From a bacterium (GTDB lineage: Archaea > Thermoplasmatota > E2 > JACPAO01 > JAHFTW01): DNA of 64,000 bases. This document shows, in pieces, positions 1-64,000 of this stretch. Location: assembly GCA_040390065.1 (NCBI GenBank), contig JAZJZE010000001.1:294718-358717 (forward strand), given 5' to 3'. The notes below the pieces were generated by a model, which made no database searches, was not told where the DNA came from, and worked only from the letters and a program-made list of their open reading frames with translations. The translations under genes and the position numbers were made by a program. Numbering within the stretch: the first letter of the stretch is position 1; every line of letters starts with the position of its first letter.

Positions 1-669
1 ACCGGCTCGGCGCCGGTCTTCCGGCTGCGCTGGTTCACGCCGGCCAAGGAGGTGGTCCTCTGCGGCCACGCAACGCTTGCGTCCGCCCACGTCCTCTGGG
101 AGAGTGGGACGCTCGCGCCGACGCAGGCCGCCGAGTTCGAGACGCTGAGCGGGCGCCTCACGTGCAAGCGCGAGGGCGACGGCATCGCCATGGACTTCCC
201 AGCCAACCCGGGGCAGACCGCTCCGGCGCCGGATGGATTGTGGAAGGCGCTCGGCATCAAGCCCGCGCCGGTGCTGCGCAACCACCTGGACTACCTCATG
301 GTCGTGACCGACGAGGCGGCCGTGCGCTCGATCAAGCCCGATTTCGCAGCGCTTGCCAAGTTGAGCGATGTGCACGGCTTCATCCTCACGGCCCCGGCCG
401 GCGACGGCGTCCACGACTACGTCTGCCGCTACTTCGTGCCGGCCTTCGGCATCGACGAGGACCCCGTCACAGGATCCATCCAAACCATGCTGGGCCCCTA
501 CTGGTGCGAGCGCCTGGGCAAGAAGCAGGTCAGGTCGTGGCAAGCCTCGGCGCGTGGCGGTGGCATGACCGTGCGCCCCGCGGGCAAACGCGTCATGCTG
601 ATTGGTCGTGCGGTCACGACCCTTCGCGCGGACCTGTTGGCCGGCCCGAGCATTTCCGTTGCCGCATAG
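1..669 (+). CDS. PhzF-family epimerase-like protein, 5'-truncated by the window edge
   Basis: Frame open from base 1 (…LRWFTPAKEVVLCGHATL); LCGHAT and EDPVTGS motifs of the PhzC/PhzF family. Confidence 0.9.
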   Translation, partial: TGSAPVFRLRWFTPAKEVVLCGHATLASAHVLWESGTLAPTQAAEFETLSGRLTCKREGDGIAMDFPANPGQTAPAPDGLWKALGIKPAPVLRNHLDYLMVVTDEAAVRSIKPDFAALAKLSDVHGFILTAPAGDGVHDYVCRYFVPAFGIDEDPVTGSIQTMLGPYWCERLGKKQVRSWQASARGGGMTVRPAGKRVMLIGRAVTTLRADLLAGPSISVAA

Positions 670-772
670 CCCGACCCGTACGGCGTTCTCCCCGCGGCCC
701 ACGCCTGCGGCCGCCTGCGTCGCGGCGGCGCCACCGACTTGCGCTTATCCGGCGGAACGTGGTCCATGCCCT

Positions 773-1051
773 GTGGACAACCGCTCGGCTCGGGCCCAAT
801 GGTGGAGTCGGAACGGGGAGCAAGCCTCGCGGCTGGAAGATGGGCCCATCTGTCCCAATTGCTCGAGCCGCCGGACCGTCCGCAAAGGAATGGAGTGGTG
901 GGAATGGGTGCTTGCCTGCACGGGCATTGGCCTGTTCGTATGGGCCGCACTTGTTCTGTTCCGGCGTCGGCCGGGCCACTGCTTCCCATGCGGTGTCGAT
1001 TTCCGCGCGGCAGGCACCGGGAAATCGGGATCGAAGCGATTGAATGGATAG
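773..1051 (+). CDS. Small LITAF-like zinc-ribbon membrane protein (start uncertain)
   Basis: CPNC, then a ~22-aa hydrophobic stretch, then RRR-P-G-HCFPCG; TATA-like CTTATC about 28 bp upstream of GTG 773. Confidence 0.5.
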   Translation: MDNRSARAQWWSRNGEQASRLEDGPICPNCSSRRTVRKGMEWWEWVLACTGIGLFVWAALVLFRRRPGHCFPCGVDFRAAGTGKSGSKRLNG

Positions 1052-1177
1052 GCGGCGCCAGAGCCTCATCGCCTCTTGGGCGCCCGTCTTGCCGCCCTCC
1101 AGCGTGAGGACTGGAGAATCGGCCTGGTACCATGAAAACCAGAGAGTCCGTATTCCTCGAATTCGCAAAATCCGTGG

Positions 1178-1969
1178 TCAGCCGGGCGGCGCCAACGTGT
1201 ACTCGATCCTCTGCGTCCCACTTCCCTTCGAGGTGCGGCTCAAGATCTGCACGTCGCCGATCTCCTTCGTGTTGAGGACGTGCGTGCCGGCACAGGGGCA
1301 CAAGTCGATGTCGCGGCCGATGCGGATGACGCGCAACTCGTTCACCGACTTCGGCAGCAGGTCCATGTTCGTGCGGTCCGGCGGCTGCTCGGCCGTGACC
1401 TCGTCGCGTGTCATCGTCGCGGCCGTGATGGGCACCGCGCTGTGGATGACGTCGTTTGCTGCCGCCTCGAGGTCCTTGAGCATCTCGTTCGTGAAATTGA
1501 TTGGGTTGAAGTCGATGCGGCTGCGGTCGGCGTGAATCTGGTTGCCCACCGTGCGGGGGTGGACTCCGTTGGAGCCGAACATCTCGTAGGCCAGCCCCGA
1601 GACAAGGTGCTGCGCCGTGTGCATGCGCATGTGGGCGTAGCGCCGGTCCCAATCGATGGCGCCGCGCACGACGTCGCCGGGGCGCAGTGCATGGCCAGGC
1701 GCCGTGTGCTTCACGGGTCCGCGCTTGGTCACCTCGACGACGCGGCCTTCACGGCCGTCGGCCGTCGACAGGGTGCCCGTGTCCCACTCCTGCCCGCCGC
1801 CGAGAGGATAGAAGAGGGTCTGGTCCAAGACCACGTAGTCCGGCTTCGCCTCGATGACGCGCGCCTCGAACGTCCGGTCGTAGCAACGCTCCAGGGCATC
1901 CATGTAGAGCATGCGGCTCGTAAGGTCCGGCCGGGGGGCAGCCGGGGGGGCGGGCGCGTCCACGTCCAA
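1178..1969 (-). CDS. alaX: Alanyl-tRNA editing protein AlaX
   Basis: DQTLFYPLGGGQEWDTG, HMRMHTAQHL and CAGTHV zinc-binding editing motifs; start could be ATG 1912. Confidence 0.92.
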   Translation of the reverse strand: MDVDAPAPPAAPRPDLTSRMLYMDALERCYDRTFEARVIEAKPDYVVLDQTLFYPLGGGQEWDTGTLSTADGREGRVVEVTKRGPVKHTAPGHALRPGDVVRGAIDWDRRYAHMRMHTAQHLVSGLAYEMFGSNGVHPRTVGNQIHADRSRIDFNPINFTNEMLKDLEAAANDVIHSAVPITAATMTRDEVTAEQPPDRTNMDLLPKSVNELRVIRIGRDIDLCPCAGTHVLNTKEIGDVQILSRTSKGSGTQRIEYTLAPPG

Positions 1970-2051
1970 TCATGCAGCCGCGCCCGGGAAAGCGTTTCCC
2001 CTGCGGGTCGCGGGGCCGCAGGCCTTTCAAGCACGACTCCTTGGGGCTGGC

Positions 2052-2954
2052 GTGGCGTTGCGGTCCGCGGCCCTCATCCTGGCATTGCTGCTCGCGCCCG
2101 CCCTGGCGGCCAGCCAGGTCCCCGCCGCGCCGTCGTCGGCCAGCGTCGACGTGCGGGTCCAGGATGCGAAAGTGACCCTGAGCCTCGATGCGCCCGCCGT
2201 GACGGATGTGTTCGTCACCAACACCGCCGCACCCAACCCGGCACTCCCCCAACTCGACCAGCCGCGGCGCGTGACTCTCGAGATCACCGGCGTCCCAGAG
2301 GGTTGGACGGCCTCGGTGCAGCCCAACAGCTTCGACCTGGGGCCGGGCAAGACGGGCAACGCCGTTCTGACGGTTTCCGTCTCGGCGGCGGCGGATGCCA
2401 AGGTCGCCAACCTCAACGTGACGGCCAAACTGTACCCGCTCGGCGTGTCCGCCATCCCTGGAGCAGGACCCACCGTCGACCCGGAAGCCCGTGACGCGGC
2501 GGGCGTCACCGCGACGCGCCAGGACTCGCTTGGCCGGACGATCACGGAGCAGGTCGGGCCCTACATCTTCCTCCTCCTCGGCGCGTTCCTTCTTGCGCTT
2601 GTCGCCGTGGTCGTGCTGCTGGTCCTGCGCGGCCGCTCGGCGGTCCGACTGGCCTGTGACGACGGCGAACTGGTCGCGGCCGCGGGCGGCAAGGCCGAGT
2701 TCGTCATCTCGGTCACGAACATCAGCGGCCGCGACGACGGCGTCGCACTGCGCGTCACCGCCCCGGAGGGCTGGTCGGCTTCGTTCTCGCAGGGCCAGTT
2801 CGAGCTTCCAGCCAACTCCGAAGGCAAAGTCACGTTGACAGTCAAGGTCCCGAAGACGGCGCAGTCCGGCGAACGCGTCGAGGTCGCCGTCGTCGTCGTC
2901 AGCGCCTTGCCGCGAAAGTCGTCCGGTATCCGCTTGACCGTCCGCGTCAAGTGA
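2052..2954 (+). CDS. Membrane protein with two Ig-like (NEW3/CARDB-like) domains flanking a TM helix
   Basis: Signal peptide, repeated PEGW(T/S)AS motif, central hydrophobic helix. Confidence 0.7.
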   Translation: MALRSAALILALLLAPALAASQVPAAPSSASVDVRVQDAKVTLSLDAPAVTDVFVTNTAAPNPALPQLDQPRRVTLEITGVPEGWTASVQPNSFDLGPGKTGNAVLTVSVSAAADAKVANLNVTAKLYPLGVSAIPGAGPTVDPEARDAAGVTATRQDSLGRTITEQVGPYIFLLLGAFLLALVAVVVLLVLRGRSAVRLACDDGELVAAAGGKAEFVISVTNISGRDDGVALRVTAPEGWSASFSQGQFELPANSEGKVTLTVKVPKTAQSGERVEVAVVVVSALPRKSSGIRLTVRVK

Positions 2955-3570
2955 TGGGCCGCTCGAGGACCAGGCGCACGGATTCCCGTGTCACGAGGCG
3001 CCCGCGGTGGCCCGGGTGGTGCCTGTCCACGGCGGCTCCTGCCGCCACGAATCCGACCGCCCCGAAGGCGGCCGCGAGTTCGTCGGGGCCGGCAAAGTGC
3101 GTGGTGCGGCCGTCCTGCAGTCCCCGCACGCCCGATTCTCCGTCCACGGGCGAACCTTGGCTTGCCCGCAAGTCCTGCGGCGTGAGGCGCTCGACCACGA
3201 GGTGGCCGCCGGGGCGCAGGACGCGCCAACACTCCTCGGCGGCGAGGCGCCGGCCGGCGGCAAGCAGATGGCCCGTGCAGTGGATGTCCAGCACGGCGGA
3301 GAAGGCGGCGTCTGCAAACGGCAGCGCCGCTGCATCGCCGAGCACGCACGTCGCGGCGAGCCGGCGCACCGCGTGCCATGACACGTCGAGGCCGATGACG
3401 TCGACGCCCGCGGCGGCGAGCGGCTTCAGGAGCTTGCCGTTGCCGCAGCCCAGTTCGAGCACGGGGCCGTCGCCAAGCAGCGGCAGCAGCTCCGCGACTG
3501 GGCGTTCGCCGCGCCACGGCGCCTCGTGGTGCCGGTAGAACCGGTCCCATGGGTTGGCCGCTCGCTGCAC
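2947..3570 (-). CDS. Class I SAM-dependent methyltransferase
   Basis: VLELGCGNG motif I, GDAAALPF, RVLRPGG; upstream part of the long ORF overlaps rnp4 and is discarded. Confidence 0.85.
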   Translation of the reverse strand: MQRAANPWDRFYRHHEAPWRGERPVAELLPLLGDGPVLELGCGNGKLLKPLAAAGVDVIGLDVSWHAVRRLAATCVLGDAAALPFADAAFSAVLDIHCTGHLLAAGRRLAAEECWRVLRPGGHLVVERLTPQDLRASQGSPVDGESGVRGLQDGRTTHFAGPDELAAAFGAVGFVAAGAAVDRHHPGHRGRLVTRESVRLVLERPIT

Positions 3571-3645
3571 ATGGCGGGCACGTCGACTGGCGGTTTGGTC
3601 CTTCGCCTGCGCAGCCAAAGCCCTCAAGACGCGCCGCCCGGTGGA

Positions 3646-4002
3646 ATGCACGTGGCACGCCGGCGCAACAAGGGCGAGGAGCGCGACGTGGCCGGGGGGC
3701 GCATCGCCAAACTCCTCGAACTCGCGCGCGACGAGGCCCTGGCGGGGCGATTGGAGCGTTCCGACCGGTACGGCTCGCTCTGCCTTCGCATCGCCGAGAA
3801 GTACCAGACCGGACTCGACGCGCGGGCCAAGGCGCAACTGTGCCGGAAATGCGGCGCGTTCCGCGTGGCGGGGAAGACGAGCCGCACCCGCATCACATCG
3901 GGCCGCGTCGCGACGACGTGCCTGCGCTGCGGCAACGTGAGCCGTCGCCTCCTGCACGGGCGAACGCCTTCTTCAACGGGCAAGGCTTCCGCGACCCCAT
4001 GA
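3646..4002 (+). CDS. rnp4: Ribonuclease P protein component 4 (Rpp21)
   Basis: RIAKLLELA…RYGSL…CRKC…CLRCG zinc ribbon; conserved position before yhbY/rps19e. Confidence 0.88.
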   Translation: MHVARRRNKGEERDVAGGRIAKLLELARDEALAGRLERSDRYGSLCLRIAEKYQTGLDARAKAQLCRKCGAFRVAGKTSRTRITSGRVATTCLRCGNVSRRLLHGRTPSSTGKASATP

Positions 4003-4274
4003 ACCGACTGAACCCCGCACAGCTGCGGGCAAAGCGCTCGGCCGCCAACGCCATCACGGTCACGATGCATGTCGGCAAGAACGGCGTCAACGATGCCGCG
4101 ATCCTCGAACTGAAGGCCCAACTGCACAAGCACAAGCTCGTGAAGGTCCGCCTCCTTCCGTCTGCGACCGATGGCGGCGTTGGCAACGAGGCCCAGGCCG
4201 ACGCGCTTGCCGCCGGCGCCGATGCGCAACTCGTCGAGATCCGCGGCCACACCGCCGTCTTCTGGCGAGCCTAA
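3999..4274 (+). CDS. yhbY: YhbY/CRM-domain RNA-binding protein
   Basis: VGKNGV…HKLVKVRLL…EIRGHTAVFWR; ATGA overlap with rnp4. Confidence 0.9.
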   Translation: MNRLNPAQLRAKRSAANAITVTMHVGKNGVNDAAILELKAQLHKHKLVKVRLLPSATDGGVGNEAQADALAAGADAQLVEIRGHTAVFWRA

Positions 4275-4298
4275 GAAGTCGAACGCGTTTGCAGCGCC

Positions 4299-5312
4299 GT
4301 GCCTGAGGAGCCCGCCGACGGGGGGATGCCGTCCACGGACACGCCGGTTCCACCGCCGTCGCCGATCCCCGACCCGGAGCCCGCGCCGCCTGCCAAGGCA
4401 CGCCGCAAGATGCGCCGCCGCACGAAGTGGATCATCGCGGTGGGCATCGTGCTCATCCTCGTCCTCTCCGGCGTCATGGCGGTTTCTTGGGTCGCGGGCC
4501 AATCCCTTCTGCACCCGAAGCGCGACACCAACACGTCGACTCCCTCCGCGCTCAACCTGACGTGGCAGTGGGCCAACTTCACGACGGCGGACGACGTGCC
4601 CATCGTCGGTTGGTGGATTCCGGCCGACAACGCGACGGGCACCGTCATCTTCCTGCACGGCTACTCCGACGCCAAGGCCCAGGGCCTGCCCATGTTCCCG
4701 TTCCTGCACAACGCCTCCGTGAACGTCATGGCGTTCGACTTCCGCGCGCACGGCCAATCCGGCGGCGCGTACACGACGGCGGGTCTGCTGGAAACGCGCG
4801 AGGTCGATGCCGCCATCCTGTGGGTGGAGAACCGCACGCATCGCGACGAGCGCAACATCGTCCTGCTCGGCTGGAGCATGGGCGGCGCTGCAGCCATCAA
4901 CGCGGCGGCGCACTACCCCGACCTCGGAGGCGTCATCGCGGACGCATCCTTCAGCCGCCTGCACAACATCGTGGACACGAGCATCGGGAAGTTCACGGGC
5001 CTGCCGCGCTGGCCGTTCGGTCCCCTTGCCGTGAAGTTCGCAAGCATGAGCATCGGCATCGACATCAACGACAACGCCCCCGTCGAGGCCATCGCGTCGT
5101 TCCACGGTCCCCTTCTCCTCATCCAGGGCCTCGCCGACACCACGGTCGTGCCCAGCAACGTCGACGAGATCGCCGCCGCGGCGCCGCAGGCCGTCGTGTG
5201 GAAAGTCCCCGGCGCTGGGCACACGGAGTGCTACAAGACGGACCCCCACGGGTACGAGTTGCATGTCGTGGCGTTCCTCGCCGCACATCTGTCCAACCCA
5301 CCGCCTTCCTGA
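4299..5312 (+). CDS. Membrane-anchored alpha/beta hydrolase
   Basis: N-terminal TM helix, FLHGY, DFRAHGQS, GWSMGG nucleophile elbow, D…H (GAGH) triad. Confidence 0.88.
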   Translation: MPEEPADGGMPSTDTPVPPPSPIPDPEPAPPAKARRKMRRRTKWIIAVGIVLILVLSGVMAVSWVAGQSLLHPKRDTNTSTPSALNLTWQWANFTTADDVPIVGWWIPADNATGTVIFLHGYSDAKAQGLPMFPFLHNASVNVMAFDFRAHGQSGGAYTTAGLLETREVDAAILWVENRTHRDERNIVLLGWSMGGAAAINAAAHYPDLGGVIADASFSRLHNIVDTSIGKFTGLPRWPFGPLAVKFASMSIGIDINDNAPVEAIASFHGPLLLIQGLADTTVVPSNVDEIAAAAPQAVVWKVPGAGHTECYKTDPHGYELHVVAFLAAHLSNPPPS

Positions 5313-5331
5313 TTTGGCCCGGCACAATGGG

Positions 5332-5337
5332 TATATA
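5332..5337 (+). promoter_or_regulatory. TATA box of the rps19e operon
   Basis: TATATA followed by a C-run, 44 bp upstream of ATG 5381; same context as the rpoH and rps13 promoters. Confidence 0.6.
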
Positions 5338-5380
5338 CCCCCCCTTCTTCGGCCGAGTTGCAACCCTGGGGAAAACTGGT

Positions 5381-5833
5381 ATGACCACCGTATATGACGT
5401 CCCTCCCACCGCCTTGATCGAAGAAGCCGCGAAGCGGCTCATGGAAATCAAGACCGTGGCGTCGCCGGAGTGGGCCGAGTTCGTCAAGACCGGCATCCAC
5501 ACGGAGAAGCCGCCGGTGCAGGACGACTGGTGGCACACCCGGGTCGCCGCGGTGCTCCGCAAGGTGTACCTCGAAGGCCCCATCGGCACCGAGAAGCTGC
5601 GCGCCGCGTTCGGCGGGTTCCGCGACCGCGGCAACCGCCCGAACAAGGCGGCAAAGGGTTCCGGGTCCATCGCCCGCGAAGCCCTGCAGCAACTCGAGGC
5701 CGCGGGACTGGTCCAGACGGTCCAGGCCCAGGGTCGCATCGTGACCGCCCAGGGTCGCGCCCTGATGGACAACGCCGCGCACGCCGTGCGGGGCCGCATC
5801 CAGAAGGACATCCCGCTCCTTGCCAAGTATTAG
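5381..5833 (+). CDS. rps19e: 30S ribosomal protein S19e
   Basis: MTTVYDVPP…PEWAEFVKTG…WWHTRVAAVLRKVY…GSGSIAREALQQLE. Confidence 0.97.
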   Translation: MTTVYDVPPTALIEEAAKRLMEIKTVASPEWAEFVKTGIHTEKPPVQDDWWHTRVAAVLRKVYLEGPIGTEKLRAAFGGFRDRGNRPNKAAKGSGSIAREALQQLEAAGLVQTVQAQGRIVTAQGRALMDNAAHAVRGRIQKDIPLLAKY

Positions 5834-5841
5834 GTGAGGAC

Positions 5842-6195
5842 GTGGACGACCTGGAGGAGTTGCGCCGGCGCAGGCTGGCGGAACTCCAGGCCAGGCAGAG
5901 GGCAGCGGCATCCGGCCAGGACCCGGACGCCGAAGCCCAGGCGGAGGCCCGCGCGGCCGCCGCCGAGGAAGCCGCCATCGAGCGGCTTCTGCAACAGGTC
6001 CTGGAACCCGAGGCGCGTGAGCGCCTCACCCGGATCCGCATGAGCCGGCCCGATCTGGCCGTCTCCGTCGCCAGGCAACTGGCGACGCTGGCCCAGCAAG
6101 GTCGGCTCGCGCGGCGCATCACCGACGCGGAGCTTCGAACGCTCCTCGAGCAGGCGATGCCCAAGGACCGGGACATCAAGATCACCCGAAAATAG
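5842..6195 (+). CDS. PDCD5-family DNA-binding protein
   Basis: DDLEELRRRRLAELQ…LEPEARERLTRIRMSRPDLA…IKITRK; GGTGAGG SD upstream. Confidence 0.92.
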   Translation: MDDLEELRRRRLAELQARQRAAASGQDPDAEAQAEARAAAAEEAAIERLLQQVLEPEARERLTRIRMSRPDLAVSVARQLATLAQQGRLARRITDAELRTLLEQAMPKDRDIKITRK

Positions 6196-6214
6196 GCCGG
6201 GGAGCAACACGACT

Positions 6215-6370
6215 ATGTCCGCAAAGAAGCCGCTCGCAAAGAAACTGCGCCTGATGCGCGCCGAGAAGAGCAACCGCCGCGTGCCGGCCTGGATCATGAT
6301 GCGGACGAGCCAGCGCTTCACCAACCACCCCAAGCGCCGCAACTGGCGCAAGAACCACCTCAAGATGTGA
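6215..6370 (+). CDS. rpl39e: 50S ribosomal protein L39e (51 aa, absent from the ORF track)
   Basis: Manual translation MSAKKPLAKKLRLMRAEKSNRRVPAWIMMRTSQRFTNHPKRRNWRKNHLKM. Confidence 0.96.
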   Translation: MSAKKPLAKKLRLMRAEKSNRRVPAWIMMRTSQRFTNHPKRRNWRKNHLKM

Positions 6371-6376
6371 TGCTGC

Positions 6377-7066
6377 ATGGCTGACAAGACCACGACCGAA
6401 CTCGAGCGCATCTACACGATCCCGCTTCGCGACACCAAGGACCTCGTGCGCTCGCGCCGCGCCGACCTGGCCGTCCGCGACGTCAAGCGTTTCCTCAGCC
6501 GCCACATGAAGTCCGACGACATCTGGCTGGACAACGAAGTGAACGAGCTCATCTGGGCCCGCGGCAAGTACACCATCCCGAGCCGGGTCCGCGTCCGCGC
6601 CACTCGCTTCAGCGACGGTGTCGTCGAAGTCACCCTCCCCGAAGCCGCCCACGCCGGGTCGATCCGCAGTGAGATCGCCGAGCGCCGGGAGAAGGCCGCC
6701 GAAGCCCCCATCCTGAAGGGCCCCGCCGCCGAGGAGAAGGACGACGAGGACGACCACGAGCACGGCACCCCGCTCACGGACATCGAGGGCATCGGCGCCG
6801 CGACCGCGGAGAAGCTCGGCAAGGCCGACATCGAGTCCATCGAGGACCTCGCTGCGGCCGACGCCGACGCCGTCGCCAAGAAGACCGGTTTCCCGCTCGA
6901 CAAGGTCACGCCCTGGGTCGAGGCGGCCAAGAAGCTGGCCCCCGCCAAGGAAGAGCCGAAGGCCGCCGAGGCCACGCCGGCCGAGACGAAGACGGAGCCG
7001 GCCGACAAGCCGGCCGCGGCCGCCAAGAAGGCCGAGGGCGACAAGCCCGCCAAGAAGTCCGAGTAG
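6377..7066 (+). CDS. rpl31e: 50S ribosomal protein L31e with C-terminal helix-hairpin-helix extension
   Basis: ERIYTIPLR…NELIWARG…PSRVRV core followed by LTDIEGIGAATAEKL HhH motif. Confidence 0.93.
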   Translation: MADKTTTELERIYTIPLRDTKDLVRSRRADLAVRDVKRFLSRHMKSDDIWLDNEVNELIWARGKYTIPSRVRVRATRFSDGVVEVTLPEAAHAGSIRSEIAERREKAAEAPILKGPAAEEKDDEDDHEHGTPLTDIEGIGAATAEKLGKADIESIEDLAAADADAVAKKTGFPLDKVTPWVEAAKKLAPAKEEPKAAEATPAETKTEPADKPAAAAKKAEGDKPAKKSE

Positions 7067-7082
7067 GGCGGTTCGACGGGAC

Positions 7083-7769
7083 ATGGTGTACAAGCGCCTT
7101 GATCCCTTTGGGAACCCCAACGTGGGCGTCTACGTCCGGGCGACGAGCACACACCTGTTCGTCCCCAAGGGCATCACGGACCTCAACATCGCCGACCTCG
7201 AGGAGGCATTGGGCCTCAAGGCCATCCGTGCCTCCGTCGGTGGTGCCGAACTGATCGGCTCGCTGGTCGTCGCCAACAAGAACGGCTGCGTCGTCGCCGA
7301 CTTCGCGAGCGACCGCGAAGTGCAGGTCTTCGAGAAGGCCGGCCTCAAGGTCGCGCGCCTTGCGCTGTCCCGCCTGAACGCGGCCGGCAACAACATCCTC
7401 GCCAACGACCACGGCGCCATCGCGCACCCGGACATGCCCGTCAAGACGTTGGCTGCCATCGAGAAAGCCCTCGACGTCCCCGTGGCGCACGCGGCCGTCG
7501 CTGGCTTGCCGACGGTCGGTTCTGCGGCGTACGCCACGAACCGCGGCGTGCTCTGCCACCCGCTCGCCAGCGCCGCCGAACTTGCGTTTATCAAGAAGTG
7601 CCTGCATGCGCCGGCAAGGATCGGGACCGTCAACCACGGCCATGGCCTGGTGGGCGCCGGACTTGCCGCGAACCAGAACGGTGTGGCGTGCGGATCGCGC
7701 ACGACCGGCATCGAGCTGGGCCGCATCGACGAGGCCCTCGGGTTCCTAGAATCGGACGTGAAACCATGA
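7083..7769 (+). CDS. eif6: Translation initiation factor aIF-6
   Basis: GNPNVGVY…LIGSLVVANKNG…GTVNHG…TTGIELGRIDEALG. Confidence 0.95.
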   Translation: MVYKRLDPFGNPNVGVYVRATSTHLFVPKGITDLNIADLEEALGLKAIRASVGGAELIGSLVVANKNGCVVADFASDREVQVFEKAGLKVARLALSRLNAAGNNILANDHGAIAHPDMPVKTLAAIEKALDVPVAHAAVAGLPTVGSAAYATNRGVLCHPLASAAELAFIKKCLHAPARIGTVNHGHGLVGAGLAANQNGVACGSRTTGIELGRIDEALGFLESDVKP

Positions 7770-7996
7770 CGAAGCCATACCAGATCGAGGGAGATTTCCA
7801 GATGGGACGCATCCGCCAGCACTTCGTGCTCCAGGTCGTCGCCAAGGATGAACAGGCCGCCAAGGACCGCGTCTATGCGACCCTCGGCTCGCGCCATGGC
7901 GTGAACCGCCGTGAGATCAACGTGCTGTCCGCCAAGCTCCTGAAGCCGGACGACGTGACGGACGCCACCGCCCGCCACAACATGAAGGCGAAGTAG
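7766..7996 (+). CDS. rpl18a: 50S ribosomal protein LX (L18a/L20e family)
   Basis: YATLGSRHGVNRREINV motif; conserved position between eif6 and pfdA. Confidence 0.92.
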   Translation: MTKPYQIEGDFQMGRIRQHFVLQVVAKDEQAAKDRVYATLGSRHGVNRREINVLSAKLLKPDDVTDATARHNMKAK

Positions 7997-8424
7997 TGCC
8001 TGGCGACGGCACGGCGGACGACCCGCGCCAACTCCTGGCGCAGCGCGACATCGTGCAAGTCGAACTGCAGCGCATGGAGCGCCGCATGGCCGCCATCGAG
8101 GAAGCCATGATGGAGGCGCAGCGAGCCATCGCGACGGTGCGCGGACTTGCCGAAGCCGGCGGCGGCACCCACGACCTCCTCGTCCCCGTCGGCGCCGGCG
8201 TGCACGTCAAGGCCCAAGCCAAGGGCGGCGCAACCATTCTCCTTCCCCTCGGCGCAGGACTTCTCACCGAAGGCAAACCCGAGGACGTCATCGCCGCCCT
8301 CGAAGAACGCGTCAAGGGCATCAATCGCAGCTTCGACGAAGCCTCGGAGCAAGCCGAGCAACTCACCAACGCCGCCGCCGTCATCGAAGAGAAACTTGGC
8401 GGCGCTGGCCCAGGCGAGAACTAG
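7996..8424 (+). CDS. pfdA: Prefoldin alpha subunit
   Basis: Coiled coil, LLVPVGAGVHV / LPLGAG beta-hairpins, coiled coil; conserved synteny. Confidence 0.9.
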   Translation: MPGDGTADDPRQLLAQRDIVQVELQRMERRMAAIEEAMMEAQRAIATVRGLAEAGGGTHDLLVPVGAGVHVKAQAKGGATILLPLGAGLLTEGKPEDVIAALEERVKGINRSFDEASEQAEQLTNAAAVIEEKLGGAGPGEN

Positions 8425-8427
8425 AAG

Positions 8428-8590
8428 GTGCGCCTGACGGGAATCGAACTCGTTCTGCGGCCCGGTGCTGCGCACCGGCCCGTCGCCAAGCCGCGGCTGC
8501 GCGTCGCGGCGGGCTGAACGGGTTCGCTTCCCAGCCAGTGCCCTGCCGCGTGGCGGCCGGCCGCTTCGCGGCGCCTTCGCCTGCGGGTAG
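8428..8590 (-). repeat. 162-bp insert at the tRNA-Gly 3' end (direct copy, mirror copy, hairpins)
   Basis: 8428-8455 matches 8590-8617 at 27/28; 8515-8532 is an inverted copy of the T-arm (17/18); GCCGCTTCGCGGC hairpin near 8560. Confidence 0.85.
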
Positions 8591-8661
8591 TGCGCCTGAC
8601 GGGAATCGAACCCGTTCAAGCAGCTTGGGAAGCTGCTGTCATACCATTAGACCACAGGCGC
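8591..8661 (-). tRNA. tRNA-Gly (CCC)
   Basis: 71-nt cloverleaf: GCGCCTG acceptor, GCAGC-TTCCCAA-GCTGC anticodon arm, ACGGG-TTCGATT-CCCGT T arm; CCA not encoded. Confidence 0.97.
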
Positions 8662-8796
8662 GCAGGGCCGTCGAGGAAGGAGGGCTACAAGAGCGAAATG
8701 GTCGCCGGTCTGGCGCCGGTGCAATCCCAACCATGACGGGGGCTATCTTGACGTTGGACTCCCAACCTTCATGACCCGCGGCGCGACTTGGCCGGC

Positions 8797-9330
8797 ATGC
8801 AGGGCCGTCGTGGCGCCATTCTCGCGGTGGCCGCGGCACTGTTGCTGGTGGCCGTCGAGGCCGTGAGCTGGATCCTGCCGGGGGGCGAACGCCGCGACCT
8901 GCGTCTCTTGCTGGACCTAGTGCTCGCGCTGCCCGCCTGCGCCCTGGCCGTCTTTTATTTGGCCTTCCGCGAGAGTAGCCTGCCGCTGTCCGTCGTTGCG
9001 TTGGCGGTCGCGACGTTCGGCTTCTATGGTTTGGGCACCATCTACGACTTCACCGCGAAGGGCAATGCAGGCTCGCCGCTCGACTTGTGGTTAGCCGTGC
9101 ACGCCGTCGGCGCCGTCGGGATGGCCCTCATCGGCTGGAACCTGGCATCGCTGGGTCGGGCGCTGGCTTGGACGACGGCCGTCGGATTTGTGGCGCTGGT
9201 CTTCTGGCAGACGCACGTGCTGCTGTCGGCGACGTGGTTCCTCGCTTCGCTTTGGCTGGCGTTGTCGCCGCAGTGGCTCCGGGCCCCAGGTCCTGCTGCC
9301 TCGGCCCGCGAGCCTGCAACCGCTGGATAG
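8797..9330 (+). CDS. Hypothetical polytopic membrane protein
   Basis: About 6 hydrophobic helices; no recognised motif. Confidence 0.65.
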   Translation: MQGRRGAILAVAAALLLVAVEAVSWILPGGERRDLRLLLDLVLALPACALAVFYLAFRESSLPLSVVALAVATFGFYGLGTIYDFTAKGNAGSPLDLWLAVHAVGAVGMALIGWNLASLGRALAWTTAVGFVALVFWQTHVLLSATWFLASLWLALSPQWLRAPGPAASAREPATAG

Positions 9331-9380
9331 CCAAGCGGTTTCACCGGCAAGACTATCGCGGTCCGGAGCGCGCTCGGGGC

Positions 9381-9902
9381 ATGCAAGCCCGGGGAATCTA
9401 CGCCCTCCTGCTGGCCGCCTGCATCGCCGGCTGGATCTTCTCGTTCTGGGCAGGACTCCCAATCCAGCTGGTCTTCCTGCTTGGGGCGGTCGCCTCGCTC
9501 TTCGCCCTGGCGGCGACGGAGCACCAGGACCGGCAGGGTTGGTACTTGGGCCGCTCCGGCGTCTTCGGTCTGCTCAGCGCGTTCGGTCTCTTGATGGGGC
9601 CGTTTGCACCCTTGGCCCTGGTCCTCGTGATCCCTTCGCTTTGGTGGCTCGGCCAGTGGCTGTGGCACGCGTCGGCGGCTGCGGGCGGCAACGTCCTGCG
9701 CTACGGCGTCGCATCGGCCCTTTGCGTCGTGCTGTTCTTCGTGCTTGCCGCCGTGGCGCACAATCGCTTGGTCGGCGTCTACGCGCGCGCACTCGGCATC
9801 CCGCTGGCCATTGTTGCACCGTTCCTGTTCCTCGCATGGGCCTACCAACTGGGCCGCGCCCACATCGTCGGGACTACTGCCCGCCCCGCCACCCTCATGT
9901 AG
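9381..9902 (+). CDS. Hypothetical polytopic membrane protein
   Basis: About 6 hydrophobic helices starting MQARGIYALLL. Confidence 0.65.
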   Translation: MQARGIYALLLAACIAGWIFSFWAGLPIQLVFLLGAVASLFALAATEHQDRQGWYLGRSGVFGLLSAFGLLMGPFAPLALVLVIPSLWWLGQWLWHASAAAGGNVLRYGVASALCVVLFFVLAAVAHNRLVGVYARALGIPLAIVAPFLFLAWAYQLGRAHIVGTTARPATLM

Positions 9903-9923
9903 AGCCCCCTCCTGGCGCGGCGC

Positions 9924-11315
9924 GTGGCCCTCTTCCGCTCCCTCCGCGACAAGCTGAAAGGCGTGTCGAAGAAGCTGGAGAGCGAAGTCGAGAAACAGCT
10001 CGGCGACGAGGTCGAACGCGAACTCGCCGCAGCCATGGCGAAGGACAAGGCGAAGGCCGCCGCGACAGCCCCCACCCAACCGCCGACGCCGCCGGTGGCG
10101 CCGGTGCCGGCGAAAGCGGAACCCGCCCGCGCGCCTGAGTCCGTCCCCTCGACCCCGCCAGCCCCAACCCCTGTGCCGGCCCCCGCCGCATTGCCGGCGA
10201 CGCCATGGCCCGCGATGGAATCGGCCGCACCGGCGCCATCGGTGGTTCCGGCGCCGCTTCCGGTCGCCCCCGCCCCGTCCCCCGCTCCAAAGCCGCAGCC
10301 ACCGCAACCTCCGCCGCAGGCCGGCCGCAAGCTCCTCACGGAGGACGAGATCTCGGCACGCCTCGAGCGCGAACTGTCGCAGGCGGTCGCCGTGCAGAGG
10401 TCCGTCGAGACGACCGTGCAGCAAGTCGCGCCGGCTGCGTCCCGCTTCACCATCAACGAGGACGTCCTGGAGGAAGTGCTGTGGGACCTGGAGGTCGGCC
10501 TCTTGGAATCCGACGTGGCGCTCCCCGTCATCGAGGCCATCAAGGGCGACGTCAAGGAGCAGCTTCTGTCGCTGAGCGTCAGCGGCAACGCCGAGCAGGT
10601 CGTGGAGCGCGTCCTGCGCACGGCCATCAAGCACGTCCTGCAAGTGAACCCCCTCAACTTCGACACGTTCGTCCGGGACAAGCTCGCCGCTGGCAAGCGC
10701 CCCGTCGTCATCATGTTCGTGGGCGTCAACGGCACGGGCAAGACGACGTCCATCGGCCGCGTTGCCTACCGCCTCAAGCAGCAGGGCATCTCGTGTTGCC
10801 TTGCCGCGGGCGATACGTTCCGCGCCGGCGCCATCGAGCAGTTGAGCCTGCACGGCGAACGCCTCGGCGTCACGGTCATCCAGCACAAGGCGGGCGCGGA
10901 CCCGGCCGCCGTCGCGTACGACGCAATCGAGCACGCCAAGGCGCGCAAGAAGGACGTCGTGCTCCTCGACACCGCGGGCCGCATGCAGAACAACAACAAT
11001 TTGATGGACGAGATGGATAAAATCCGTCGCGTCGCGAATCCGGACCTGTGCATCTTCGTCGGCGACTCCCTGGCCGGCAACGACGCCGTCGAGCAGGCGC
11101 GCAAGTTCGACGAGATCGTCGACGTCGGCGGCGTCATCCTCACCAAGGTCGACGTCGACGCCAAGGGCGGCGCCGCACTTTCGGTCGCGTACACCATCAA
11201 CAAGCCGCTGCTGTTCGTCGGCGTCGGCCAGAATTACCCCGACTTGAAGCCGTTCGACGCGGACTGGCTCGTCAACCGCTTGTTCGGGGACGAAGAGGAA
11301 GTCCCTGCACCCTAG
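9924..11315 (+). CDS. ftsY: Signal recognition particle receptor FtsY
   Basis: GVNGTGKTT, DTFRAGA, DTAGR, TKVD, GVGQ motifs; Pro/Ala-rich linker in the N-terminal region. Confidence 0.97.
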   Translation: MALFRSLRDKLKGVSKKLESEVEKQLGDEVERELAAAMAKDKAKAAATAPTQPPTPPVAPVPAKAEPARAPESVPSTPPAPTPVPAPAALPATPWPAMESAAPAPSVVPAPLPVAPAPSPAPKPQPPQPPPQAGRKLLTEDEISARLERELSQAVAVQRSVETTVQQVAPAASRFTINEDVLEEVLWDLEVGLLESDVALPVIEAIKGDVKEQLLSLSVSGNAEQVVERVLRTAIKHVLQVNPLNFDTFVRDKLAAGKRPVVIMFVGVNGTGKTTSIGRVAYRLKQQGISCCLAAGDTFRAGAIEQLSLHGERLGVTVIQHKAGADPAAVAYDAIEHAKARKKDVVLLDTAGRMQNNNNLMDEMDKIRRVANPDLCIFVGDSLAGNDAVEQARKFDEIVDVGGVILTKVDVDAKGGAALSVAYTINKPLLFVGVGQNYPDLKPFDADWLVNRLFGDEEEVPAP

Positions 11316-11335
11316 TTCGCTTCGAGGTATTCGCG

Positions 11336-11437
11336 CATCGGTTTCATCTGTTCCATCCGTTGACGGCCGGCGCCTCTTGTCAACAGATGCAACAGATGAC
11401 GGTCGGAAGTTCGGTTGTTTCTGTTGTTTCGGTTGAC
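11336..11437. repeat. 9-bp-periodic palindromic element after ftsY
   Basis: catcggttt-catctgttc-catccgttg-ac; inverted gtcaacagatg-caacagatga; then ttcggttgt-ttctgttgt-ttcggttga-c. Confidence 0.75.
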
Positions 11438-11482
11438 GCGGAGACGGGCAATGCCTTTCAACAACCCTCGGGATGGCCGCGC

Positions 11483-12298
11483 ATGCTCCTGGCACCGCGC
11501 ATCCTGGCCGCCCTCGCCGTCGTCCTGCTGCTCGCGCACGCTGCCGCCGCCGGCACCGACAAGGACCCGGAGATCGTCGACGACCAGAACGACCAGAAGG
11601 TCACCGCCAACGGCTCGCCGACGCCGGTGGGGACGTGCGCGGCGGCCCCGCCGACCGGTTGCATCTACATCCCCGCCGACATCTGGACGGCCTGGATCGA
11701 GGAGACGCCGAACAGCCTGATGGTGAACATCAACCTGGCGCAAGCCCCGCCGTCGACTTTCGGCGACATTTCGTACGGCATCAACTTCAACGCGGGAACC
11801 ACGCTGTACGTGGCGAGCGCGACGGTGCATCAGGTCTCGCCAGCGGGCGACGGCCAGACCGTCCCGGGCGGCGTTGCGACCGCGGCGGAACTCGGCGGGA
11901 CCGTTCTCACGCTGACGGTCCCGAAGACCAACATCCCCGCCGCCCTGCCCGGCACGAACCTCACGCAGATCGTGGCCGCATCCCTCGGCACCGGCGGCCA
12001 GAGCGGCCAGGAGACCGTGAGCGACCGCGCCCCCTCCACCGCCTACGGACGCGAATTCAGGATGGCGCCGGCGGCGTCGAACACGACGGGCCCGGGCGGC
12101 AACCCTCCGGCAACCGGAAACACGACCACGAGCCACCCGCCGCCCATCACGGTCGGGACCCCGCCGCCGCCCGGCACCACGGGCCAGCCCAGCACCGGGG
12201 ACGACGGCACCAAGACCTCCCCCCTGGGCCTCCACGATGCGTTGTTCGCCATCCTGACGGTCGCGGCCTTCACCCGGCTGCGGCGTCCGCTCCTGTAG
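11483..12298 (+). CDS. Secreted/surface protein with C-terminal membrane anchor (paralog of the next gene)
   Basis: Signal peptide, AAGTDKDPEIVD…GGVATAA…LTLTVPK…DRAP domain, Pro/Thr linker, TM plus RLRR. Confidence 0.75.
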   Translation: MLLAPRILAALAVVLLLAHAAAAGTDKDPEIVDDQNDQKVTANGSPTPVGTCAAAPPTGCIYIPADIWTAWIEETPNSLMVNINLAQAPPSTFGDISYGINFNAGTTLYVASATVHQVSPAGDGQTVPGGVATAAELGGTVLTLTVPKTNIPAALPGTNLTQIVAASLGTGGQSGQETVSDRAPSTAYGREFRMAPAASNTTGPGGNPPATGNTTTSHPPPITVGTPPPPGTTGQPSTGDDGTKTSPLGLHDALFAILTVAAFTRLRRPLL

Positions 12299-12361
12299 GG
12301 CGGCCGGGAAAACATCCATGAAGGCTTTAAAACGGAAATAGCCTCAAGGTGCCCGGTTCCC

Positions 12362-13447
12362 ATGAAGCGCACCTCCGCAGCGCTGCTTACTGCCGCCTTG
12401 GTCTTCCTGTCCGCGCTCGCCGCGCACCCGGCGGCTGCCGGGACTGAGGCGGTGCCGGAAATCACGGATCCGGCAAACGATATCGTCCTGACGCCGGCGG
12501 GCACAGCCACCGCCGCGTCCTGCATTCCATCGGCGACAATGCAGCCCTGCCCGCAGTGGACTCGCATGGACACCGTCGCCGCGTGGATTGACAATGAGAC
12601 CGCCACGCTGTTCCACGCAAACATCAAGGTCAGCGGCGACCCGTCGTCGGGCGCCACCGGGTATTCCTGGTCCCTTGCCTTCCATATGAAGTTCAATGGA
12701 ACAGACTTCATCGCCTCGGCTTCTGCCGTTGGGGGCCAAACGGTGGGTGCGCCCACGGCGGGCGGCGTGGCCACGGCTGCAACTGTGGCGGGCAGCATTG
12801 TGACTCTGACGGTTCCAAAGGCCGCCCTGGCGCCGGCGCTGGGATCTGGTGCCAGGTTGACCGACTTGTACGTCATCGGGAATGCCATGACGCCGCCCCC
12901 CAGTCCGTCGCCCGGCGTGGTCCTCACCACCGACCGCGCCCCTGACGGCACGGCGTTCGGTACGCCCTACAACTTCACCATGACGGGCGGCAACATCACC
13001 GCCGGAGGCGCCGACTCCGATGCGGACGGCCTCAACGACACGTTCGAGCAGCAGTACTTCGGCAACCTGAACGAGACGGCTTCCGGCGACAAAGACGCAG
13101 ACGGCCTCACCAACTCGCAGGAGCAAGCCCTCGGCACGGACCCGACGAAGCCCGACACGGACGGCGACGGCTTCAACGACGGCGCCGAAGTCGCAGCGGG
13201 GACCAACCCCAAGGACGCATCGAGCCACCCGCCCGTTGCGCCACCGCCTCCGCCCCCCCCCGGCCCGCAACCGCCGCCTCCCCCGCCTCCTGGCCCCAAC
13301 CCCGATGACACGTCCGGAGCCGCCACGAGTCGCAGCGCCGTGGACAAGCTGACGGGCGACCCGCAGTACCTCGGCGTGGCCGGCGGCGGCGCGCTTCTCG
13401 TCATCGTGCTCTCGCTCATCGGCCGCTTCGGGAGGTGGGGCCTTTGA
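12362..13447 (+). CDS. Surface protein with TSP3-like Ca-binding repeats and C-terminal TM
   Basis: AAGTEAVPEITD…GGVATAA…VTLTVPK…DRAP; DSDADGLND / DTDGDGFNDGAEV repeats; poly-Pro linker. Confidence 0.8.
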   Translation: MKRTSAALLTAALVFLSALAAHPAAAGTEAVPEITDPANDIVLTPAGTATAASCIPSATMQPCPQWTRMDTVAAWIDNETATLFHANIKVSGDPSSGATGYSWSLAFHMKFNGTDFIASASAVGGQTVGAPTAGGVATAATVAGSIVTLTVPKAALAPALGSGARLTDLYVIGNAMTPPPSPSPGVVLTTDRAPDGTAFGTPYNFTMTGGNITAGGADSDADGLNDTFEQQYFGNLNETASGDKDADGLTNSQEQALGTDPTKPDTDGDGFNDGAEVAAGTNPKDASSHPPVAPPPPPPPGPQPPPPPPPGPNPDDTSGAATSRSAVDKLTGDPQYLGVAGGGALLVIVLSLIGRFGRWGL

Positions 13448-14226
13448 CGCCTGACCTCGAGCTCGAGCAGGAAGCCCGCGTAAGCAAGAAGACGGTCTAC
13501 GAGTACGAACCACCGCTCGAGCCTGGCCAGACCAAGACGACGGAGAAGACGACGACGACGAAACACAGCCACCTGCGCGCCAACGTCAAGCGCCGCCGCG
13601 GCCTGTACGCGCTCATCATCTTCCTGGCGCTGGTTGCCATCGCCGTCGCCATCGTCGACATCCTCGTCCTGCGCGGCGACAAGGACCCGGCCACGCTGGC
13701 AAGCAGCGACCGAACGATCGAGTACGCGGTCTACGGCATCCTGGCCTTGCTCTTCATCTGGGCCATCATCCTGTTCCTGTCGCGCCGCAGCGGCGACGAG
13801 CAGACCACCGTCGAGACCACGACGGAGACCGTCGAGGAGATGCGCGCCCGCCTCGAACTCGAGCGCTCGCTCATGCAATGCCCCGACTGCAAATCGGTCT
13901 TCCAGTTCGGCGAAGCGCACTTCCGCGACAACAAGCGCACCGCGTTCAGCTGCCCGGTCTGCGGCGTCTACAGCCGGCTGCCCGACCCGGCCATGGAGCC
14001 GGTCAAGGTCCTGCGCCCGGAAGGCGAGTTCAAGGAACTGCAGTACCACTGCACGAACTGCGACGAGGACCTCGCCGTCGGAACCTTCGGCGAGACGCCG
14101 CTGCATCTGGTGCGGTTCCGCGCCTGCCCGAGCTGCGGCGAACGCGGCTTCATCGAGCGCATCGGCAGCGTCCCCCCCATGGGCGTCGGCCCCGCGCCGG
14201 ACGACGGCGGCTTCACCGCGGCCTAG
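13444..14226 (+). CDS. Membrane protein with cytoplasmic multi-zinc-ribbon (4x CxxC)
   Basis: Two TM helices then CPDC, CPVC, CTNC, CPSC; TTG start overlaps the upstream TGA. Confidence 0.75.
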   Translation: MTPDLELEQEARVSKKTVYEYEPPLEPGQTKTTEKTTTTKHSHLRANVKRRRGLYALIIFLALVAIAVAIVDILVLRGDKDPATLASSDRTIEYAVYGILALLFIWAIILFLSRRSGDEQTTVETTTETVEEMRARLELERSLMQCPDCKSVFQFGEAHFRDNKRTAFSCPVCGVYSRLPDPAMEPVKVLRPEGEFKELQYHCTNCDEDLAVGTFGETPLHLVRFRACPSCGERGFIERIGSVPPMGVGPAPDDGGFTAA

Positions 14227-14228
14227 GC

Positions 14229-14621
14229 ATGAAGTATCTCATTGTGGACAACGCCCAAGCGGTCCGCATGGTGCTGGCCCGGCACATCCTCGAGCACGAG
14301 CACGTCGCTGAGATCAAGGAGGCCGAGTCTGGCAAGGAGGCCCTGGCCTTGATTTCGACGTGGCGCCCGAACGTCATCTTCACCGGCATGGGCTTGGCCA
14401 ACGGGGAGAAAGGCCTGCCCTTCGTCGACGCGGTCCTGCGCCGGGATCCGACGCAAACCATCATCCTGTGCACGAGCATGCCGCTCGCCCACCCCGACGT
14501 GGCGGAGGCGTTGAGCCTCGGGGCGTTTGCACACATGCCCAAGCCAGTGCGCGCCGACGCCGTCCACCACGTGCTCAACGATTTCGCGATGGAACGTGGC
14601 GGATTGCGCCGGGTGAAGTGA
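14229..14621 (+). CDS. Atypical (pseudo-)receiver domain protein
   Basis: LIVDN…EAESGKEAL…GAFAHMPKP receiver fold; phosphoacceptor position reads VIFTG. Confidence 0.8.
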   Translation: MKYLIVDNAQAVRMVLARHILEHEHVAEIKEAESGKEALALISTWRPNVIFTGMGLANGEKGLPFVDAVLRRDPTQTIILCTSMPLAHPDVAEALSLGAFAHMPKPVRADAVHHVLNDFAMERGGLRRVK

Positions 14622-14631
14622 AGGGCTTGGC

Positions 14632-15693
14632 ATGACGGACTTCTCCACTGCACTGCGTGCGTCGGTCCTCTTCGTGGGCTGGCCGGGCATGGTCGTCGTG
14701 TCGGCTTTCGTGGTGTGGAACTCGTGGCGGTTCTACCAACGGGTGCAGCGTTCCGCCTTTGGCCGCCTTGTCCTTCTGATGGTCACCGGGTGGACGCTGA
14801 CGATGGGCGTTCTGGCCCTCGTGGGGACGCTCGCCCTTCAGCAGGACCCGCTCGGGGCCGGGGCCTGGGCGGCGGCGTTTCTGGCGTTCTGGGCGGCCAC
14901 GATGACGATGATTGTCTGGATTGTCCATCGCTGGGGGTCCGAGGCGGTCACAATCAACCTCTACTATGCCGAGTTGGCCAGCATGGACCGCATCAAGAGT
15001 CAACTCATTAACACCGTGGCGCACGAAATCAACACGCCACTGACGCCGATTCTGCTCAAGTTTTCCCTGCTGCGAAAGGGGACCTTCGGGCCGCTGTCCA
15101 AGGAGCAGGAAGCGGCGGTCGTGGCCATCGAGCGCAACCTCGGTCGCCTTCAGGTGCTGGTGGAGCAGGTGGTCCTCGCCATGCAGATCCAGACTGGACG
15201 GGTTCGGCTGGCCGTGGCCTCGACGGCGGTGGGTCCCTGGGTCGAGGCGATTGCCGGCCCTTTTGCGGCTCAGGCAGCCGCGGACGGCTGCAGTCTGTCG
15301 GTGTCCAGCGCCAACGGGCAGGTGGTCATGGATCCCGAGCGCATGGGGCGCGTGCTTGCGTCGTTCCTGTCCAACGCCCTACGGCACGGCGGGTCCGGTG
15401 TCCACGTCGCGTTGCACGCGGCCGTGTCCGCAACCGAGATGACGGTGGAGGTCCGCGACGATGGAGCGGGTTTCACGCCAGAGCAGGGCGCGGTCCTTTT
15501 CGAGCCATTCCGGCACGCACGGGACCCGGGGCACGACGTTCAGGCGGGGGCGGGGTTGAGCCTGTTCCTGGCGCGCGGCATCGTCGGGCTGCACCATGGC
15601 CGCACATGGGCATCTTCGGCAGGGCTCGGCAAGGGCGCCACGTTCGGCTTTGCCATCCCGTTGCGCGCCAGCGCGGGTTCCGCACCTCGATGA
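14632..15693 (+). CDS. Membrane sensor histidine kinase
   Basis: 3 TM helices, H-box VAHEINTPLT, N-box SNALRH, G1 DDGAGF, G2 GAGLSL. Confidence 0.92.
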   Translation: MTDFSTALRASVLFVGWPGMVVVSAFVVWNSWRFYQRVQRSAFGRLVLLMVTGWTLTMGVLALVGTLALQQDPLGAGAWAAAFLAFWAATMTMIVWIVHRWGSEAVTINLYYAELASMDRIKSQLINTVAHEINTPLTPILLKFSLLRKGTFGPLSKEQEAAVVAIERNLGRLQVLVEQVVLAMQIQTGRVRLAVASTAVGPWVEAIAGPFAAQAAADGCSLSVSSANGQVVMDPERMGRVLASFLSNALRHGGSGVHVALHAAVSATEMTVEVRDDGAGFTPEQGAVLFEPFRHARDPGHDVQAGAGLSLFLARGIVGLHHGRTWASSAGLGKGATFGFAIPLRASAGSAPR

Positions 15694-15741
15694 CTTGCGC
15701 CAGCGTGGCCGGGGGTGGCCCTTGCGCGGCCTCTACTGTCG

Positions 15742-16152
15742 CTAGCGCGTCGGAGCCTCTTCGAGAGTCGCGCGCACCGCCGCCATCATCCGCTCCGCGG
15801 GAATCGGCTTCGTGAGGTAGTACTTCACGTGCAGCTCGTTTAGGGCTTCGATGGCGATGTCCATGTCGGGGTAGGCCGTGATGAGGAGGCTGGGCGTGCC
15901 CGGACGGACCTTGGCCGCCTGCCGCAGGAATTCCAGGCCATTGACCTCCGGCATGCGGAAATCGACGACCATCAGGGAGACTGGCCGCCGGGCGATGATG
16001 GCCGATGCCTCCGCCGCAGAGGAGGCCCGCAGGACGGTGCTGCCGGGAAGCTCATGACGCAGCAGCATCGCGTACGAGTCGAGGATGTCCGCGTCGTCGT
16101 CGACGAGCAGGACGACCGCCTCAGCTGGCTTCGTTTCGGGGTGCCCCGGCAT
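15742..16152 (-). CDS. Single-domain response regulator
   Basis: LLVDDD, VVDFRMP (Asp retained), ITAY, LTKP; alternative start GTG 16188. Confidence 0.88.
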   Translation of the reverse strand: MPGHPETKPAEAVVLLVDDDADILDSYAMLLRHELPGSTVLRASSAAEASAIIARRPVSLMVVDFRMPEVNGLEFLRQAAKVRPGTPSLLITAYPDMDIAIEALNELHVKYYLTKPIPAERMMAAVRATLEEAPTR

Positions 16153-16194
16153 GCCCTGCGATTGGGGGGGCTCTCTTAACGGTGCCACCCGCGG

Positions 16195-17358
16195 CTACCG
16201 CGACAACGACTTCGCCTTCTTCGTGTCTTCCCACGGCAGCTTCAAGTCGGTCCGTCCGAAGTGGCCGTAACTCGACGTCTGCGTGTAGATGGGCTTGCGA
16301 AGGCCCAGTTCCTCGAGGATGGCGCCCGGCCCGAAGTCGAAGTCGCGCCGCAGGATGGCCTCGATCTTGGAATCGGCGATCGTACCCGTCCCGAACGTCT
16401 CGACGGCGAGGCTCACCGGTTGCAGCGAGCCGATGGAGTACGCCACTTGGATCTGCAGTCGTGTGGCGAGTCCCGCCGCGACGAGGTTCTTGGCGGCAAA
16501 GCGGGCATAGTAGGCCGCCGACCGGTCCACCTTCGTCGGATCCTTGCCGGAGAACGCGCCGCCGCCGTGCGGCACCCAGCCGCCATACGTATCGACGATG
16601 ATCTTGCGCCCCGTCAAGCCGCAGTCGGACTTCGGCCCGCCGGTCTCGAAGCGGCCAGTGTGGTTGATGAAGAACTTCGTCTTGGCGTGCAGCCACTCTT
16701 CGGGCACGACGTCGCGGATGCAGTGCTCGATCAGGTCCTCGTGCAGTTCCTGCTGCCGGCCGCTCATCTCGGGCTTGTGCTGTGCCGCGAGCACGACGGC
16801 ATCGACGGCGACGGGCTTGCCCTTCTCGAAGCGCACGGACACCTGCGACTTGCCATCCGGCCGAAGGTACGACAACTTGCGCTTGCGCCGCAACTCGGTG
16901 AGGCGACGCGTCAGTCCATGCGCAAGCGAGATGGGGGCCGGCATGAAGTCGCCGCCGCGCCGCGTGGGCTTCTGCGCATACCCGAACATGAGGCCCTGGT
17001 CACCGGCGCCGATCTTGCGGTCTTTGCGCGCCACGACGCCTTGGGCGATGTCCGTGGCTTGCGGCACGATGCGCGAGACAAAGACAGCCGTGTCATGGCC
17101 GATCCCAGATGCGGCCGAGTCGTATCCGATGTCGCGGATCGCCTTGCGTGCCACGGCTTCGTGGTCGACGTCGATGCCCGCGGCGGCGCTGATCTCGCCA
17201 GCGCAGCAAATGAATTCCGTCGCCACGAGCGATTCGCAGGCGACGCGTGCCATGGCGTCGCGCTTCAGGTACGCATCCAGGATGGCATCGCTGATGCGGT
17301 CGGCGACCTTGTCCGGATGGCCTTCCGTCACGGACTCGGAGGCAAAGACGAAGGGCAC
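16195..17358 (-). CDS. metK: S-adenosylmethionine synthetase, bacterial/eukaryotic type
   Basis: ESVTEGHPDK, GAGDQG, DGKSQV, GGGAFSGKDPTKVDRS, YGHFGR. Confidence 0.96.
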   Translation of the reverse strand: MPFVFASESVTEGHPDKVADRISDAILDAYLKRDAMARVACESLVATEFICCAGEISAAAGIDVDHEAVARKAIRDIGYDSAASGIGHDTAVFVSRIVPQATDIAQGVVARKDRKIGAGDQGLMFGYAQKPTRRGGDFMPAPISLAHGLTRRLTELRRKRKLSYLRPDGKSQVSVRFEKGKPVAVDAVVLAAQHKPEMSGRQQELHEDLIEHCIRDVVPEEWLHAKTKFFINHTGRFETGGPKSDCGLTGRKIIVDTYGGWVPHGGGAFSGKDPTKVDRSAAYYARFAAKNLVAAGLATRLQIQVAYSIGSLQPVSLAVETFGTGTIADSKIEAILRRDFDFGPGAILEELGLRKPIYTQTSSYGHFGRTDLKLPWEDTKKAKSLSR

Positions 17359-17471
17359 GGATGCGCACAGAAGCCGGCGGGTGATAAGCGCAGAGGGGGC
17401 ACCCCAGCCTCCGGGCCCCGTCGGTGCATCGACGCAACGCCTATGTGGGCCCGCGGGTGGGTCGTCCCTTG

Positions 17472-18578
17472 ATGCGGCTCGTCCTCATTGCCTTCGCCCT
17501 TGCCGGCCTCCTGTTCGCGGGCTGTTCGCAACCGACACCTTCCACGACGACGGAGCCGCCGGCCCTCGCCACTCCCGAGTACCCGACGGTGGCGCCGACG
17601 TTCAAGGCCGCGACGCTTCTTTCGGACCTCAAGACCTTCGCCACGCAATTCCCCGTCCGTAACGACAACGTCCCCACGCACGAAGGGGCCCGGCAATGGA
17701 TTGCCCAACAGTGGCGCGACGCCGGCCTCACCGTGTGGCGGCAGAACTTCACGACCGGCGGCCTGCCGCAGGCGAACATCGTCGGCATCAAGTGGGGCGA
17801 AGACCGCAGCACCTGGATCGTCGTCGGCGGCCACTACGACACGACGCATTGGGACTGCATCGTCGACAGCAACGCGCCCGGACCAGCCACCTGCGCCGGC
17901 CACGCCGCAAGCCAGGGCGCCTACGACGACGGCTCGGGCACGATGATGAGCGTGGAACTCGGCAAGCGCTGGGCCAACGTCACGACGCCGTACACCGTCG
18001 CCTTCGTCACGTACGACGGCGAGGAGCGCGGCCTCGAGGGGGCAAGTGCCTTCGTCGACGTCGTCGCTTCCGGTGCCTCGCCGTACGGCAACGTCACCAT
18101 CCGCGGCGCCCTCGACATCGACATGTTCGGCATCACGTGGCCCGGCACGAACGCGCCGGTGCAGATCCTCGACAACTCCAACGCCCTGCATAAGGTGTTC
18201 AAGGACACACAGACGGCCATCGGCATGCCGGCGGACATGTACTACTGCGGCGACATGCTCGCCCTCGGCTCCAGCGATTTCCAGGTTTTCTTCGACCAGG
18301 ACATCCCGGTCGTGTTCTTCTCCAGCGACTTCGGCAAGTACAGCCCGCCCGGCTCCCCCGCGGCAGCGCCCGAGGCGTACTATCCGAACTGGCACTTCAT
18401 CGACACGTACGACACAATGCAGGCCGAAGCTGGTGGCGCGCCGCAACTCGAAGCCGGCTTCACGACGGCCGTGAGTTTCGCGACCGCGGAACTGCACGCG
18501 CTGGCCGACACGACCGTCGCGCTCGACGTGCACGCGCCGCCGGGCTCGTCGGGTCTCAACGGCAATCAGCAGTGCTAG
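17472..18578 (+). CDS. M28-family metallopeptidase lipoprotein
   Basis: LFAGC lipobox; GGHYD, GAYDDGSG, GEERGLEG, DIDMFG, SSD, WHFIDTYD. Confidence 0.88.
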   Translation: MRLVLIAFALAGLLFAGCSQPTPSTTTEPPALATPEYPTVAPTFKAATLLSDLKTFATQFPVRNDNVPTHEGARQWIAQQWRDAGLTVWRQNFTTGGLPQANIVGIKWGEDRSTWIVVGGHYDTTHWDCIVDSNAPGPATCAGHAASQGAYDDGSGTMMSVELGKRWANVTTPYTVAFVTYDGEERGLEGASAFVDVVASGASPYGNVTIRGALDIDMFGITWPGTNAPVQILDNSNALHKVFKDTQTAIGMPADMYYCGDMLALGSSDFQVFFDQDIPVVFFSSDFGKYSPPGSPAAAPEAYYPNWHFIDTYDTMQAEAGGAPQLEAGFTTAVSFATAELHALADTTVALDVHAPPGSSGLNGNQQC

Positions 18579-18619
18579 TCAGCCCTGGGGCCCGGGAATC
18601 CGAAACACGTACTCGACCA

Positions 18620-18731
18620 GCGTCCGTTTTCGAAACCGGCCGTAGCGAAGCGCAAGCCCGTTTCGGCGGGTGGCCGAAGGCCGCCCCCGACGAAGTGGGT
18701 TCGAGCGAAGCGAAGAACCCGCTTCGTCGCT
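18620..18731. repeat. Cluster of GC hairpins with GCGAAGC/GAA loops after the aEF-1beta stop
   Basis: cgacgaagtgggttc…gagcgaagcga…gaacccgcttcgtcg; cccgtttcggcggg; ggccgaaggcc; gtagcgaagcg. Confidence 0.7.
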
Positions 18732-19004
18732 CTACATCAAACGTCCCATGTCCAGCAAATCCGCGCCCTGGATCCCGGGCAGCGACGTGAGGGCCTGCTC
18801 GACGAGGTCGTTGTTGCCTTCGACGTCCTGCACGATGATGGCGACCACGAGGACCTTCATGCCGAAGACGAAGGGCTGGATGTCCGCCTTGGAGACGCGG
18901 CCGACGTTGGCCGGGATGGCTGCGCGCACGGCGGCTTCCATCTTCGACATGTCCGTCGAGGAGTCTTCCGGCGTCAGGCGGTACTTGAGGAGGACTTCTC
19001 CCAT
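18732..19004 (-). CDS. ef1b: Elongation factor 1-beta
   Basis: MGEVLLKYRLTPED…PFVFGMKVL…GRLM typical of aEF-1beta. Confidence 0.92.
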   Translation of the reverse strand: MGEVLLKYRLTPEDSSTDMSKMEAAVRAAIPANVGRVSKADIQPFVFGMKVLVVAIIVQDVEGNNDLVEQALTSLPGIQGADLLDMGRLM

Positions 19005-19123
19005 GCGTCGCGCGACACGGCGGCCCTATTTCATTGCGACGACGGCGGCCCCCTATTGAGGAAGGCCTTTTGCCGCCGGCGGCTCGGGCGCCTCCGATGA
19101 GCGGGGCTGGCCGTGCGTCGTCC

Positions 19124-19840
19124 ATGGACTTGCGCCCCGAGGCCGCCGAGGCCATCGGCGTGTTCTTCCTCGTCGTCGTGGGCTGTGGCGCCATCATGGT
19201 GGACGCGACGGGGGGCGCGCTTGGCCACGTCGGGGTCAGCTTGGCCTTCGCCTTCGTCATCCTCGTCCAAGTCTACGCGCTCGGCCCGGTCTGCGGCGCG
19301 CACTTCAATCCGGCCATCACGCTCGCCTTCGCGGCATCGGGTCATTTCCCGTGGCGTCGGGTCCCATCCTACCTCGGTGCCCAGGTCATCGGCGCAACTG
19401 TTGCGGCCTTCACGCTGAAGGGCCTGCTCGGAAACGTCGCGCATGTGGGGGCAAGTGCGGTTGCTCCGGGGACGACCGTCGCCCACGCGTTCCTTTGGGA
19501 GGCCATCGCGACCTTCCTTCTCGCCCTTGTCATCATCGCCGTCGCAACCGACCGGCGTGCTGCTCCGGCGGCCGCGGGGCTCGCGATCGGGCTCGCGGTC
19601 GGCGTCGGTGCCCTCGTCGCCGGACCTCTTACCGGCGGGTCCATGAATCCGGCCAGAAGCCTCGGCCCGGCCTTGGCCGCCGGCTTCTACGACAACCTGT
19701 GGCTGTACGTCGCTGCCCCCGTCGTCGGCGCGGTCTCGGCGATGCTTGTCTACCAGTGGCTACGCGGAGCAAGCACACCGCGCCACGACGTGCTCGGCGC
19801 CACTGGCCCCGTCGACCTGCACGACGAGGCGGCGCGATGA
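19124..19840 (+). CDS. MIP-family channel (AqpS/GlpF-like, probably arsenite efflux)
   Basis: Two NPA boxes (AHFNPA, GSMNPA); ATGA-coupled to arsC. Confidence 0.9.
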   Translation: MDLRPEAAEAIGVFFLVVVGCGAIMVDATGGALGHVGVSLAFAFVILVQVYALGPVCGAHFNPAITLAFAASGHFPWRRVPSYLGAQVIGATVAAFTLKGLLGNVAHVGASAVAPGTTVAHAFLWEAIATFLLALVIIAVATDRRAAPAAAGLAIGLAVGVGALVAGPLTGGSMNPARSLGPALAAGFYDNLWLYVAAPVVGAVSAMLVYQWLRGASTPRHDVLGATGPVDLHDEAAR

Positions 19841-20235
19841 AACGCTTCACGGTCCTGTTCGCGTGCGTCGGCAACTCTGCCCGCAGCCAGATGGCCGAAG
19901 GCTTCGCCAAGACCCTCGGACGCGGCCGCATCGACGCGCGAAGCGGTGGAAGCAAGCCACTGGGCTACGTTCTGCCCGAGGCCATCCAGGTCATGCGCGA
20001 GAAGGACATCGACATCTCCCGGCATCCCAGCCGCGGCTTCGACGAGGCTTGGGTGCGCGCCGAATGCGACCTGGTCGTCACGATGGGTTGCGGCGACGAC
20101 GCGTGCCCCGCCTTTGTCGGGAAACCGATCGTCGCCTGGGACCTCGACGACCCGAAGGGCAAACCCATCGAGGAATTCCGGCGCGTGCGCGACGACATCG
20201 AGCGGCTGGTCCGGGCGTTGCTCGCGACGCACTAG
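19837..20235 (+). CDS. arsC: Arsenate reductase, LMW-PTP family
   Basis: CVGNSARSQMAEGF P-loop, MGCGDDACP redox pair, WDLDDP. Confidence 0.9.
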   Translation: MKRFTVLFACVGNSARSQMAEGFAKTLGRGRIDARSGGSKPLGYVLPEAIQVMREKDIDISRHPSRGFDEAWVRAECDLVVTMGCGDDACPAFVGKPIVAWDLDDPKGKPIEEFRRVRDDIERLVRALLATH

Positions 20236-20663
20236 GTTGCCAGGTCGAGGCGGAACGCCACGGCCGATGCGGGACACGCCCCGCTTAGTTCCTGCGATGT
20301 TCCAAGCGCCGGCGGCAAGGCCGTGCGGGGAACCTCTTTCCAGCCGAGCCGGGCAAGCAGGGGTGCGATGGTCGTGGTGAGTCCGTAGCCTCGGCTAACG
20401 TGAGCGCGTCGCATCTCCGCAACGCCGGCACCGATGAGGCGCTTGCCGAGACCGGCGCCGCGATGCGCCGGGTCCACGACGAGGGAACGCAGCAGCGCGA
20501 CCGAGCCATACGCTTCGAAGCCGATGCAGCCGATGACCTTGCCGCGATCCCGCCAGACCCAGAGGGTGTCCACGTGGTCGGCGACGCCGGCCGTCGGGAG
20601 CGTTGCGGCCTCGAGGAGAGCTTCGACCGCGGGGAGGTCCGCGGCGGCGGCGCGATGCAGCAT
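20232..20663 (-). CDS. ArsN2-like GNAT N-acetyltransferase
   Basis: ALLRSLVVDPAHRGAGLG, LTTT, C-terminal CPASA; adjacent to arsC. Confidence 0.85.
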   Translation of the reverse strand: MLHRAAAADLPAVEALLEAATLPTAGVADHVDTLWVWRDRGKVIGCIGFEAYGSVALLRSLVVDPAHRGAGLGKRLIGAGVAEMRRAHVSRGYGLTTTIAPLLARLGWKEVPRTALPPALGTSQELSGACPASAVAFRLDLAT

Positions 20664-20734
20664 CGCAAGCGCAAGGCCGTCAGGGCAAGATGAGGCTTGC
20701 CGGCCGCCGCGCGGCGGCATCTGCCAGGTTGCAG

Positions 20735-20809
20735 CGGGCGATGAGGGATTTGAACCCCCGACCAGCGGATTAAAAGTCCGCTGCCATAACCGAGCTAGGC
20801 CAATCGCCC
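20735..20809 (-). tRNA. tRNA-Lys (TTT)
   Basis: 75-nt cloverleaf: GGGCGAT acceptor, GCGGA-CTTTTAA-TCCGC, GGGGG-TTCAAAT-CCCTC. Confidence 0.96.
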
Positions 20810-20871
20810 TTGGGGATATTTCCGCGGACACAGCCGGGGAACAAAAGGGAGACGGGCTTGGTCGTCCACGC

Positions 20872-22419
20872 ATGCGGCTCGCCTTCTCGCTCCTCGTCAT
20901 CCTGGCATTTGCCGGTTGCGCATCCGTTCCGCCTCCGGCCGCGCCCCAGGTTTCGTTCGACCCCCACTGGTCGGAGAAGGCGCTCGCGACGGGGGAAGGC
21001 CACGACCACGCGGACCCGCTGCAGCACCTCAACCTCACGACGCCCAACTTCACCGTCCTGGGCCATGACTCCCTGAACTCCCCGTACTACGGTGGCCCCC
21101 CCGGAGCAACCCTGTGCGGCGACGCGGGGCAGGCGCCCAACGGTCGGCGCATCGCGGCCGTCGAGTCGCGCAGCAACGTCGGCTTCTCCCTCGCCGACGT
21201 CACGAACGCAACGCATCCCGTCTGGCTGGGAGAACTCGTCATGGAGAACACGCGCGTCTACGACCTCGCCGTCGTGCCCGACGGCGCCTACGTGGTGCTG
21301 GTCACGGCGAACCTGGAGAATACGCCCGTGGGGCTGCCCATCCTCGATGCCGCCCCCCGCATGACGTGGCGCAGTCCGTGCGCGCCGGAGCACGAGGTGC
21401 AGCGAGTGGGCCTGGCCGCGACGACCGCGCCCATCCCCGCGCCCGCCCAGGTCTTGCTCGTCGACATTTCGGACCCCGCCAATCCGACCATCGTGGACGG
21501 CCAACCGATCTCCGGCTACGGCCACAGCGTCTTCAGCACGGCCATCGACGGCCGGACGTGGCTGCTGGTCTCGACTCTCGGGCCGTTCCCCCCGGCCGTT
21601 CCGGCGCAAGCCACGAGTGGCTGGGAGTTCTACGAGTTGCAGGCAACGCCTCTCGGCGTGCGCCTCCATTTGCTGTCGACCTACTACGTTCGCGGCGACC
21701 TCGTGACCTCTGTCGGCCAGTTCGCCCACGACGGCGCCATCGCGAAGCATTCGGGCACTGGCCAGACCCTCGGCTACCTCGTCGGCGGCGACCGCGTCAC
21801 CATCGTCGACCTTGCGGACCCGTCCCAGCCGCGCGAGTTGTCGCATTGGAGCGACGTGGTGGCGACGACCGCGGGGCATTCCGGCAACTTCCATTCCGTC
21901 GTCCCGCTCGACAGGTTGTGGAACGGCCGTCACTACACCGTGGTCGGCCCCGAGTTCGGCAACCACCCGGATGGTGCGCCGTCGGGCATCGTCTGGGTGC
22001 TGGACACGACGGATCCAGGCAAGCCGCACGAAGTCGCGGGCTGGACGCTGCCGCATGACCCCGAATGGTCGGGCGAGTACATGTTCAGCGACCACTACTT
22101 CGGCGTCGGCAACAAGACGCTCTACGTCAGCATGTACCACGGCGGCATCTGGGCCGTCGACTTGTCCCCCGTGCTCGACGCCACCCGGGCCGGCTTCCGC
22201 AGCCTCGACTCCATCGGCGTCTTCATGCCAGTCGACGCGGCCGTGCACCCCGCAGTCAAGGTCCGTTGGGCGCCGACGTTGGAGGAAGCCCTCGTCTATT
22301 CCGACGGTGTACTCGTCACGTTCGATTCCTTCACCGGGCTGTGGACGGTGCGCTTCGACGCGGAGCATCCCGCGCCGCCGCCGGCGCCGTGGCCGCTCGT
22401 GCCCCCGCACGGATATTAA
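20872..22419 (+). CDS. LVIVD-repeat lipoprotein (probable beta-propeller)
   Basis: FAGC lipobox; LVDISDPANP, IVDLADPSQPRELS, VLDTTDPGKP, SMYHGGIWAVDL repeats. Confidence 0.8.
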   Translation: MRLAFSLLVILAFAGCASVPPPAAPQVSFDPHWSEKALATGEGHDHADPLQHLNLTTPNFTVLGHDSLNSPYYGGPPGATLCGDAGQAPNGRRIAAVESRSNVGFSLADVTNATHPVWLGELVMENTRVYDLAVVPDGAYVVLVTANLENTPVGLPILDAAPRMTWRSPCAPEHEVQRVGLAATTAPIPAPAQVLLVDISDPANPTIVDGQPISGYGHSVFSTAIDGRTWLLVSTLGPFPPAVPAQATSGWEFYELQATPLGVRLHLLSTYYVRGDLVTSVGQFAHDGAIAKHSGTGQTLGYLVGGDRVTIVDLADPSQPRELSHWSDVVATTAGHSGNFHSVVPLDRLWNGRHYTVVGPEFGNHPDGAPSGIVWVLDTTDPGKPHEVAGWTLPHDPEWSGEYMFSDHYFGVGNKTLYVSMYHGGIWAVDLSPVLDATRAGFRSLDSIGVFMPVDAAVHPAVKVRWAPTLEEALVYSDGVLVTFDSFTGLWTVRFDAEHPAPPPAPWPLVPPHGY

Positions 22420-22517
22420 AAAAGGCGCTGGGAAAGCCCGAACCCATTCACCCACCCGTTAGGAACCTTCAAGTCAGGCCACCCCATATTCGGAAGGTTC
22501 CGGGGAGGGCTCAACGG

Positions 22518-22524
22518 TTTTATA
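22518..22524 (+). promoter_or_regulatory. TATA box of the rpoH-B-A operon
   Basis: TTTTATA followed by a C-run, about 140 bp upstream of rpoH. Confidence 0.6.
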
Positions 22525-22666
22525 CCCCCCCCGCGTCGGCGCGAAGTGCAGCGCCAGATTCCGGGTTAGCTTGGGCCATCCCGCCGTGGCCCTCGACCCT
22601 GGAGCGAGGAGAAGCCGCAAGGCCGAGTCTCGACATGCAAGCCGTCCCCAACGTCCAGGTGTTTTT

Positions 22667-22936
22667 GTGAGCGACGAGGTCACCCCCGCCAACGTCAGCC
22701 GGTTCAACGTCCTGAACCACCAGAACGTCCCCCTCCACACGGTCCTCGCGACCGACGAGGAGAAGGCCCTTCTCAAGAAGTACGCCATCGTCAAGGAGCA
22801 GTTGCCCAAGATCCGCTCCACCGACCCCGCAGCCAAGGTCGTGAACGCCAAGCCGGGCAACATCATCCGCATCACGCGCCGCAGCCCCACCGCCGGGACC
22901 GCCGTCGCCTACCGTCTCGTCGTCGAGGCCATCTAA
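22667..22936 (+). CDS. rpoH: RNA polymerase subunit H (Rpo5)
   Basis: HQNVPLH…QLPKIRSTDP…AKPGNIIRITRRSPTAG…YRLVV; AGGTG SD. Confidence 0.96.
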   Translation: MSDEVTPANVSRFNVLNHQNVPLHTVLATDEEKALLKKYAIVKEQLPKIRSTDPAAKVVNAKPGNIIRITRRSPTAGTAVAYRLVVEAI

Positions 22937-22948
22937 GGAGTCTTTGTC

Positions 22949-25900
22949 ATGCGCGAACTTGTTGACGCCTTCTACGCCGAACGCTCGATCGTGAACCACC
23001 ACATCGCCTCGTTCAACGACTTCCTGGCCCACCGCCTGCAACACGTCATCGACAACATCCGCATCGGCGACGAGGAGACCGCCGAGCGCGGCGTCGTCCA
23101 GACCGACATCGAGGGCTTCTTCATCAAGCTCGGCAAGGTCTCGGTCGGCCGCCCCGTCGTCAAGGAAGCCGACGGCTCGCTGCGCCCGCTCACCCCGATG
23201 GAGAGCCGCCTGCGCAACCTCACGTACCAAGCCCCCCTGACGCTGGAGTTCATCCGCGTCATCGACGGCATCGAGCACGAACCCGAGCTCGTCAACATCG
23301 GCCGCCTGCCGATCATGGTACACTCGGGCCACTGCAACATCAACCGCAAGATCCTGGACGAGTCCGAGGGCCGCGCCCTCTCCGAGGAGGAATACAAGAA
23401 CAAGCTCGTCGAACTCCAGGAAGACCCCCTCGACCCGGGAGGCTATTTCATCTCCAACGGCACCGAGCGTGTCCTCATCACCCTCGAAGACTTGGCGCCC
23501 AACCGCGTCCTCGTCGAGAAGGCCACGCGCTACGGCACCGACGTCGAGATCGCCAAGGTGTTCTCGCAGCACGAAGGCTACCGCGCCCTCGTCGTCGTCG
23601 AGCGCAAGAAGGACGGCGACCTCATGGTCACGGTCCCCAGCGCCTCCGGTCAAATCCCCCTGGTCGTGCTCCTGCGCGCCCTCGGCATGGAGTCGGACGA
23701 AGAAATCGTCCACGCTATCATGACGGACAAGAAGGAGCAGGGCGCCATGGAGCCCCTCATCTTCGGCAACATCGAATCCGCCGCCGAAGAGTACGGCGTC
23801 ACCACGCGCGAGGACGCAATCGGCTACCTCGGCAAGCGCCTTGCCGGCGGCCAGGCCAAGGAGTACCGCGTCAAGCGCGTCGAGGCCCTCATGGACCGCA
23901 ACCTGCTGCCGCACCTCGGCCAGGAACCCGAGGACCGCATCACGAAGGCCATCTTCCTCGCCCGCATGGGCTCCGCCGTCTTCGAACTGTTCCTCGGCCT
24001 GCGCGAAGAGGACGACAAGGACCACTACGCCAACAAGCGCCTGAAGCTGGCCGGCGACCTCATGGAGGACCTGTTCCGCGTCGCCTTCATGGCGCTCTGC
24101 AAGGACCTCAAGTACCAACTCGAACGCGCCCACGCCCGCAACCGCGACGTCAAGATCCAGACCGCCGTCCGCGCCGATGTCCTGACGCAGCGCCTGCTGC
24201 ACAGCCTCGCGACGGGCAACTGGGTCTCCGGCCGCGCCGGCGTCTCGCAACTCCTGGACCGCACGTCGAACCTCGCCGCGTTGTCGCACATGCGCCGCGT
24301 GACGTCGCCCCTGACGCGCAGCCAGCCGCACTTCGAGGCCCGTGACCTGCACTCCACGCAGTGGGGCCGCTTGTGCCCCAACGAGACCCCCGAGGGTCCG
24401 AACTGCGGCCTTGTCAAGAACCTCAGCCTCTGCGTCGAGATTTCCGAAGGCTTCCCCGAACGCGAAGTCGAACGCGTGCTGCGCGACTTCGGCCTACGCC
24501 CCGTCGAGCGCGACAGCCCCGACGCCCAGGTCTACCTCAACGGCGACCTCGTCGGCTTGCACCCCGACCCGGCAGATCTCCTCAAGCGCATCAAGGAACG
24601 CCGCCGCGCCGGCCTCCTGTCGAACGAGGTCAACGTCTACCACGACGCCGACTCCAACGCTGTCTTCCTCAACTGCGACGCCGGCCGTGTCCGCCGCCCG
24701 CTCCTGGTCTCCGACCACGGCAAGCTCCGGTACACGAAGGAGTACACGAAGGACCTGAAGGAGAACCGCCTGCGCTGGTCCGACCTCATCAACGAGGGCA
24801 TCATCGAGTACATCGACGCCGAAGAGGAAGAGAACCTCTTCATCGCAATGGACGAGAAGACGGTGCAGAAGGACCACACGCACTGCGAGATCGACCCCAT
24901 GATCATCCTGGGCATCGGCTCCAGTCTGGTTCCGTACCCCGAGCACAACTCGTCGCCCCGCATCACGATGGGCGCCGGCATGGGCAAGCAATCCCTCGGC
25001 TTCGGCGACGCGAACTACCGCATCCGCCCCGACACGCGCGGCCACCTGCTGCACGCGCCGCAGGCCCCGCTCGTGCAGACGCACCCCGGCGAATACATCC
25101 ACTTCAACCAGCGCCCCGCTGGCCAGAACTTCGTGGTCGCCGTGATGTCGTTCCACGGGTACAACATGGAAGACGCCATCGTCATGTCCAAGGCCTCCAT
25201 CGAGCGCGGCCTGGGACGCAGCACGTTCTTCCGCACGTACTCGACGGAGGAGCGCCGCTACCCCGGAGGCCAGGAAGACCGCTTCGAGCGCCCTGACCCC
25301 GAGTGCCGCGGTGTGCGCCCCGAGGAGATGTACGCCTACATCGAGGAGGACGGCCTCATCTCGCCGGAGCGCAACGTCAACGGCGGCGACGTCTTGATCG
25401 GCAAGACCAGCCCGCCGCGCTTCCTCGAGGAGCCCACGGATTTCCTCACGCCGCAGAAGCGCCGCGAGACGTCCGTCACGGTCCGCCACGGCGAGGCCGG
25501 CTGGGTCGACACGGTCATGCTCACCGAGTCCGTGAACGGCTCGCGCATGGTCAAGATCAAGGTCCGCGACCAGCGCATCCCTGAGCTCGGCGACAAGTTC
25601 GCCTCCAAGCACGGCCAGAAGGGCGTGTTGGGCCTCATGGTGCCGCAGGAGGGCTTGCCCTTCGACGAGGACGGCATGACGCCGGACATCGTCGTGAACC
25701 CGCACGCCATCCCGTCGCGCATGACGGTCGCGCACGTCTTGGAGATGATCGGTGGCCTCGTCGGATCGGCTGAGGGCCGCTTCATCGACGGCACGGCATT
25801 CTCCGGCGTCGACGACGAGACGGTGCTGCGCACGGCCCTGCTGAAGAACGGCTTCAAGCACAACGGCCGCACGCGCCTGCACGACGGCCAGACCGGCCGC

Positions 25901-26326
25901 ATGTTCGAGGTCGACATCTTCGTCGGCTGCATCTACTACCAGAAGCTGCACCACATGGTCGCCGGCAAGATCCACGCCCGCAGCCGCGGCCCCGTGCAGA
26001 TCCTGACCCGCCAGCCCACCGAAGGGCGCGCCCGTGACGGTGGTCTGCGCTTCGGTGAAATGGAACGCGATGCCCTCATCGGCCACGGCGCCGCGATGGT
26101 CATCAAGGACCGCCTCCTCGACGAGTCGGACCTCACGACGCAGTACGTCTGCGACAAGTGCGGCCACGTCGCCATGCTGGACCGCCGCGGCTTCTACCGC
26201 TGCACCGTGTGCGGCGACGACGCCGACATCCACCCGGTCGAGATGTCCTACGCGTACAAGCTTCTCATGGAAGAATTGAAGAGTCTCATCGTCGCGCCGC
26301 GCATGCGGCTGCAGGCGTTGGTGTAA
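22949..26326 (+). CDS. rpoB: RNA polymerase subunit B (Rpo2, unsplit)
   Basis: [49 protein letters not shown]-terminal Zn finger. Confidence 0.98.
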
Positions 26327-26340
26327 CAGGAGGAGAAACC

Positions 26341-29055
26341 ATGCGACAAATGCTCACCAACCAGCCCAAGAAGATCGGCCACATGGAATTCGGCCTGCTG
26401 TCTCCGAAGGAGATCCGCGGCCTGTCCGCCACGAAGGTCATCACCGCCGACACGTACGACGACGACGGCTTCCCCATCGAGATGGGTCTCATGGACCCCC
26501 GCCTCGGCGTCATCGAGCCCGGCCTGCGCTGCAAGACGTGCGGCCAGAAAGTCGGCGACTGCCCCGGACACTTCGGGCACATCGACCTGGCGATGCCAGT
26601 CATCCACGTCGGCTTCGTCCGCGTCGTGCGCGACATCCTGCGCGCCTCGTGCCGCGGCTGCGGCAAGCTGCTCTTCAGCGAGCGCCTGCGCCAGGACTTC
26701 GACAAGGACTACAAGACGTACCTGCAGGAGGAGAAGGACACCGCCATCCTCGCCAAGCGCGTCTCCAAGGAAGCCTCCAACGTGACCGTGTGCCCGCACT
26801 GCGGCCGCGAGCACGGCACGATTGACGTCGACAAACCCACGACCTTCCGCGAGAACGGCCACAAGATGACGCCGTCGGAAGTGCGCGAGTGGCTCGAGAA
26901 GGTCCCGAACGAGGACCTGCCGCTCTTGGGTCTCAACCCGAACGTGTGCCGCCCCGAGTGGATGGTCCTCACCGTGCTGCCGGTCCCGCCGGTCACGATG
27001 CGCCCGTCCATCACCCTCGAATCCGGTGAGCGCTCGGAGGACGACCTGACGCACAAGCTCGTCGACGTCATCCGCATCAACCAGCGACTGCAGGAGAACC
27101 GCGATGCCGGCGCTCCGCAACTCATCGTCGAAGACCTGTGGGAACTCTTGCAGTACCACATCACGACGTACTTCGACAACCAGACGGCCGGCATCCCGCC
27201 CGCGCGCCACCGCTCGGGCCGTCCGCTCAAGACCATCAGCCAGCGCCTCAAGGGCAAGGAAGGCCGCTTCCGCTCGAACCTGTCGGGCAAGCGCGTCAAC
27301 TTCTCTGCGCGTACGGTCATCAGCCCGGACCCGAACCTGTCGATCAACGAGGTCGGCGTCCCCATCGAGTGCGCCCAGGAACTCACCGTCCCCGTGCGCG
27401 TCACGCCAGCCAACTACGCGTACTGCATGGACATGATCCTGCGCGGCCCGACGCCGCCGTTCGAGGGCACGAAGTACCGCCCTGGCGTCAACTACGTCAT
27501 CCGCCCCGACGCGCGCCGCGTCAAGGTCACGGACAAGAACGCCGACGAAGTCGCCAAGCGCCTCGAAGTCGGCTCCATCATGGAGCGCCAACTGGACGAC
27601 GGCGACGTCGTCCTGTTCAACCGGCAGCCGACGCTGCACCGCATGTCGATGATGGCCCACACGGTCCGCGTCATGCCGGGCAAGACGTTCAGGTTCAACC
27701 TCCCGTGCTGCCCGCCGTACAACGCCGACTTCGACGGCGACGAGATGAACATGCACGTGCTGCAGGGCGAAGAGGCCCGCGCCGAAGCCGAGATCCTCAT
27801 GAAGGTGCAGGAGAACATCCGTTCCCCGCGCTTTGGCGGTCCCATCATCGGCGCCATCCACGACCACATCTCCGGCAACTTCCTGCTCACGTGGAAGAAC
27901 CCGAAGCTGTCGATCGAGGACGCGACCCAAGTGCTCGCCCGCGTCGGCTTCAAGGGCCAATCCCCGCCCATCAGCGAGGAGCAGGACGCCCGCGGCGAGA
28001 CGCGTCGCTTCGTCTACGGCCGCGACCTGTTCAGCACCCTCTTGCCTCCCGGCATCAACCTGAGCTACGCCTCCGCGGCCCGCCCGTCGGGCCAGAGCAA
28101 GGAAGACGCCAAGAAGCCGGAGAACGACTTCTGGGTCGACATCCAGGACGGCAAACTCATCGCTGGCGGCATCGACAAGGCGTCAATCTCGTCGGAGAAG
28201 GGCAAACTCCTGGACCACATCGCCCGCCGCTTCGGCAACGACGAGGCCCGCAAGTTCCTCGACAAGGTCACCAAGGTCGGCAACGGCTACCTCACGCTGC
28301 GCGGCTTCTCCACGTCCATCGAGGACGAGGACCTGCCACCCGAGGCGCGCGCCGAGATCGAGGAGAAGGTCCGCCAGACGAAGGAACGCGTCGACGCCCT
28401 GCTGAAGCAATACAAGAAGGGCGAACTGCAGAACCTTCCCGGGCGCTCCATCGAGGAGACGCTCGAGATGGAGATCATGCGCGAGACCGGCCAGGCCCGT
28501 GACGCCGCCGGTGAGACGGCTTCCCGTTCGCTCGGCATGGACAACTCCGCTGTGCTGATGGCGCGCTGTGGTGCCCGTGGCTCGATGCTCAACCTGTCGC
28601 AGATGGCCGGCCTCGTCGGCCAGCAAGCCGTCCGTGGCAAGCGCATCCACCGCGGCTACCAGAAGCGGACACTTCCCCACTTCAAGTGGGGCGACCTCGG
28701 CGCCGAAGCGAAGGGCTTCGTGGCCGCGTCGTACAAGACCGGCCTGTCGCCGACGGAATACTTCTTCCACTCGATGGGTGGCCGCGAAGGTCTCGTCGAC
28801 ACGGCCGTGCGCACGAGCCGCTCCGGCTACATGCAGCGCCGTCTCATCAACGCCCTCGAGGACCTCAAGGTCGCCCAGGATGGAACGGTGCGCAACACCG
28901 CCGGCACCATCATCCAGTTCACGTACGGTGAAGACGGCGTCGACCCGACGCGCTCCGTCGGCGGCGAGCCGGTGGACTTCGAGCAGATCTTCGCCGAAGT
29001 CAAGCGCGGCGGCAAGGCCGAAAAGCCCACGGCCGCCAAGAAGGGAGGCAAGTAG
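26341..29055 (+). CDS. rpoA1: RNA polymerase subunit A' (Rpo1N)
   Basis: CPGHFGHI, GKRVNFSAR, catalytic YNADFDGDEMN, GGREGLVDTAVRT; AGGAGG SD. Confidence 0.98.
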   Translation: MRQMLTNQPKKIGHMEFGLLSPKEIRGLSATKVITADTYDDDGFPIEMGLMDPRLGVIEPGLRCKTCGQKVGDCPGHFGHIDLAMPVIHVGFVRVVRDILRASCRGCGKLLFSERLRQDFDKDYKTYLQEEKDTAILAKRVSKEASNVTVCPHCGREHGTIDVDKPTTFRENGHKMTPSEVREWLEKVPNEDLPLLGLNPNVCRPEWMVLTVLPVPPVTMRPSITLESGERSEDDLTHKLVDVIRINQRLQENRDAGAPQLIVEDLWELLQYHITTYFDNQTAGIPPARHRSGRPLKTISQRLKGKEGRFRSNLSGKRVNFSARTVISPDPNLSINEVGVPIECAQELTVPVRVTPANYAYCMDMILRGPTPPFEGTKYRPGVNYVIRPDARRVKVTDKNADEVAKRLEVGSIMERQLDDGDVVLFNRQPTLHRMSMMAHTVRVMPGKTFRFNLPCCPPYNADFDGDEMNMHVLQGEEARAEAEILMKVQENIRSPRFGGPIIGAIHDHISGNFLLTWKNPKLSIEDATQVLARVGFKGQSPPISEEQDARGETRRFVYGRDLFSTLLPPGINLSYASAARPSGQSKEDAKKPENDFWVDIQDGKLIAGGIDKASISSEKGKLLDHIARRFGNDEARKFLDKVTKVGNGYLTLRGFSTSIEDEDLPPEARAEIEEKVRQTKERVDALLKQYKKGELQNLPGRSIEETLEMEIMRETGQARDAAGETASRSLGMDNSAVLMARCGARGSMLNLSQMAGLVGQQAVRGKRIHRGYQKRTLPHFKWGDLGAEAKGFVAASYKTGLSPTEYFFHSMGGREGLVDTAVRTSRSGYMQRRLINALEDLKVAQDGTVRNTAGTIIQFTYGEDGVDPTRSVGGEPVDFEQIFAEVKRGGKAEKPTAAKKGGK

Positions 29056-30678
29056 ATGGCCAACCCACAGACGATCAAGAGCTTCGAGAAGACGTACGGC
29101 TTCGACCACGACACCGCCAGCCGCCTGGCGGACGTCTTCACGGTCACGCAGGCCAAATCCGCGGACAAGAAGAAGTTCATGGACGCGGGCTTCACCGGCA
29201 ACGAGGTCGAGAGCATCATGCTCAAACTCTCGAAGGGCAAGCGCGATGCAGCTGCCCGCCGTGTGCGCAAGGTCGCCGTCGAGGACACGCGTGACTACGA
29301 GACGTACGAGGCCAAGGCCGAGACCCGCGACCCGGCGAAGCTCAAGAAGGACCAGTTCCTGATTGCGCACCTTGCCGAGTCGAAGCACGAACTGCCGCAG
29401 CGCATCGTGCGCAAGATCGTGGATGGCAGCCTGGAGCGCGGCTTCTCCGATGCGCAACTCAAGATGGCCGCGGACATCGCGCTTGCCGAATACGGCCACG
29501 CCGTCGTCGACGCCACCGAGGCCTGCGGCATCGTCGGCGCCCAATCCATCGGTGAGCCGGGCACGCAGATGACCATGCGTACCTTCCACTTCGCCGGTGT
29601 CGCCGAGATCAACGTCACCCTGGGCCTGCCGCGCCTCATCGAGATCGTGGACGCGCGCCGCACGCCGTCGACGCCGACCATGACCATCTACCTGAAGAAG
29701 GCCATCAAGGCGGACCGCACGGAGGCGACCCGCATCGCGAACCAGATCGAGACCACGTCCCTGAAGGACATCGCCGCCGTCGAAGCCGACCTCGGCACGC
29801 TCGAGATCCGCGTCCTGCCCGACGCCGAGAAGATGGCGGAGAAGGACATTTCGCATGACGACGTCCTTGCCGCCGTGAACTCGGTGCGCCGCATCACGGC
29901 CGCCTCCGAGGAGTCCAAGAAGAAGGACGCCAAGATCGCCGTCAAGCTGACGGAGCCCAACTTCAAGAACCTGCAGAAGGCCGTCGAGGACCTGAAGCGC
30001 GTCAAGGTGAAGGGCATCGACGGTATCTCCCGCCTGGTCATCCGCCGCGACGACGCCGAGCAGGGCTACATCCTATTCACGGAGGGCAGCAACCTGGCCG
30101 CCATCCTGGAGATTCCGGGCATCGACCACAGCCGCGTGCAGACGAACGACATCCTGCAGATCCAGGACCAGCTCGGCATCGAGGCCGCACGCCAAGCCAT
30201 CATGGACGAGGCGTTCGGCACCCTGAAAGGCCAAGGTCTCCAAGTCGACCTGCGGCACCTCATGCTCGTCGCCGACGTCATGACCGCCGACGGCGAAGTG
30301 AAGGCCATCGGCCGCCAAGGTGTCTCGGGACAGAAGTCGTCGATCCTCGCCCGCGCCGCGTTCGAGATCACGGTCGACCACCTGCTGCAAGCCGGCATGA
30401 TCGGCGAGATCGACCCCCTGAACGGCGTCGCCGAGAACATCATCGTCGGCCAGCCCGTCAACCTGGGCACCGGCGCCGTGCGCCTGGCGATGGACACGGT
30501 CAAACTCGCAAAGCTCGTCAAGACCATGCCCAAGCCGGTCTCGACCGTGCCCGTGCAGCAAGAATCTCCGGAACTGTCGCTGGAGGGTGAAGCGGGCCCC
30601 GAGTTCGCGGAATCCGCCGCCCCAGAATCCACCGAAGAGCCCGCGCCCGACGCCGGCAAGAAAGACGAGGAGGCCTAA
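29056..30678 (+). CDS. rpoA2: RNA polymerase subunit A'' (Rpo1C) with N-terminal extension
   Basis: [45 protein letters not shown]. Confidence 0.97.
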
Positions 30679-30680
30679 CC

Positions 30681-30971
30681 ATGGACGTACAACGCAGCCT
30701 GAGAACCGTCATCGCGACCGGCAAGGTCCTGATCGGAGCCGACCAAACCGCCAAGGCGGTGATGCAGGGGAAGGCCAAGATGGTCATCCTCTCGTCGAAC
30801 GCACCCAACGCCGAAGCCCTGCGCGCGGCAGCGGTCAAGGCGCGCGTGCCCGTCTACGCCTTCGAGGGCGGCGGCATGCAGCTCGGCCCCGCGTGCGGCA
30901 AGCCGTTCTCCATTTCGGCCCTGGCGATTCTCGAGCCGGGCGAATCCGACGTCATGCAACTCGGCAAGTAG
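30681..30971 (+). CDS. rpl30e: 50S ribosomal protein L30e
   Basis: TGKVLIG…LGPACGKPF…ILEPGESD. Confidence 0.96.
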   Translation: MDVQRSLRTVIATGKVLIGADQTAKAVMQGKAKMVILSSNAPNAEALRAAAVKARVPVYAFEGGGMQLGPACGKPFSISALAILEPGESDVMQLGK

Positions 30972-30991
30972 TTGGTTCCTCCACCTCCCGA

Positions 30992-31415
30992 CTGGAACAC
31001 CGATTCCACAGAACCTCGAGGCTGAAGGCTCAAGCGGCTCTGGGCCTGTTGCCTCGTGGATCGGCCAGAATTCCACAGATGCACTGCCACCGACGCTCGC
31101 CGTCAGCGCAGGAAGTTCAACTGGGAAATTCTGGGGGGCGCCAGTCGAGCGAAGGCGAAACCGGCTCCAGCGTGGCCCAGAGAATTTCTGTGAAATCTGT
31201 GTTTGCCCGAGCCTGGAACACAGATTCCACAGAACCTCGGAGCTCAAAGATCAACAGACTGTTGACAATTTGCCTCATGGATCGGCCAGAATTCCACAGA
31301 TGCACTGGCACCGACGCTCGCCGTCAGCGCAGGAAGTTCATCTGGGAAATTCTGGTGCCAGGGGATAACGATTGCTTCAGAGAGTTCTGCGAAATCTGTG
31401 TCAAGCCCGGGGCCC
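30992..31415. repeat. Two tandem ~200-221 bp nested-palindrome (MITE/REP-like) units
   Basis: Units start at 30992 and 31213; 86-bp core 31049-31134 vs 31270-31355 with 3 mismatches; terminal IR cacagattccacagaa / ttctgtgaaatctgtg. Confidence 0.88.
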
Positions 31416-31498
31416 GGCCCAACCCCAAGCCTCATGTGGACGATTCCTGTCGCATCACCGTAGGCGAAAGCCTGCGCCCTTCCCCGAGTTGACCCCCT

Positions 31499-31978
31499 TT
31501 GTCTGACCTTTCTCTCAACATGGAAGCCATCGGCCTCATCGCCGAAGCCGAGAAACGCCTGCGGGCCCGCATCAAGGACGCCGTCGACGAAGGCGAACGC
31601 ATCGTCTTCATCACCGAGAAGGGCCACCTCGGCCAAGCCCTCGGCAAGGAAGCAAAGAACCTCGCGATGATGCGCGAACTTCTCAAGAAGGACGTCAAGT
31701 TCGTCGAGTGGGACGAGGACAAGCAAGTCTTCATCCGCAACCTGTTCAAGCCGTTCGACGTCGCCTCCATCCGCATGGAAACGCTGACGGTCACGCCACC
31801 CGTGGACCCGAACAACCCGGATGCCCCGGCGCCGGAGCCCAAACTCAAGATCCGCGCCATCGTCGAGGTCGAAGCCAAGGACAAGGGCAAGGCCATCGGC
31901 AAGCAAGGCCGCAACATCGCCTCGATCCGGCACATCGCGAAGCGGCACCACGAAATCGATGAGGTCCAGGTCATCTGA
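31499..31978 (+). CDS. nusA: Archaeal transcription factor NusA (2 KH domains)
   Basis: GQALGKEAKN and KGKAIGKQGRNI KH loops; position after rpl30e. Confidence 0.93.
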   Translation: MSDLSLNMEAIGLIAEAEKRLRARIKDAVDEGERIVFITEKGHLGQALGKEAKNLAMMRELLKKDVKFVEWDEDKQVFIRNLFKPFDVASIRMETLTVTPPVDPNNPDAPAPEPKLKIRAIVEVEAKDKGKAIGKQGRNIASIRHIAKRHHEIDEVQVI

Positions 31979-32103
31979 TGCGCGCAGCGCCAGATGTACC
32001 CGCCTCATCGGTTTCAGCGAGCCGAGCAAAGCGATGGCGAGCGGACGCTGCCGCTGCGCTTGCGCGGCCGCCGAGGGAGATCGACGAAGTGCAAGTGATT
32101 TGA
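31979..32103 (+). repeat. 125-bp insert at the nusA 3' end (mirror copy, hairpins, synonymously recoded direct copy)
   Basis: 31991-32015 is an inverted copy of 31952-31977; 32077-32103 GAG ATC GAC GAA GTG CAA GTG ATT TGA encodes EIDEVQVI*, like the nusA end. Confidence 0.85.
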
Positions 32104-32558
32104 TGCAGCCCTCGTGGGCCGGCCGAATCCGACTTCGAACCCGGTGGGGCGTCGTGATTCTTCCAGCGTTGGTCGTTGTGCTCGGCCTGGTCGTGCTCGT
32201 GGTGAGGCCAGGCGCGGCGGCGCTGCAGTTGATGGCAATGGACCTGGTCGTCGCCGGCCTGTTCGTCTTCCTCATGTGGTGGAAGGGCTCGGCGCGCATC
32301 CAATTGGACGCGTCAGGCATTCTCCGTTCGCAGTGGCTTCGTCGCGACCAGTTGATTCCGTGGACAAGCGTCGCGCGCATCGAGCCGATACTGATGCGAG
32401 GCATCTACCTCAACCTCACATTCCATGGCCAGAATCCGCCCGTGTCGCTGAATGTTCCGTTCTTCCGTTGCTCGCTAGCTGATCGGCAGCGCCTGCTTCA
32501 GGCTTGTGAGGAGAAGGGCTTGGCCGAGCGCTTCGACGAGTGGAACATCCGCTTCTGA
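32103..32558 (+). CDS. Small membrane protein, 2 TM plus PH-like domain
   Basis: Two TM helices then IQLDASGI…IPWTSVARI pattern; ATG overlaps the recoded nusA-like TGA. Confidence 0.65.
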   Translation: MQPSWAGRIRLRTRWGVVILPALVVVLGLVVLVVRPGAAALQLMAMDLVVAGLFVFLMWWKGSARIQLDASGILRSQWLRRDQLIPWTSVARIEPILMRGIYLNLTFHGQNPPVSLNVPFFRCSLADRQRLLQACEEKGLAERFDEWNIRF

Positions 32559-32568
32559 CTGTTCCAGA

Positions 32569-32770
32569 GCGGGCAGGCGGCGGGCATTTGGGGCCGTGCC
32601 GCATCGCCCGTATGCTCGTCGGCTCCACGCGATGCGTGATGGCCTAGTTGTCGCAGAGGTCCGCGAAAACAGGAAATTTTACCCACCTCCCCGACGGGGA
32701 AGTCGTCTCCTTCGTCGTGGAGCTCACGAGCATACCAACGGGGCGAAGTTCCCTCCATCCAGCCGCCCGC
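32569..32770. repeat. Long imperfect inverted repeat (~200 bp stem-loop)
   Basis: tcgcccg-tatgctcgt-cg-gctccacg (32604-32629) pairs with cgtggagc-tc-acgagcatac-caa-cggggcga (32716-32746); outer gcgggc / gcccgc arms. Confidence 0.7.
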
Positions 32771-32790
32771 GTTCCTCTCCCAGAAGTCTT

Positions 32791-33021
32791 ATGCCCGTGC
32801 AAGCCGAATCCAAGGGCGTGCACTTGAAGGTCGTCCTGGAGCCGAGTGAGGAGGGTGGCTACACCGTCACCGTCCCTGCCCTTCCAGGATGCATCAGTGA
32901 AGGAAACACGAAAGCGGCGGCCCTGCGCAACATCAAGCAAGCCGTCGCGCTATACCTCCAAGACGTCCCTGCAGACGCGAACCATTCGCGCAGGGCCGTC
33001 ATCGAGGAGATTGTCGTTTGA
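32791..33021 (+). CDS. hicB: HicB-family antitoxin (short form)
   Basis: EEGGYTVTVPALPGCISEGNT…ALRNIKQAVALYL. Confidence 0.92.
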   Translation: MPVQAESKGVHLKVVLEPSEEGGYTVTVPALPGCISEGNTKAAALRNIKQAVALYLQDVPADANHSRRAVIEEIVV

Positions 33022-33323
33022 AGGTCCCGTCCCTGGATTACGACCGTCTGGTCCGGGCGCTGCAGCGTGATGGATGGGTCGTCGTCCGGCAACGCGGCAG
33101 CCACATCCGGATGCAACGGCAGCTTGGCGATGACGTGCAGAAGTTGACCGTGCCGGCGCACAAGCCTTTGAAGCGGTCGACGCTTGCTGCAATACTCAAG
33201 GCGGCGGACTTGGGTGTCGAGCGCCTTCGCGGATTGCTCCGAATCGGTGCGTTTCTGGCTCACGACTTCTTCTTGAACCGCGCCGCGTCCTCGCTCCCTT
33301 TCGTCGCATTTCCCGCACTGTAG
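33018..33323 (+). CDS. hicA: HicA-family mRNA interferase toxin (C-terminus extended into fdh)
   Basis: GWVVVRQRGSHIRM…LTVPAH…LKRSTLAAILK; TTGA overlap with hicB. Confidence 0.88.
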   Translation: MKVPSLDYDRLVRALQRDGWVVVRQRGSHIRMQRQLGDDVQKLTVPAHKPLKRSTLAAILKAADLGVERLRGLLRIGAFLAHDFFLNRAASSLPFVAFPAL

Positions 33324-34465
33324 GCGTGCGCCCCTGCGCCCGCGAGCCTTCCCTTGTCAACGATGAGATATTCCGTGCGGATGGGCTTTTTCGCGAACCA
33401 ACACTCGAGGATCTCCCGCACGCCGTCGGAGTAGCGCGTCTGCGCCGACAGGCTCGTGCCTGAGACGTGTGGCGTCATGCCGTGGTGTGGCATCGTGCGC
33501 CATGGGTGGTCCTGCGGCGCCGGCTGCGGGAACCAGACGTCGCCGGCGTACCCTGCGAGTTGTCCCGACTTGAGCGCGGCGGCCACGGCGTCCCTGTTTG
33601 CGATCTTTCCCCGCGCCGTGTTGACGAGGTAAGCGCCGCGCTTCATCTTCTTGATCATCTTGGCGTCGAAGAGGTTCTCCGTCTCGGGGTGCAGTGGCGT
33701 GTTGATGGTGATGACGTCGCAGACGGCCACCATGTCGGCCACGGATTCGTGGTACGTCAGACCCAATTCCTTCTCCACGGCCGGCGGCAGGCGGTGCCGC
33801 TCGGTGTAATGGAGTCCGACGTCGAAGGGCTTGAGTCGCCGCAGCACCGCAGAACCGATGCGGCCGGCGCCCACCGTGCCAATCTGCATCCCCTCCACGT
33901 CGTACGACCGCGAGACAGCATCGGCGATGTTCCAACCGCCGTCGACCACGATCTTGTACGACGGGATGTAGTCGCGCACGAGGGCGAGGATCATCATGAC
34001 TACGTGCTCGGCAACGCTGATGCTGTTGCTGTAGCTCACCTCGGCGACCGTGACGCCGCGGCCCGCCGCTGCCTGCAAGTCCGTGTGGTCGGAGCCGATG
34101 CCGGCCGTGATCACGAGCTTCAGTTTCTTCGCCTTGGCAAAACGCTCCGCCGTCATGTACGCCGGCCAGAACGGCTGCGAGATCACGACGTCCGCGTCCA
34201 CGAGTTCCTTGTCGAAGCGCGAACCGACGCCGTCCTTGTCCGACGTCACGACCAACTTGTGGCCCGCTTTCTCCAGGTATTTTCGTAGTCCGAGAGCGCC
34301 GGACACGCAACCCAGGAGGTCACCCGGATTGAAGTCCCGGCCCTTTGGCGACGGCGTCTTCGCGCCGCCCGGATACGACTTGATCTCGGGAATGCCATCG
34401 CGGGCATACTGTGGCGGATAGCCGGCCACCGGGTCATCGTACAGCACGCAGAGAATCTTGGCCAT
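33260..34465 (-). CDS. fdh: NAD-dependent formate dehydrogenase (Pseudomonas FDH type)
   Basis: MAKILCVLYDDP, SQPFWPAY, TAGIGSDH, GAGRIG, NTARGK, GDVWFPQPAP, MTPHVSG; GGAGG SD. Confidence 0.96.
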   Translation of the reverse strand: MAKILCVLYDDPVAGYPPQYARDGIPEIKSYPGGAKTPSPKGRDFNPGDLLGCVSGALGLRKYLEKAGHKLVVTSDKDGVGSRFDKELVDADVVISQPFWPAYMTAERFAKAKKLKLVITAGIGSDHTDLQAAAGRGVTVAEVSYSNSISVAEHVVMMILALVRDYIPSYKIVVDGGWNIADAVSRSYDVEGMQIGTVGAGRIGSAVLRRLKPFDVGLHYTERHRLPPAVEKELGLTYHESVADMVAVCDVITINTPLHPETENLFDAKMIKKMKRGAYLVNTARGKIANRDAVAAALKSGQLAGYAGDVWFPQPAPQDHPWRTMPHHGMTPHVSGTSLSAQTRYSDGVREILECWFAKKPIRTEYLIVDKGRLAGAGAHAYSAGNATKGSEDAARFKKKS

Positions 34466-34715
34466 CGCTTGTCCTCCGACCTGGCCCGATTCGGCGTGGC
34501 GTTGAAGGGCTTTGGGGGCCGACCGGGCCTGCCATGACGGTCGGACTCCGTGCTGGACGGCCATGGCCGGCCAAGCACGTCCATGGACGTCTTGACAGGA
34601 AATGACCCCTCCCCCGCCTCCAGCTTGTCCTCTTGAGCACCCCGCCAGGACCCAAATTTCCGATGGAAACCGCTAAGACCTACCTGCCCCCGTTGGCGGG
34701 TTCTGGAGCCTTGCA

Positions 34716-35948
34716 ATGGCCATCGATTCAGGCGACACCGCGTTCATGCTGGTCGCCACCGCTCTCGTCATGCTCATGACCGCCGGTTTGGCGTTCTTCT
34801 ACGGTGGCCTCGTGCGCTCGAAGAACGTGCTCACCATCAAGATGCAGAGCTTTGCCGCTCTCGGCGTCGTGGGGGCCGTCTGGGCGCTCATCGGTTACAC
34901 GTTGGCGTTCGGTCCGGACTGGCACGGCCTCATCGGCGGTTTGCAGTTCGCGGGCTTGCGCGACGTCGGCATGGAGCCGGGCCCGATGTTTGGCCCCGGG
35001 GTTCCAGGGTCGACGATTCCGCACGAGATTTTCATGGCGTTCCAGATGATGTTCGCCATCATCACGCCAGCGCTCATCTCCGGTGCCTTCGCCTACCGCA
35101 TGAAGTTCTCCAGCTACATCGCCTTCGCCGTGGTTTGGCTTCTCCTCGTCTACGTGCCGCTTGCGCACTGGATCTGGGGCGGCGGCTGGCTGGCGCAGCA
35201 GGGCGTCATCGACTTTGCTGGCGGCTACGTCGTGCACATGAGTGCCGGCTTCGCGGCGCTTGCGTGCGTCTTCGTTTTCCGGCCACGCAACATCCCGGCC
35301 GGCGAGAACGCCGCGCCGCACAACGTGCCGTTCGTGGCTCTCGGTGCCGGCCTCCTGTGGTTCGGCTGGTTCGGCTTCAACGCGGGGTCTGCGCTTGCGG
35401 CCAACGGCATCGCAGCGAACGCCTTCGTCACCACCATGCTGGGCGGCTCCTTTGGGATGCTCTCGTGGATGGCGCTCAACTGGTGGGTCGACGGCAAGCC
35501 CAGCGCCTCCGGCGCCGTGACTGGTGCCGTTGCGGGCCTTGCTACCATCACTCCGGCAAGCGGCTACGTCGCGCCGTGGGCGGCAATGGTCATCGGCGTT
35601 CTTGCCGGCAGCATCTGCCTTGCCGCCACGAAGTTCCGCGGCCGCCGCAAGTGGGACGATGCATTGGACGTGTGGGCCTGCCATGGTGTGGGCGGCACGA
35701 TTGGCGTCATCGCGACGGGTGTCTTTGCTTCGGGCGCAATCAATGGCCAAGTCGGGTTGCTCGAGGGGGGGACGAAATTGCTCCTCGTGCAAGTCGGGGC
35801 TGCCCTGTTCGTCGCGGCGTACTCGTTCTGGGTCACGTACTTGGTGCTGCACGTCATGAAGCTCATCCGCCCCATCCAGGCGTCGGAGGCCGAGGAGATG
35901 GGCAGCCGCGACATGCAGGAACACGCAGAGGCGGCATACCAGTTCTGA
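34716..35948 (+). CDS. amt: Ammonium transporter Amt
   Basis: GDTAFML, FQMMFAIIT, DFAGGYVVHMSAG, LWFGWFGFNAGS, DDALDVWACHG. Confidence 0.96.
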   Translation: MAIDSGDTAFMLVATALVMLMTAGLAFFYGGLVRSKNVLTIKMQSFAALGVVGAVWALIGYTLAFGPDWHGLIGGLQFAGLRDVGMEPGPMFGPGVPGSTIPHEIFMAFQMMFAIITPALISGAFAYRMKFSSYIAFAVVWLLLVYVPLAHWIWGGGWLAQQGVIDFAGGYVVHMSAGFAALACVFVFRPRNIPAGENAAPHNVPFVALGAGLLWFGWFGFNAGSALAANGIAANAFVTTMLGGSFGMLSWMALNWWVDGKPSASGAVTGAVAGLATITPASGYVAPWAAMVIGVLAGSICLAATKFRGRRKWDDALDVWACHGVGGTIGVIATGVFASGAINGQVGLLEGGTKLLLVQVGAALFVAAYSFWVTYLVLHVMKLIRPIQASEAEEMGSRDMQEHAEAAYQF

Positions 35949-35982
35949 CGCCGCCGCAGCGCTGCGTATCGCGCGGTGGCCG

Positions 35983-37956
35983 TCACGACCCGAGCGTTTG
36001 CCGCCAGATCGTGTACGCCTCGGCGAGTAGGCCGTGGCCCTGCGACCTGGACCACACCCGCACGTATTGGTGGCCGTCTAGTCCTGCGCCATCGCCGCGC
36101 ACGACGACCCAGTCCGTCCTCTCGAGGCCCGTCGCCTGCGGCTCGTAGAGCACGGTGTGGTTGCGTTGGGTGCCGTCGTGCGTGATGGCGAAATAGTAGC
36201 GGTACACGTCGTTGTCGCCGACGAAGGTGAGCGAGTCGCCGTCGTGCACCATGGGCCCGAGGGCATCGGCGACCTCGGTGTTGAGCGGCCGGTTCGGCAG
36301 CGTGTAGTACACGGATCCGACGAGCAGGATGGCGAACGTCATGCCGATTGCGACCCAGGTGGCTTTGCTGCGTGGTGCGTGGCGCATGACCAGCCACGAC
36401 AGGGGGACGATTGCAAACGACACGTAGCGCACGTTGTGGATGAAGAAGTCGCGTTCGTACATCCATAGCGCGGCGTCGATGACGACGGTGAGAAGGAGCG
36501 GTAGGGTGATGGCAAGCCAAAGCCCGGAGTCGTGTTCGGAGGCAAGGCGCGGGATGCGGCGCAGTTGCGGCAGCCAGGGCAGCACCGCCATGAAGACGAG
36601 GTACCCGAGGCCGAACATGACGATGAAGGAATAGACCGTCATGCGCAGCCACAGTGTCGGATGGGCAAACGCGTTGGCGTACGCGGCGTCGAGGTGTGTG
36701 CTCGTGCTGAGGGATGCAAACAGTTCCCAGTTGCGCCATGCCCAGGCCGCGACCATGGCCGCGAAGATGGCAATGGCCCCGATGTAGGCCGGGTCACGCA
36801 GGACCTTCCATCCTTTCCAGTACAGGCGCCAGGCGAGGCCGCCGAGTCCGGCGACGATGAAGAAGTAGCCCATGGACGACTTCGTCAGGTATCCGAGCCC
36901 GGCGAAGACGGCGCCCACGATGATGAAGCGCGGCTTCTCCAGGCTCTTGAGGATGGCCCACATGGCCAGGACGAACAGGGCGAGGAGCAGGTTCTCGGCG
37001 TACGCCTTGTTCGTCGTCATGATGAGGACTGGCGACAGGGACACGAGGGCGGCGGCGATGAGCCCCTTCGTCTTGCCGTACAGGTCCTTCGTGCACAGGT
37101 AGGTGACGGCAAGGGCGGCGAATGCGAGCACGAAGGCCGCGAGGCGCGTCGTCGCGACCGAGAACCCGAACACCTTGTAGAAGCCGGCCAAAAGTGCGGG
37201 ATAAAGCGGCGGGAAGTGATGCGAGTACTGCAGCCCGGTGCCCGGGGAGTACACATCGCCCCAAGGCATGAGAAACTCGCCGTTGTGGTTGAGGGCGTCC
37301 GCCATCGCGGCGTACCGGCTTGCGTCCGGTCCGATGGCCCAGGTCCAGATGCCCGGGAGGCGTAGCAGCGCCCCCAAGCCGATGAGTCCCCACAGGACGC
37401 GCGTGTTGCCCCAAAGCCTTCGGTCCGCCCATGACGTGACGGGGCCGCAGAACGGAATCGTGACCCCGGGCGGCACGGAATCAGGCTCCAGGAGGGCATG
37501 CAGGACGAGTCCGCCAAGGATGGCAATCCATGCCCAGGCGAAGCCGAAAGCGGCGCCAATCGCGCTGTTCGCGACCGTGTCGGCGCCAGTCACGGCTGGC
37601 GCAGCCCCAAGCAAGGCGCCGAGGAGGGCCCAGGCAGCCGCCCGCGGCGCAGAGCAGCGAGCGCGCCAGGCCAGAATCGTGGCGAGGCTGACGCCGAGGG
37701 CAGCCGCCAGGTCGCCGACGCCGCCGATGAGGGGAAATGGCGGACCGACCGGGTACGTCATCGGATACCGGATGTGGAACCGCGTCAGGACACCGAACAG
37801 GCCCGGGCCGGCAAGCAGGGCCGTGAAAGCGTGGCGCCAGCGCCCCCCTACGGCGGCGACGCCGAAGACGATGAGGAACGCCAGGAGGAGGATGGTGACG
37901 CTCGAGGCCCAACCGGCCAGCGCGGCAAGCGGGGCCGGCAGCAAGGGCGTCGTCAC
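35983..37956 (-). CDS. ArnT/PMT-like (GT-C fold) glycosyltransferase
   Basis: DASRY, HFPPLYP, LTK motifs, many TM helices; extra N-terminal membrane region. Confidence 0.8.
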   Translation of the reverse strand: MTTPLLPAPLAALAGWASSVTILLLAFLIVFGVAAVGGRWRHAFTALLAGPGLFGVLTRFHIRYPMTYPVGPPFPLIGGVGDLAAALGVSLATILAWRARCSAPRAAAWALLGALLGAAPAVTGADTVANSAIGAAFGFAWAWIAILGGLVLHALLEPDSVPPGVTIPFCGPVTSWADRRLWGNTRVLWGLIGLGALLRLPGIWTWAIGPDASRYAAMADALNHNGEFLMPWGDVYSPGTGLQYSHHFPPLYPALLAGFYKVFGFSVATTRLAAFVLAFAALAVTYLCTKDLYGKTKGLIAAALVSLSPVLIMTTNKAYAENLLLALFVLAMWAILKSLEKPRFIIVGAVFAGLGYLTKSSMGYFFIVAGLGGLAWRLYWKGWKVLRDPAYIGAIAIFAAMVAAWAWRNWELFASLSTSTHLDAAYANAFAHPTLWLRMTVYSFIVMFGLGYLVFMAVLPWLPQLRRIPRLASEHDSGLWLAITLPLLLTVVIDAALWMYERDFFIHNVRYVSFAIVPLSWLVMRHAPRSKATWVAIGMTFAILLVGSVYYTLPNRPLNTEVADALGPMVHDGDSLTFVGDNDVYRYYFAITHDGTQRNHTVLYEPQATGLERTDWVVVRGDGAGLDGHQYVRVWSRSQGHGLLAEAYTIWRQTLGS

Positions 37957-37982
37957 GTCAAGCGGCCAAATCCGGCCGCGCC

Positions 37983-39293
37983 ATGAGGCTTTCCCACTGG
38001 AAGGCCGCGCGTCGCCAAGCCCTTATGGCGAGCACCCATGGTTTGCCTGTGCCCCTGCGGCTGCTTGTGCGAGGCCAGTGGAGGTCTCGCCGGCGCCGGC
38101 AACTCGCCGTGGGCGCCACCCTCGCCGTCGGCTTGCTTGCCGTGCTCTGTGTCGGCATGCTGCTCGATGGCGCGCGTGAAGCCATCATCCGCCCCGTGCA
38201 TGACACACTCTCGGGGGACGTGCGCGTGACCGCTGGTTCGTCCGACCTCGCCGCAGGTCTTCCTTGGGCGGACGCACGGCCCGTCCAGGCGGAGATCCGA
38301 GTCATCCCCGGGGCTGTTGCCGCCCCTCGTTGGGAGGCCAGCCACGTCACGGCGCGCCAGGACCGCGTCGAGAACTGGACTGCAGGCATCCTCGTCGGCA
38401 TCGACCCGACGATTGTCGAGGAGCAAGCGCCATTGCAAGGTTACCTCGTCTGGGGCACCACGCTTCCGACGGCGCCGCCGATCGACCCTCGCACGCAGTT
38501 GGCGTACGTGCCACTCCTGGTCGGCGAGGAGGCCGCGCGTCGCCTGGACCTGCACCCCGGCCCCGGCGGCGGACCCAACTTCGCGGAAGCCCTGCGCATC
38601 ACGAGCGGCCGCTTCGTGTCGGGAACCAGCGCCCCACCGCTGGACCGGCCCGCCGTCGTCGTCGGCGTCTTCCGCAGCGGCCTCGACGCGCTCGACCGTT
38701 TCGTGGCGTTTGCCCCCATCGGGGATGCGCGTTTCCTGTCCGGCAGGGGAGAGGGCGACCCGTCCGCCAACGCCATCGTCGTGCACGGGGCTTCGCTTGG
38801 GCAGGTTCAGGCCTTGGGGCTTGGCCTCGAGGCGCAGGACGCCGATGGCGTGGCCCGCGTGGCCATGGGCCTAGTCCTCGCGGTCGTCGACGTCGCGGCC
38901 ATCGCTGTGCTGGCGCTCGTGACGGTGTTGCTTGCCGTTCTCCTGGTCCGCGAAGTGAGTCTCCAGGTCGCGCGTGACGCGCCCGCCATCGCGGCGCTGC
39001 GGGCCATCGGCGTTCCGGCGCGCACCATTGCTGGCTCTTACACGGTGCTGGCCGGGCTCACCGTGGCCGGTGCCGTGGCCACTGCGACTCTCGTCGCCAT
39101 CGCCATCGCGTGGTTCGCTCCGTCCATCTCCGTGCTGGGCCACGGCTTGGCCATCCATGTGCCGTGGGTGCTGCGGGCCGCGCCCCTTGTGGCCATGGCT
39201 GTCGCAGCCGTGGCCCTTGCCGTGGCAGCGGCGCTGGCGGCGTCGCGGCGCCTGGCCCGCCTCAATGTGGCCGAAGCCTTGCGCCCGTCGTGA
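37983..39293 (+). CDS. FtsX/LolE-like ABC permease
   Basis: TM, large external loop (GIDP, VVGVF), IAALRAIG, C-terminal LNVAEALR; start uncertain. Confidence 0.78.
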   Translation: MRLSHWKAARRQALMASTHGLPVPLRLLVRGQWRSRRRRQLAVGATLAVGLLAVLCVGMLLDGAREAIIRPVHDTLSGDVRVTAGSSDLAAGLPWADARPVQAEIRVIPGAVAAPRWEASHVTARQDRVENWTAGILVGIDPTIVEEQAPLQGYLVWGTTLPTAPPIDPRTQLAYVPLLVGEEAARRLDLHPGPGGGPNFAEALRITSGRFVSGTSAPPLDRPAVVVGVFRSGLDALDRFVAFAPIGDARFLSGRGEGDPSANAIVVHGASLGQVQALGLGLEAQDADGVARVAMGLVLAVVDVAAIAVLALVTVLLAVLLVREVSLQVARDAPAIAALRAIGVPARTIAGSYTVLAGLTVAGAVATATLVAIAIAWFAPSISVLGHGLAIHVPWVLRAAPLVAMAVAAVALAVAAALAASRRLARLNVAEALRPS

Positions 39294-39295
39294 TT

Positions 39296-40834
39296 CTAGA
39301 AGCGGCCCAGGTTGTTGGCGGCGACGAACGCTGCGCCAAGGAACACGGCCGTGGCAGGCATGAGTGTCGCCCCGAGGCCGAGCACAGCGGCGTGGCTGTA
39401 ATCGCCCGAGTAGCTGGTCAATTGCAGGGTCGCTTCGGAGCGCAACGACACCACGGCGTCGTTCGGGTAGTGCACGATGTGGGCGCCGGCGCTTCCCAAG
39501 GCCGCCGTGAGCGCCGTCTGCACCTGGGGGTAGTCTGCCAGGCGGAACGTCTGCGTCATCGTGCCCTGCTCGTAGACCGGCAGGTAGCTGGCGGCGTCGA
39601 GCCAGTACGTGAAGTCGAAGGAGAAGCCCTCCGGGTTGAACATCCAGTGCGCCGTCATGTGGTCGGCCATGCGCAGGGTGGAGCGCGTCTCCGTGCCCAC
39701 GGTGCGCGGCTCGATGGCCAAGACTTGGCTCGCGTAGGTGACGCTGCCGAACGGACTGCCGATGGCCAAGTGGAATTCGTCGCCGGGGATGAGGTCCATG
39801 GCCCACAGGCGCTGCACGAAGGACAAGATGGCGGCGTCCGGCTGGCGGCCGGCCGCAACGGTCTCGGTGTGCTCGGGCAGGTCCCTGCTGAAGGAGATGG
39901 TCGGCGGCAGTTCGGACCCCGGAGGCAGGCCGTGCGACGAGAAGGTGCCGTCGAAGGCGACGGACCCAGCGACGGCGGCCTTGTTGATCTGGCGCGAGCC
40001 GTCGAAGGAGAGCGTGACGTGCCCACCGAGGTTGGCCTGCACGTCGCCTGCGAGGCCGATGTCGCGCGAGTCGTTGCCGACGGAGGCGCGCACGCCGAGG
40101 TCGAACTTGGCGTGGTCGGTGAGCGAGGGCAACGCGTACGTGAGTTCGGTGCCCGAGGCCGGGGCCGTGGTCTTTGCCTGGACGGTCGCATCAAGCGTGT
40201 TCGTCAGGTTGAGGTCAAAGGATTGGACGGTCGTCGTCGTGCTACTGCGGTGGCAGCCGGAGGCGTCGCAATAGGTGGGGCCGTCGGCCATGACTGACAA
40301 GTCGTGCAGGTGGAGGTCCACGCCGCCGCCGGTGTGGATGCTCCAGCTTGCCAGGCCGGGATGGGCGGTCGCGACGGGGATCGGGTACCCTTCGCTCTTG
40401 AGCCAAGCGCGGTCGTTGCCGGAGCGCACTGATACTTGCTGCCCTGCACGTTCGACCGTCATGCCGGACAGGACGTCCATGGCCGGGTCGACCGGGTCGA
40501 TCTTGACGACGTCGCCGGCGTGCAGTTGGGTCTGCGTGGTGAACGCGGACAGCGGCGTCGTGTGCTGCAGGCCGCCGACGGCTTGGTAACGCACGGTCGT
40601 CCCGGCAACGTCCAGCGTTGCGCCGGAGTGGGTGTACTCGAAGAACGTGTGCCCGTACTTCGCCATGGCGCCGTCGATGCTCGTCGGGGCATTCGACAAG
40701 TCGGTGACGTTGATGGACACGTGGCGGGTCAGCGCGTGCGTCGTGGCAGGCGACACGCTGGACTGCGAGGCGCAGCCGGACAGGAGAATGGAGGCCACGG
40801 CGACGATGGCGAACGAGGCCTTGCGGGGCGACAT
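39296..40834 (-). CDS. Hypothetical lipoprotein with C-terminal hydrophobic tail
   Basis: LLSGC lipobox; beta-rich Thr/Ser sequence. Confidence 0.7.
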   Translation of the reverse strand: MSPRKASFAIVAVASILLSGCASQSSVSPATTHALTRHVSINVTDLSNAPTSIDGAMAKYGHTFFEYTHSGATLDVAGTTVRYQAVGGLQHTTPLSAFTTQTQLHAGDVVKIDPVDPAMDVLSGMTVERAGQQVSVRSGNDRAWLKSEGYPIPVATAHPGLASWSIHTGGGVDLHLHDLSVMADGPTYCDASGCHRSSTTTTVQSFDLNLTNTLDATVQAKTTAPASGTELTYALPSLTDHAKFDLGVRASVGNDSRDIGLAGDVQANLGGHVTLSFDGSRQINKAAVAGSVAFDGTFSSHGLPPGSELPPTISFSRDLPEHTETVAAGRQPDAAILSFVQRLWAMDLIPGDEFHLAIGSPFGSVTYASQVLAIEPRTVGTETRSTLRMADHMTAHWMFNPEGFSFDFTYWLDAASYLPVYEQGTMTQTFRLADYPQVQTALTAALGSAGAHIVHYPNDAVVSLRSEATLQLTSYSGDYSHAAVLGLGATLMPATAVFLGAAFVAANNLGRF

Positions 40835-40892
40835 ACCTGTCCCACTTCTGGACTCCTATTTGGCCTTTGGCGCCTTCTGCCTCCAGGGCGAA

Positions 40893-41834
40893 TCAAGGCT
40901 GGACGATGGTTTGCAGTGTGGCCCATGGCGCACCTGCGACGTACATCGCGAGGTCGTGGGGCCCGCCGGAGTTTGGCGTCCAGGTGAAGCGGTACGCGCC
41001 GGCAGCCCCCCCATCGCCCACGGCGAGTTCGCGGCCGTCGACCCGGATGCGCACACTCTCGGCACCCGGCACCGGGGCGCCGTTGTACGGCCGCACGAAC
41101 CATTCGAGTTGGGCCGCCTTGCCGGCCGCGAGGTTGGCCGGCCATTGCAGGCTGTGGCGGAAATCGCCGACGCGGACGTTGCGGGCCACGTCGAGCGGGA
41201 ACGCCGCGGCATCCTCGCCGGACAACGTCAGTTTGACCAGGCTGGTCGCATTGATGGTCACCGGCGCCACGGCCATGCGGTCGAAGGGGAATGGATTCGG
41301 GACACCGCCCGGCAGGCGGGGCGCGTCGACGGCGGGGCCGCGCGCGATGGCATGCACGACGTCCATGCCCTGCACGACCTGGCCCCACACGGAGAAGTTC
41401 CCGTCGAGGTGGCTGGTCGCGAAATCCATGATGAAGATCTCGGGCCCCCCGGAGTTTGGATCCACGTCGCGTGCGATGCCGGCCGCTCCGGCCGAGAAAT
41501 GGTATCCCGCATCCGTCTCGAGGGGCACGCGGCGCGCATCCTCGCCGACGGCGCCACCCGCCGCGTTCGTGACCTGGATGACGTGGCCCGGCACGGTACG
41601 ATAGAAGGCACGGCCGTCGTAGTACCCTTCGCCGACGTAGGCCTTCATGAGCGCCGTGGTGTTGGGCGCCGCCTCCGGATACAGCATGACGACGATGGGG
41701 CCCGCCGTCGTGTCGAAGCGGATGGCTTCACGGGTCACGCTCGGGAGTGGCTGCGCCGGCGCCGTCGGGTGGTCGGTGCCTCCAACGCATCCGGCCAAGA
41801 GCAGGACCGCGACCAGCAACGGAGCGCCGCGCAT
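40893..41834 (-). CDS. Cyclophilin-type PPIase lipoprotein with extra C-terminal domain
   Basis: LAGC lipobox; APNT, GYYDGRAFYR, GIARDVDPNSGG, HLDGNFSVWGQVVQGMDVV. Confidence 0.88.
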   Translation of the reverse strand: MRGAPLLVAVLLLAGCVGGTDHPTAPAQPLPSVTREAIRFDTTAGPIVVMLYPEAAPNTTALMKAYVGEGYYDGRAFYRTVPGHVIQVTNAAGGAVGEDARRVPLETDAGYHFSAGAAGIARDVDPNSGGPEIFIMDFATSHLDGNFSVWGQVVQGMDVVHAIARGPAVDAPRLPGGVPNPFPFDRMAVAPVTINATSLVKLTLSGEDAAAFPLDVARNVRVGDFRHSLQWPANLAAGKAAQLEWFVRPYNGAPVPGAESVRIRVDGRELAVGDGGAAGAYRFTWTPNSGGPHDLAMYVAGAPWATLQTIVQP

Positions 41835-41837
41835 GCT

Positions 41838-41981
41838 TCACTTGCCGCCGAAGGCCAGCTTGTAGAGAAGTTGGAATTGGGCCCACGTGGTCTGCGGATT
41901 CGTCCCCGACGACTCGATCTCGACGTCCCCTGATTTCAGGCGGACCTTCCAGGGGCCCGCTTCGGGTGCCTTTTCGGCCAT
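41838..41981 (-). CDS. Small hypothetical protein (47 aa, absent from the ORF track)
   Basis: MAEKAPEAGPWKVRLKSGDVEIESSGTNPQTTWAQFQLLYKLAFGGK; fills the gap, stop 3 bp before the cyclophilin ATG, CTTCAAG box about 29 bp upstream. Confidence 0.6.
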   Translation of the reverse strand: MAEKAPEAGPWKVRLKSGDVEIESSGTNPQTTWAQFQLLYKLAFGGK

Positions 41982-42029
41982 GCGCGAACCAGCCTGGGGC
42001 TTGGCTTGAAGGCTTCGACGGCGGGGAGG

Positions 42030-42428
42030 CTACGACCGGCGTGGCGCCGGGGGCGGGTTCGCCTTGCCGGGGGCTTCCTCGTCGAGGCGGAGATACACGC
42101 GGGAGGCGTTGCCGGTCGCCATGCCGAAGCCGACATCGATGTTCGTCCATTGCCAGGCCAGGTTCTCGCACAGGCCCGCGAGGGACCCTGGCTTCTCGGC
42201 CAAAAGGATCTCCTCCACGGGCATGGACTTGTAGTGGTACGCGGCGGCGTCAAGGGCCTTGCGGGCCGCCGCCTCGTGGGCAGTGAGGAGTTGCACGCCG
42301 CCGCGGTTCGCGACGAATCCCTCGATGTTGACCTTCGCGTCGGCCAGGGTGCGCGCGAGCGTTGCCAAAGCGCCGCGCTCCGGGTTGAGGTGCACGTCGA
42401 GGAGGTGGAACTTGCGCGCCTTGGGCAT
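42030..42428 (-). CDS. Tandem ACT-domain protein
   Basis: GALATLARTLADAKVNI and KPGSLAGLCENLAWQWTNI ACT motifs. Confidence 0.8.
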   Translation of the reverse strand: MPKARKFHLLDVHLNPERGALATLARTLADAKVNIEGFVANRGGVQLLTAHEAAARKALDAAAYHYKSMPVEEILLAEKPGSLAGLCENLAWQWTNIDVGFGMATGNASRVYLRLDEEAPGKANPPPAPRRS

Positions 42429-42435
42429 GGCCCGG

Positions 42436-44775
42436 TCAAGCCCGTCCGGCGTTAGAGGCTTGCCGGCCCTTCGGGGGGCCTGGCGCGGCCGCGAACAGCC
42501 ACCAGCACGATGGCGACCAGCAGGCCAACCAGGACGAGGGCTGCGCCGCCCAGCACGACCCAGGCGGGGATGCCGGGCGCGGTGGCTGCGGACGTCTCCG
42601 GCACGGCCGCCTCGGGGGGTTCATGTCAGATGCCTTGGGCGCGGTGGCTGACGGTGCCGCCGTCGGAGCGGCGACGGCCACCCAGACGGTTTCGACCGCG
42701 ACGCTGGTGTCCTGGCCGTTGCCGACCTCGAGGGCAAAGCGCAACTGCGTCGCCTGCGACGGAGCGTTGAACGACGGTGTGGCGGAGCTTGCATCGTCCA
42801 GGACGACGGCCGGGCCTTCCCACTGGGTCCAGTGGTACGACGTGGCGCCGGTCGAAGCGCTGCCGTCCAGGGCGATGCGCGAGCCGGCGTCGGCGTTCGC
42901 TTGGCCAACCACCTGGGCCTGCAGCCCGGAGGCGGTCGGCTGGACGGTGACGGCGACGCCGTCGCTGGCGCCGCGCGAGCCATCCTCGATGGCGACTTCG
43001 AGGTAGAACGTCGTCGGTTCCGAGACCGTCGGCGCCTGGAACGTGACGACCGACGTGGTTGCGCCCTGCAAGGCCACGCTAGGGCCCGACGTCTGCGCCC
43101 ACCGGTATGTGACGCCAGACGCTGCGGTCTGCGCGTGCAGGCTGACCGTGCTGCCGGGGTTGACCATGCGGTCGCGGCCCGCGTCGACGGTCAGCGGGGC
43201 CGGAGGCGGCGCGGTCGGCGGCAGGTTGCTGTCAGTTCCCTGCGAACCCGATCCAGACGACGAGCTTGAGGACGAGCCGCCTGCCGAACCGCCGGACCCG
43301 CTTGAGCCGCCATTTCCGTTCGACGGATTCGGAGCTGCCACGTGGATCGTACGGCAGCCCTTCGTGCCGACGAGGCCGAGCCGGTCGTACGGGGTGAGGC
43401 ACGCGGAGAAGGAGCCGGCATTGCCGTAGATGTGCAACGGCCTGGAGTCGTGCGACAACGCGCCGTCACCGAAGTTCCAGTCCCAGGCGGACATGACGTC
43501 CCCTTGGTCCGGGTCCGTCGAGGAGTCGACGAAGGTGACGGTCTGTCCGGCGACGCCGTCGATGGGGTCTGCGGCGAAGAGCCCGGTCGGAGGCCGGTCA
43601 GGTCCGACAGTGAGCTTGAACGGCGTCGATCCCGTGCAGCCCGCGTCGGAGGCCCTCATCTGCATCGGATAGATGCCTGCGGACCCGAGGCCGTCCGTCC
43701 ACTGGAACGCTCCGGTCGCCGGATTGATGGTCGCGCCCGACGGGATGGTGCCGCCGAGCGAGAACGTCATTGCGTCGTTCTCGAAGTCCGTGGCCGTGGC
43801 CGTGAACTGCAGGACTTGGCCTTCGTTGGCGGTGAAATCGCCCAGGGGCGTGACGACGGGACAGCAGTTGGGGTCGCCGATGGAGGTCCACGTCTGGGTT
43901 GCCGTGTCGGTCGCGCCGAGGCTGTCCGTGATGGTGAGGCTCACCGTCTTTGCGCCGGTTGCCGTGTACGTGTGGGTGGTCGTGGCGCCGCTTTGCGCCG
44001 GTGTCGCGTCGCCGAATGTCCAGGAGGAACTGGTGATGCCGGCCTGCGGGTCCGTCGACGTGCTCGTCGCCGTCACGGTCGAGTCCTGGCACGTGCCCGG
44101 CGAGGTCAAGGAGAAGGAGGCCATGGGGCCGCGCTGGGCGCATGACAGTTGCACGTTGTCGATGAGGACGCCCGCATTGTCGCTCGACGCCCCAGGCTCG
44201 GGGAGGTTCTGGAAACCGATGGCGTAGGTGCCTGCCGCGTTGACCTTGAAGGTCGGCGCAAGCGTCACGGTGCCCCACGCGGCTTGGTATGCGATGGGCG
44301 CCGTGGACGTTGCTGCCGGCAAGGGACGGGCGATGGAGGCGACCGGGATGATGTACGCGCGCAGGGTGTCGGTGGGTGAGAAGGCGCGCTGCGTCCCCGC
44401 CTCACTGAAGCTGAGGGTGAACTGGCCCGTCGGGAAGGTCATCGTGTGGTAGAAGAATCCGGCCTGGTTGCTGGAGCCGTCCAAGTCGACGAACTTGCCG
44501 GTCGTCGTCGCGGCGAAGGTCGCCCCTGGCGCAGTGAAGTCCGCATCCGCGGCCAGCGTGTAGAAGTCCACGGAGCCGCTGAAGACCTGCCAGTTGAGCC
44601 ACGAGGTCTTGCCAAGCTCCTTGGTCCCGCTTGCCGGTGTATCGCCTTCGAAGTTGTCGGAAAACGTCGAGAAGCCCATGCAGTCGCCACCGGCCTGCGC
44701 CGCGCTTTCCGTCACGGCAAGTCCCAATCCAAGCATGAGCATGGCCAAGCATACGCTGACCCAACGAGAAACCAC
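42436..44775 (-). CDS. Modular surface protein (PKD, Ig-like domains); TM anchor is out of frame
   Basis: Signal peptide, WTFGD/WNFGD PKD motifs, GATINPATGAFQW, VDAG…WAQTSGP; adding one C at 42614-42619 gives a TM anchor ending at TAA 42452. Confidence 0.8.
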   Translation of the reverse strand: MVSRWVSVCLAMLMLGLGLAVTESAAQAGGDCMGFSTFSDNFEGDTPASGTKELGKTSWLNWQVFSGSVDFYTLAADADFTAPGATFAATTTGKFVDLDGSSNQAGFFYHTMTFPTGQFTLSFSEAGTQRAFSPTDTLRAYIIPVASIARPLPAATSTAPIAYQAAWGTVTLAPTFKVNAAGTYAIGFQNLPEPGASSDNAGVLIDNVQLSCAQRGPMASFSLTSPGTCQDSTVTATSTSTDPQAGITSSSWTFGDATPAQSGATTTHTYTATGAKTVSLTITDSLGATDTATQTWTSIGDPNCCPVVTPLGDFTANEGQVLQFTATATDFENDAMTFSLGGTIPSGATINPATGAFQWTDGLGSAGIYPMQMRASDAGCTGSTPFKLTVGPDRPPTGLFAADPIDGVAGQTVTFVDSSTDPDQGDVMSAWDWNFGDGALSHDSRPLHIYGNAGSFSACLTPYDRLGLVGTKGCRTIHVAAPNPSNGNGGSSGSGGSAGGSSSSSSSGSGSQGTDSNLPPTAPPPAPLTVDAGRDRMVNPGSTVSLHAQTAASGVTYRWAQTSGPSVALQGATTSVVTFQAPTVSEPTTFYLEVAIEDGSRGASDGVAVTVQPTASGLQAQVVGQANADAGSRIALDGSASTGATSYHWTQWEGPAVVLDDASSATPSFNAPSQATQLRFALEVGNGQDTSVAVETVWVAVAAPTAAPSATAPKASDMNPPRRPCRRRPQPPRPASPPGSCWAAQPSSWLACWSPSCWWLFAAAPGPPKGRQASNAGRA

Positions 44776-44908
44776 ATTTTTTCGACACAGACGCAGTACT
44801 AGAGGTTTGGGTTGGTCGGTTGCCTCGTCGGTCTATGGATCGCCCGCCACTTCACCAAGGGCCGGCCAGCGGCGTGGCCGGGTCTGGCGGGGCGCCGTTG
44901 TTGCGAGT

Positions 44909-45382
44909 TCAGTTGTGGCCCTGCGTGCCGGGGCAAGCCCAAAGGACGTTCCAGCCGTATTGGTATAGGAGCAGTTCGCAGACCAGGAGCTGGCCATTCG
45001 ACAGGCCGTTGGTCGTCCAGGTCACCGTTGCGTTGCGGTCGAAGGCCATGCTCGCCGGCCACTGCATGAACGACGCACAGTCCTGCGGCACTTGTTCCTG
45101 GCCGGCTTGGGCGAGGCAGCGGAGCGCGAGGCCCATGGTCGAGCAGGGGGTCGTGACGATAATCCAGCGGCCGTTCTGGGGATCGAAGACGCGGGCGTAG
45201 TGCTCGCCGCCCGAGCCCCCGGTCTGGACGAAATCGGCGCCGGGTGCAGGGTACGGTTGCTCCGCCGGCTGGGTGGTCACGCACTTCGTGTCCGGTGAGC
45301 TGGGCGGTGGCGGTCCAGCCCAGGCGGGCGTGGCGGCGAGCAGGACGATGGCGAGGCTGGCGATTGCATACAGGCGTTTCAT
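44909..45382 (-). CDS. Small secreted Cys-containing protein
   Basis: MKRLYAIASLAIVLLAATPAWA signal peptide, 6 Cys; start overlaps the upstream stop. Confidence 0.65.
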   Translation of the reverse strand: MKRLYAIASLAIVLLAATPAWAGPPPPSSPDTKCVTTQPAEQPYPAPGADFVQTGGSGGEHYARVFDPQNGRWIIVTTPCSTMGLALRCLAQAGQEQVPQDCASFMQWPASMAFDRNATVTWTTNGLSNGQLLVCELLLYQYGWNVLWACPGTQGHN

Positions 45383-46149
45383 GCGTTTTCCTCCGAGACG
45401 AAGATCCAGTGATAATCGGCGTCGACCGAGTAAGCGGCCACGGGCGCCATTCCGGCGGGGGCGGCGGCAACGGTGTTGGGCAAGGTGCCTTGCAGGCTTC
45501 CCGCGAGGCTCACGTCGCCGACCCCTTCGCGCGTGCTGGAGTCGAATGCGCCTGCCAGCCCGAGGCCCTGCCCGTGCATGCGCCAGTCGGCGGACGCCGT
45601 GTTGTGGCGCGCAGTCACGCCGCCCAGTCGCAGGTCGAGACTGCCGCCTGCAGTGTCTTGCACGGACCAATGCGCGAGGGCGCTGTCGGCGCTGCGGTCG
45701 ATGGTGGCTTGCTGGACGTTGAAGCCGAGCTCGCCCCAGCGGGCGGCCAGCAGCGCATTGTCGACGTAGCCTTCGAGCAGGAACAGGTCGGGCGGTCGGC
45801 TAGCGTCTGGCGGCGCGACCACGGCGACGAAGGTCATGACGATCCGCACCGTTTCCAGCACGGTGGCGTTGTCGAGCGCCGCGGATTTGCACTCGCCGAA
45901 CCGGGTCGAGACCGGATACACGTTCTCGGTCGTCGGATCGTAGGAGCGCAAGGAGTAGCCGGGGGGCAGGCGGGAGCGCACCGCGGCCGCGTCGACGGAG
46001 TAGGCGGCGTCGATTGCGGTACATCCCTGCAACCAGAAGTCCGCGCCGCGGCCATGGCAGTCCTCGCAGGCCTGGGCCAGAGGCAGGCGGTCCGGGGGGG
46101 TTGCGCATCCGGCCAGGAGCAGGCAGGCAAGTGCCACGCCCAGTCTCAC
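45379..46149 (-). CDS. Hypothetical lipoprotein
   Basis: LLAGC lipobox; coupled to neighbours by overlapping start/stop codons. Confidence 0.65.
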   Translation of the reverse strand: MRLGVALACLLLAGCATPPDRLPLAQACEDCHGRGADFWLQGCTAIDAAYSVDAAAVRSRLPPGYSLRSYDPTTENVYPVSTRFGECKSAALDNATVLETVRIVMTFVAVVAPPDASRPPDLFLLEGYVDNALLAARWGELGFNVQQATIDRSADSALAHWSVQDTAGGSLDLRLGGVTARHNTASADWRMHGQGLGLAGAFDSSTREGVGDVSLAGSLQGTLPNTVAAAPAGMAPVAAYSVDADYHWIFVSEENA

Positions 46150-47768
46150 GTCGAGGCCTCCGCCGTGGCCTCGCGGGTCGGGGGCGACAGGGTGGGGGCC
46201 GGAATGGCGGCGGGCGAGTCGACGGGCAAGGCCGCCATCCCGGCAGCCACGCGCCAGGCGACGGCACGGCCGTGTGCCACGCGCTCAAGCACGCCTTCCT
46301 CTTCCAGCAGCCGCGCGTGGTACAGGACCAGCGGATGCGACGTCACGGCCAGCCCCTGTTCCGTCCAGCTTTGGCGCAACCCTGCGTAGTCGATGGGCAG
46401 GGCGGATTGTCGCACGCCATTGTAGATGCGGGCCCGGATTGGATTGTGCAGGAGCGCCATGGCTTCGAGGTTGGCGGGCGGCGGATGCGCTCCACCGGCG
46501 TGCAGGAGTTCGGTCATGCCATCGAGCCGGCCGCCGATGGCTTTGGCTCGTTGCAGGACGCGTACATGGAAACGGGTGGTGCTCTTGCTGAGTCCCAGGT
46601 GGCGAGCCATGTCGCCGATGGAGGAGCCTGGCCGGCGCGCGACCTCGCGCAGGATCTCGGCGCGGGCCGGATGCGTGGTGGCGTTGCGGCGGTGCGCCAC
46701 GGCCAGTGCGACGAGGGCGGGGCCGCGCAGGATGAGGGCGCCAAGCCCAACGCCCGCCAGGAGCGTGGCGCCCGTGGCCAGCGCACTGCGGGAACCGAAG
46801 GCTGCGGCGCCGCCGACGCCCAGGTACGTCACGTTGCCAGCAAGGCTCCAATGGGAGGCCGTCTGCTCGTACGAGGCAGCGATGTGGAGGTCGCCGATCG
46901 CCTGGAACATGGCGGTGTCGGCGTCGTAGGATTGCGGTCCGATGTCGACCGCGCCCGTGACGCCCGTGAGCGCCATGTCGCCAACGGCGCGGCCGTCGAG
47001 GCTCGCGACACAGTGCCGCCAGGTGCCGGCAAATGCTGCATTGGCGGCGCCCGCTTTGGCAATCGCGACGACTTCGTGCCGCACGAGGCCGGGGCCGTCG
47101 TGGTTGGTGCCGGTCGTGGCAGCACCGGAAGACCATGCCATGGTCCCGCCGTGCAGAAGGACGGTGAGGCCACCGGAGGCTGATGGGATGGCCGACGGAC
47201 CAAGATCGGCGATGCCGCAGGCCCCGGCCGGCGTCGTCGCGGTGGCGTCGGTGTCTGGCAGGTAGCGGCCCTCCGTGAAGCCGGGCAGCGTGAATGGTTC
47301 GAGGCGCTGGTCGCCTTGGGCCTGCAGGGCGCCGACGTAAGGCGCCGACGACAGGAACGGTACGACGAGAAGGGTCGCAGGCACGGCCGGAGTACCCTGC
47401 GGGAAGAAAGACAGGTTGGGCGCGTCGCCCTCCGCAAGGACGGTTGGTGTCAGGGGTACACTTGTCGACGGCGTCGTCGTCTCCAAGTAGTCGAAGCGCA
47501 CGACGCGATAGTGCCAAGCACCCGATGCATCTAGGGCTTTGAGGCCGTCCCCGGCGCCGAGGAGAAGGCTGGCGCGCAGATGGGCTTCGCCGGAAACCTT
47601 GCCGTGCAGGGTCCACGAACCCGTCGCCACGACTTGGCCCTCCAGGTGCCCCGAATCGGCTGCGGCGGGGACCGGGGCGGCCATCAGGGCGACCACGGCG
47701 AGGCATGCCCCCACGACAGCGAATGCGCCGGTCCGACCGTGCACGAGCTTCCCACCAAATCGAGGCAT
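46146..47768 (-). CDS. Membrane-anchored protein with external domain and cytoplasmic winged-HTH domains
   Basis: Signal peptide, TM, HPARAEILREV…PG…LGLSKSTTRFHVRVL and a second wHTH (NPIRARI…LYHARLLEEEGVL). Confidence 0.78.
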   Translation of the reverse strand: MPRFGGKLVHGRTGAFAVVGACLAVVALMAAPVPAAADSGHLEGQVVATGSWTLHGKVSGEAHLRASLLLGAGDGLKALDASGAWHYRVVRFDYLETTTPSTSVPLTPTVLAEGDAPNLSFFPQGTPAVPATLLVVPFLSSAPYVGALQAQGDQRLEPFTLPGFTEGRYLPDTDATATTPAGACGIADLGPSAIPSASGGLTVLLHGGTMAWSSGAATTGTNHDGPGLVRHEVVAIAKAGAANAAFAGTWRHCVASLDGRAVGDMALTGVTGAVDIGPQSYDADTAMFQAIGDLHIAASYEQTASHWSLAGNVTYLGVGGAAAFGSRSALATGATLLAGVGLGALILRGPALVALAVAHRRNATTHPARAEILREVARRPGSSIGDMARHLGLSKSTTRFHVRVLQRAKAIGGRLDGMTELLHAGGAHPPPANLEAMALLHNPIRARIYNGVRQSALPIDYAGLRQSWTEQGLAVTSHPLVLYHARLLEEEGVLERVAHGRAVAWRVAAGMAALPVDSPAAIPAPTLSPPTREATAEAST

Positions 47769-47902
47769 TTATCACCTGTGGCGTACGGTTGTTGAACTCG
47801 GCCTCTTTCGGCCCAACGTATCTAGACAATAGTGCCCGGATTGGGCCCGCCCTGCCGTGTTTCGCAGTAGCCGTTCCGTTTCGGGCTTGATGGCCGCGGC
47901 GC

Positions 47903-49837
47903 ATGCCACACTTCCCCGTGGGCCCCGCTTCCCGCTGCCCTTGCAGCTTCGGGCATGGACATGGTCCCGACAAACGTCAAGACCAGGGCCCGAATCGTCA
48001 CCCTGTGGCTGTCCGCCTGGTGGTTGCATCCCTCGTCCTCTCGGCGGCCGTCGCGGGCGCTGCCCTTCCGGCCCCATCACCCTCGTTTGCCGGGGGGTCG
48101 GCGTACTCGCTGCACATCGTCTGCCCGACGTCGAGTGCCCTGCAGTTCAGCTCCTACTCGCGACCGACCTGTCCCGTCCGCATGGTGGATACGTCCGAGA
48201 TGCTTGGCGACCCCGCCTTGGCCATCGACCCGATGGACGGCAACAACCTGGCCATGGCGATGATCCACGGTGCGGTCGACGGCGGCGGCCCCACGGTGCG
48301 CAGTCGCATCGGCCTGCCCTTTACGACGTTCACGTCCAACGACGCAGGTGCCACGTGGGACGACGCCTTTTACCAGTCGCCGCAGGACCTCGGCAACGCA
48401 TACGGCGAGCATTCCGCTGCGGCCGTCGACCCGTACGGTCACGTCTACGTCGGTTCCACGTACGCGGTGGGCGAAAGGGGCGGCCCGTTCCGCTACACGA
48501 TCGGCGCGCAGAAGTTCGACAGCGTCGAGCAGGTGCGGCAGAAGCAGACGGGTGCCGACGGCTCGTACAACCTCGTCTACGTCGACCCGGTGTTCAAGGG
48601 CGGGAAGATCCGCCAGACGTGGTTCCTGTTCAACGCGGCCACGGACAACATGACCATGGTGTGGTTCGAGGACCGGGGCAACGCGCCGTCCGGGTCGGCC
48701 ACGGTACCCGGCGACGCCCCGCAGGCGGATGCCGATTCCTTGGATGTCCTTCCCGGCTACGCAGCGCGTCGACTTGCGCCGCCGCCCCACTCGTCACCGC
48801 CAGCCAGCAGCGTGGCGCCGCGTGGAACGATCGGCATCGTGTGGACGGGCGTCGGTGACAACGACACGTATCGCCGCCAACCCGTCGAGTGGTCCATCGG
48901 GCCGTGCAGCGGTGCAACGAATCCGGTGCTCTTCGAAGGCTGGCTGTACGTCGGCTGCCAGGCCGACCCGAAGCAGGGGGCGTTCCCATGGCATCCGGAG
49001 ACCCAGCCGGGCACGGTGGAGCTGTTTCGCATGGACCCCGACGGCGGCAAGCCCGTCTACATGGGGGCCAGTCCCATCGTTGGCGGCGCGCCAAAGCTGG
49101 GCGTGCGTTCGGATGGCCGGCTTGCCCTGTTGTCGGCCGGCGTCTCCTCGGCCAACGGCTTGGACCTCACTGGCGTCTTCGGGCACTACTCCGACGGACG
49201 CATCGACTGGACTGGCGTGCACTCGTACTCGGACGGCGTCACTCCTCTGGCCCGCGATGAACGCATCCTGCGCGCCAACATCCAGGACGTCCTGTACCGC
49301 GAGTACTCGGGCGTCGTGCACCTCATCCTGCGCGAGACCATCGAACCGGTGGGCATCGACGCCGTGCAGAAATCCATCGGCCCCAAGATCCGCAAGTGCT
49401 TCGTCGCCTTGGACGAGGATGGCGTCCTGGCCGTGCACCGACTCGACATCGGCAACGTGCTCAACAAGACGGACCCGTTCCTGAACTCGCAGCCCGAGAT
49501 GGCCTACGAGGACTTGAGCGACGACATCGTGCAACTCCCCGCCGCGCCCTTCACGTACAACGGCAAGGACCTTGGCGACACGTACCAGCGGGAATTCTTC
49601 GCCGTCGGCGACTACGGCGAGGCCATCTTCGCGGAGGTCGTGGAAGTGACCGACCTGCGCTTCGTCCCGCCCGTCCCCGTCATCGCGGCCGCCCCTGGCA
49701 TCCCCGCAGCCGCCGCGTCCGGAACGAGCAGCGCGCTCGGAGCCGTCGTCGGCGTCACCACCGGGGCCCTGCTGTTGGCCATGATCGCGGCGGGCCGAAA
49801 AACGGCGGTCGGCAGCATGGCGAAGATGCGCAAGTGA
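47903..49837 (+). CDS. Secreted BNR/sialidase-like protein with C-terminal TM anchor
   Basis: DPALAIDP and Asp-box SNDAGATW; TM plus basic tail; start may be GTG 48005. Confidence 0.7.
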   Translation: MPHFPVGPASRCPCSFGHGHGPDKRQDQGPNRHPVAVRLVVASLVLSAAVAGAALPAPSPSFAGGSAYSLHIVCPTSSALQFSSYSRPTCPVRMVDTSEMLGDPALAIDPMDGNNLAMAMIHGAVDGGGPTVRSRIGLPFTTFTSNDAGATWDDAFYQSPQDLGNAYGEHSAAAVDPYGHVYVGSTYAVGERGGPFRYTIGAQKFDSVEQVRQKQTGADGSYNLVYVDPVFKGGKIRQTWFLFNAATDNMTMVWFEDRGNAPSGSATVPGDAPQADADSLDVLPGYAARRLAPPPHSSPPASSVAPRGTIGIVWTGVGDNDTYRRQPVEWSIGPCSGATNPVLFEGWLYVGCQADPKQGAFPWHPETQPGTVELFRMDPDGGKPVYMGASPIVGGAPKLGVRSDGRLALLSAGVSSANGLDLTGVFGHYSDGRIDWTGVHSYSDGVTPLARDERILRANIQDVLYREYSGVVHLILRETIEPVGIDAVQKSIGPKIRKCFVALDEDGVLAVHRLDIGNVLNKTDPFLNSQPEMAYEDLSDDIVQLPAAPFTYNGKDLGDTYQREFFAVGDYGEAIFAEVVEVTDLRFVPPVPVIAAAPGIPAAAASGTSSALGAVVGVTTGALLLAMIAAGRKTAVGSMAKMRK

Positions 49838-49995
49838 GGGGCGTCGGAAGCCGCCGTGGCCATGCGGCGGCTGACGGGCCGCGATGCAACGCAAAGACCA
49901 TGCCATCGAGACATGCAATCGGTGGGCGCCGCCGGACACGCCCCGTGGCGCGAACGGTGAAACAACGCAATCCAGCAACGCCGTCGTCCAGGCGG

Positions 49996-50577
49996 CTAGT
50001 ATCCAACAGCCCCGCCGCGGATCCTGGGCCGTGGTCCGACCGTGTCCTCGCGGGGCGGGCCGCGCCATGTTCGCCAATGGAGCGCCACGTCCGTCGGTGT
50101 GAAGGAAAGACTGACTGTCATGACGAGCGGCGTCTCTTGCGTCCGCTCCATCCAAGCGCGAATCCATTTGGCTTCTGCGACGTCCTGTTTCATGTGCATG
50201 AGGGCACGGCCCCGCCAAACCTTCCATTCGATGACGGCCAACGGAAAATGGGTTGGCGTCCAGCTCGTGCCGCCCGACTCCCATGCGGTGCCATACGGTT
50301 CGGGCCAGATGACCAGGTCCTTCGCGATGGCGGCTTTCCGCTTGCCGTTCGTGGCGACGCCGTTGGGGATGCTGACCTCGATTCCGATCTGGCCGACGTC
50401 CTGCAGCGGGCTCCCGGCATGACCAACCTTGGGCAACAGGTGGCGGAAAACGAAGCGATTGACGGCCTCGCGTTCCCGCCCAACCCATCCGTCGCCCGCG
50501 GCATCCGCCACGAATTCCTGGAGTGCCTCTATGATGACAGTCTGCAGGGTGCGGCAGGATTCGGGGTCGCCCGCCAT
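49996..50577 (-). CDS. Putative PD-(D/E)XK-fold nuclease
   Basis: RERE helix, GIEV, KDLVIW and PLAVIEWK motifs; upstream part of the long ORF lies in repeat DNA. Confidence 0.6.
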   Translation of the reverse strand: MAGDPESCRTLQTVIIEALQEFVADAAGDGWVGREREAVNRFVFRHLLPKVGHAGSPLQDVGQIGIEVSIPNGVATNGKRKAAIAKDLVIWPEPYGTAWESGGTSWTPTHFPLAVIEWKVWRGRALMHMKQDVAEAKWIRAWMERTQETPLVMTVSLSFTPTDVALHWRTWRGPPREDTVGPRPRIRGGAVGY

Positions 50578-50656
50578 GGGGGAATGCCCGGGCGTGCTGC
50601 CAGCCACGCTCGGCCAAAGGGGAGCTCCACCATGAGGTTGACGCAACCTCGCGAGC

Positions 50657-51015
50657 CCGCAGCGTTCCTCGCCGCTTCGCGGCATCGGCAAACCTGTCCT
50701 GGCACCTACGACGTGCTCGCTTCGCTCGCGGTCTCAGTGCACAGGACAGGATTTGGCGCTGCGGCCGCGCAGGCGCAGCCGCAGCGTTCCTCGCCGCTTC
50801 GCGGCATCGGCAAACCCTGCCCATGCACCTGTCTGTCGCCGGCGGGCGCTCGGCGCCGCCGATGCGACGCGACTTAGTGCACAGGACAGGATTTGGCGCT
50901 GCGGCCGCGCAGGCGCAGCCGCAGCGTTCCTCGCCGCTTCGCGGCATCGGCAAACCCTGCCCATGCACCTGTCTGTCGCCGGCGGGCGCTAGGCGCCGCC
51001 GATGCGACGCGACTT
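50657..51015 (-). repeat. Tandem 140-bp units at the tRNA-Leu 3' end (2 full, 1 diverged)
   Basis: 50736-50875 and 50876-51015 differ by 1 nt; each has agtgcacaggacaggatttg (tRNA 3' end), a degenerate inverted copy and a GCCGCTTCGCGGC hairpin. Confidence 0.92.
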
Positions 51016-51017
51016 AG

Positions 51018-51099
51018 TGCACAGGACAGGATTTGAACCTGCGAACCACAAAGGAGAAGGCCCTGAACCTTCCGTCGTTGGCCACTTGACTACCTGTGC
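51018..51099 (-). tRNA. tRNA-Leu (CAG)
   Basis: 82-nt type II cloverleaf: GCACAGG acceptor, GAAGG-TTCAGGG-CCTTC, variable arm, GCAGG-TTCAAAT-CCTGT; follows rpoD. Confidence 0.96.
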
Positions 51100-51176
51100 A
51101 TTTGGGGAAAAGGGCCAGCCCTTGCGGAGGGCTGCATCCGGCCGACTTCAGGTTGGCACTTGAGGGTTGCGCCCAG

Positions 51177-51295
51177 GCGAACCACAAAGGGGAAGGCCGT
51201 AGCCCTCGGGCCATCAGGTCCGAGGGCGCGACGTGGACGCCGCGAAGCGGCGGCCCGGCCAACCTTCCGTCGTTGGCCACTTGACTACCTGTGCA
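51177..51295 (-). pseudogene. Partial tRNA-Leu copy with the anticodon replaced by a 62-nt hairpin insert and no T arm
   Basis: 51261-51295 is identical to 51066-51100; 51177-51198 matches 51041-51062 at 21/22. Confidence 0.8.
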
Positions 51296-51334
51296 GACGG
51301 TTGGGAAGAGGGGAGAAGTGGATTCCCTTGAACC

Positions 51335-52129
51335 TTACATCTCGAGTTCGCCGATGGCGTCCGCGAAGCGCTTGAAGCGCTCGCCCAGGAGGTCGAGGGC
51401 CTTCATGAGGGCGTCCTCGGCCTTGAGCGACCCGTCCGTCTCGAAGCGGAAGATGAACTTGCGGTCGTCGTAGGTGATCTTGAGGCCGCCCTGCGTCAGC
51501 TTCTCGGCTTCGTCCGCGCGGTTGATCTCCTCGGGCTGCAGGATGACGAGCTTGCCGCCATCGAGTCCCAGGATCCCCGCAGGCGTGCGGGCGACGGCTT
51601 CCTTGGCCGCCTCGGGCTTGATCTTGCGATTGTCCAACGTCGCCGTCGGGTAGTACTTGTAGCCGACCGCGGAGCAGACTTGCCACTTTGCGTGCTGCGT
51701 GCCGTCGCCGAGGATGGCTTCGGCCTCGAGGATGAGGCGCTGGCCTTCCAGGAGGTCAACGAGCGGGACCTTCGCGTCCACGATGCTGAACTTCTTGTCC
51801 TCGGGCTCGAGGTCGCCGGAGTACACCGTGCACGGGCCCTCCTTGGTGAGGGTGTAGCGCACGAGGTACGTCGGCTTGCCTTCGGCGTCGACTTGGCCCT
51901 TCATGTTGAGCGTGGAGGGGTCGGTCGGCACCGGCAGCAGGCCGATGCGGTGGGCCAGGATCTCGTCGAAGAGCGCGGAGGTGTTGTCGTAGAACGTCAC
52001 CTTGTCGATGGCGAGCTTGGGCACTTCCGACAACAGGACGCGGCGCAGGGCATTGACGAAGTACGGGTGAACGCCGTCGATGACGAGCTTGCACTCGCGG
52101 TCCGTGACGTTGCGAATCTCGATCTTCAT
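51335..52129 (-). CDS. rpoD: RNA polymerase subunit D (Rpo3)
   Basis: NALRRVLLSEVPKLAID, NTSALFDEILAHRIGLLP, HAKWQ, FETDGSL. Confidence 0.97.
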   Translation of the reverse strand: MKIEIRNVTDRECKLVIDGVHPYFVNALRRVLLSEVPKLAIDKVTFYDNTSALFDEILAHRIGLLPVPTDPSTLNMKGQVDAEGKPTYLVRYTLTKEGPCTVYSGDLEPEDKKFSIVDAKVPLVDLLEGQRLILEAEAILGDGTQHAKWQVCSAVGYKYYPTATLDNRKIKPEAAKEAVARTPAGILGLDGGKLVILQPEEINRADEAEKLTQGGLKITYDDRKFIFRFETDGSLKAEDALMKALDLLGERFKRFADAIGELEM

Positions 52130-52138
52130 GTCAAGCAC

Positions 52139-52528
52139 CTACACGCGCCGGCCGCGGCGGCCACCCTTCTTGCGGCAGCCGTCGTGCGGGATGGGAGTGA
52201 CGTCCTCGATGCGGCCGACCATGATGCCGTTGCGTGCCAGGCCGCGGATGGCGGCTTGGGCGCCGGGGCCGGGGCTGCGGGCCTTGTTGCCGCCGTAGCC
52301 GCGCACGCGGATGTCGACCGTCGTGAAGCCTTTCTCCTTCAGGGCCTCGGCGATGCGCTGGGCGCACGCCATGGCTGCGAAGGGACCGCCCTTGTCCTTG
52401 TCGGACTTGACGGCCATGCCGCCCGAGGCCTTCGCCACCGTCTCGGCGCCCGTGGCGTCGGTGACGGTGATGAGCACGTTGTTGTAGCTCGCGAAGATGT
52501 GCGCGATGCCGCGCTTGTCGGCGCTCAT
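52139..52528 (-). CDS. rps11: 30S ribosomal protein S11
   Basis: [38 protein letters not shown]. Confidence 0.98.
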
Positions 52529-53130
52529 GCACTACCTCCCGGACCGGTGGCGCCGGCCGGGGCCGGAGCCTCCGCCAGCGACGGCGCCGGCGTCTCGAAG
52601 CCCTGCGCCTTGGGGCGCACGGGGTGGTTCTCGTCGGCGATGGCGGCGGTGGGGTCGATCATGATCTGTTCCTCTTCGCCGCGGCGCACGACGTACGACG
52701 GCACCGTCACGCGGCGGTCGCCAATCTTGATGTTGCCGTGGCTCACGAACTGGCGCGCCTGCTTGGGCGTGCGGGCCAATCCCTTGAGGTAGACCTGCGT
52801 CTGGAGGCGGCGGTTGAGGACGCGCTCCAGATCCAGGCCCAGCACTTCGTTGAGCGTCGCGTTGTCGCCGAGGTAGCCGCTGCGCTGCAGGCGGGCGATG
52901 AGCAGGCGCGACTCAGTCACGGCCTGTTCGTCCGCCGGGTTGCGCGTGCGGGCGATGAGGGCACGGGCCTGGCCGCGCACGTCGCGCAGGATGGTCTGGG
53001 CCTTCCAGATCTCGGTCTTGTTCTTGAGACCGTACTTGGACTTGACTTCGTTCTCCGCTTTGATGCGTTCGCCTTGCCACGGGTGGCTCGGCGTGTCGTA
53101 GTGGCGGCGGTTGAATTTGGGCTGGCCCAT
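52525..53130 (-). CDS. rps4: 30S ribosomal protein S4
   Basis: MGQPK…PSHPW…[10 protein letters not shown]…RRLQT…QARQFVSHG…PSYVV. Confidence 0.98.
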
Positions 53131-53865
53131 CTACTTCTTGCCTCCTGCGGGTTTGGCGGGGGCGCCTGCAGCGGGCTTCGCCGGGGCTGCGGCCGCCTTG
53201 GCCTGGGCACCCTGTGCTGCGCTGGGGGCTGCGGCGGGCTTGGCGCCGCCGAGCGGCTTGGCCCCTCCGCCACCGGCGGCCTTCGGGGCCGCGGCTGCGG
53301 CCGGTGCGCCTTCGGCACCGGGTGCGGGCTGGCCCTCGATCTTGCGCTGCACACCGACAGCGGAGCCGAAGCGTCCGTTGTTCTTGGTGCGCTGGCCGCG
53401 CGTCGGGAGCTTCTTCTCGTGGCGGTGGCCGCGCCAGGAACGGATCTTCTTGAGGCGGTTGAGGTCCTCGCGGAGCATGATGGTGATCTCGGTGCCGATC
53501 ATGTGGCGGTCGTCGCCGGACTCGGGGTCCTTGCGGCGGTTGACCATCCACGCGGGCAGCATCTCGGTCAGGCCTTCGATGGCGGCGTTGACGGCGGCAA
53601 TCTCGGGGTCCTTGAGGTTCCCGATGCGCTCGTCGGGGTCGACGTTGGCTTCGCGGGCGACGACGTACGCCAGGCGCTTGCCGACGCCGGGGACGTAGGC
53701 GAGGGCGGTGGCGACGTTCTTCTTGCCGTCCAAGTCGGTGTTGACGAGGCGGACCAGGTGGCGGAAGTCGGGGCCGAACTCGATCTTCTTGGCGGGTTCG
53801 GATTTCTCCTTCGGCGGGCCTTTCGGGGTCTCCGCCTTCGTGTCGGGCTTGGTGTTCTCTGCCAT
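53131..53865 (-). CDS. rps13: 30S ribosomal protein S13 with low-complexity extensions
   Basis: TDLDG…GVGKR…PAWMVNRRKD…WRGHRH…LPTRGQRTK; GGGGGAG SD. Confidence 0.97.
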   Translation of the reverse strand: MAENTKPDTKAETPKGPPKEKSEPAKKIEFGPDFRHLVRLVNTDLDGKKNVATALAYVPGVGKRLAYVVAREANVDPDERIGNLKDPEIAAVNAAIEGLTEMLPAWMVNRRKDPESGDDRHMIGTEITIMLREDLNRLKKIRSWRGHRHEKKLPTRGQRTKNNGRFGSAVGVQRKIEGQPAPGAEGAPAAAAAPKAAGGGGAKPLGGAKPAAAPSAAQGAQAKAAAAPAKPAAGAPAKPAGGKK

Positions 53866-54010
53866 GGTGACTCCCCCCTCGCCTCGAAGGGCGCGAGGAT
53901 CGATGCCGATGCGAACCGTGGAACCGAAGTTCCAGCGGCGTGGCGTGGGCGAACCCACGTCCGCCCGGGTTGCCCCGGACGCTTCTGCAAGCTTCGCGAC
54001 AAAGGGGATG

Positions 54011-54017
54011 TATAAAA
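54011..54017 (-). promoter_or_regulatory. TATA box of the rps13 operon
   Basis: TTTTATA on the minus strand followed by CATCCCC, about 145 bp upstream of rps13. Confidence 0.6.
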
Positions 54018-54094
54018 GAATTGGGCTGGCCCCGGTGGTGCAAAAGGACTGATGGAAACGAAGGGAAGAGGGGGAGAGGGAGCGACCTGTCGGC

Positions 54095-54715
54095 TTACGC
54101 GACGATGTAGATGATGCAGACGTTGTGGTTGCCGATGAGGTAGTCGCTGGTGTTGTTGCAGGTGGCAAACGTGGCGCCCGCGGCGACGTACGCCGTGCCG
54201 ACGGCGGCGTTGCAGACGATGGAGCCCATGGTGGAGCCGTACGTCAGGGTGGCGCCGACGACGCCGGGGCCGTAGTTGGACGGGTCGGCGCAGGAGATGT
54301 AGACCGCCGACGTGGTCGTGCTGGCAGAGGCCGGCATCGAGATCCCCGTCTCCGTGACGTACACGATCTGGCGCAGCCAGTCGCCGATGGGCGAGACCGG
54401 CGGGTCGCAGGTGCAGGTCGTGGTGCAGCTGCTGCCGAACAGGTAGTTCATCGTCGCCGCGCAGGAGTCGAGGGCGGTGCTGACCGCGATGGCGAGCTCC
54501 TGGTCGCGCGCGTTGCAGAGGACCGCCGCTTCCTGGGAGACGTACAGCTCGGTGGCGCCAACGACGCCGCCGCTGCCGCCGACACTCGGGCAGCGCGTCA
54601 GGCACTGCACCGTGCCGCAGATCGTGACGCCGCCGTCGGCCGTCGCCGGGGCGGGGACGGCCAGGATGGCCGTGGCTGCAAGCAGGCTTGTCGCAAACAG
54701 GGTTCGGAGTTTCAT
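54095..54715 (-). CDS. Secreted Cys-rich hypothetical protein
   Basis: MKLRTLFATSLLAATAILAVPAPATA signal peptide; about 11 Cys. Confidence 0.7.
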   Translation of the reverse strand: MKLRTLFATSLLAATAILAVPAPATADGGVTICGTVQCLTRCPSVGGSGGVVGATELYVSQEAAVLCNARDQELAIAVSTALDSCAATMNYLFGSSCTTTCTCDPPVSPIGDWLRQIVYVTETGISMPASASTTTSAVYISCADPSNYGPGVVGATLTYGSTMGSIVCNAAVGTAYVAAGATFATCNNTSDYLIGNHNVCIIYIVA

Positions 54716-54768
54716 GCGGTTCACCAGTCCGGCCGTTCCGCCAGACGGTCCGGCATGCCCTGCGCCAC

Positions 54769-55698
54769 TTAAATCTTCAAGGTCGACAAAATCGGGGAGC
54801 CTGGTCGGGGCATTGCGCCGCGGCTCATGGCTTCAACACAACCCGTATCCGGGCACGGCTCCGGGTCGACGGCGACGACCTTGATGAGGAAGACGAGTGG
54901 TTGCCCGTACAGCGGATGGCCCGCGTGCGCCGCATCCGTGTACGCGTCCTCGGGCGCCAGCCGGACGACGCGCACGGTGTTTGTGGACAATCCCTTGAGG
55001 GCCTTGTTGAAGCCCCGGATGGTCGTGAAGTAGTCCCATGCCGTTCGGTTTCCAGTCGCCGGCCCGACCGGCGTGCCAGCCGTCGTTGCCGACCACTGTG
55101 CGCCGCGTTCGCCGCGTTCGCGGTCGTAGACGTAGACGGGCAGCGCGTCACCGCCATCCCACGAATAGATGGGCGATCGGGCCCACCTCGAGTCGTTCTG
55201 CACGGCCTCGATGTTGGTGTAGAACAGGGTGCCGTTCTCTAGGAAGCCGGCCGTGAGGACGCGCACGCCGACGCCGGGACGCGCGACGTCGCCGGGCGTC
55301 GGGGCCGCGACCGCCCAGCGCATGTGGCCGGATTGGCTGGCGCGGCACCCGTCCGCTTCGCCGCGCGTCGTCCAGGCCAGCGTGACGTTGGCGGTGGTCG
55401 CCGTCGCGGGCTGCACCCGCACGCGTACGAGCGACGGCGAGGCCGTGCCGTTTCCTAGCCGCTCGGCGTCCGCCCGCCAGGCGTCGGGATGGGCGGCGAC
55501 GGTCGCGTTCCAGTGCAGCCCCGGGGCGTCCTGCAGGACGAGCGTGTCCCATGGCTGGCGGCCGTCGGTCGCCATGAAGTCGGCGCCGACGTGCGGCGTC
55601 GCAAGCAGCGGCACCGCCATGGAACCGCACGCCGTATCCGCGACGCAGCCGGAAAACGGTATGACTGCCAAGGCCCAGAGGAGGCCCGCCCAACGCAT
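54769..55698 (-). CDS. FKBP-type PPIase lipoprotein
   Basis: FSGC lipobox; GFLENGTLFYT, IRGFNKAL, LAPEDAY, HPLYGQPLVFLIKVV. Confidence 0.8.
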   Translation of the reverse strand: MRWAGLLWALAVIPFSGCVADTACGSMAVPLLATPHVGADFMATDGRQPWDTLVLQDAPGLHWNATVAAHPDAWRADAERLGNGTASPSLVRVRVQPATATTANVTLAWTTRGEADGCRASQSGHMRWAVAAPTPGDVARPGVGVRVLTAGFLENGTLFYTNIEAVQNDSRWARSPIYSWDGGDALPVYVYDRERGERGAQWSATTAGTPVGPATGNRTAWDYFTTIRGFNKALKGLSTNTVRVVRLAPEDAYTDAAHAGHPLYGQPLVFLIKVVAVDPEPCPDTGCVEAMSRGAMPRPGSPILSTLKI

Positions 55699-55778
55699 GG
55701 CCGGCCACGCGGCGCGGCGCGACTTAAGCGTTCCCTGCGTGCATACTGTTCTTCAGGGGCTCGCGTCCTGCGCGACGC

Positions 55779-56900
55779 GTGAAGGTGACCGTGGTGGGCG
55801 GCGGCGTGCTCGGGTGCGCAGGCGCCTTGGGGCTGGCCGATGGGGGGCACGAGGTGACGCTGGTCGAGCGTCGGACCCTTGGCTCGGGGAACTCCGCGAA
55901 AGCGGCGGGCATCCTGTCGTCGTTTGCCTGGAACGACGCGGACTACAAGCTCATCGCCGAGACGCGTGGCGCCATCGGCGAACTCATCTCGCTCGCCATG
56001 GCGGCAGGCGAGCGCAACGCCCGCAATGCTTGGCGGCCGACGCCGTCCATCGTGGTGGGCAAGGGCGACTCGCTGCGGCTGCTCGACCAATTGCAGGAGC
56101 GCGTCGAGCGCCACACGGAGGAATGCGAACGGCTCGACCACCGCAGCGCCGCGCGCGATTTCCCCGAGATGCGGTTCGAGCCAGGCGAGGAGATCCTCGT
56201 GGCGCAGGAGGACGGCATCGTCGAGGTGGGGGATCTCACCGCCGCACTGCGCGCGCGGCTCGTGAGCGAAGGCGTGGCCGTCGTCGAGAACGGGGCGGAT
56301 GCCCTTGCCGTGGCGGGCGGCCGGGTGCACGGTGCGGACGCCGTCGTCGTCGCCGCGGGCGTATGGACCGCCCCTCTTGTTGCGCGCCACGGCGTGCGTC
56401 TGCCGGTGCAGAACTACCGGACGCAGCTGGCGAGCCTGGCCATGCCGTCGGAGAACCTGCCCATCGTGCATGACCTGGTGCAGCACTTCTACGCGCGGCC
56501 CGAGTCGGAGTCCTCCATGATGGCAGGCGACGGCACGCAGTTGCGCCCGTTCGATCCTGAGCACTACAACGAGGCGGCCGATCCTGAGTTCATCGAGGCC
56601 ACGGCCGAGCGCGTCGTGCGGCGCTTCGACGATGGCGGCGAGGCGACGGTCCGCTCGGGATGGGCGGGTCTCTGTGTGGCGACTCCGGACCGGCGTCCGT
56701 TGTGCGGTCCGGTCGACGGGGTGGAGGGGCTGTTCGTCCTGACGGGGGACAACGGCTTCGGGGTCATGCGCAGCCTGGCCCTCGGCGCGAAGCTGGCGGA
56801 TGCAGTGCGGGGCAGGGTCGACGCCGGCCTCGATCCGCGGCGGTTTGGCAAGGATGCGACGTCCGAGTTCCAGATGCGCGAAGGATATGGCGCCCCGTGA
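55779..56900 (+). CDS. FAD-dependent oxidoreductase (DAO/sarcosine oxidase beta-like)
   Basis: VVGGGVLG, GNSAKAAG, VVVAAGVWT, WAGL…TPDRRPLCG, GDNGFG. Confidence 0.9.
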   Translation: MKVTVVGGGVLGCAGALGLADGGHEVTLVERRTLGSGNSAKAAGILSSFAWNDADYKLIAETRGAIGELISLAMAAGERNARNAWRPTPSIVVGKGDSLRLLDQLQERVERHTEECERLDHRSAARDFPEMRFEPGEEILVAQEDGIVEVGDLTAALRARLVSEGVAVVENGADALAVAGGRVHGADAVVVAAGVWTAPLVARHGVRLPVQNYRTQLASLAMPSENLPIVHDLVQHFYARPESESSMMAGDGTQLRPFDPEHYNEAADPEFIEATAERVVRRFDDGGEATVRSGWAGLCVATPDRRPLCGPVDGVEGLFVLTGDNGFGVMRSLALGAKLADAVRGRVDAGLDPRRFGKDATSEFQMREGYGAP

Positions 56901-56976
56901 TGCGACGGTCATCGCATTCCGCGCCATTGAAACGCCGTTTTCCTAGCCCTCGCGATGTCCATACTTGAACAATGAC

Positions 56977-56995
56977 TGGATTTCTGAGAAATCCA
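56977..56995. promoter_or_regulatory. Perfect 9-1-9 palindrome, candidate operator
   Basis: TGGATTTCT-G-AGAAATCCA in an AT-rich intergenic stretch. Confidence 0.5.
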
Positions 56996-57055
56996 TGCGT
57001 CGGACTCCGAAAAGACGAAAATCCTTTTCAGGAAAACCAGCGTGAGCCTCAAGGT

Positions 57056-59032
57056 ATGTGGGGAGCACGTGGTGGATTGGGCGCCGAAGCCGGCGCCCCG
57101 AGCAGGGATGAAACGCAGTCGGACCAGGCCCGCCGCGCCTCGCGCGCCCTGTCGGCAGTCGTCCTCGCCTTCCTTGCGACGTTTGCCGGCCTTGCCATCC
57201 CGCTCTTGCCGACCGCGACGGCGGCCCCCGGCGGCGCCGTCTTGGATAACGGCGTCGTCGCCCTCGGCGTCCTGCCACTTGGCAGCCTCGGCGTCGACAG
57301 CGCGGTGATGACGAACTGCAACCGCGCCAACCAGCCGCAGCACGCCGACCCGATCACGCTGCGGCACGACGGCCTGAACTCGGACGCCAACTGCCAAGCC
57401 TACGAGGCCTGGGGCCTGGCGTATACGGGGGCATCGTCCTGCTGGGCCACGGCCACCAGCGTCGCTGTTCCATGGGCGGGGTTGAGCTCGCCGCCGCCTA
57501 CACCTGTGTCCTTCACCGCCACCGCCACGACGGCGGTCTCCGTGGTGACGTGCGGCGACATCCAGATGACCCAATCCTTCAGCCCGCAGCCGGGATTCCC
57601 GCAGATCTTCCGCGACGACATCCAGATCGTCAACACCTGCATGACGTGCACTCTGACGAACGTGCAGTTCCGCCGCACAATGGGCTGGTTCGACATGAAC
57701 ATGCACACCAACTATGGCGGCAACTGCCAATGCCAGACGGCGCAGGACATCGACACGCTCCCGACGGCGGCGCCGACGCCCGCAAGCCTCGTCGCGACCG
57801 GCCTGGTGGAGCCGTACGCCATCGGCCCGCCGGCGCTCAGCGGCCCCGTGCCCGACCCGACCGTTCCCCTGACGTACGCGGTGCAAGGCCCCCCAGGCGG
57901 CCCCCCAGTGTACCACTTCGCCTACGTGCAGACGCAGTCGATGGTCTACGACCTCAACTTCGGGACCCTCGGTCCGGGAAGCATGCAGCCTTTCGTCTTC
58001 TACTACGGGGCGGATACGAGCACAGACGCCGCGACGGCGGCCCTCACGACCATCGGGGCGCAGGTGTACAACTACGACAATCCGGTCCCGAACTGGGACA
58101 CGCAGGCACCGACCCAGCTCCCCGGGCCTGTCGGCGTGTTTGCCTACCAGGAGCTTCCCAAGATCGACGTGACCCCGCCCGCAGGGCCGACGGCGAGCCA
58201 CAAGGGCCAGCAGACGAACGGCTGCGGACTTTCGCCCGTCCAGTTCACCGACTCGTCAACGGCCGGCGGCGCCCCCATCGTGGGCTGGGCCTGGGACTTT
58301 GGCGACGGCAGCACCAGCACCGACCAGAACCCCCTGCACTACTATGGCGGAGAGGGCACGTACGCCGTCACCGAGACGGTCACCGACGCCAACGGAAACA
58401 CGAACACCGTTTCGTCCACGGTCGACGTCACGACGACCCAGTGCACGGAACCGACGATCTCACAGTCGGACCCGCAGGGGATCCGGCCACCGCACGATGG
58501 CACCGACCCGGCAATCGCCGGCGCAGACGCGGACGGTGACGGCGTGGCGAACGCCTTGGACAACTGCGTGTTTGCAGCCAACGCCGATCAAGCCGACAGC
58601 GATGCGGACCTGGCCGGCGACGCGTGCGACATCGACGCCGACAACGACGGCTTGGCCAACAACGCGGACAACTGCCCGACGACCGCGAATCCCAACCAAG
58701 AGGACCTCGACGGCAACGGCGAGGGTGACCCATGTGACGACGACCAAGACGGCGACCATGTCCTGAATGGCATGGACAACTGCCCCACGGTCCCGAACAC
58801 GCTGCAGGGCGACGTCGACGCAGACGGGGTCGGCGACGCGTGCCAAATCAAGACGCTGCAGGCCTTGGCGGTCGCGCCCACGGCAAGCCGAGATCTGACG
58901 ACCGACCGCGGTGTCTCTGCCCCGGCACAGCCGCAGTCCACAGTGCCGCTCCTTCTGCCGGTCAGCATCGCGGCCGCCCTAGGGGCATTTGCCATCGGCC
59001 TCGTTGCAGCCGGCCGCCGGCGGAGGCGGTAG
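57056..59032 (+). CDS. Surface protein with PKD and thrombospondin type-3 repeats, TM anchor
   Basis: [11 protein letters not shown]; DNCP…NxxQxDxDxxGxGDxC repeats; TM plus RRRRR; start uncertain (ORF open from 56972). Confidence 0.85.
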
Positions 59033-59033
59033 C

Positions 59034-62000
59034 ATGGCGTTCCAGCGGGCCACGCTGCTCGCCCTGGCGCTTGCCGTCCTTGCAAGTGGGCTGGCCCTGT
59101 TTGCCCACACCGCGGCGGCAGGCGGCACCGGGTTCGAGATCCTGGCGGACAGCACATCCGACCATACGGGCGGCAGCCAGGACGCCGAGATCGTGCGCAT
59201 CGGCGCCTCGTCCGACGCATCCCGGATCTATTTCTGGGTGAAGGTCGGCGACTCGAGCTCCTCGTATGACCCGACGGCGGCTGCCAACCACGTCACGGCC
59301 CTGACGTTTCCCGTCAACTTGATCGACAAGTTCGGCACCTCCCGCTGGTTCACCAACAAGTACGACACTGCGGGAGCGTGGTCCGGAGCCGACTTCGCGG
59401 TCGGCAACAGCGACTCCGGCTCCTCCACGCAACCGACGCCGTACACCGTCACGTGGGCCTGCAATGAGGTCAAGTATTCAGTCAGCCGCACGGGCTGGGG
59501 CGCCGCGGGTTCGCAAAACCCGGCGGACGGCGATGCCTGGACGGGCATCTGGGTCGATTCCAAGGATTTCGCCGCCGCGACGCTGTTCGACTCGGCTGGC
59601 CGCTCGACGCCCCCACCGGCCGGAACCGGATCCGGTGCATGGACCGTTGGCCAGAACGGAAACACCTGGCAAGACGCACCGACCCTCTCCGCCCTGACCC
59701 CGGTCGGGGACAACAAGGTTCGCGTCTCGTGGTCTGCGGCAGCGGACAACGGTGCCCAAGCCGTCTCCGCCTACCGTGTGTACCGCAGCGTGAACGGAGT
59801 CCTCCCGTTCGGGCTCGTCGCCACGGTGAGCTCCCCGAGCACGACGTACGATGACACGGGCCTCACGACGGGGTCGACGTACGCCTACAAGGTGTCCGCC
59901 GTCAACTGCCCACAACTACCGGCCAAGACGTCGGCGCCACCCGCGGGCGAGCCCTCTTACGTAGGCGGCGAGAGCCTGCGCAGCGCATCCATGTCCATCG
60001 TGCCCGACTTCCGGCCGCTCGCGGCAACCGGGCTTGCGGCTGGATCCCCCACGGCGGACTCGCTGCAGCTGACGTGGACCGCGCCGACGGACTGCCCCGC
60101 GGCATCTTGCACCCCGGCCGGGTCGGGTGGCAGCGGCATCCAGGGCTACAAGGTCTACCGCGGACCGTCGGGCGGCGAAGCCCTAGTGGACGACGTACTG
60201 GCCTCGGCGGTGTGCACACCTGCGTGCGCCTACACCAGTTCGGGCCTGACCGCCGCGACACACTACTGCTACTACATCCGGGCGTACGACAACTACGCCA
60301 CGCCGAACCTTGGCCCCGCCTCGGCGGAGGCGTGCGGCGATACGACGTCCAGCGGTCCCACGCCGCCTGCGGCCGTCGCCGATTCTTTCAACGCAATCAA
60401 GGACACGCTCTTGACCGCGACCACTGCGTGCGTTCCGGCAGGCACGCCGGCCGCATCGGGCGGACCGTACGCGGGCGTCGTCTGCAACGACCAAGACACC
60501 GCGAACCACGTCATCACGGCGCTGCTGGTCTCCGGCCCGACCCATATCACGCCCGGAGGGACGTTTTCCCTCGACGCCAAGGGCGGCGTGACGTACCAGG
60601 CGGCGACCGGATACTGCGGCGGCACGGGCGATTCCTTCCAGTACCAACTGAAAGACATCGACACAAACACGCTGCTCAACACGGTCACGGCCAGCATCGC
60701 CGTCGCTTGCACTGCCGCCGACCCGTTCGCCTTGGCGGACTCCTATTCGCTCTCCGAAGACTGCAGCGCCGCTGCGGCCCTCCTCTGTGCAACGCCCTTT
60801 GCGGCAAGCGGGTATCCGGCCTGCGGCGGCACGGCGGGCGTGTTGTGCAATGATGTGAACACCCTCGGCCACGCGATCCGCGCCATCCTGGGGGCTGGTG
60901 TCCTGCACGGCTCCTTGACGCTCTCGTCGAACGGCGCCTTCTCCTACACGCCCACCGCCAACTATTGCGGCAGCGACGCCTTCACCTACACGTTGCACGA
61001 TGACACCACGGCCGCCGACGTCAACACCGTGGCGGTCACCCTGACGCTTGCATGCGTCAATGACCTGCCGCAGCCGACCAACGACAGCTATCTCGTCATC
61101 ACGAACGCGGCACCGGCCTTGCTGAGCCCGAGTGTGACCGCCACGGACGGCGACCCCGACGCAGGCGTGGCCGCTTCTCCTGCCGCTTGGAGCACGCTCA
61201 GTATCACTGGCGTCACCCTGCCGAACTTTGGCGGCACGGCGACCATCGTCGGCAGCAACATCCGCTACAACCCGGCCGTCGGGTTCTCCGGTACCGAGAC
61301 GTTCAGCTACACATTGTCGGACGCCGGCGGCTTGTCCGCAAGCGCCATGGTCAGCATCACCGTCCGCGCCAACCAGCTGCCCCATGCCCACTTCGTGGCC
61401 AATCCCGGCAGCCCCGTGGTCGGTCAGCCGGTCACGTTCATCGACTCGTCTGCCGACCCGGATCCCGGGGACGCGGTGCAAACCCGGGCGTGGGACTTCG
61501 GCGATGGGTACGCATCCGCCGCGACCAGCCCGACGCACGTCTTCGGAACAATCGGCGGCGCCAAGGTCTGCTTGACGGTCAAGGACGGCTTCGGCGCGTT
61601 CAGCCTCCCCTACTGCCAGAGTCTGGCCGTGCTCGCGCCGTCCGGTCCAGCCAATCCGCCGGGCTCGGGGCCTGCGCCGCCGACCCAGCCTCCGGCACAA
61701 CCGCCGGCGGAGCAACCGGGGACGCAAGCCTTCCATGTGGATGCCGGGCCGGCCCAACGTGTGCCGGCGGGCTCCGCGGTGACGCTGCACGCGTCCGCCG
61801 CAGGCGCGACCGCCTTCGCTTGGATCCAGACGGCGGGCCCGCACGTCGACCTGCAAGCCGCGGGCACGGCGTCGCCGACGTTTGCCGCCCCCAAGGTCGC
61901 CAATCCGTACGCCGTGCTGTTCTTCGAGGTCACCGCACAGGGTGCGACGCAGAGCGCCGTCGGCGGCGTCATGGTGACCGTGGAGGCCGGGCCGGGCCCG

Positions 62001-62483
62001 GTCGCCGCCGTGAACTCCGACTCCTCCGCCGAGCCAGCGCAGACGGTGGCCCTCGACGCAAGCATGTCCAAGGATGACAACGGCGAGAGCCTCTCGTACC
62101 ACTGGACACAGTGGGAAGGGCCGCCCGTCGTCATCGCCGACCCGAACGCGGCCCGGACGACGTTCACTGTCCCCGATGCGCCATCCGGTACGAAGCTGCG
62201 CTTTGGCCTCGAGGTGAGCGACGGCCAGGCCTCGGGCGTCGCCGTGCAGACCGTCACGGTCGCCCCGTCCTCGATCGAAGTTCCCCAAGTCCCCGGCGAT
62301 GGCGAGAAGGCCGCGCAGGACACCGCCGCCGCGGCGCCGGGAGGGGGGGCGTCCGTCCCGCAAGCAGCGGCCGCCGATTCCGGGGCGAAGGTCGGATTGG
62401 CGGTGTGGATCGTCGTAGCAGTTGCTGCCGTAATCGCCGTGGTCCTGCTGGTCGCATTGTGGCCGCGCAAGGGCACCACGTAG
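59034..62483 (+). CDS. Large surface protein: FN3 x2, Ig-like (Big_9-like) x3, PKD, TM anchor
   Basis: YRVYRS…YAYKVSAVN FN3, FSYTPTANYCGSDAFTY, WDFGDG, VDAGP…WIQTAGP, C-terminal TM plus RK. Confidence 0.88.
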   Translation: MAFQRATLLALALAVLASGLALFAHTAAAGGTGFEILADSTSDHTGGSQDAEIVRIGASSDASRIYFWVKVGDSSSSYDPTAAANHVTALTFPVNLIDKFGTSRWFTNKYDTAGAWSGADFAVGNSDSGSSTQPTPYTVTWACNEVKYSVSRTGWGAAGSQNPADGDAWTGIWVDSKDFAAATLFDSAGRSTPPPAGTGSGAWTVGQNGNTWQDAPTLSALTPVGDNKVRVSWSAAADNGAQAVSAYRVYRSVNGVLPFGLVATVSSPSTTYDDTGLTTGSTYAYKVSAVNCPQLPAKTSAPPAGEPSYVGGESLRSASMSIVPDFRPLAATGLAAGSPTADSLQLTWTAPTDCPAASCTPAGSGGSGIQGYKVYRGPSGGEALVDDVLASAVCTPACAYTSSGLTAATHYCYYIRAYDNYATPNLGPASAEACGDTTSSGPTPPAAVADSFNAIKDTLLTATTACVPAGTPAASGGPYAGVVCNDQDTANHVITALLVSGPTHITPGGTFSLDAKGGVTYQAATGYCGGTGDSFQYQLKDIDTNTLLNTVTASIAVACTAADPFALADSYSLSEDCSAAAALLCATPFAASGYPACGGTAGVLCNDVNTLGHAIRAILGAGVLHGSLTLSSNGAFSYTPTANYCGSDAFTYTLHDDTTAADVNTVAVTLTLACVNDLPQPTNDSYLVITNAAPALLSPSVTATDGDPDAGVAASPAAWSTLSITGVTLPNFGGTATIVGSNIRYNPAVGFSGTETFSYTLSDAGGLSASAMVSITVRANQLPHAHFVANPGSPVVGQPVTFIDSSADPDPGDAVQTRAWDFGDGYASAATSPTHVFGTIGGAKVCLTVKDGFGAFSLPYCQSLAVLAPSGPANPPGSGPAPPTQPPAQPPAEQPGTQAFHVDAGPAQRVPAGSAVTLHASAAGATAFAWIQTAGPHVDLQAAGTASPTFAAPKVANPYAVLFFEVTAQGATQSAVGGVMVTVEAGPGPVAAVNSDSSAEPAQTVALDASMSKDDNGESLSYHWTQWEGPPVVIADPNAARTTFTVPDAPSGTKLRFGLEVSDGQASGVAVQTVTVAPSSIEVPQVPGDGEKAAQDTAAAAPGGGASVPQAAAADSGAKVGLAVWIVVAVAAVIAVVLLVALWPRKGTT

Positions 62484-62610
62484 CCGCCGGCGCCTTCGGC
62501 GGTCCCTGACGGTTGAAGGCTCGGGCCCCGGCAACCGGAAAGAGGCTGTTCTTCCCACACATCGCGAGGCCGCCTTATCCAGGGCACGCGCGTTGGTTGC
62601 CCGGGTCCGC

Positions 62611-63594
62611 ATGACACGAACCATCCCCTTGGCGCTTGCCGTGATTGCCGCTGTATCGCTCTTCGTCACGGCCGCCGCCGTCCGCGGCCCCGAAGGCTCG
62701 CCCGCCCCCATCGCGACGCACGCGGCCCCCCTGCCCTCCGTCCAGGAGATTGCTGCGTCGATGTCGGAACCCCCCGTTCGCCACATGATGAAGCCATTCA
62801 GCCACGCGCCGGCCGTCACGCTCCCCGTCCCCACCCCGCCGGTCGCGGCTGACGCCCTGCCGTCGGGCGGAGGGAACCTCGTGTACCACGGCGGGCCCGT
62901 CCAGACGGCCCCCAAGGTCTACCTGGTCTACTGGGGCTGGAACGGCGTCGACCCAGCCAACGTCGAGCCCTACCTCACGGCGTTCTTCAACGGCGTTGGC
63001 GGCACGGGCTGGGCCAACATCCAGACCCAATACTCCAGCATCACCAACCCGACCGGCCAGCTCGCCGGCGTGTGGCACGACAACTCGGCTCTACCGCCAA
63101 CGATCCCCGACCTGTGGCTGCCCGCCGAAGCAATCCGGGCCGAGGCGTACTTCGGATACAGCGCGGACGCCGACTACATCATCGCGACGCCGCCGTACAG
63201 TTCCACGGCGGGCTTCGGCGCGGAATTCTGCGCCTGGCATTCGACCACGACGGACAGCCTGAGCCGCAATGTCGCGTTCACCAACCTGCCGTACATGCCG
63301 ACCATGCCGGAGACCTGCGGCGCCTACTCGGTCAACGGTGGCCTGCCCTACCCGGGCCTTCTCGATGGCGTCAGCATCGTGGCAGGGCACGAGTACGCCG
63401 AGGTCGTGACGGATCCCGTGCCGGTCACCGGATGGGCCGACTCGACCGGCGGCGCCGGCGAGAACGCCGACAAGTGCGCCTGGGTGACCTCTGGACCCGG
63501 CCACATGCAGAACGTCGCCTGGAGCACCGGCACGTTTGCGGTCCAGGGTCTCTGGAGCAACGCCGCCAGCGGTTGTGTCATCACGTACCCGTAG
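62611..63594 (+). CDS. Secreted protein, Phi-1/EXORDIUM-like or zincin-like
   Basis: YHGGPV…VYLVYWG, FCAWHS, HEYAEVVTDP, GENADKCAW, VQGLWSN. Confidence 0.7.
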   Translation: MTRTIPLALAVIAAVSLFVTAAAVRGPEGSPAPIATHAAPLPSVQEIAASMSEPPVRHMMKPFSHAPAVTLPVPTPPVAADALPSGGGNLVYHGGPVQTAPKVYLVYWGWNGVDPANVEPYLTAFFNGVGGTGWANIQTQYSSITNPTGQLAGVWHDNSALPPTIPDLWLPAEAIRAEAYFGYSADADYIIATPPYSSTAGFGAEFCAWHSTTTDSLSRNVAFTNLPYMPTMPETCGAYSVNGGLPYPGLLDGVSIVAGHEYAEVVTDPVPVTGWADSTGGAGENADKCAWVTSGPGHMQNVAWSTGTFAVQGLWSNAASGCVITYP

Positions 63595-63654
63595 TTGCCG
63601 AGGAATGCGAAATCCATGCCAGGCTCATGAGGGCCCGGCCATGATGCGGCGGCC

Positions 63655-64000
63655 ATGCCTTTGGGCCTGCGTCGCGTCGTGCCGGCTGCCATCCTGGTCG
63701 CCCTCCTCGCCGGGCCGTCCACGGGGCTGGCCCCGACATCGGCGTTGCAGCCGCCCGACGTCGAGTCGTTCTGCGACATGCACACCAAGCACTGCGAGCC
63801 CGTGCCCCTCGACCTGAGGCAATGGCTGGTCCCGCAGAGCCAACCGATGTCGCAGACGTCGGATTCCGACACACAGCGCTGGCTCGTGGCGCCGATCCGT
63901 GGCTACCTCACGCACGACGAATACCAGATCATCCAAGGCCTGGTGCCGGACATCCCGACTGTGCCGCTCGCAGCACCGCCGGGGGCCATCAACGAGACAG
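63655..64000 (+). CDS. Secreted hypothetical protein, 3'-truncated by the window edge
   Basis: MPLGLRRVVPAAILVALLAG signal-like start; frame open to base 64000. Confidence 0.55.
   Translation, partial: MPLGLRRVVPAAILVALLAGPSTGLAPTSALQPPDVESFCDMHTKHCEPVPLDLRQWLVPQSQPMSQTSDSDTQRWLVAPIRGYLTHDEYQIIQGLVPDIPTVPLAAPPGAINET

What the first reader, a model, noticed from the sequence alone, without database searches (positions are those of the whole stretch)
8428..51295. Candidate new system: short 'mirror-and-duplicate' inserts at the 3' ends of unrelated essential genes
Seen: three unrelated genes (tRNA-Gly, insert 8428-8590, 162 bp; nusA, 31979-32103, 125 bp; tRNA-Leu, 140-bp units at 50736-51015) share one layout in transcript direction. 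The order is functional 3' end, then a degenerate inverted copy of that same 3' end among GC hairpins, then a second direct copy of the 3' end. The hairpin vocabulary is shared: GCCGCTTCGCGGC near 8560, 50671, 50793 and 50933, its reverse complement at 51239, and GAGC(G/A)AAGCGA at 18703, 32024 and (reverse) 50717. At both nusA and tRNA-Gly the mirror matches the functional copy, not the distal copy, at the positions where the two differ. Established: integrative elements restore a target's 3' end and displace the old one; GCGAAGC forms an unusually stable ssDNA hairpin; REP/RAYT (HUH) and integron attC systems act on folded ssDNA. Inference: these may be non-autonomous, target-programmed mini-elements whose mirror arm folds onto the target end, mobilised in trans, and possibly creating entry points for accessory genes. 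Conserved gene order breaks at or next to all three sites. No recombinase is encoded in the window, so the mechanism is unproven.
Basis: partly seen in the sequence, partly recalled or inferred. Interest (0 to 1): 0.9.

Follow-up and report, generated by a model that had tools for sequence, protein, structure and literature searches.

The report
Mirror-and-copy mini-inserts at gene ends
An uncultured Thermoplasmatota archaeon and its relatives carry many tiny non-coding inserts at the ends of tRNA and housekeeping genes, each holding an inverted and a direct copy of that gene end, which look like a little-known kind of miniature mobile DNA whose enzyme is still unknown.

Summary
In this 2.68-Mb Thermoplasmatota MAG, 21 of 48 tRNA genes carry a partial direct copy of their own 3' or 5' end within 400 nt, against 1 control hit. 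At least 10 protein genes do so too.

The shared layout is: gene end (X), a small hairpin, an inverted copy ('mirror'), one or two GC hairpins, then a second direct copy of X.

- The mirror goes with the direct copy: 10/17 versus 1/28 tRNAs.
- Relatives have empty sites: nusA in 4 species, a Toprim gene in 10/10 read.
- At nusA, the copy next to the gene and its mirror are foreign; the distal copy is the native end.
- In 13 species the mirror tracks every synonymous site of the last nusA codons.
- Mismatches favour G·T on the sense strand, 36 versus 13.
- HUH (0/38 genomes), IS110 (5/38) and reverse transcriptase (1/38) do not explain it.

Best reading: miniature, non-autonomous integrative elements that replace a gene end and are moved in trans, probably by tyrosine recombinases acting on a folded strand. 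The enzyme and the intermediate are unproven. No description turned up in four literature searches.

The parts
8590..8661 (-). tRNA-Gly(ccc), functional. Its last 28 nt (8590-8617) are X_prox.
   Evidence: ARAGORN and Rfam RF00005, 67.9 bits; alignment
8456..8589 (-). Body of the mini-insert behind tRNA-Gly: GC hairpins including GCCGCGAAGCGGC, and the mirror at 8515-8532.
   Evidence: 17/18 inverted match; the fold pairs the tRNA's 3' part with the mirror, z = -2.7
8428..8455 (-). X_dist: displaced copy of the tRNA-Gly 3' end (27/28). It carries a G-to-A change in the T stem and abuts the stop of the convergent prefoldin gene.
31952..31978 (+). X_prox: last 8 codons plus stop of nusA (31499-31978); the 5' strand of hairpin P1.
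   Evidence: Pfam KH_5/KH_2; fold. It differs from the closest relative G007 at 7 of 9 third positions, against 36 of 141 upstream.
31979..32076 (+). Body of the nusA mini-insert: apical mini-hairpin, mirror 31991-32015, AGCGAG...GAGCGGAC module 32016-32046, long GC hairpin about 32047-32075.
   Evidence: the same module order is seen in 13+ species
32077..32103 (+). X_dist: displaced nusA end (EIDEVQVI*). It has 7 synonymous differences from X_prox and only 2 from the nusA end of relative G007.
51017..51099 (-). tRNA-Leu(cag), functional.
50737..51016 (-). Two tandem 140-bp mini-insert units (50877-51016 and 50737-50876). Each holds hairpin, mirror (GTGCATGGGCAGGGTTTG), GCCGCGAAGCGGC hairpin, GAGGAAC, a long GC hairpin and a 19-nt tRNA 3' copy.
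   Evidence: TRF period 140, 99%; fold z = -5.9
50640..50736 (-). Third, truncated unit: same hairpin motif at 50671 and a mirror-like GTGCCAGGACAGGTTTG at 50689-50705, with no distal copy.
51100..51295 (-). 5'-side insert. A displaced copy of tRNA-Leu positions 1-34 (51261-51295) and 38-59 is split by a 62-nt hairpin insert. About 77 nt follow, carrying the AAGTCGGC motif seen upstream of other tRNAs.
   Evidence: 34/34 and 21/22 matches; sequence read

Best explanation
These are copies of a family of miniature (about 60-210 bp), non-coding, non-autonomous integrative elements. They insert at the very ends of genes: the 3' ends of tRNA and protein genes and, in the opposite orientation, the 5' ends of tRNA genes.

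Each element carries its own replacement copy of the gene end (X). This is followed by an inverted copy of X (the mirror). The two form a long, imperfect, strand-specific hairpin. One or two family-specific GC hairpins follow.

Integration is Campbell-like. The crossover lies at the base of that hairpin. The gene then ends in the element's X, and the host's original end is left as a dead direct copy just behind the last hairpin. Repeated integration or unequal crossing-over gives tandem arrays.

The elements encode nothing, so they must be moved in trans. The most likely agents are tyrosine recombinases of co-resident integrative elements, or the host Xer enzyme, acting on a folded single strand as integron attC sites and CTX-phage attP do.

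Shown: the layout, its non-randomness, gain and loss between species, the foreign origin of the proximal copy, conservation of the hairpin with strand bias, and the lack of known transposases.

Inferred: the recombinase, the folded-strand substrate and a free intermediate.
For: Genome-wide and in relatives. Census of tRNAs with a partial copy: G000 21/48, G005 9/31, G017 5/33, G026 3/30 (smaller inserts with the same layout), and same-class G031 0/31.

Mirror and direct copy go together: 10/17 versus 1/28 in G000, and 5/7 versus 1/22 in G005.

Mobility:
- The Toprim-gene insert is present in G000 only; 10 of 10 relatives read are empty.
- The nusA site is empty in G002, G006, G008 and G010 and filled elsewhere, with double inserts in G007 and L143.
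- G005 has inserts at tRNAs that are empty in G000.

Foreign origin of the proximal copy:
- The last 27 nt of G000 nusA differ from G007 at 7 of 9 third positions, against 36 of 141 upstream. G000's distal copy differs from G007's gene end at only 2 positions.
- At the gene ending at C9:218305, 5 of 33 nt differ, all synonymous, and the mirror matches the proximal copy.
- In the GAPDH-like gene on C43, the outermost copy differs by 3 synonymous changes plus one changed codon.
- In tandem inserts, each mirror matches the copy it sits beside.

Hairpin constraint:
- In 13 species, 267 of 279 aligned cells pair, and 10 columns change on both sides, including all eight third-codon positions.
- A species' own X is the best partner of its own mirror in 12 of 12 clearly filled species.
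- G·T-type mismatches on the sense strand outnumber A·C-type 36 to 13, p = 0.0014.

Fit to tyrosine-recombinase integration:
- 3' copies start mostly in the T arm or T loop; 5' copies end near the D or anticodon arm.
- 5'-type inserts carry the upstream AAGTCGGC motif next to the working tRNA. The review passages read (PMC8371274) describe this for pTN3-like integrases.
- At tRNA-Lys(ctt), integrase-bearing elements (12.5 kb in all) and a 138-nt mini-insert share the same T-loop boundary.
- G000 has 6 tyrosine and 5 serine recombinase hits.

Other enzymes are lacking. Y1/HUH 0/38, RVT_1 1/38 and IS110 5/38 genomes in the order; no Cas1 or TnpB-type hit in G000.
Against: - More than 30 different targets in one genus, with only 6 tyrosine recombinases in G000, does not fit sequence-specific integrases. 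The same core module sits at many targets: core C has 26 copies, 11 of them flanked by different direct repeats. Different cores also sit at the same target. Re-targeting therefore looks easy.
- The two large integrase-bearing elements in G000 lack the mini-inserts' hairpin arms. The only trace is a 9-nt mirror at tRNA-Val(gac).
- A double-stranded circle of about 100 bp is sterically unlikely.
- In G011 the mirror (28 nt) is longer than the distal copy (15 nt). Many inserts have no distal copy at all: G005, G012, L132, L137-L139, L141, L144, L149.
- In core-C inserts the two X copies are identical or nearly so, as target-site duplication would also give.
- The sense-strand G·T bias fits an RNA-level role as well as it fits folded DNA.
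- MAGs are 65-94% complete, so a missing enzyme gene cannot be excluded.
Confidence: 0.42

Rival explanations
1. Guide-directed insertion with target duplication. The mirror acts as a guide that pairs with the target strand. An unknown nuclease or transposase nicks both ends of the paired region, and gap filling duplicates exactly the paired stretch. The targeting arm can be re-written, perhaps by copying a new target. On this reading it is a new class of self-programming element.
For: - By my reading of the sequences, the length of the duplicated stretch tracks the length of the mirror in most cases: 27/26, 32/30, 20/19, 19/19, 20/18, 15/14, 15/14 and 24/23 nt.
- Duplications are long and variable, 15-74 nt. 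Fixed-stagger transposases do not give this.
- One core module occurs at many unrelated targets, each time with a matched mirror.
- No known transposase family is present.
- Recent inserts have perfect mirrors: G005 tRNA-Leu(tag) 18/18.
Against: Simple staggered-cut duplication gives two identical native copies. Yet at nusA, at the C9:218305 gene and at the C43 gene the proximal copy plus mirror are foreign and the distal copy is native. A second event, such as allele replacement by homologous recombination, would be needed. No candidate enzyme is known. G011 breaks the length rule (28 versus 15 nt).
Confidence: 0.22
2. Passive scars: leftovers of full-size integrated viruses or plasmids whose bodies were deleted, leaving attL and attR arms side by side. 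They are no longer mobile.
For: - Classical integrated elements exist in G000 with the same kind of direct repeat: 92 kb at tRNA-Val(gac) with a 22-nt repeat, and 12.5 kb at tRNA-Lys(ctt).
- The positions of the repeats in tRNAs fit known integrase site classes (PMC8371274 passages).
Against: - Sizes are uniformly small and the module order is conserved at more than 30 loci and across an order.
- The same core sits at many targets.
- The mirror hairpin is conserved with compensatory changes.
- The large elements present lack these arms.
- There is a species-specific recent insert of only 74 nt plus its repeat.
Confidence: 0.12
3. Host RNA elements. The hairpin that swallows the gene's 3' end, plus the following hairpins, act in the transcript in termination, 3'-end protection or protein binding. 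They spread by local duplication and homologous recombination, not by transposition. At tRNAs, RNase Z could release each unit as a structured RNA.
For: - Sense-strand G·T bias of 36 versus 13.
- Compensatory changes across 13 species at nusA.
- Many nusA inserts have no distal copy.
- By my reading of the sequences, unit borders at tRNAs coincide with tRNA 3' ends.
- The AGCGA...GAGCG flanks of hairpin 2 could form tandem G·A pairs. This is my inference; the resemblance to K-turns is recalled, not tested.
Against: - Gene ends in general are not enriched for mirrors: score >=24 in 45 gene ends versus 52 internal controls among 3,554 crude ORF ends.
- Presence is patchy between close relatives.
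- Pairing would sequester the tRNA's own T arm and acceptor strand.
- An RNA role does not explain the direct copy or the 5'-type inserts in the opposite orientation.
- No RNA data could be laid: runs were contigs only.
Confidence: 0.12
4. RNA-mediated mobility (retro-insertion) or archaeal bulge-helix-bulge intron-like elements.
For: Variable-length flanking duplications are typical of target-primed reverse transcription (recalled). The strand bias fits an RNA stage.
Against: - RVT_1 was found in 1 of 38 genomes of the order and not in G000.
- All tRNAs are intact without splicing, and the full anticodon set is present.
- The predicted folds show no bulge-helix-bulge at the borders.
Confidence: 0.03

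Closest known systems
Tyrosine-recombinase integrative elements of archaea and bacteria that target tRNA or protein-gene ends (SSV-, pTN3- and pT26-2-like). Passages of the review PMC8371274 were read.
   Same: The element restores the gene end and the old end is displaced as a direct repeat. Repeat borders fall in the T loop, anticodon arm or 3' end. There are 5'-half targets where the tRNA is then read from element DNA. Protein-gene targets and tandem accumulation at one site also occur.
   Different: Here there is no integrase and no cargo, in 60-210 bp in all. An inverted copy of the target forms a hairpin with the gene end. There are dozens of targets per genome, and the same core module occurs at many targets.
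CIMEs, the cis-mobilizable elements of streptococci: att-flanked elements without recombination genes, moved by a related ICE. Only search listings were seen; the rest is recalled.
   Same: Non-autonomous, flanked by att-type direct repeats, in tandem accretion with autonomous elements at the same site. The tRNA-Lys(ctt) locus looks like this.
   Different: CIMEs are kilobase-sized, bacterial, single-target decay products of a known ICE. No mirror hairpin is described for them, as far as I recall.
Integron attC sites and cassettes, and the folded attP of CTX phage (recalled, not searched)
   Same: Recombination sites of 57-141 nt that are defined by an imperfect, strand-specific hairpin rather than by sequence. 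They occur in tandem arrays of units, are moved by a tyrosine recombinase, and carry no enzyme themselves.
   Different: attC stems end in conserved core motifs and go to one attI site. Here the whole stem is a copy of the individual target gene end. No IntI-type system has been shown, and the hosts are archaea.
REP/REPIN elements with RAYT, and MITEs (review listings; the rest is recalled)
   Same: Abundant small GC-rich hairpin repeats near gene ends, non-coding and in families.
   Different: No Y1/HUH gene in 0 of 38 genomes. The two ends are not inverted repeats of each other. Flanking repeats are long (15-74 nt), variable, and consist of gene ends.
IS110/IS1111 elements with bridge RNA (recalled)
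   Same: A nucleic-acid segment in the element is complementary to the target, and targets are programmable.
   Different: No DEDD transposase in G000 and in only 5 of 38 genomes of the order. IS110 gives no long duplication, and its guide lies in a structured RNA loop, not in a full inverted copy.

Membership tests
Integrative element (tyrosine-recombinase type, Campbell integration) | Direct repeats made of the target gene's end flank the element, and the gene stays intact | tested here: met
   21/48 tRNAs. Also nusA, the Toprim gene, the GAPDH-like gene, C9:218305, C5:78736, C5:313593, C9:577507 and C9:586133.
Integrative element (tyrosine-recombinase type, Campbell integration) | The copy that completes the gene is element-borne (foreign), and the outer copy is the host's | tested here: met
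   nusA: 7/9 versus 36/141 third-position differences from G007, and the distal copy is 2 nt from the G007 gene end. Differences are synonymous only at C9:218305. For many inserts with identical copies the test is uninformative.
Integrative element (tyrosine-recombinase type, Campbell integration) | Encodes its own integrase | tested here: not met
   The inserts are 60-210 bp of hairpins with no ORF. Recombinase hits lie elsewhere in the genome.
Integrative element (tyrosine-recombinase type, Campbell integration) | Excised circular form and a reversible reaction | tested here: inconclusive
   Only assembled contigs of 3 runs could be laid, and no empty-site joint was seen. Empty orthologous sites exist in other species.
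MITE | Terminal inverted repeats and a short target duplication of fixed length | tested here: not met
   The inverted copy matches the flanking gene end, not the other terminus. Duplications are 15-74 nt and variable.
REP/REPIN-RAYT | A Y1 (HUH) RAYT gene in the genome | tested here: not met
   PF01797: 0 hits in G000 and 0 of 38 genomes of the order, while controls hit.
IS110 / bridge-RNA elements | A DEDD (IS110) recombinase | tested here: not met
   PF01548: none in G000, 5 of 38 genomes in the order, 1 of 13 in the genus counting G000.
Retroelement (target-primed) | A reverse transcriptase is available | tested here: not met
   PF00078: none in G000, 1 of 38 genomes in the order.
Casposon / TnpB-type IS | A Cas1 casposase or TnpB gene | tested here: not met
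   PF01867 and PF07282: no hit in G000. Relatives were not searched.
Integron attC-like folded site | An imperfect hairpin that is conserved in structure, not sequence, with strand bias | tested here: met
   267/279 cells pair, 10 columns change on both sides. G·T versus A·C is 36 versus 13. The alignment was fitted to pairing, which favours the count.
Integron attC-like folded site | Conserved R'/R'' core motifs, an attI site and an IntI-type integrase | not tested
   No common core motif was seen by eye at the borders. No search for IntI was made.
Known RNA family (Rfam) | A match to a curated covariance model | tested here: not met
   Only the three tRNAs reach the gathering score in the window. 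Nothing credible at E <= 5 in 50300-51400.

The most novel reading that the evidence does not exclude
A previously undescribed class of archaeal mobile DNA: protein-less hairpin elements whose targeting arm is an inverted copy of the target gene end. The arm can be re-written for new targets. This would let one core module colonise dozens of tRNA and housekeeping gene ends, with integration guided by nucleic-acid pairing or by a folded strand rather than by a sequence-specific enzyme.
Probability: 0.3. Interest if true: 0.9.

Novelty: new variant of a known kind. Interest (0 to 1): 0.72.

Why it matters
If these inserts are what they seem, nearly half of the tRNA genes and several core genes (nusA, a Toprim protein, a GAPDH-like gene, a ferredoxin-like and a cupredoxin-like gene) of a soil and groundwater archaeal lineage end in DNA supplied by a parasite of about 100 bp. 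That would be the smallest integrative element type I know of.

It gives a concrete substrate for asking how archaeal recombinases, or an unknown enzyme, recognise folded or target-matched sites. It may explain why conserved gene order breaks at such sites. If the targeting arm turns out to be re-writable, it would also be of interest as a programmable insertion system.

The pattern also matters for annotation. Pseudo-tRNA fragments and short ORF-end repeats in such MAGs are not assembly noise.

Tried and rejected
- Rfam: no family beyond the tRNAs.
- Sequencing runs: only one run, probably the source, holds the nusA stretch fully, and RNA runs hold 5-6% of its words. Laying the Toprim-gene site on three DNA runs gave contigs only, with no empty-site joint, no circle and no variant. 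This says nothing either way.
- A first simple duplex score with shuffles gave only moderate z-scores for many loci because of the GC-rich background. I replaced it with own-versus-swapped, with/without-copy and mismatch-type tests.
- Scan of all crude ORF ends for mirrors: no general enrichment, so the mirror is not a general terminator feature. Of the 7 top hits, 3 are true inserts by eye; the others look like spurious antisense ORFs.
- Search for larger, cargo-bearing versions bounded by the same arms, using exact repeats of 18-90 nt spaced 0.4-40 kb apart: 232 pairs, mostly repeated protein domains, and none convincing.
- Bulge-helix-bulge intron reading: the folds show no such motif and the tRNAs are complete without splicing.
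- Assembly artefact: rejected, because the same layout recurs in MAGs from many separate records.
- Literature: four full-text searches gave no description of such inserts. In the archaeal tyrosine-recombinase review, 'remnant' and 'non-autonomous' occur 0 times. Supplements were not seen, and subscription journals are not covered.
- No covariance model was built, and the distribution beyond the class was not examined.

Full report
SETTING. The window is G000:C1:294718-358717 of a 2.68-Mb, 50-contig, 67% GC archaeal MAG that is 89% complete. Records with near-identical nusA genes are titled Thermoplasmata or Thermoplasmatota archaeon MAGs. The window holds rpoB/A'/A'', an L7Ae/L30e-family gene, nusA (KH domains), a prefoldin gene and an rpoD-type gene.

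OBSERVATION. All three sites are as described.
- tRNA-Gly(ccc), 8590-8661(-): a 27/28 copy of its last 28 nt lies at 8428-8455, and a 17/18 inverted copy lies between the two.
- nusA: its last eight codons and stop recur 98 nt downstream with 7 differences, all synonymous. An inverted copy starts 12 nt after the stop.
- tRNA-Leu(cag), 51017-51099(-): it is followed by two 140-bp units, each ending in a 19-nt copy of the tRNA's 3' end. A copy of its 5' part lies upstream.

The quoted motif positions are exact. One further hit, at 5426, lies in a coding region.

Folded as single strands, each site gives the same picture. There is a long imperfect hairpin (P1) made of the gene end and the mirror, with a mini-hairpin at its tip. 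One or two GC hairpins follow, and then the second direct copy, unpaired. The z-scores are -4.3, -5.9 and -2.7.

IT IS GENOME-WIDE. I searched with a 15-nt key, allowing at most 1 mismatch, 20-400 nt away on the expected side and strand. Of 48 tRNAs, 21 carry a partial copy of themselves: 16 have a 3' copy downstream and 8 a 5' copy upstream. The wrong side or orientation gave 1 hit (the looser BLAST view is). Several sites are tandem: Leu-cag, Leu-tag, Gly-gcc, Gly-tcc, Thr-cgt, Gln-ctg, Ser-cga and Ser-tga.

Protein genes are hit too:
- a Toprim protein gene (stop at C1:41367);
- a GAPDH-like gene (C43, two inserts);
- a ferredoxin-like gene (C9:586k) and a cupredoxin-like gene (C9:577k), both named from their C-terminal sequence and recall, not by a call;
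- C5:75134, C5:78736, C5:313593, C9:218305, C11:201611, C1:21987 and C2:89890.

The inverted copy goes with the direct copy. A mirror scoring >=21 occurs at 10 of 17 tRNAs that have a distal copy, at 1 of 28 without one, and in 12 of 225 shuffles. In G005 the figures are 5 of 7 versus 1 of 22.

The mirror is not a general feature of gene ends. Among 3,554 crude ORF ends, a score >=24 occurs 45 times against 52 in an internal control. Only the extreme tail (>=30) is enriched, 7 against 1, and by eye 3 of those 7 are true inserts.

FAMILIES. At least three core types recur.
- (A) Mirror, then GA..hairpin..GAGGAAC or AGCGAG..hairpin..GAGCGGAC, then a long GC hairpin directly before the distal copy. 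Found at nusA, most tRNAs, the C43 gene and C5:75134.
- (B) GGTTTCGAAAGGGGCG...GAGCCCCTTCGGGGGC. Found at Leu-gag, Tyr and C9:577k, and reversed at Val-cac.
- (C) A GGGGCC...GGCCCC hairpin plus GATCGACCT(N4-8)AGGTCG, lying 0-11 nt before the distal copy.

Core C has 26 copies in G000. Twelve are followed by a 16-mer that recurs upstream; one of these is an internal repeat, which leaves 11. The nusA insert and the tRNA-Leu units share 35 nt at 89% identity.

Inserts of the 5' type are the same cores in reverse orientation (read by eye). They carry, next to the working tRNA, the AAGTCGGC motif that precedes uninterrupted tRNA genes.

RELATIVES.

Census of tRNA loci. Only the 30 best loci per genome were fetched, out of 44-46.
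- G005 (same genus): 9 of 31, partly at tRNAs that are empty in G000.
- G017 (same family): 5 of 33, of which 2-3 are whole-gene duplicates.
- G026 (same order, other family): 3 of 30. The inserts are smaller (60-90 nt) but have the same layout.
- G031 (same class): 0 of 31.

nusA. I read 21 species whose gene end has at least 90 nt downstream.
- 13 have a clear mirror.
- About 4 more have a short or degenerate one by eye.
- G002, G006, G008 and G010 have none.
- A distal copy is present in only 7: 27 nt in G000 and G004, 24 nt in L143, 15 nt in G007, G011, G019 and L133.
- G007 and L143 carry two inserts in tandem.

Toprim gene. All 10 relatives read end at the same ...DDLQ* with no insert, so the G000 insert is recent.

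THE PROXIMAL COPY IS FOREIGN.
- The last 27 nt of G000 nusA differ from the close relative G007 at 7 of 9 third positions, against 36 of 141 in the 423 nt upstream. The 21 nt just upstream are identical. G000's distal copy differs from G007's gene end at only 2 positions.
- At C9:218305 the two 33-nt copies differ at 5 positions, all synonymous, counting stop to stop. The mirror follows the proximal copy.
- At C43 the outermost copy differs by three synonymous changes and one changed codon.
- In G007 the older, outer mirror pairs with the older middle copy (CATCTG) and the inner mirror with the present gene end.

So the copy that completes the gene and its mirror arrived together, and the distal copy is the displaced host end. 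An alternative is a short allele replacement that covered just X and the mirror. I cannot exclude it, but it needs two events.

THE HAIRPIN IS UNDER CONSTRAINT.
- Across 13 species, 267 of 279 aligned X:mirror cells are standard pairs. Ten columns change on both sides, including all eight third-codon positions of the last eight codons. The pairing-guided alignment favours such counts.
- Each species' own gene end is the best partner of its own mirror in 12 of 12 clearly filled species. Mean scores are 24.5 for own, 18.1 for swapped and 12.4 for shuffled.
- I used the 30 X:mirror duplexes that score >=21, out of 44 tried. Mismatches that would be G·T/G·U on the sense strand number 36, against 13 of the A·C type (binomial p = 0.0014). 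There are also 32 transversions, and the nusA rows are related to each other.

The structure therefore matters on one strand, either as RNA or as folded DNA.

ENZYMES. G000 has 6 Phage_integrase and 5 Resolvase hits, none in the window. It has no Y1/HUH, IS110, RVT_1, Cas1 or TnpB-type hit. In the 38 genomes of the order, Y1/HUH is found in 0, RVT_1 in 1 and IS110 in 5. MAG incompleteness applies.

Classical integrated elements exist in G000.
- A 92-kb element sits at tRNA-Val(gac), with a 22-nt repeat starting in the T arm and a Phage_integrase ORF about 1.7 kb from the attR-side repeat.
- At tRNA-Lys(ctt) there are about 9.5 kb plus 3 kb of elements carrying tyrosine and serine recombinases. 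A typical 138-nt mini-insert follows. All are bounded by copies that begin at the same T-loop position.

The passages I read of the review of archaeal tyrosine recombinases say several relevant things (PMC8371274). Such integrases use the anticodon arm, the T arm or the 3' end of tRNA genes. pTN3-like integrases use the 5' half, and the tRNA is then read from element DNA. Protein-gene targets also occur. The 3'- and 5'-type repeats found here fit that picture.

INTERPRETATION. The best-supported reading is a family of miniature, non-autonomous integrative elements that replace a gene end and are moved in trans. The hairpin formed by the element's own gene-end copy and the mirror is the conserved, strand-specific part. 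By analogy with integron attC and CTX attP, which I recall but did not test, it may be the recombination site in folded form.

Against a classical integrase stand the number of targets, the free combination of cores and targets, the lack of these arms in the large elements, and inserts without a distal copy.

The main rival keeps the mobility but makes the mirror a guide and the direct repeat a target duplication. On my reading the lengths of mirror and duplication agree in most cases. This rival alone does not explain the foreign proximal copies.

Scars of large elements, a purely RNA-level host function and retro-mobility are less likely, for the reasons given under the rivals.

GENE ORDER. 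rps12 lies on another contig than nusA in G000 (C3 versus C1). It is also on another contig, or 172 kb away (G002), in the nine relatives whose nusA place was listed (G002, G004-G006, G008, G010-G012, G015); for the others nusA was not placed (G003, G009), or, in G001 and G007, rps12 lies on another contig by G-handle contig number but the split or unassembled hit makes the comparison less clear. That nusA-rps12 adjacency is the archaeal norm is recalled. Sequences right after the distal nusA copy differ even between G000 and G004, which share the insert.

LIMITS.
- All genomes are MAGs.
- No RNA or raw-read evidence could be laid.
- Gene calls for the genome-wide scan were crude.
- Some reading of mirrors and module borders is by eye.
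- Four literature searches found no description, but they cover open-access text only and no supplements.

Noticed in passing
window 31002-31355: A 221-nt tandem duplication (about 1.6 copies) in the unusually long spacer of about 530 nt between the L30e-family gene and nusA. It is lower in GC and carries repeated ATTCCACAGA motifs. The same motif turns up downstream of a repeat at C1:130718 and after nusA in G002.
   Followed up: partly
window 18640-18740: A cluster of REP-like GC hairpins between genes, for example GACGAAGTGGGTTC-GAGCGAAGCGA-GAACCCGCTTCGTC. It holds the shared GCGAAGC motif but no mirror of a gene end and no direct copy.
   Followed up: partly
window 51201-51262 (-): The displaced 5' copy of tRNA-Leu(cag) is itself interrupted at the anticodon loop by a 62-nt hairpin insert that contains GCCGCTTCGCGGC. 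This is an insert within an insert, or an intron-like piece.
   Followed up: no
G000 C4:105117-118000 (L028 covers the start): tRNA-Lys(ctt) is followed by about 9.5 kb and 3 kb of elements with adjacent tyrosine and serine recombinase genes, then by a 138-nt mini-insert. All are separated by copies of the tRNA 3' end. A similar pair of recombinase genes lies next to tRNA-Met at C5:244-248k.
   Followed up: partly
G000 C11:34069-126105 (L027 covers the right end): A 92-kb integrated element at tRNA-Val(gac) with a 22-nt repeat. A 434-aa ORF with no Pfam hit abuts the right repeat, and a 466-aa Phage_integrase ORF lies about 1.7 kb inward. Nine bases complementary to the tRNA end lie 47 nt behind the tRNA.
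   Followed up: partly
G000 C1:220600-220730, C17:66850-67050, C11:126106-126300: A further repeat family (...CGCGAGGGCACTAGGGGGCGCTGCGCGCCCCCTAAGACCCCCT...) occurs behind tRNA-Leu(gag), behind tRNA-Thr(ggt), and just outside the right end of the 92-kb element.
   Followed up: no
upstream of most tRNA genes of G000, e.g. window 8662-8700 region and 51100-51150: A conserved upstream motif, TTAAAT-like box ... C(A/T)AAGTCGGC, lies about 10-35 nt before tRNA genes. It is probably the promoter or initiator. It also lies inside the 5'-type inserts.
   Followed up: no
G000 C3:88860 versus window 31499-31978: rps12 is not next to nusA in G000 or in the nine relatives whose nusA place was listed. In G026 (another family) it lies about 3.6 kb downstream of the nusA matches.
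   Followed up: partly
G000 C3:1-211, C31:1-415, C5:35, C19:197-510: Several contigs begin or end inside such tandem units, with periods of 78, 120 and 128 nt. The inserts therefore break the assembly, and the census is a lower bound.
   Followed up: no

Follow-up and report, generated by a model that had tools for sequence, protein, structure and literature searches.

The gene nusA in the 64,000-nt (64-kb) stretch of DNA analysed here, to which we refer as the window, is followed at a short distance by a second copy of its own end, spelled in a different set of synonymous codons. How two versions of one gene end come to stand in a row, and what the DNA between them is, are the questions raised by this locus. 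The gene (31499-31978, + strand) encodes an archaeal-type NusA of 159 aa with two KH domains (Pfam KH_5 at 2e-13, plus KH_2), relatives of which were found in 36 of 41 genomes. Its final eight codons and stop (T1, 31952-31978, +) read GAA ATC GAT GAG GTC CAG GTC ATC TGA; the second end, EIDEVQVI* (T2, 32077-32103, +), reads GAG ATC GAC GAA GTG CAA GTG ATT TGA, and the spacer between them is 98 nt long. The seven differences (in order, T1/T2: A/G, T/C, G/A, C/G, G/A, C/G, C/T) are all synonymous and all in third position. The starting observation of the first-pass annotation, i.e. a nusA C-terminus duplicated 125 bp downstream with seven of eight codons recoded, is therefore correct to the letter. 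A degenerate pattern for EIDEVQVI* followed by TG had exactly two matches in the 64-kb window, leaving no third copy of the nusA end there, and none in 100 shuffles, which argues against a chance repeat.

The genome is a metagenome assembly, and this would favour an artefact. A chimeric assembly is nevertheless unlikely, because the same layout recurs in dozens of independent genome assemblies, and a contig from a second assembler spans both T1 and T2. This contig belongs to run X1, the only one to contain the stretch among the sequencing runs, which were compared as contigs; it covers 31700-32400 with 0 differences and has no joint skipping 125 nt, but it is not independent, because X1 may be the source sample. 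The other runs contain only small shares of the stretch, consisting of relatives' fragments, while the RNA run X15 covers only 31700-31752; metagenome contigs supplied nine nusA loci.

It should also be noted that an ATG overlaps the TGA of T1 and of T2 alike. The proximal one, at the nusA stop, opens an ORF of 41 aa (31978-32103, +) that differs in frame from nusA and ends in T2, as a real small gene translationally coupled to nusA might do; its counterpart in the congener G004 shows differences mostly in the part corresponding to the core module described below. However, the spacings between the two copies at other loci take all three frames, so that no reading frame is conserved, and this speaks against a coupled gene as well as against read-through or frameshifting; the ORF is probably no gene. 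The distal ATG (32103) begins an ORF of 151 aa (32103-32558, +) with a hydrophobic N-terminal part and no Pfam family, which does not belong to the unit described below. The TGATG overlap pointed out earlier between the distal copy and this next gene is present here, but it is not conserved, since the distal copy of G004 precedes unalignable DNA. Both the 41-aa ORF and the overlap appear incidental, and we regard the whole group of explanations by artefact, chance or a coupled gene as extremely improbable.

The DNA between the two copies has a definite architecture, whose order is T1, small loop, antiT, AGCGA, P2 hairpin, GAGCGGAC, long P3 hairpin, G-run, T2. In the predicted folds, T1 is the 5' arm of a long hairpin (P1), followed by an apical loop with a mini-hairpin (31979-31990, +) and by antiT (31991-32015, +), the complement of T1 and 3' arm of P1, which ends 1 nt before AGCGA. 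The pairing of 31991-32015 with the functional gene end over its stop codon, proposed previously, is borne out by these folds, where the partner is 31952-31976 and the stop codon consequently sits apically in the hairpin; T2 is predicted to be unpaired. The remainder is a core module (32016-32076, +), defined by alignment A1 and by the covariance model R1, whose best hit in the genome (73.2 bits) it is. The module comprises AGCGA (32016-32020), the P2 hairpin (32021-32038), GAGCGGAC (32039-32046) and the P3 hairpin (32047-32076), all on the + strand; comparison with G004 showed the outer stem of P3 to be degenerate in the nusA copy. The + strand at this locus folds strongly, both as RNA (-76.4 kcal/mol, z -3.64) and as DNA (-42.6, z -3.45). 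An intrinsic terminator was considered and rejected, a hairpin being present and a T-run absent from 32016 onward.

This arrangement, hereafter the unit, is about 100-140 nt long and recurs with little variation. P1 ends 0-1 nt before AGCGA in 61 of 71 units, and its apex carries the string GA / short GC hairpin / GA in 48 of the 71. Among 90 copies of the core, compensatory change was found in all 18 of the 18 model pairs, and 93.9% of cells are paired, compared with 68.1% after shuffling and 34-46% with slid partners. G-T pairs far exceed A-C pairs, both in the core (56 vs 12) and in the P1 hairpin, which lies outside model R1 (82 vs 6). Because the pairing covaries and is asymmetric in this way, it can be concluded that one strand folds on its own. 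The partner of antiT is preferentially T1: at nusA, the duplex with loop and antiT amounts to -37.7 kcal/mol for T1 vs -20.8 for T2, and the T1 duplex is the more stable in 15 of 21 units, with two ties. The idea that T2 is kept for pairing with antiT was discarded, considering these weaker duplexes and the fact that antiT pairs with T2 at only 12 of the 56 paired sites where T1 and T2 differ.

Small, strongly folded units of this kind form a family that occupies the ends of tRNA genes and of essential genes, and the nusA duplication belongs to it. Model R1 gave 11 hits below E 1e-5 in the genome, at the 3' ends of nusA, secY and the genes for EF-2, thermosome, GAPDH and a SIS-domain protein, and at both 3' and 5' ends of tRNA genes. 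As many as 24 of the 52 tRNA genes have their own terminal 20 nt copied again within 600 nt beyond that end, while the wrong-side controls gave 1 and 0; in eight of the 52, the duplicate is located past the 5' end, and the unit there runs antisense to the tRNA. Pairing between gene end and spacer was found in 22 of 26 units at tRNA genes. Most units stand directly past a gene, in sense orientation.

Two tRNA genes of the window illustrate the range of arrangements. After tRNA-Leu(CAG) (gene 51017-51099), three units follow in tandem on the - strand (50580-51035), each with a copy of the tRNA 3' end at its head; two of them, of 140 nt, are 99% alike, and the third is diverged. Beyond the 5' end of the same gene, a duplicate of that end with a hairpin-rich spacer (51100-51296, +) makes up a unit antisense to the tRNA. 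After tRNA-Gly(CCC) (gene 8590-8661), a unit of a variant subfamily (8428-8589, -; tRNA 3'-end copy at 8428-8450) received no hit from model R1. Tandem arrays reach four units elsewhere, and nested units also occur.

Among the sampled genomes, the units are confined to a single family of uncultured Thermoplasmatota, where R1 found them in 23 of 31 genomes; nine further families of the class, represented by 119 genomes, gave none. The core motif GA[GA]CGGAC lies within 250 nt past nusA in 12 of 20 family relatives, in several of them in tandem. Congeners vary in whether the sites at nusA and secY are filled or empty, and the stretch copied at secY differs by species (about 66, 47, 48 and 27 nt). 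The element-free gene order nusA-TGATG-membrane gene envisaged by the first-pass annotation was found at none of the nusA loci of 21 relatives.

Where the two gene ends come from can be judged from their differences. In 22 copy pairs at protein genes (219 codons), 78 differences are synonymous and 14 non-synonymous, while random placement would give 72.9 +/- 3.9 non-synonymous ones (minimum 58 in 5000 trials); the synonymous set includes switches such as Arg CGA/CGC to AGA/AGG, Leu CTG to TTG and Ser TCG to AGC. Both T1 and T2 are allele-like and look like ends of working genes. Selection for maximal recoding, as nusA by itself might suggest, was rejected as an explanation, because other loci differ at, for instance, 8 of 22, 6 of 15 or 3 of 9 codons, and ordinary saturated synonymous divergence is enough.

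At nusA, each copy comes within 1-2 nt of functional gene ends in use elsewhere in the family, in line with the earlier inference of protein-level selection on both and of an origin from diverged alleles. T2 is 2 nt from the functional ends of the congeners G007 and G010, as well as of G017 and G024, and T1 is 4-7 nt from the end of every congener except G004. The distal copy thus looks like the displaced resident end, to judge from these sequence distances, and to this extent the proposal that one copy is a displaced original end holds for nusA. It cannot be extended to a rule, because the resident copy is not uniform across loci: at secY, the congener G008, which lacks the element, has 4 differences from the proximal copy and 10 from the distal one. 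Partial third copies, where present, resemble T1 and not T2.

T2 is well preserved between this genome and G004 (26 of 27 nt identical), although nusA third positions are only 68% identical. If the insertion predates the split of the two genomes, this excess over neutral conservation has a binomial estimate of about 4e-4, which would imply either recent or independent insertions or a function of T2. Past T2, the DNA of the two genomes is 46% identical, i.e. unalignable, so that T2 marks the end of synteny. T2 is, in addition, truncated or decayed in many copies (e.g. nusA of G013, secY of G001 and G017), and absent after nusA in G005, G012, G017 and G001.

On balance, we are slightly inclined to regard the unit as a non-autonomous mobile mini-element that replaces gene ends. 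Such an element would consist of T', loop, antiT, AGCGA, P2, GAGCGGAC, P3 and G-run, where T' would be the element's own copy of the final 10-66 nt of the target gene, and antiT an inverted copy pairing with T' as a long hairpin. Insertion would take place at the left boundary of the resident end, so that T' would become the working end (T1) and the resident end (T2) would be displaced some 100 nt downstream, out of use; the almost exclusively synonymous differences would arise because both ends derive from working alleles of diverged lineages. The element might move single-stranded, as DNA or via RNA, spread between relatives, and find its target by homology of the T'/antiT hairpin to the gene end, as in the folded-hairpin integration of phage CTX and integron cassettes or in the guide-directed insertion of IS200/IS605. 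The arrangement agrees with the first-pass reading of the locus as the footprint of an insertion at a protein-coding 3' end. The intervening "about 100 bp of hairpins", however, would be no mere remnant: they would constitute the element, whose conserved three-hairpin structure recurs in many copies at the ends of other genes in this genome and family.

A more specific version of this reading, for which we would claim only about one chance in four, is that the units are self-guided mobile elements, existing as single-stranded three-hairpin circles with programmable targeting. The circles, of DNA or RNA and about 100-140 nt long, would carry both a guide (antiT) and a replacement end (T'). What a putative enzyme of the host or of the element would recognise is the conserved junction (AGCGA / GAGCGGAC / G-run), irrespective of the target, which would therefore be programmed by the element's own nucleic acid. 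Some observations count against a mobile element in general, among them the close match of T2 to that of G004 and the lack of uniformity in which copy is resident. Neither an excised circle nor its junction was present in assembled contigs. As for possible movers, the genome (89% complete) gave no hit to the Y1 transposase (PF01797; controls did hit), Cas1, reverse transcriptase (RVT_1), the IS110 transposase or the TnpB zinc ribbon. As for viral carriers, a motif scan of IMG/VR yielded at least 120 pattern matches, and the 80 of these loci on which R1 was run contained no convincing copy (best score, 24 bits).

The failure to find a transposase in this genome is compatible with a different role, in which the unit is a cis-acting element beneficial to the host, providing a structure at the transcript 3' end (a terminator, a stabiliser or a protein-binding site) in GC-rich genomes devoid of U-rich terminators. 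Ordinary homologous recombination would spread such an element among relatives, the gene serving as left arm and T2 as right arm and by-product, which would suit the end of synteny with G004 at T2. The predominance of sense units directly after genes, the identity of the folded strand with the sense strand in these units, and the filling of the nusA site in most genera of the family point in the same direction. Nevertheless, eight of the 52 tRNA genes are duplicated beyond their 5' ends with the unit antisense, an arrangement easier to reconcile with a DNA element than with a cis-acting RNA belonging to the gene; at tRNA 3' ends, moreover, the hairpin would be expected to compete with the tRNA fold. 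There is no T-run past the hairpins, and nothing in Rfam matched the unit when 30900-32400 was searched (cmscan, E up to 10). If a 3' structure of this kind were needed, neither empty sites in congeners nor arrays of as many as four tandem units would be expected. We consider this explanation rather unlikely.

Two further possibilities appear quite improbable. According to one, the unit is a removable insert that leaves the RNA, as an intron does, or the DNA, reversibly, so that the gene body is joined to T2 and the two ends, serving in turn, would both be maintained by selection on the protein. This would account for differences that are almost purely synonymous, six-fold codon switches included, and for the conservation of T2 between this genome and G004; both boundaries of the unit meet at a three-way junction, and excision of T1 through the G-run would be expected to keep the reading frame intact. 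Yet many T2 copies are truncated, decayed or absent, no contig contains the skipping joint, no ribozyme or intron of Rfam matched, and the bulge-helix-bulge of archaeal introns, with its 4-bp helix between two 3-nt bulges at the cut sites, is not evident in the predicted folds; besides, RNA splicing would make no sense for units antisense to tRNAs. The other, about equally improbable, is that the units are scars of viruses or plasmids that carry a tyrosine integrase and supply their own copy of the gene end on integration, reduced by internal deletion to two att-proximal ends that share conserved sequence. In its favour, the genome encodes six tyrosine recombinases, although none of these genes adjoins a unit, and on contig C4 an integrase gene and 12.5 kb come after tRNA-Lys(CTT) and lead to a 19-nt copy of the tRNA end that directly precedes antiT, module and T2. 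The C4 island itself, however, ends without a module. Random internal deletions would not yield the regularity with which antiT abuts AGCGA (0-1 nt, in the 61 of 71 units mentioned), nor would scars have a core under structural selection, and integrases of as many specificities would have to be assumed for the 30 or more different targets in this one genome. Neither distant second copies nor a long version (module, genes, T2) were found within 40 kb past the thermosome gene or in the approximately 3 kb of contig past that for EF-2.

If the preferred reading of a gene-end-replacing mobile element is true, an uncultured soil and groundwater lineage of Thermoplasmatota hosts tiny elements at the ends of nearly half of its tRNA genes and of core genes such as nusA, secY and those for EF-2, thermosome and GAPDH, and none of these genes would be harmed, since the end of each is made good by the copy that the element carries. 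To inteins, introns and integrative elements with an att site, a fourth way for mobile elements to settle safely in essential genes would be added. The matched layout of guide and mimic, together with the absence of any known transposase, would point to an undescribed targeting mechanism. For annotation, the units would explain the recurrent "pseudo" tRNA fragments and recoded C-terminal duplicates of these genomes, and would flag gene ends where synteny breaks.

The family appears to be a small mobile element of a kind not described before, and no description of such units was found in the titles and abstract openings returned by full-text searches of the literature. Some known classes could be set aside. 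Casposons integrate by Cas1, have terminal inverted repeats and produce a duplication of 14-15 bp; their archaeal targets include the EF-2 3' end and tRNA-Leu, the same sort of conserved "safe" genes as here, but this genome gave no Cas1 hit. In fungal mitochondria, gene-end duplications occur beside mobile endonuclease genes, and double-hairpin elements are found; these cases share with ours the recoded C-terminal duplicates adjoining an insert and the small mobile hairpin elements. No endonuclease or Cas1 gene is associated with the units, however, and layout and lineage differ from both. A MITE, with terminal inverted repeats at both ends and a short target-site duplication of fixed length, does not fit, because the inverted pair T1/antiT lies on one side only, and the duplicated stretch varies in length (about 10-66 nt) and consists of non-identical copies; nor does a diversity-generating retroelement, the differences not being confined to template adenines and the genome lacking RVT_1 hits.

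Closer parallels exist. Integrative elements at the 3' ends of tRNA or protein genes also leave the displaced end downstream as a direct repeat, and in both cases the gene suffers no loss, its end being replaced from the insert. The flanking direct repeats of the gene end are thus those of a classical integrative element, but instead of an integrase and cargo the repeats at nusA enclose 98 nt without genes, and the inverted target copy, the conserved three-hairpin core and the many targets within one sequence family are peculiar to the units. A classical island does occupy a T site in this genome, at tRNA-Lys(CTT) on contig C4.

In IS200/IS605 elements, an internal guide base-pairs with the cleavage or target site and sets the insertion point. 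That guide is 4 nt long, whereas the putative guide of the units measures 10-58 nt and is accompanied by a full copy of the target. Available accounts describe IS200/IS605 and REP/BIME-RAYT (REPIN) sequences as short, hairpin-rich, strand-specific, non-coding units that are extragenic, multi-copy and often located past genes (PMC5027513, PMC3333891). Strand-specific imperfect hairpins are common to these and to the units, but a Y1 (HUH) transposase was not found in this genome, and copies number tens rather than hundreds.

The other parallel is folded-hairpin integration. The units differ in having a "rest of the element" of no more than about 65 nt, in using dozens of unrelated gene ends in place of a single dif or attI site, and in lacking an associated partner of the Xer or IntI type. 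In the systems as outlined for phage CTX at dif and for integron attC sites, an inverted copy lets one strand fold and mimic the double-stranded target (PMC3442271, PMC4792948). The product order that would be expected once a single strand has been exchanged and replicated, namely direct copy, inverted copy, element, direct copy, is the order found in the units.

The DNA of the window is archaeal. Its nusA ORF (31499-31978, + strand; 159 aa, with NusA-like KH domains) lies downstream of putative ORFs for RNA polymerase subunit A'' and ribosomal protein L30e, both assigned by eye. Its end recurs 125 bp further on, and the letters of this duplication had been read correctly in the first-pass annotation: a degenerate pattern for EIDEVQVI, a stop codon and an overlapping ATG matched only 31952-31980 and 32077-32105 in the 64-kb window, and nothing in 100 shuffled sequences. 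As claimed there, the proximal and distal copies of the gene end (T1 and T2) differ at seven positions, all third-position and synonymous, and 31991-32015 is complementary to 31952-31976, giving a long hairpin with the stop codon in its apical part. Folded as RNA (z -3.64) or as DNA (z -3.45), the + strand of the region outperforms its own shuffles, and the - strand fold is weaker (z -2.52). A second assembler's contig from the sequencing run X1 spans 31700-32400 with no differences from the window and holds no joint skipping the 125 nt; it should be noted that X1 is possibly the source sample, so that this contig checks the assembly and is not independent evidence. The record titles of the closest public relatives, all metagenome-assembled, are 'Thermoplasmata archaeon' or 'Thermoplasmatota archaeon'.

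The spacer that separates the L30e-like ORF from nusA is lower in GC and contains a 143-nt direct repeat (30992-31134 and 31213-31355; 87% identity, spacing 221); contig C5 of the same genome carries two weaker copies. On the minus strand, 31223-31283 gives a weak C/D-box-like match to Rfam, below threshold (E 0.16). The repeat pair has no sequence kinship to the gene-end units.

The insert had initially been taken for an integration footprint filled with about 100 bp of hairpins. It is instead a conserved unit, whose core (from the motif AGCGA through the hairpin P3) recurs within 250 nt of the nusA stop in 12 of the 20 examined genomes of the same family. The common order is T1, a short loop (often a GC mini-hairpin with GA on either side), an inverted copy of T1 (antiT), AGCGA, a small hairpin P2, GAGCGGAC, the longer hairpin P3 and a G-run; in many relatives T2 closes the layout. 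The hairpin formed by T1 and antiT (P1) tracks each species' synonymous codon choice at nusA, and in 61 of 71 units it ends 0-1 nt ahead of AGCGA. Tandem units follow nusA in several genomes; in one of them (G022, loci L023/L073) there are four gene-end copies, each encoding IDEVQVV*. The four tandem units of this array alternate between the GAGCGGAC-type core and a core with a different long hairpin.

When 90 copies were aligned to the covariance model of the core (R1), all 18 core pairs showed changes on both sides, and 93.9% of cells were paired, a share that fell to 68.1% on shuffling and to 34-46% when partners were offset by 1-3 columns, although such an alignment is biased toward the model's structure. 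G-T pairs outnumber A-C oppositions both in the core (56 vs 12) and in P1, which lies outside the model (82 vs 6). A palindrome acting at the duplex level would be symmetric in this respect, and the G-T excess therefore indicates that the unit's own strand folds single-stranded, as RNA or as DNA. GNA-triloop mini-hairpins of the GCGAAGC type are credited with unusual stability in DNA form.

Both copies look like working alleles, as had been supposed for nusA. The two nusA copies of the genome holding the window (G000) fall inside the range of the family's functional nusA ends: T2 is 2 nt off the ends of G007, G010, G017 and G024, and T1 is 1 nt off that of G004 and 2 nt off that of G023, which belongs to another genus. 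Across 22 protein-gene copy pairs (219 codons), which come from related genomes and thus overstate the number of events, 78 codon differences are synonymous and 14 non-synonymous, with 81 of the 105 nucleotide differences at third positions; random placement of the same differences gave 72.9 +/- 3.9 non-synonymous codons (minimum 58 in 5000 trials). By our reading of the output, nine of the 14 non-synonymous codons fall at the left margin, where what is read as a 'codon' belongs to the module. Among the synonymous differences are stop-codon swaps, changes at first positions (Arg CGA/CGC to AGA/AGG, Leu CTG to TTG) and, at both the nusA (L036) and secY (L157) loci of G026, a switch between Ser TCG and AGC. 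Since the T1-T2 spacings (94, 97, 104, 106, 111, 125, 128, 191, 225 nt and others) occupy all three frames, T2 is not translated in phase with the gene.

AntiT matches T1, not T2. Among 56 paired positions that differ between the copies, T2 is able to pair at 12, a count that favours T1 by construction; in a symmetric test of duplexes with the loop and antiT, T1 gave the stabler duplex in 15 of 21 units (two were ties), and at nusA the values were -37.7 kcal/mol for T1 and -20.8 for T2. In tandem arrays each gene-end copy fits the antiT next after it, from which it follows that the repeating block is gene end, loop, antiT and core, with the last gene end left over.

The units form a family with many targets. 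R1, built from the core of 11 units, gave 25 matches in G000 at E up to 1 (11 below 1e-5) and missed related subfamilies. The matches lie at the 3' ends of nusA, secY (two units), a SIS-domain gene and the genes for GAPDH (tandem), EF-2 and thermosome, at the 3' ends of tRNA-Leu(CAG) (three tandem units, 50580-51035 in the window), tRNA-Arg, tRNA-Glu and tRNA-Thr, and, antisense to the tRNA, at the 5' ends of tRNA-Arg(TCG) and tRNA-Leu(CAA). The terminal 20 nt of 24 of the 52 tRNA genes of G000 are repeated, with at most two mismatches, within 600 nt beyond the same end, 18 times at the 3' end and eight at the 5' end (wrong-side copies, 1 and 0). In 22 of the 26 units, ten or more of the 20 end nucleotides are paired to the spacer, with the three-hairpin layout again visible. 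Both ends are duplicated at tRNA-Leu(CAG) (5' copy at 51100-51296 in the window, broken by an additional hairpin insert) and at tRNA-Gln(TTG) (contig C2 of G000, 30076-30403).

All genomes compared are metagenome assemblies, 65-98% complete, and counts across relatives are not independent. With this in mind, R1 matched 21 of 24 family relatives and none of 16 genomes outside the family at E 0.001, and 23 of 31 family genomes and none of 119 from nine other families in a class-wide sample at E 1e-8. The principle extends past the R1 subfamily, because G026, of another family in the same order, has the same arrangement after nusA and secY: the gene end and its inverted copy, then a short GC hairpin core and a second gene end. 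This core is shorter than that of the R1 units, differs from it and is not matched by R1.

Filled and empty sites coexist. Among genomes of the same genus, the nusA core is present in G004, G007, G005, G011, G012 and G001 and absent from G010, G006, G008 and G002; the secY site is filled in G000, G001, G002, G004, G006 and G007 and empty in G005, G008, G011 and G012. The copied stretch at secY differs among species (about 66, 47, 48 and 27 nt), which points to separate insertions. The direction of displacement is not uniform, since the proximal secY copy is nearer the element-free congener G008 than the distal one (4 vs 10 differences) and partial third copies resemble T1. Gene ends also serve as ordinary attachment sites: on contig C4 of G000 (105117-117860, outside the window), tRNA-Lys(CTT) is followed by a tyrosine integrase gene, about 12.5 kb and then a unit with antiT, core and T2, whose T1 is a 19-nt copy of the tRNA 3' end, so that a classical island has integrated between the tRNA and the unit, using the same 19 nt. 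None of the six tyrosine recombinases of G000 adjoins a unit; searches of this genome (89% complete) revealed no Y1 transposase, Cas1, reverse transcriptase, IS110 transposase or TnpB signature, and the 80 viral contigs examined showed no convincing unit copy.

Past T2, G000 and G004 are unalignable (46% identity). This flank, together with a toxin-antitoxin-like pair downstream of the membrane ORF (within 32506-33323; a HicA match at 33018-33323, Pfam 2e-16, overlapped by an upstream putative HicB-like ORF ending at 33021, assigned by eye), suggests that the stretch following T2 is a variable island. Archaeal nusA is usually trailed by the genes for ribosomal proteins S12 and S7, which are not next after nusA in the window (31978 onward, compared with the relative's locus L010); the following gene varies among close relatives, making the nusA 3' flank a synteny break point. 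Between the same two genomes T1 and T2 are each 26/27 identical and the core 79%, compared with 68% at nusA third positions. Such conservation of T2 requires recent separate insertions or some use for T2, which may act as the right-hand arm of homology when recombination carries the unit from one relative to another.

That the unit is an RNA structure of host 3' ends, spread by recombination, would agree with the sense orientation of most units and with the lack of a transposase, but we consider it unlikely: units at tRNA 5' ends lie antisense, the hairpin would compete with tRNA folding, and neither tandem arrays nor empty sites fit. It is still less probable that the insert is removed, like an intron or by reversible excision: protein-level constraint on both copies would be accounted for, yet many T2 copies are truncated or lost, and neither a supporting junction nor a known motif was found. 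Deleted remnants of classical integrative elements, which the att-like targets would favour, leave the exact antiT-core junction and the number of targets unexplained, and seem equally improbable. An assembly artefact, chance or a real 41-aa gene is contradicted by the shuffles, the relatives' loci, the second assembler's contig and the spacings in three frames, and deserves hardly any credence. We rate the unit as a small non-autonomous integrative element; that it is self-guided, with programmable target choice, is a tentative proposal.

An integrative element of this kind could move as a block of its own gene-end copy (T'), loop, antiT and core, which would enter at the left boundary of the resident end; T' would become the working gene end and the resident end would be displaced. 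A single-stranded circle of the block may fold as three hairpins around one junction, and a one-strand exchange at the T':antiT stem base with subsequent replication would yield exactly the observed order.

No Rfam family matched the unit, and searches of full-text literature turned up no description of such gene-end units, although supplements or other papers may contain one. Single features are common to the unit and to folded-hairpin integration, IS200/IS605 and REP elements, and att-carrying integrative elements, but it lacks one or more defining features of every family against which it could be tested. The proposed one-strand exchange would follow the same logic as the integration of CTX phage and of integron cassettes, and also as that of IS200/IS605, except that a long guide would replace the four nucleotides.
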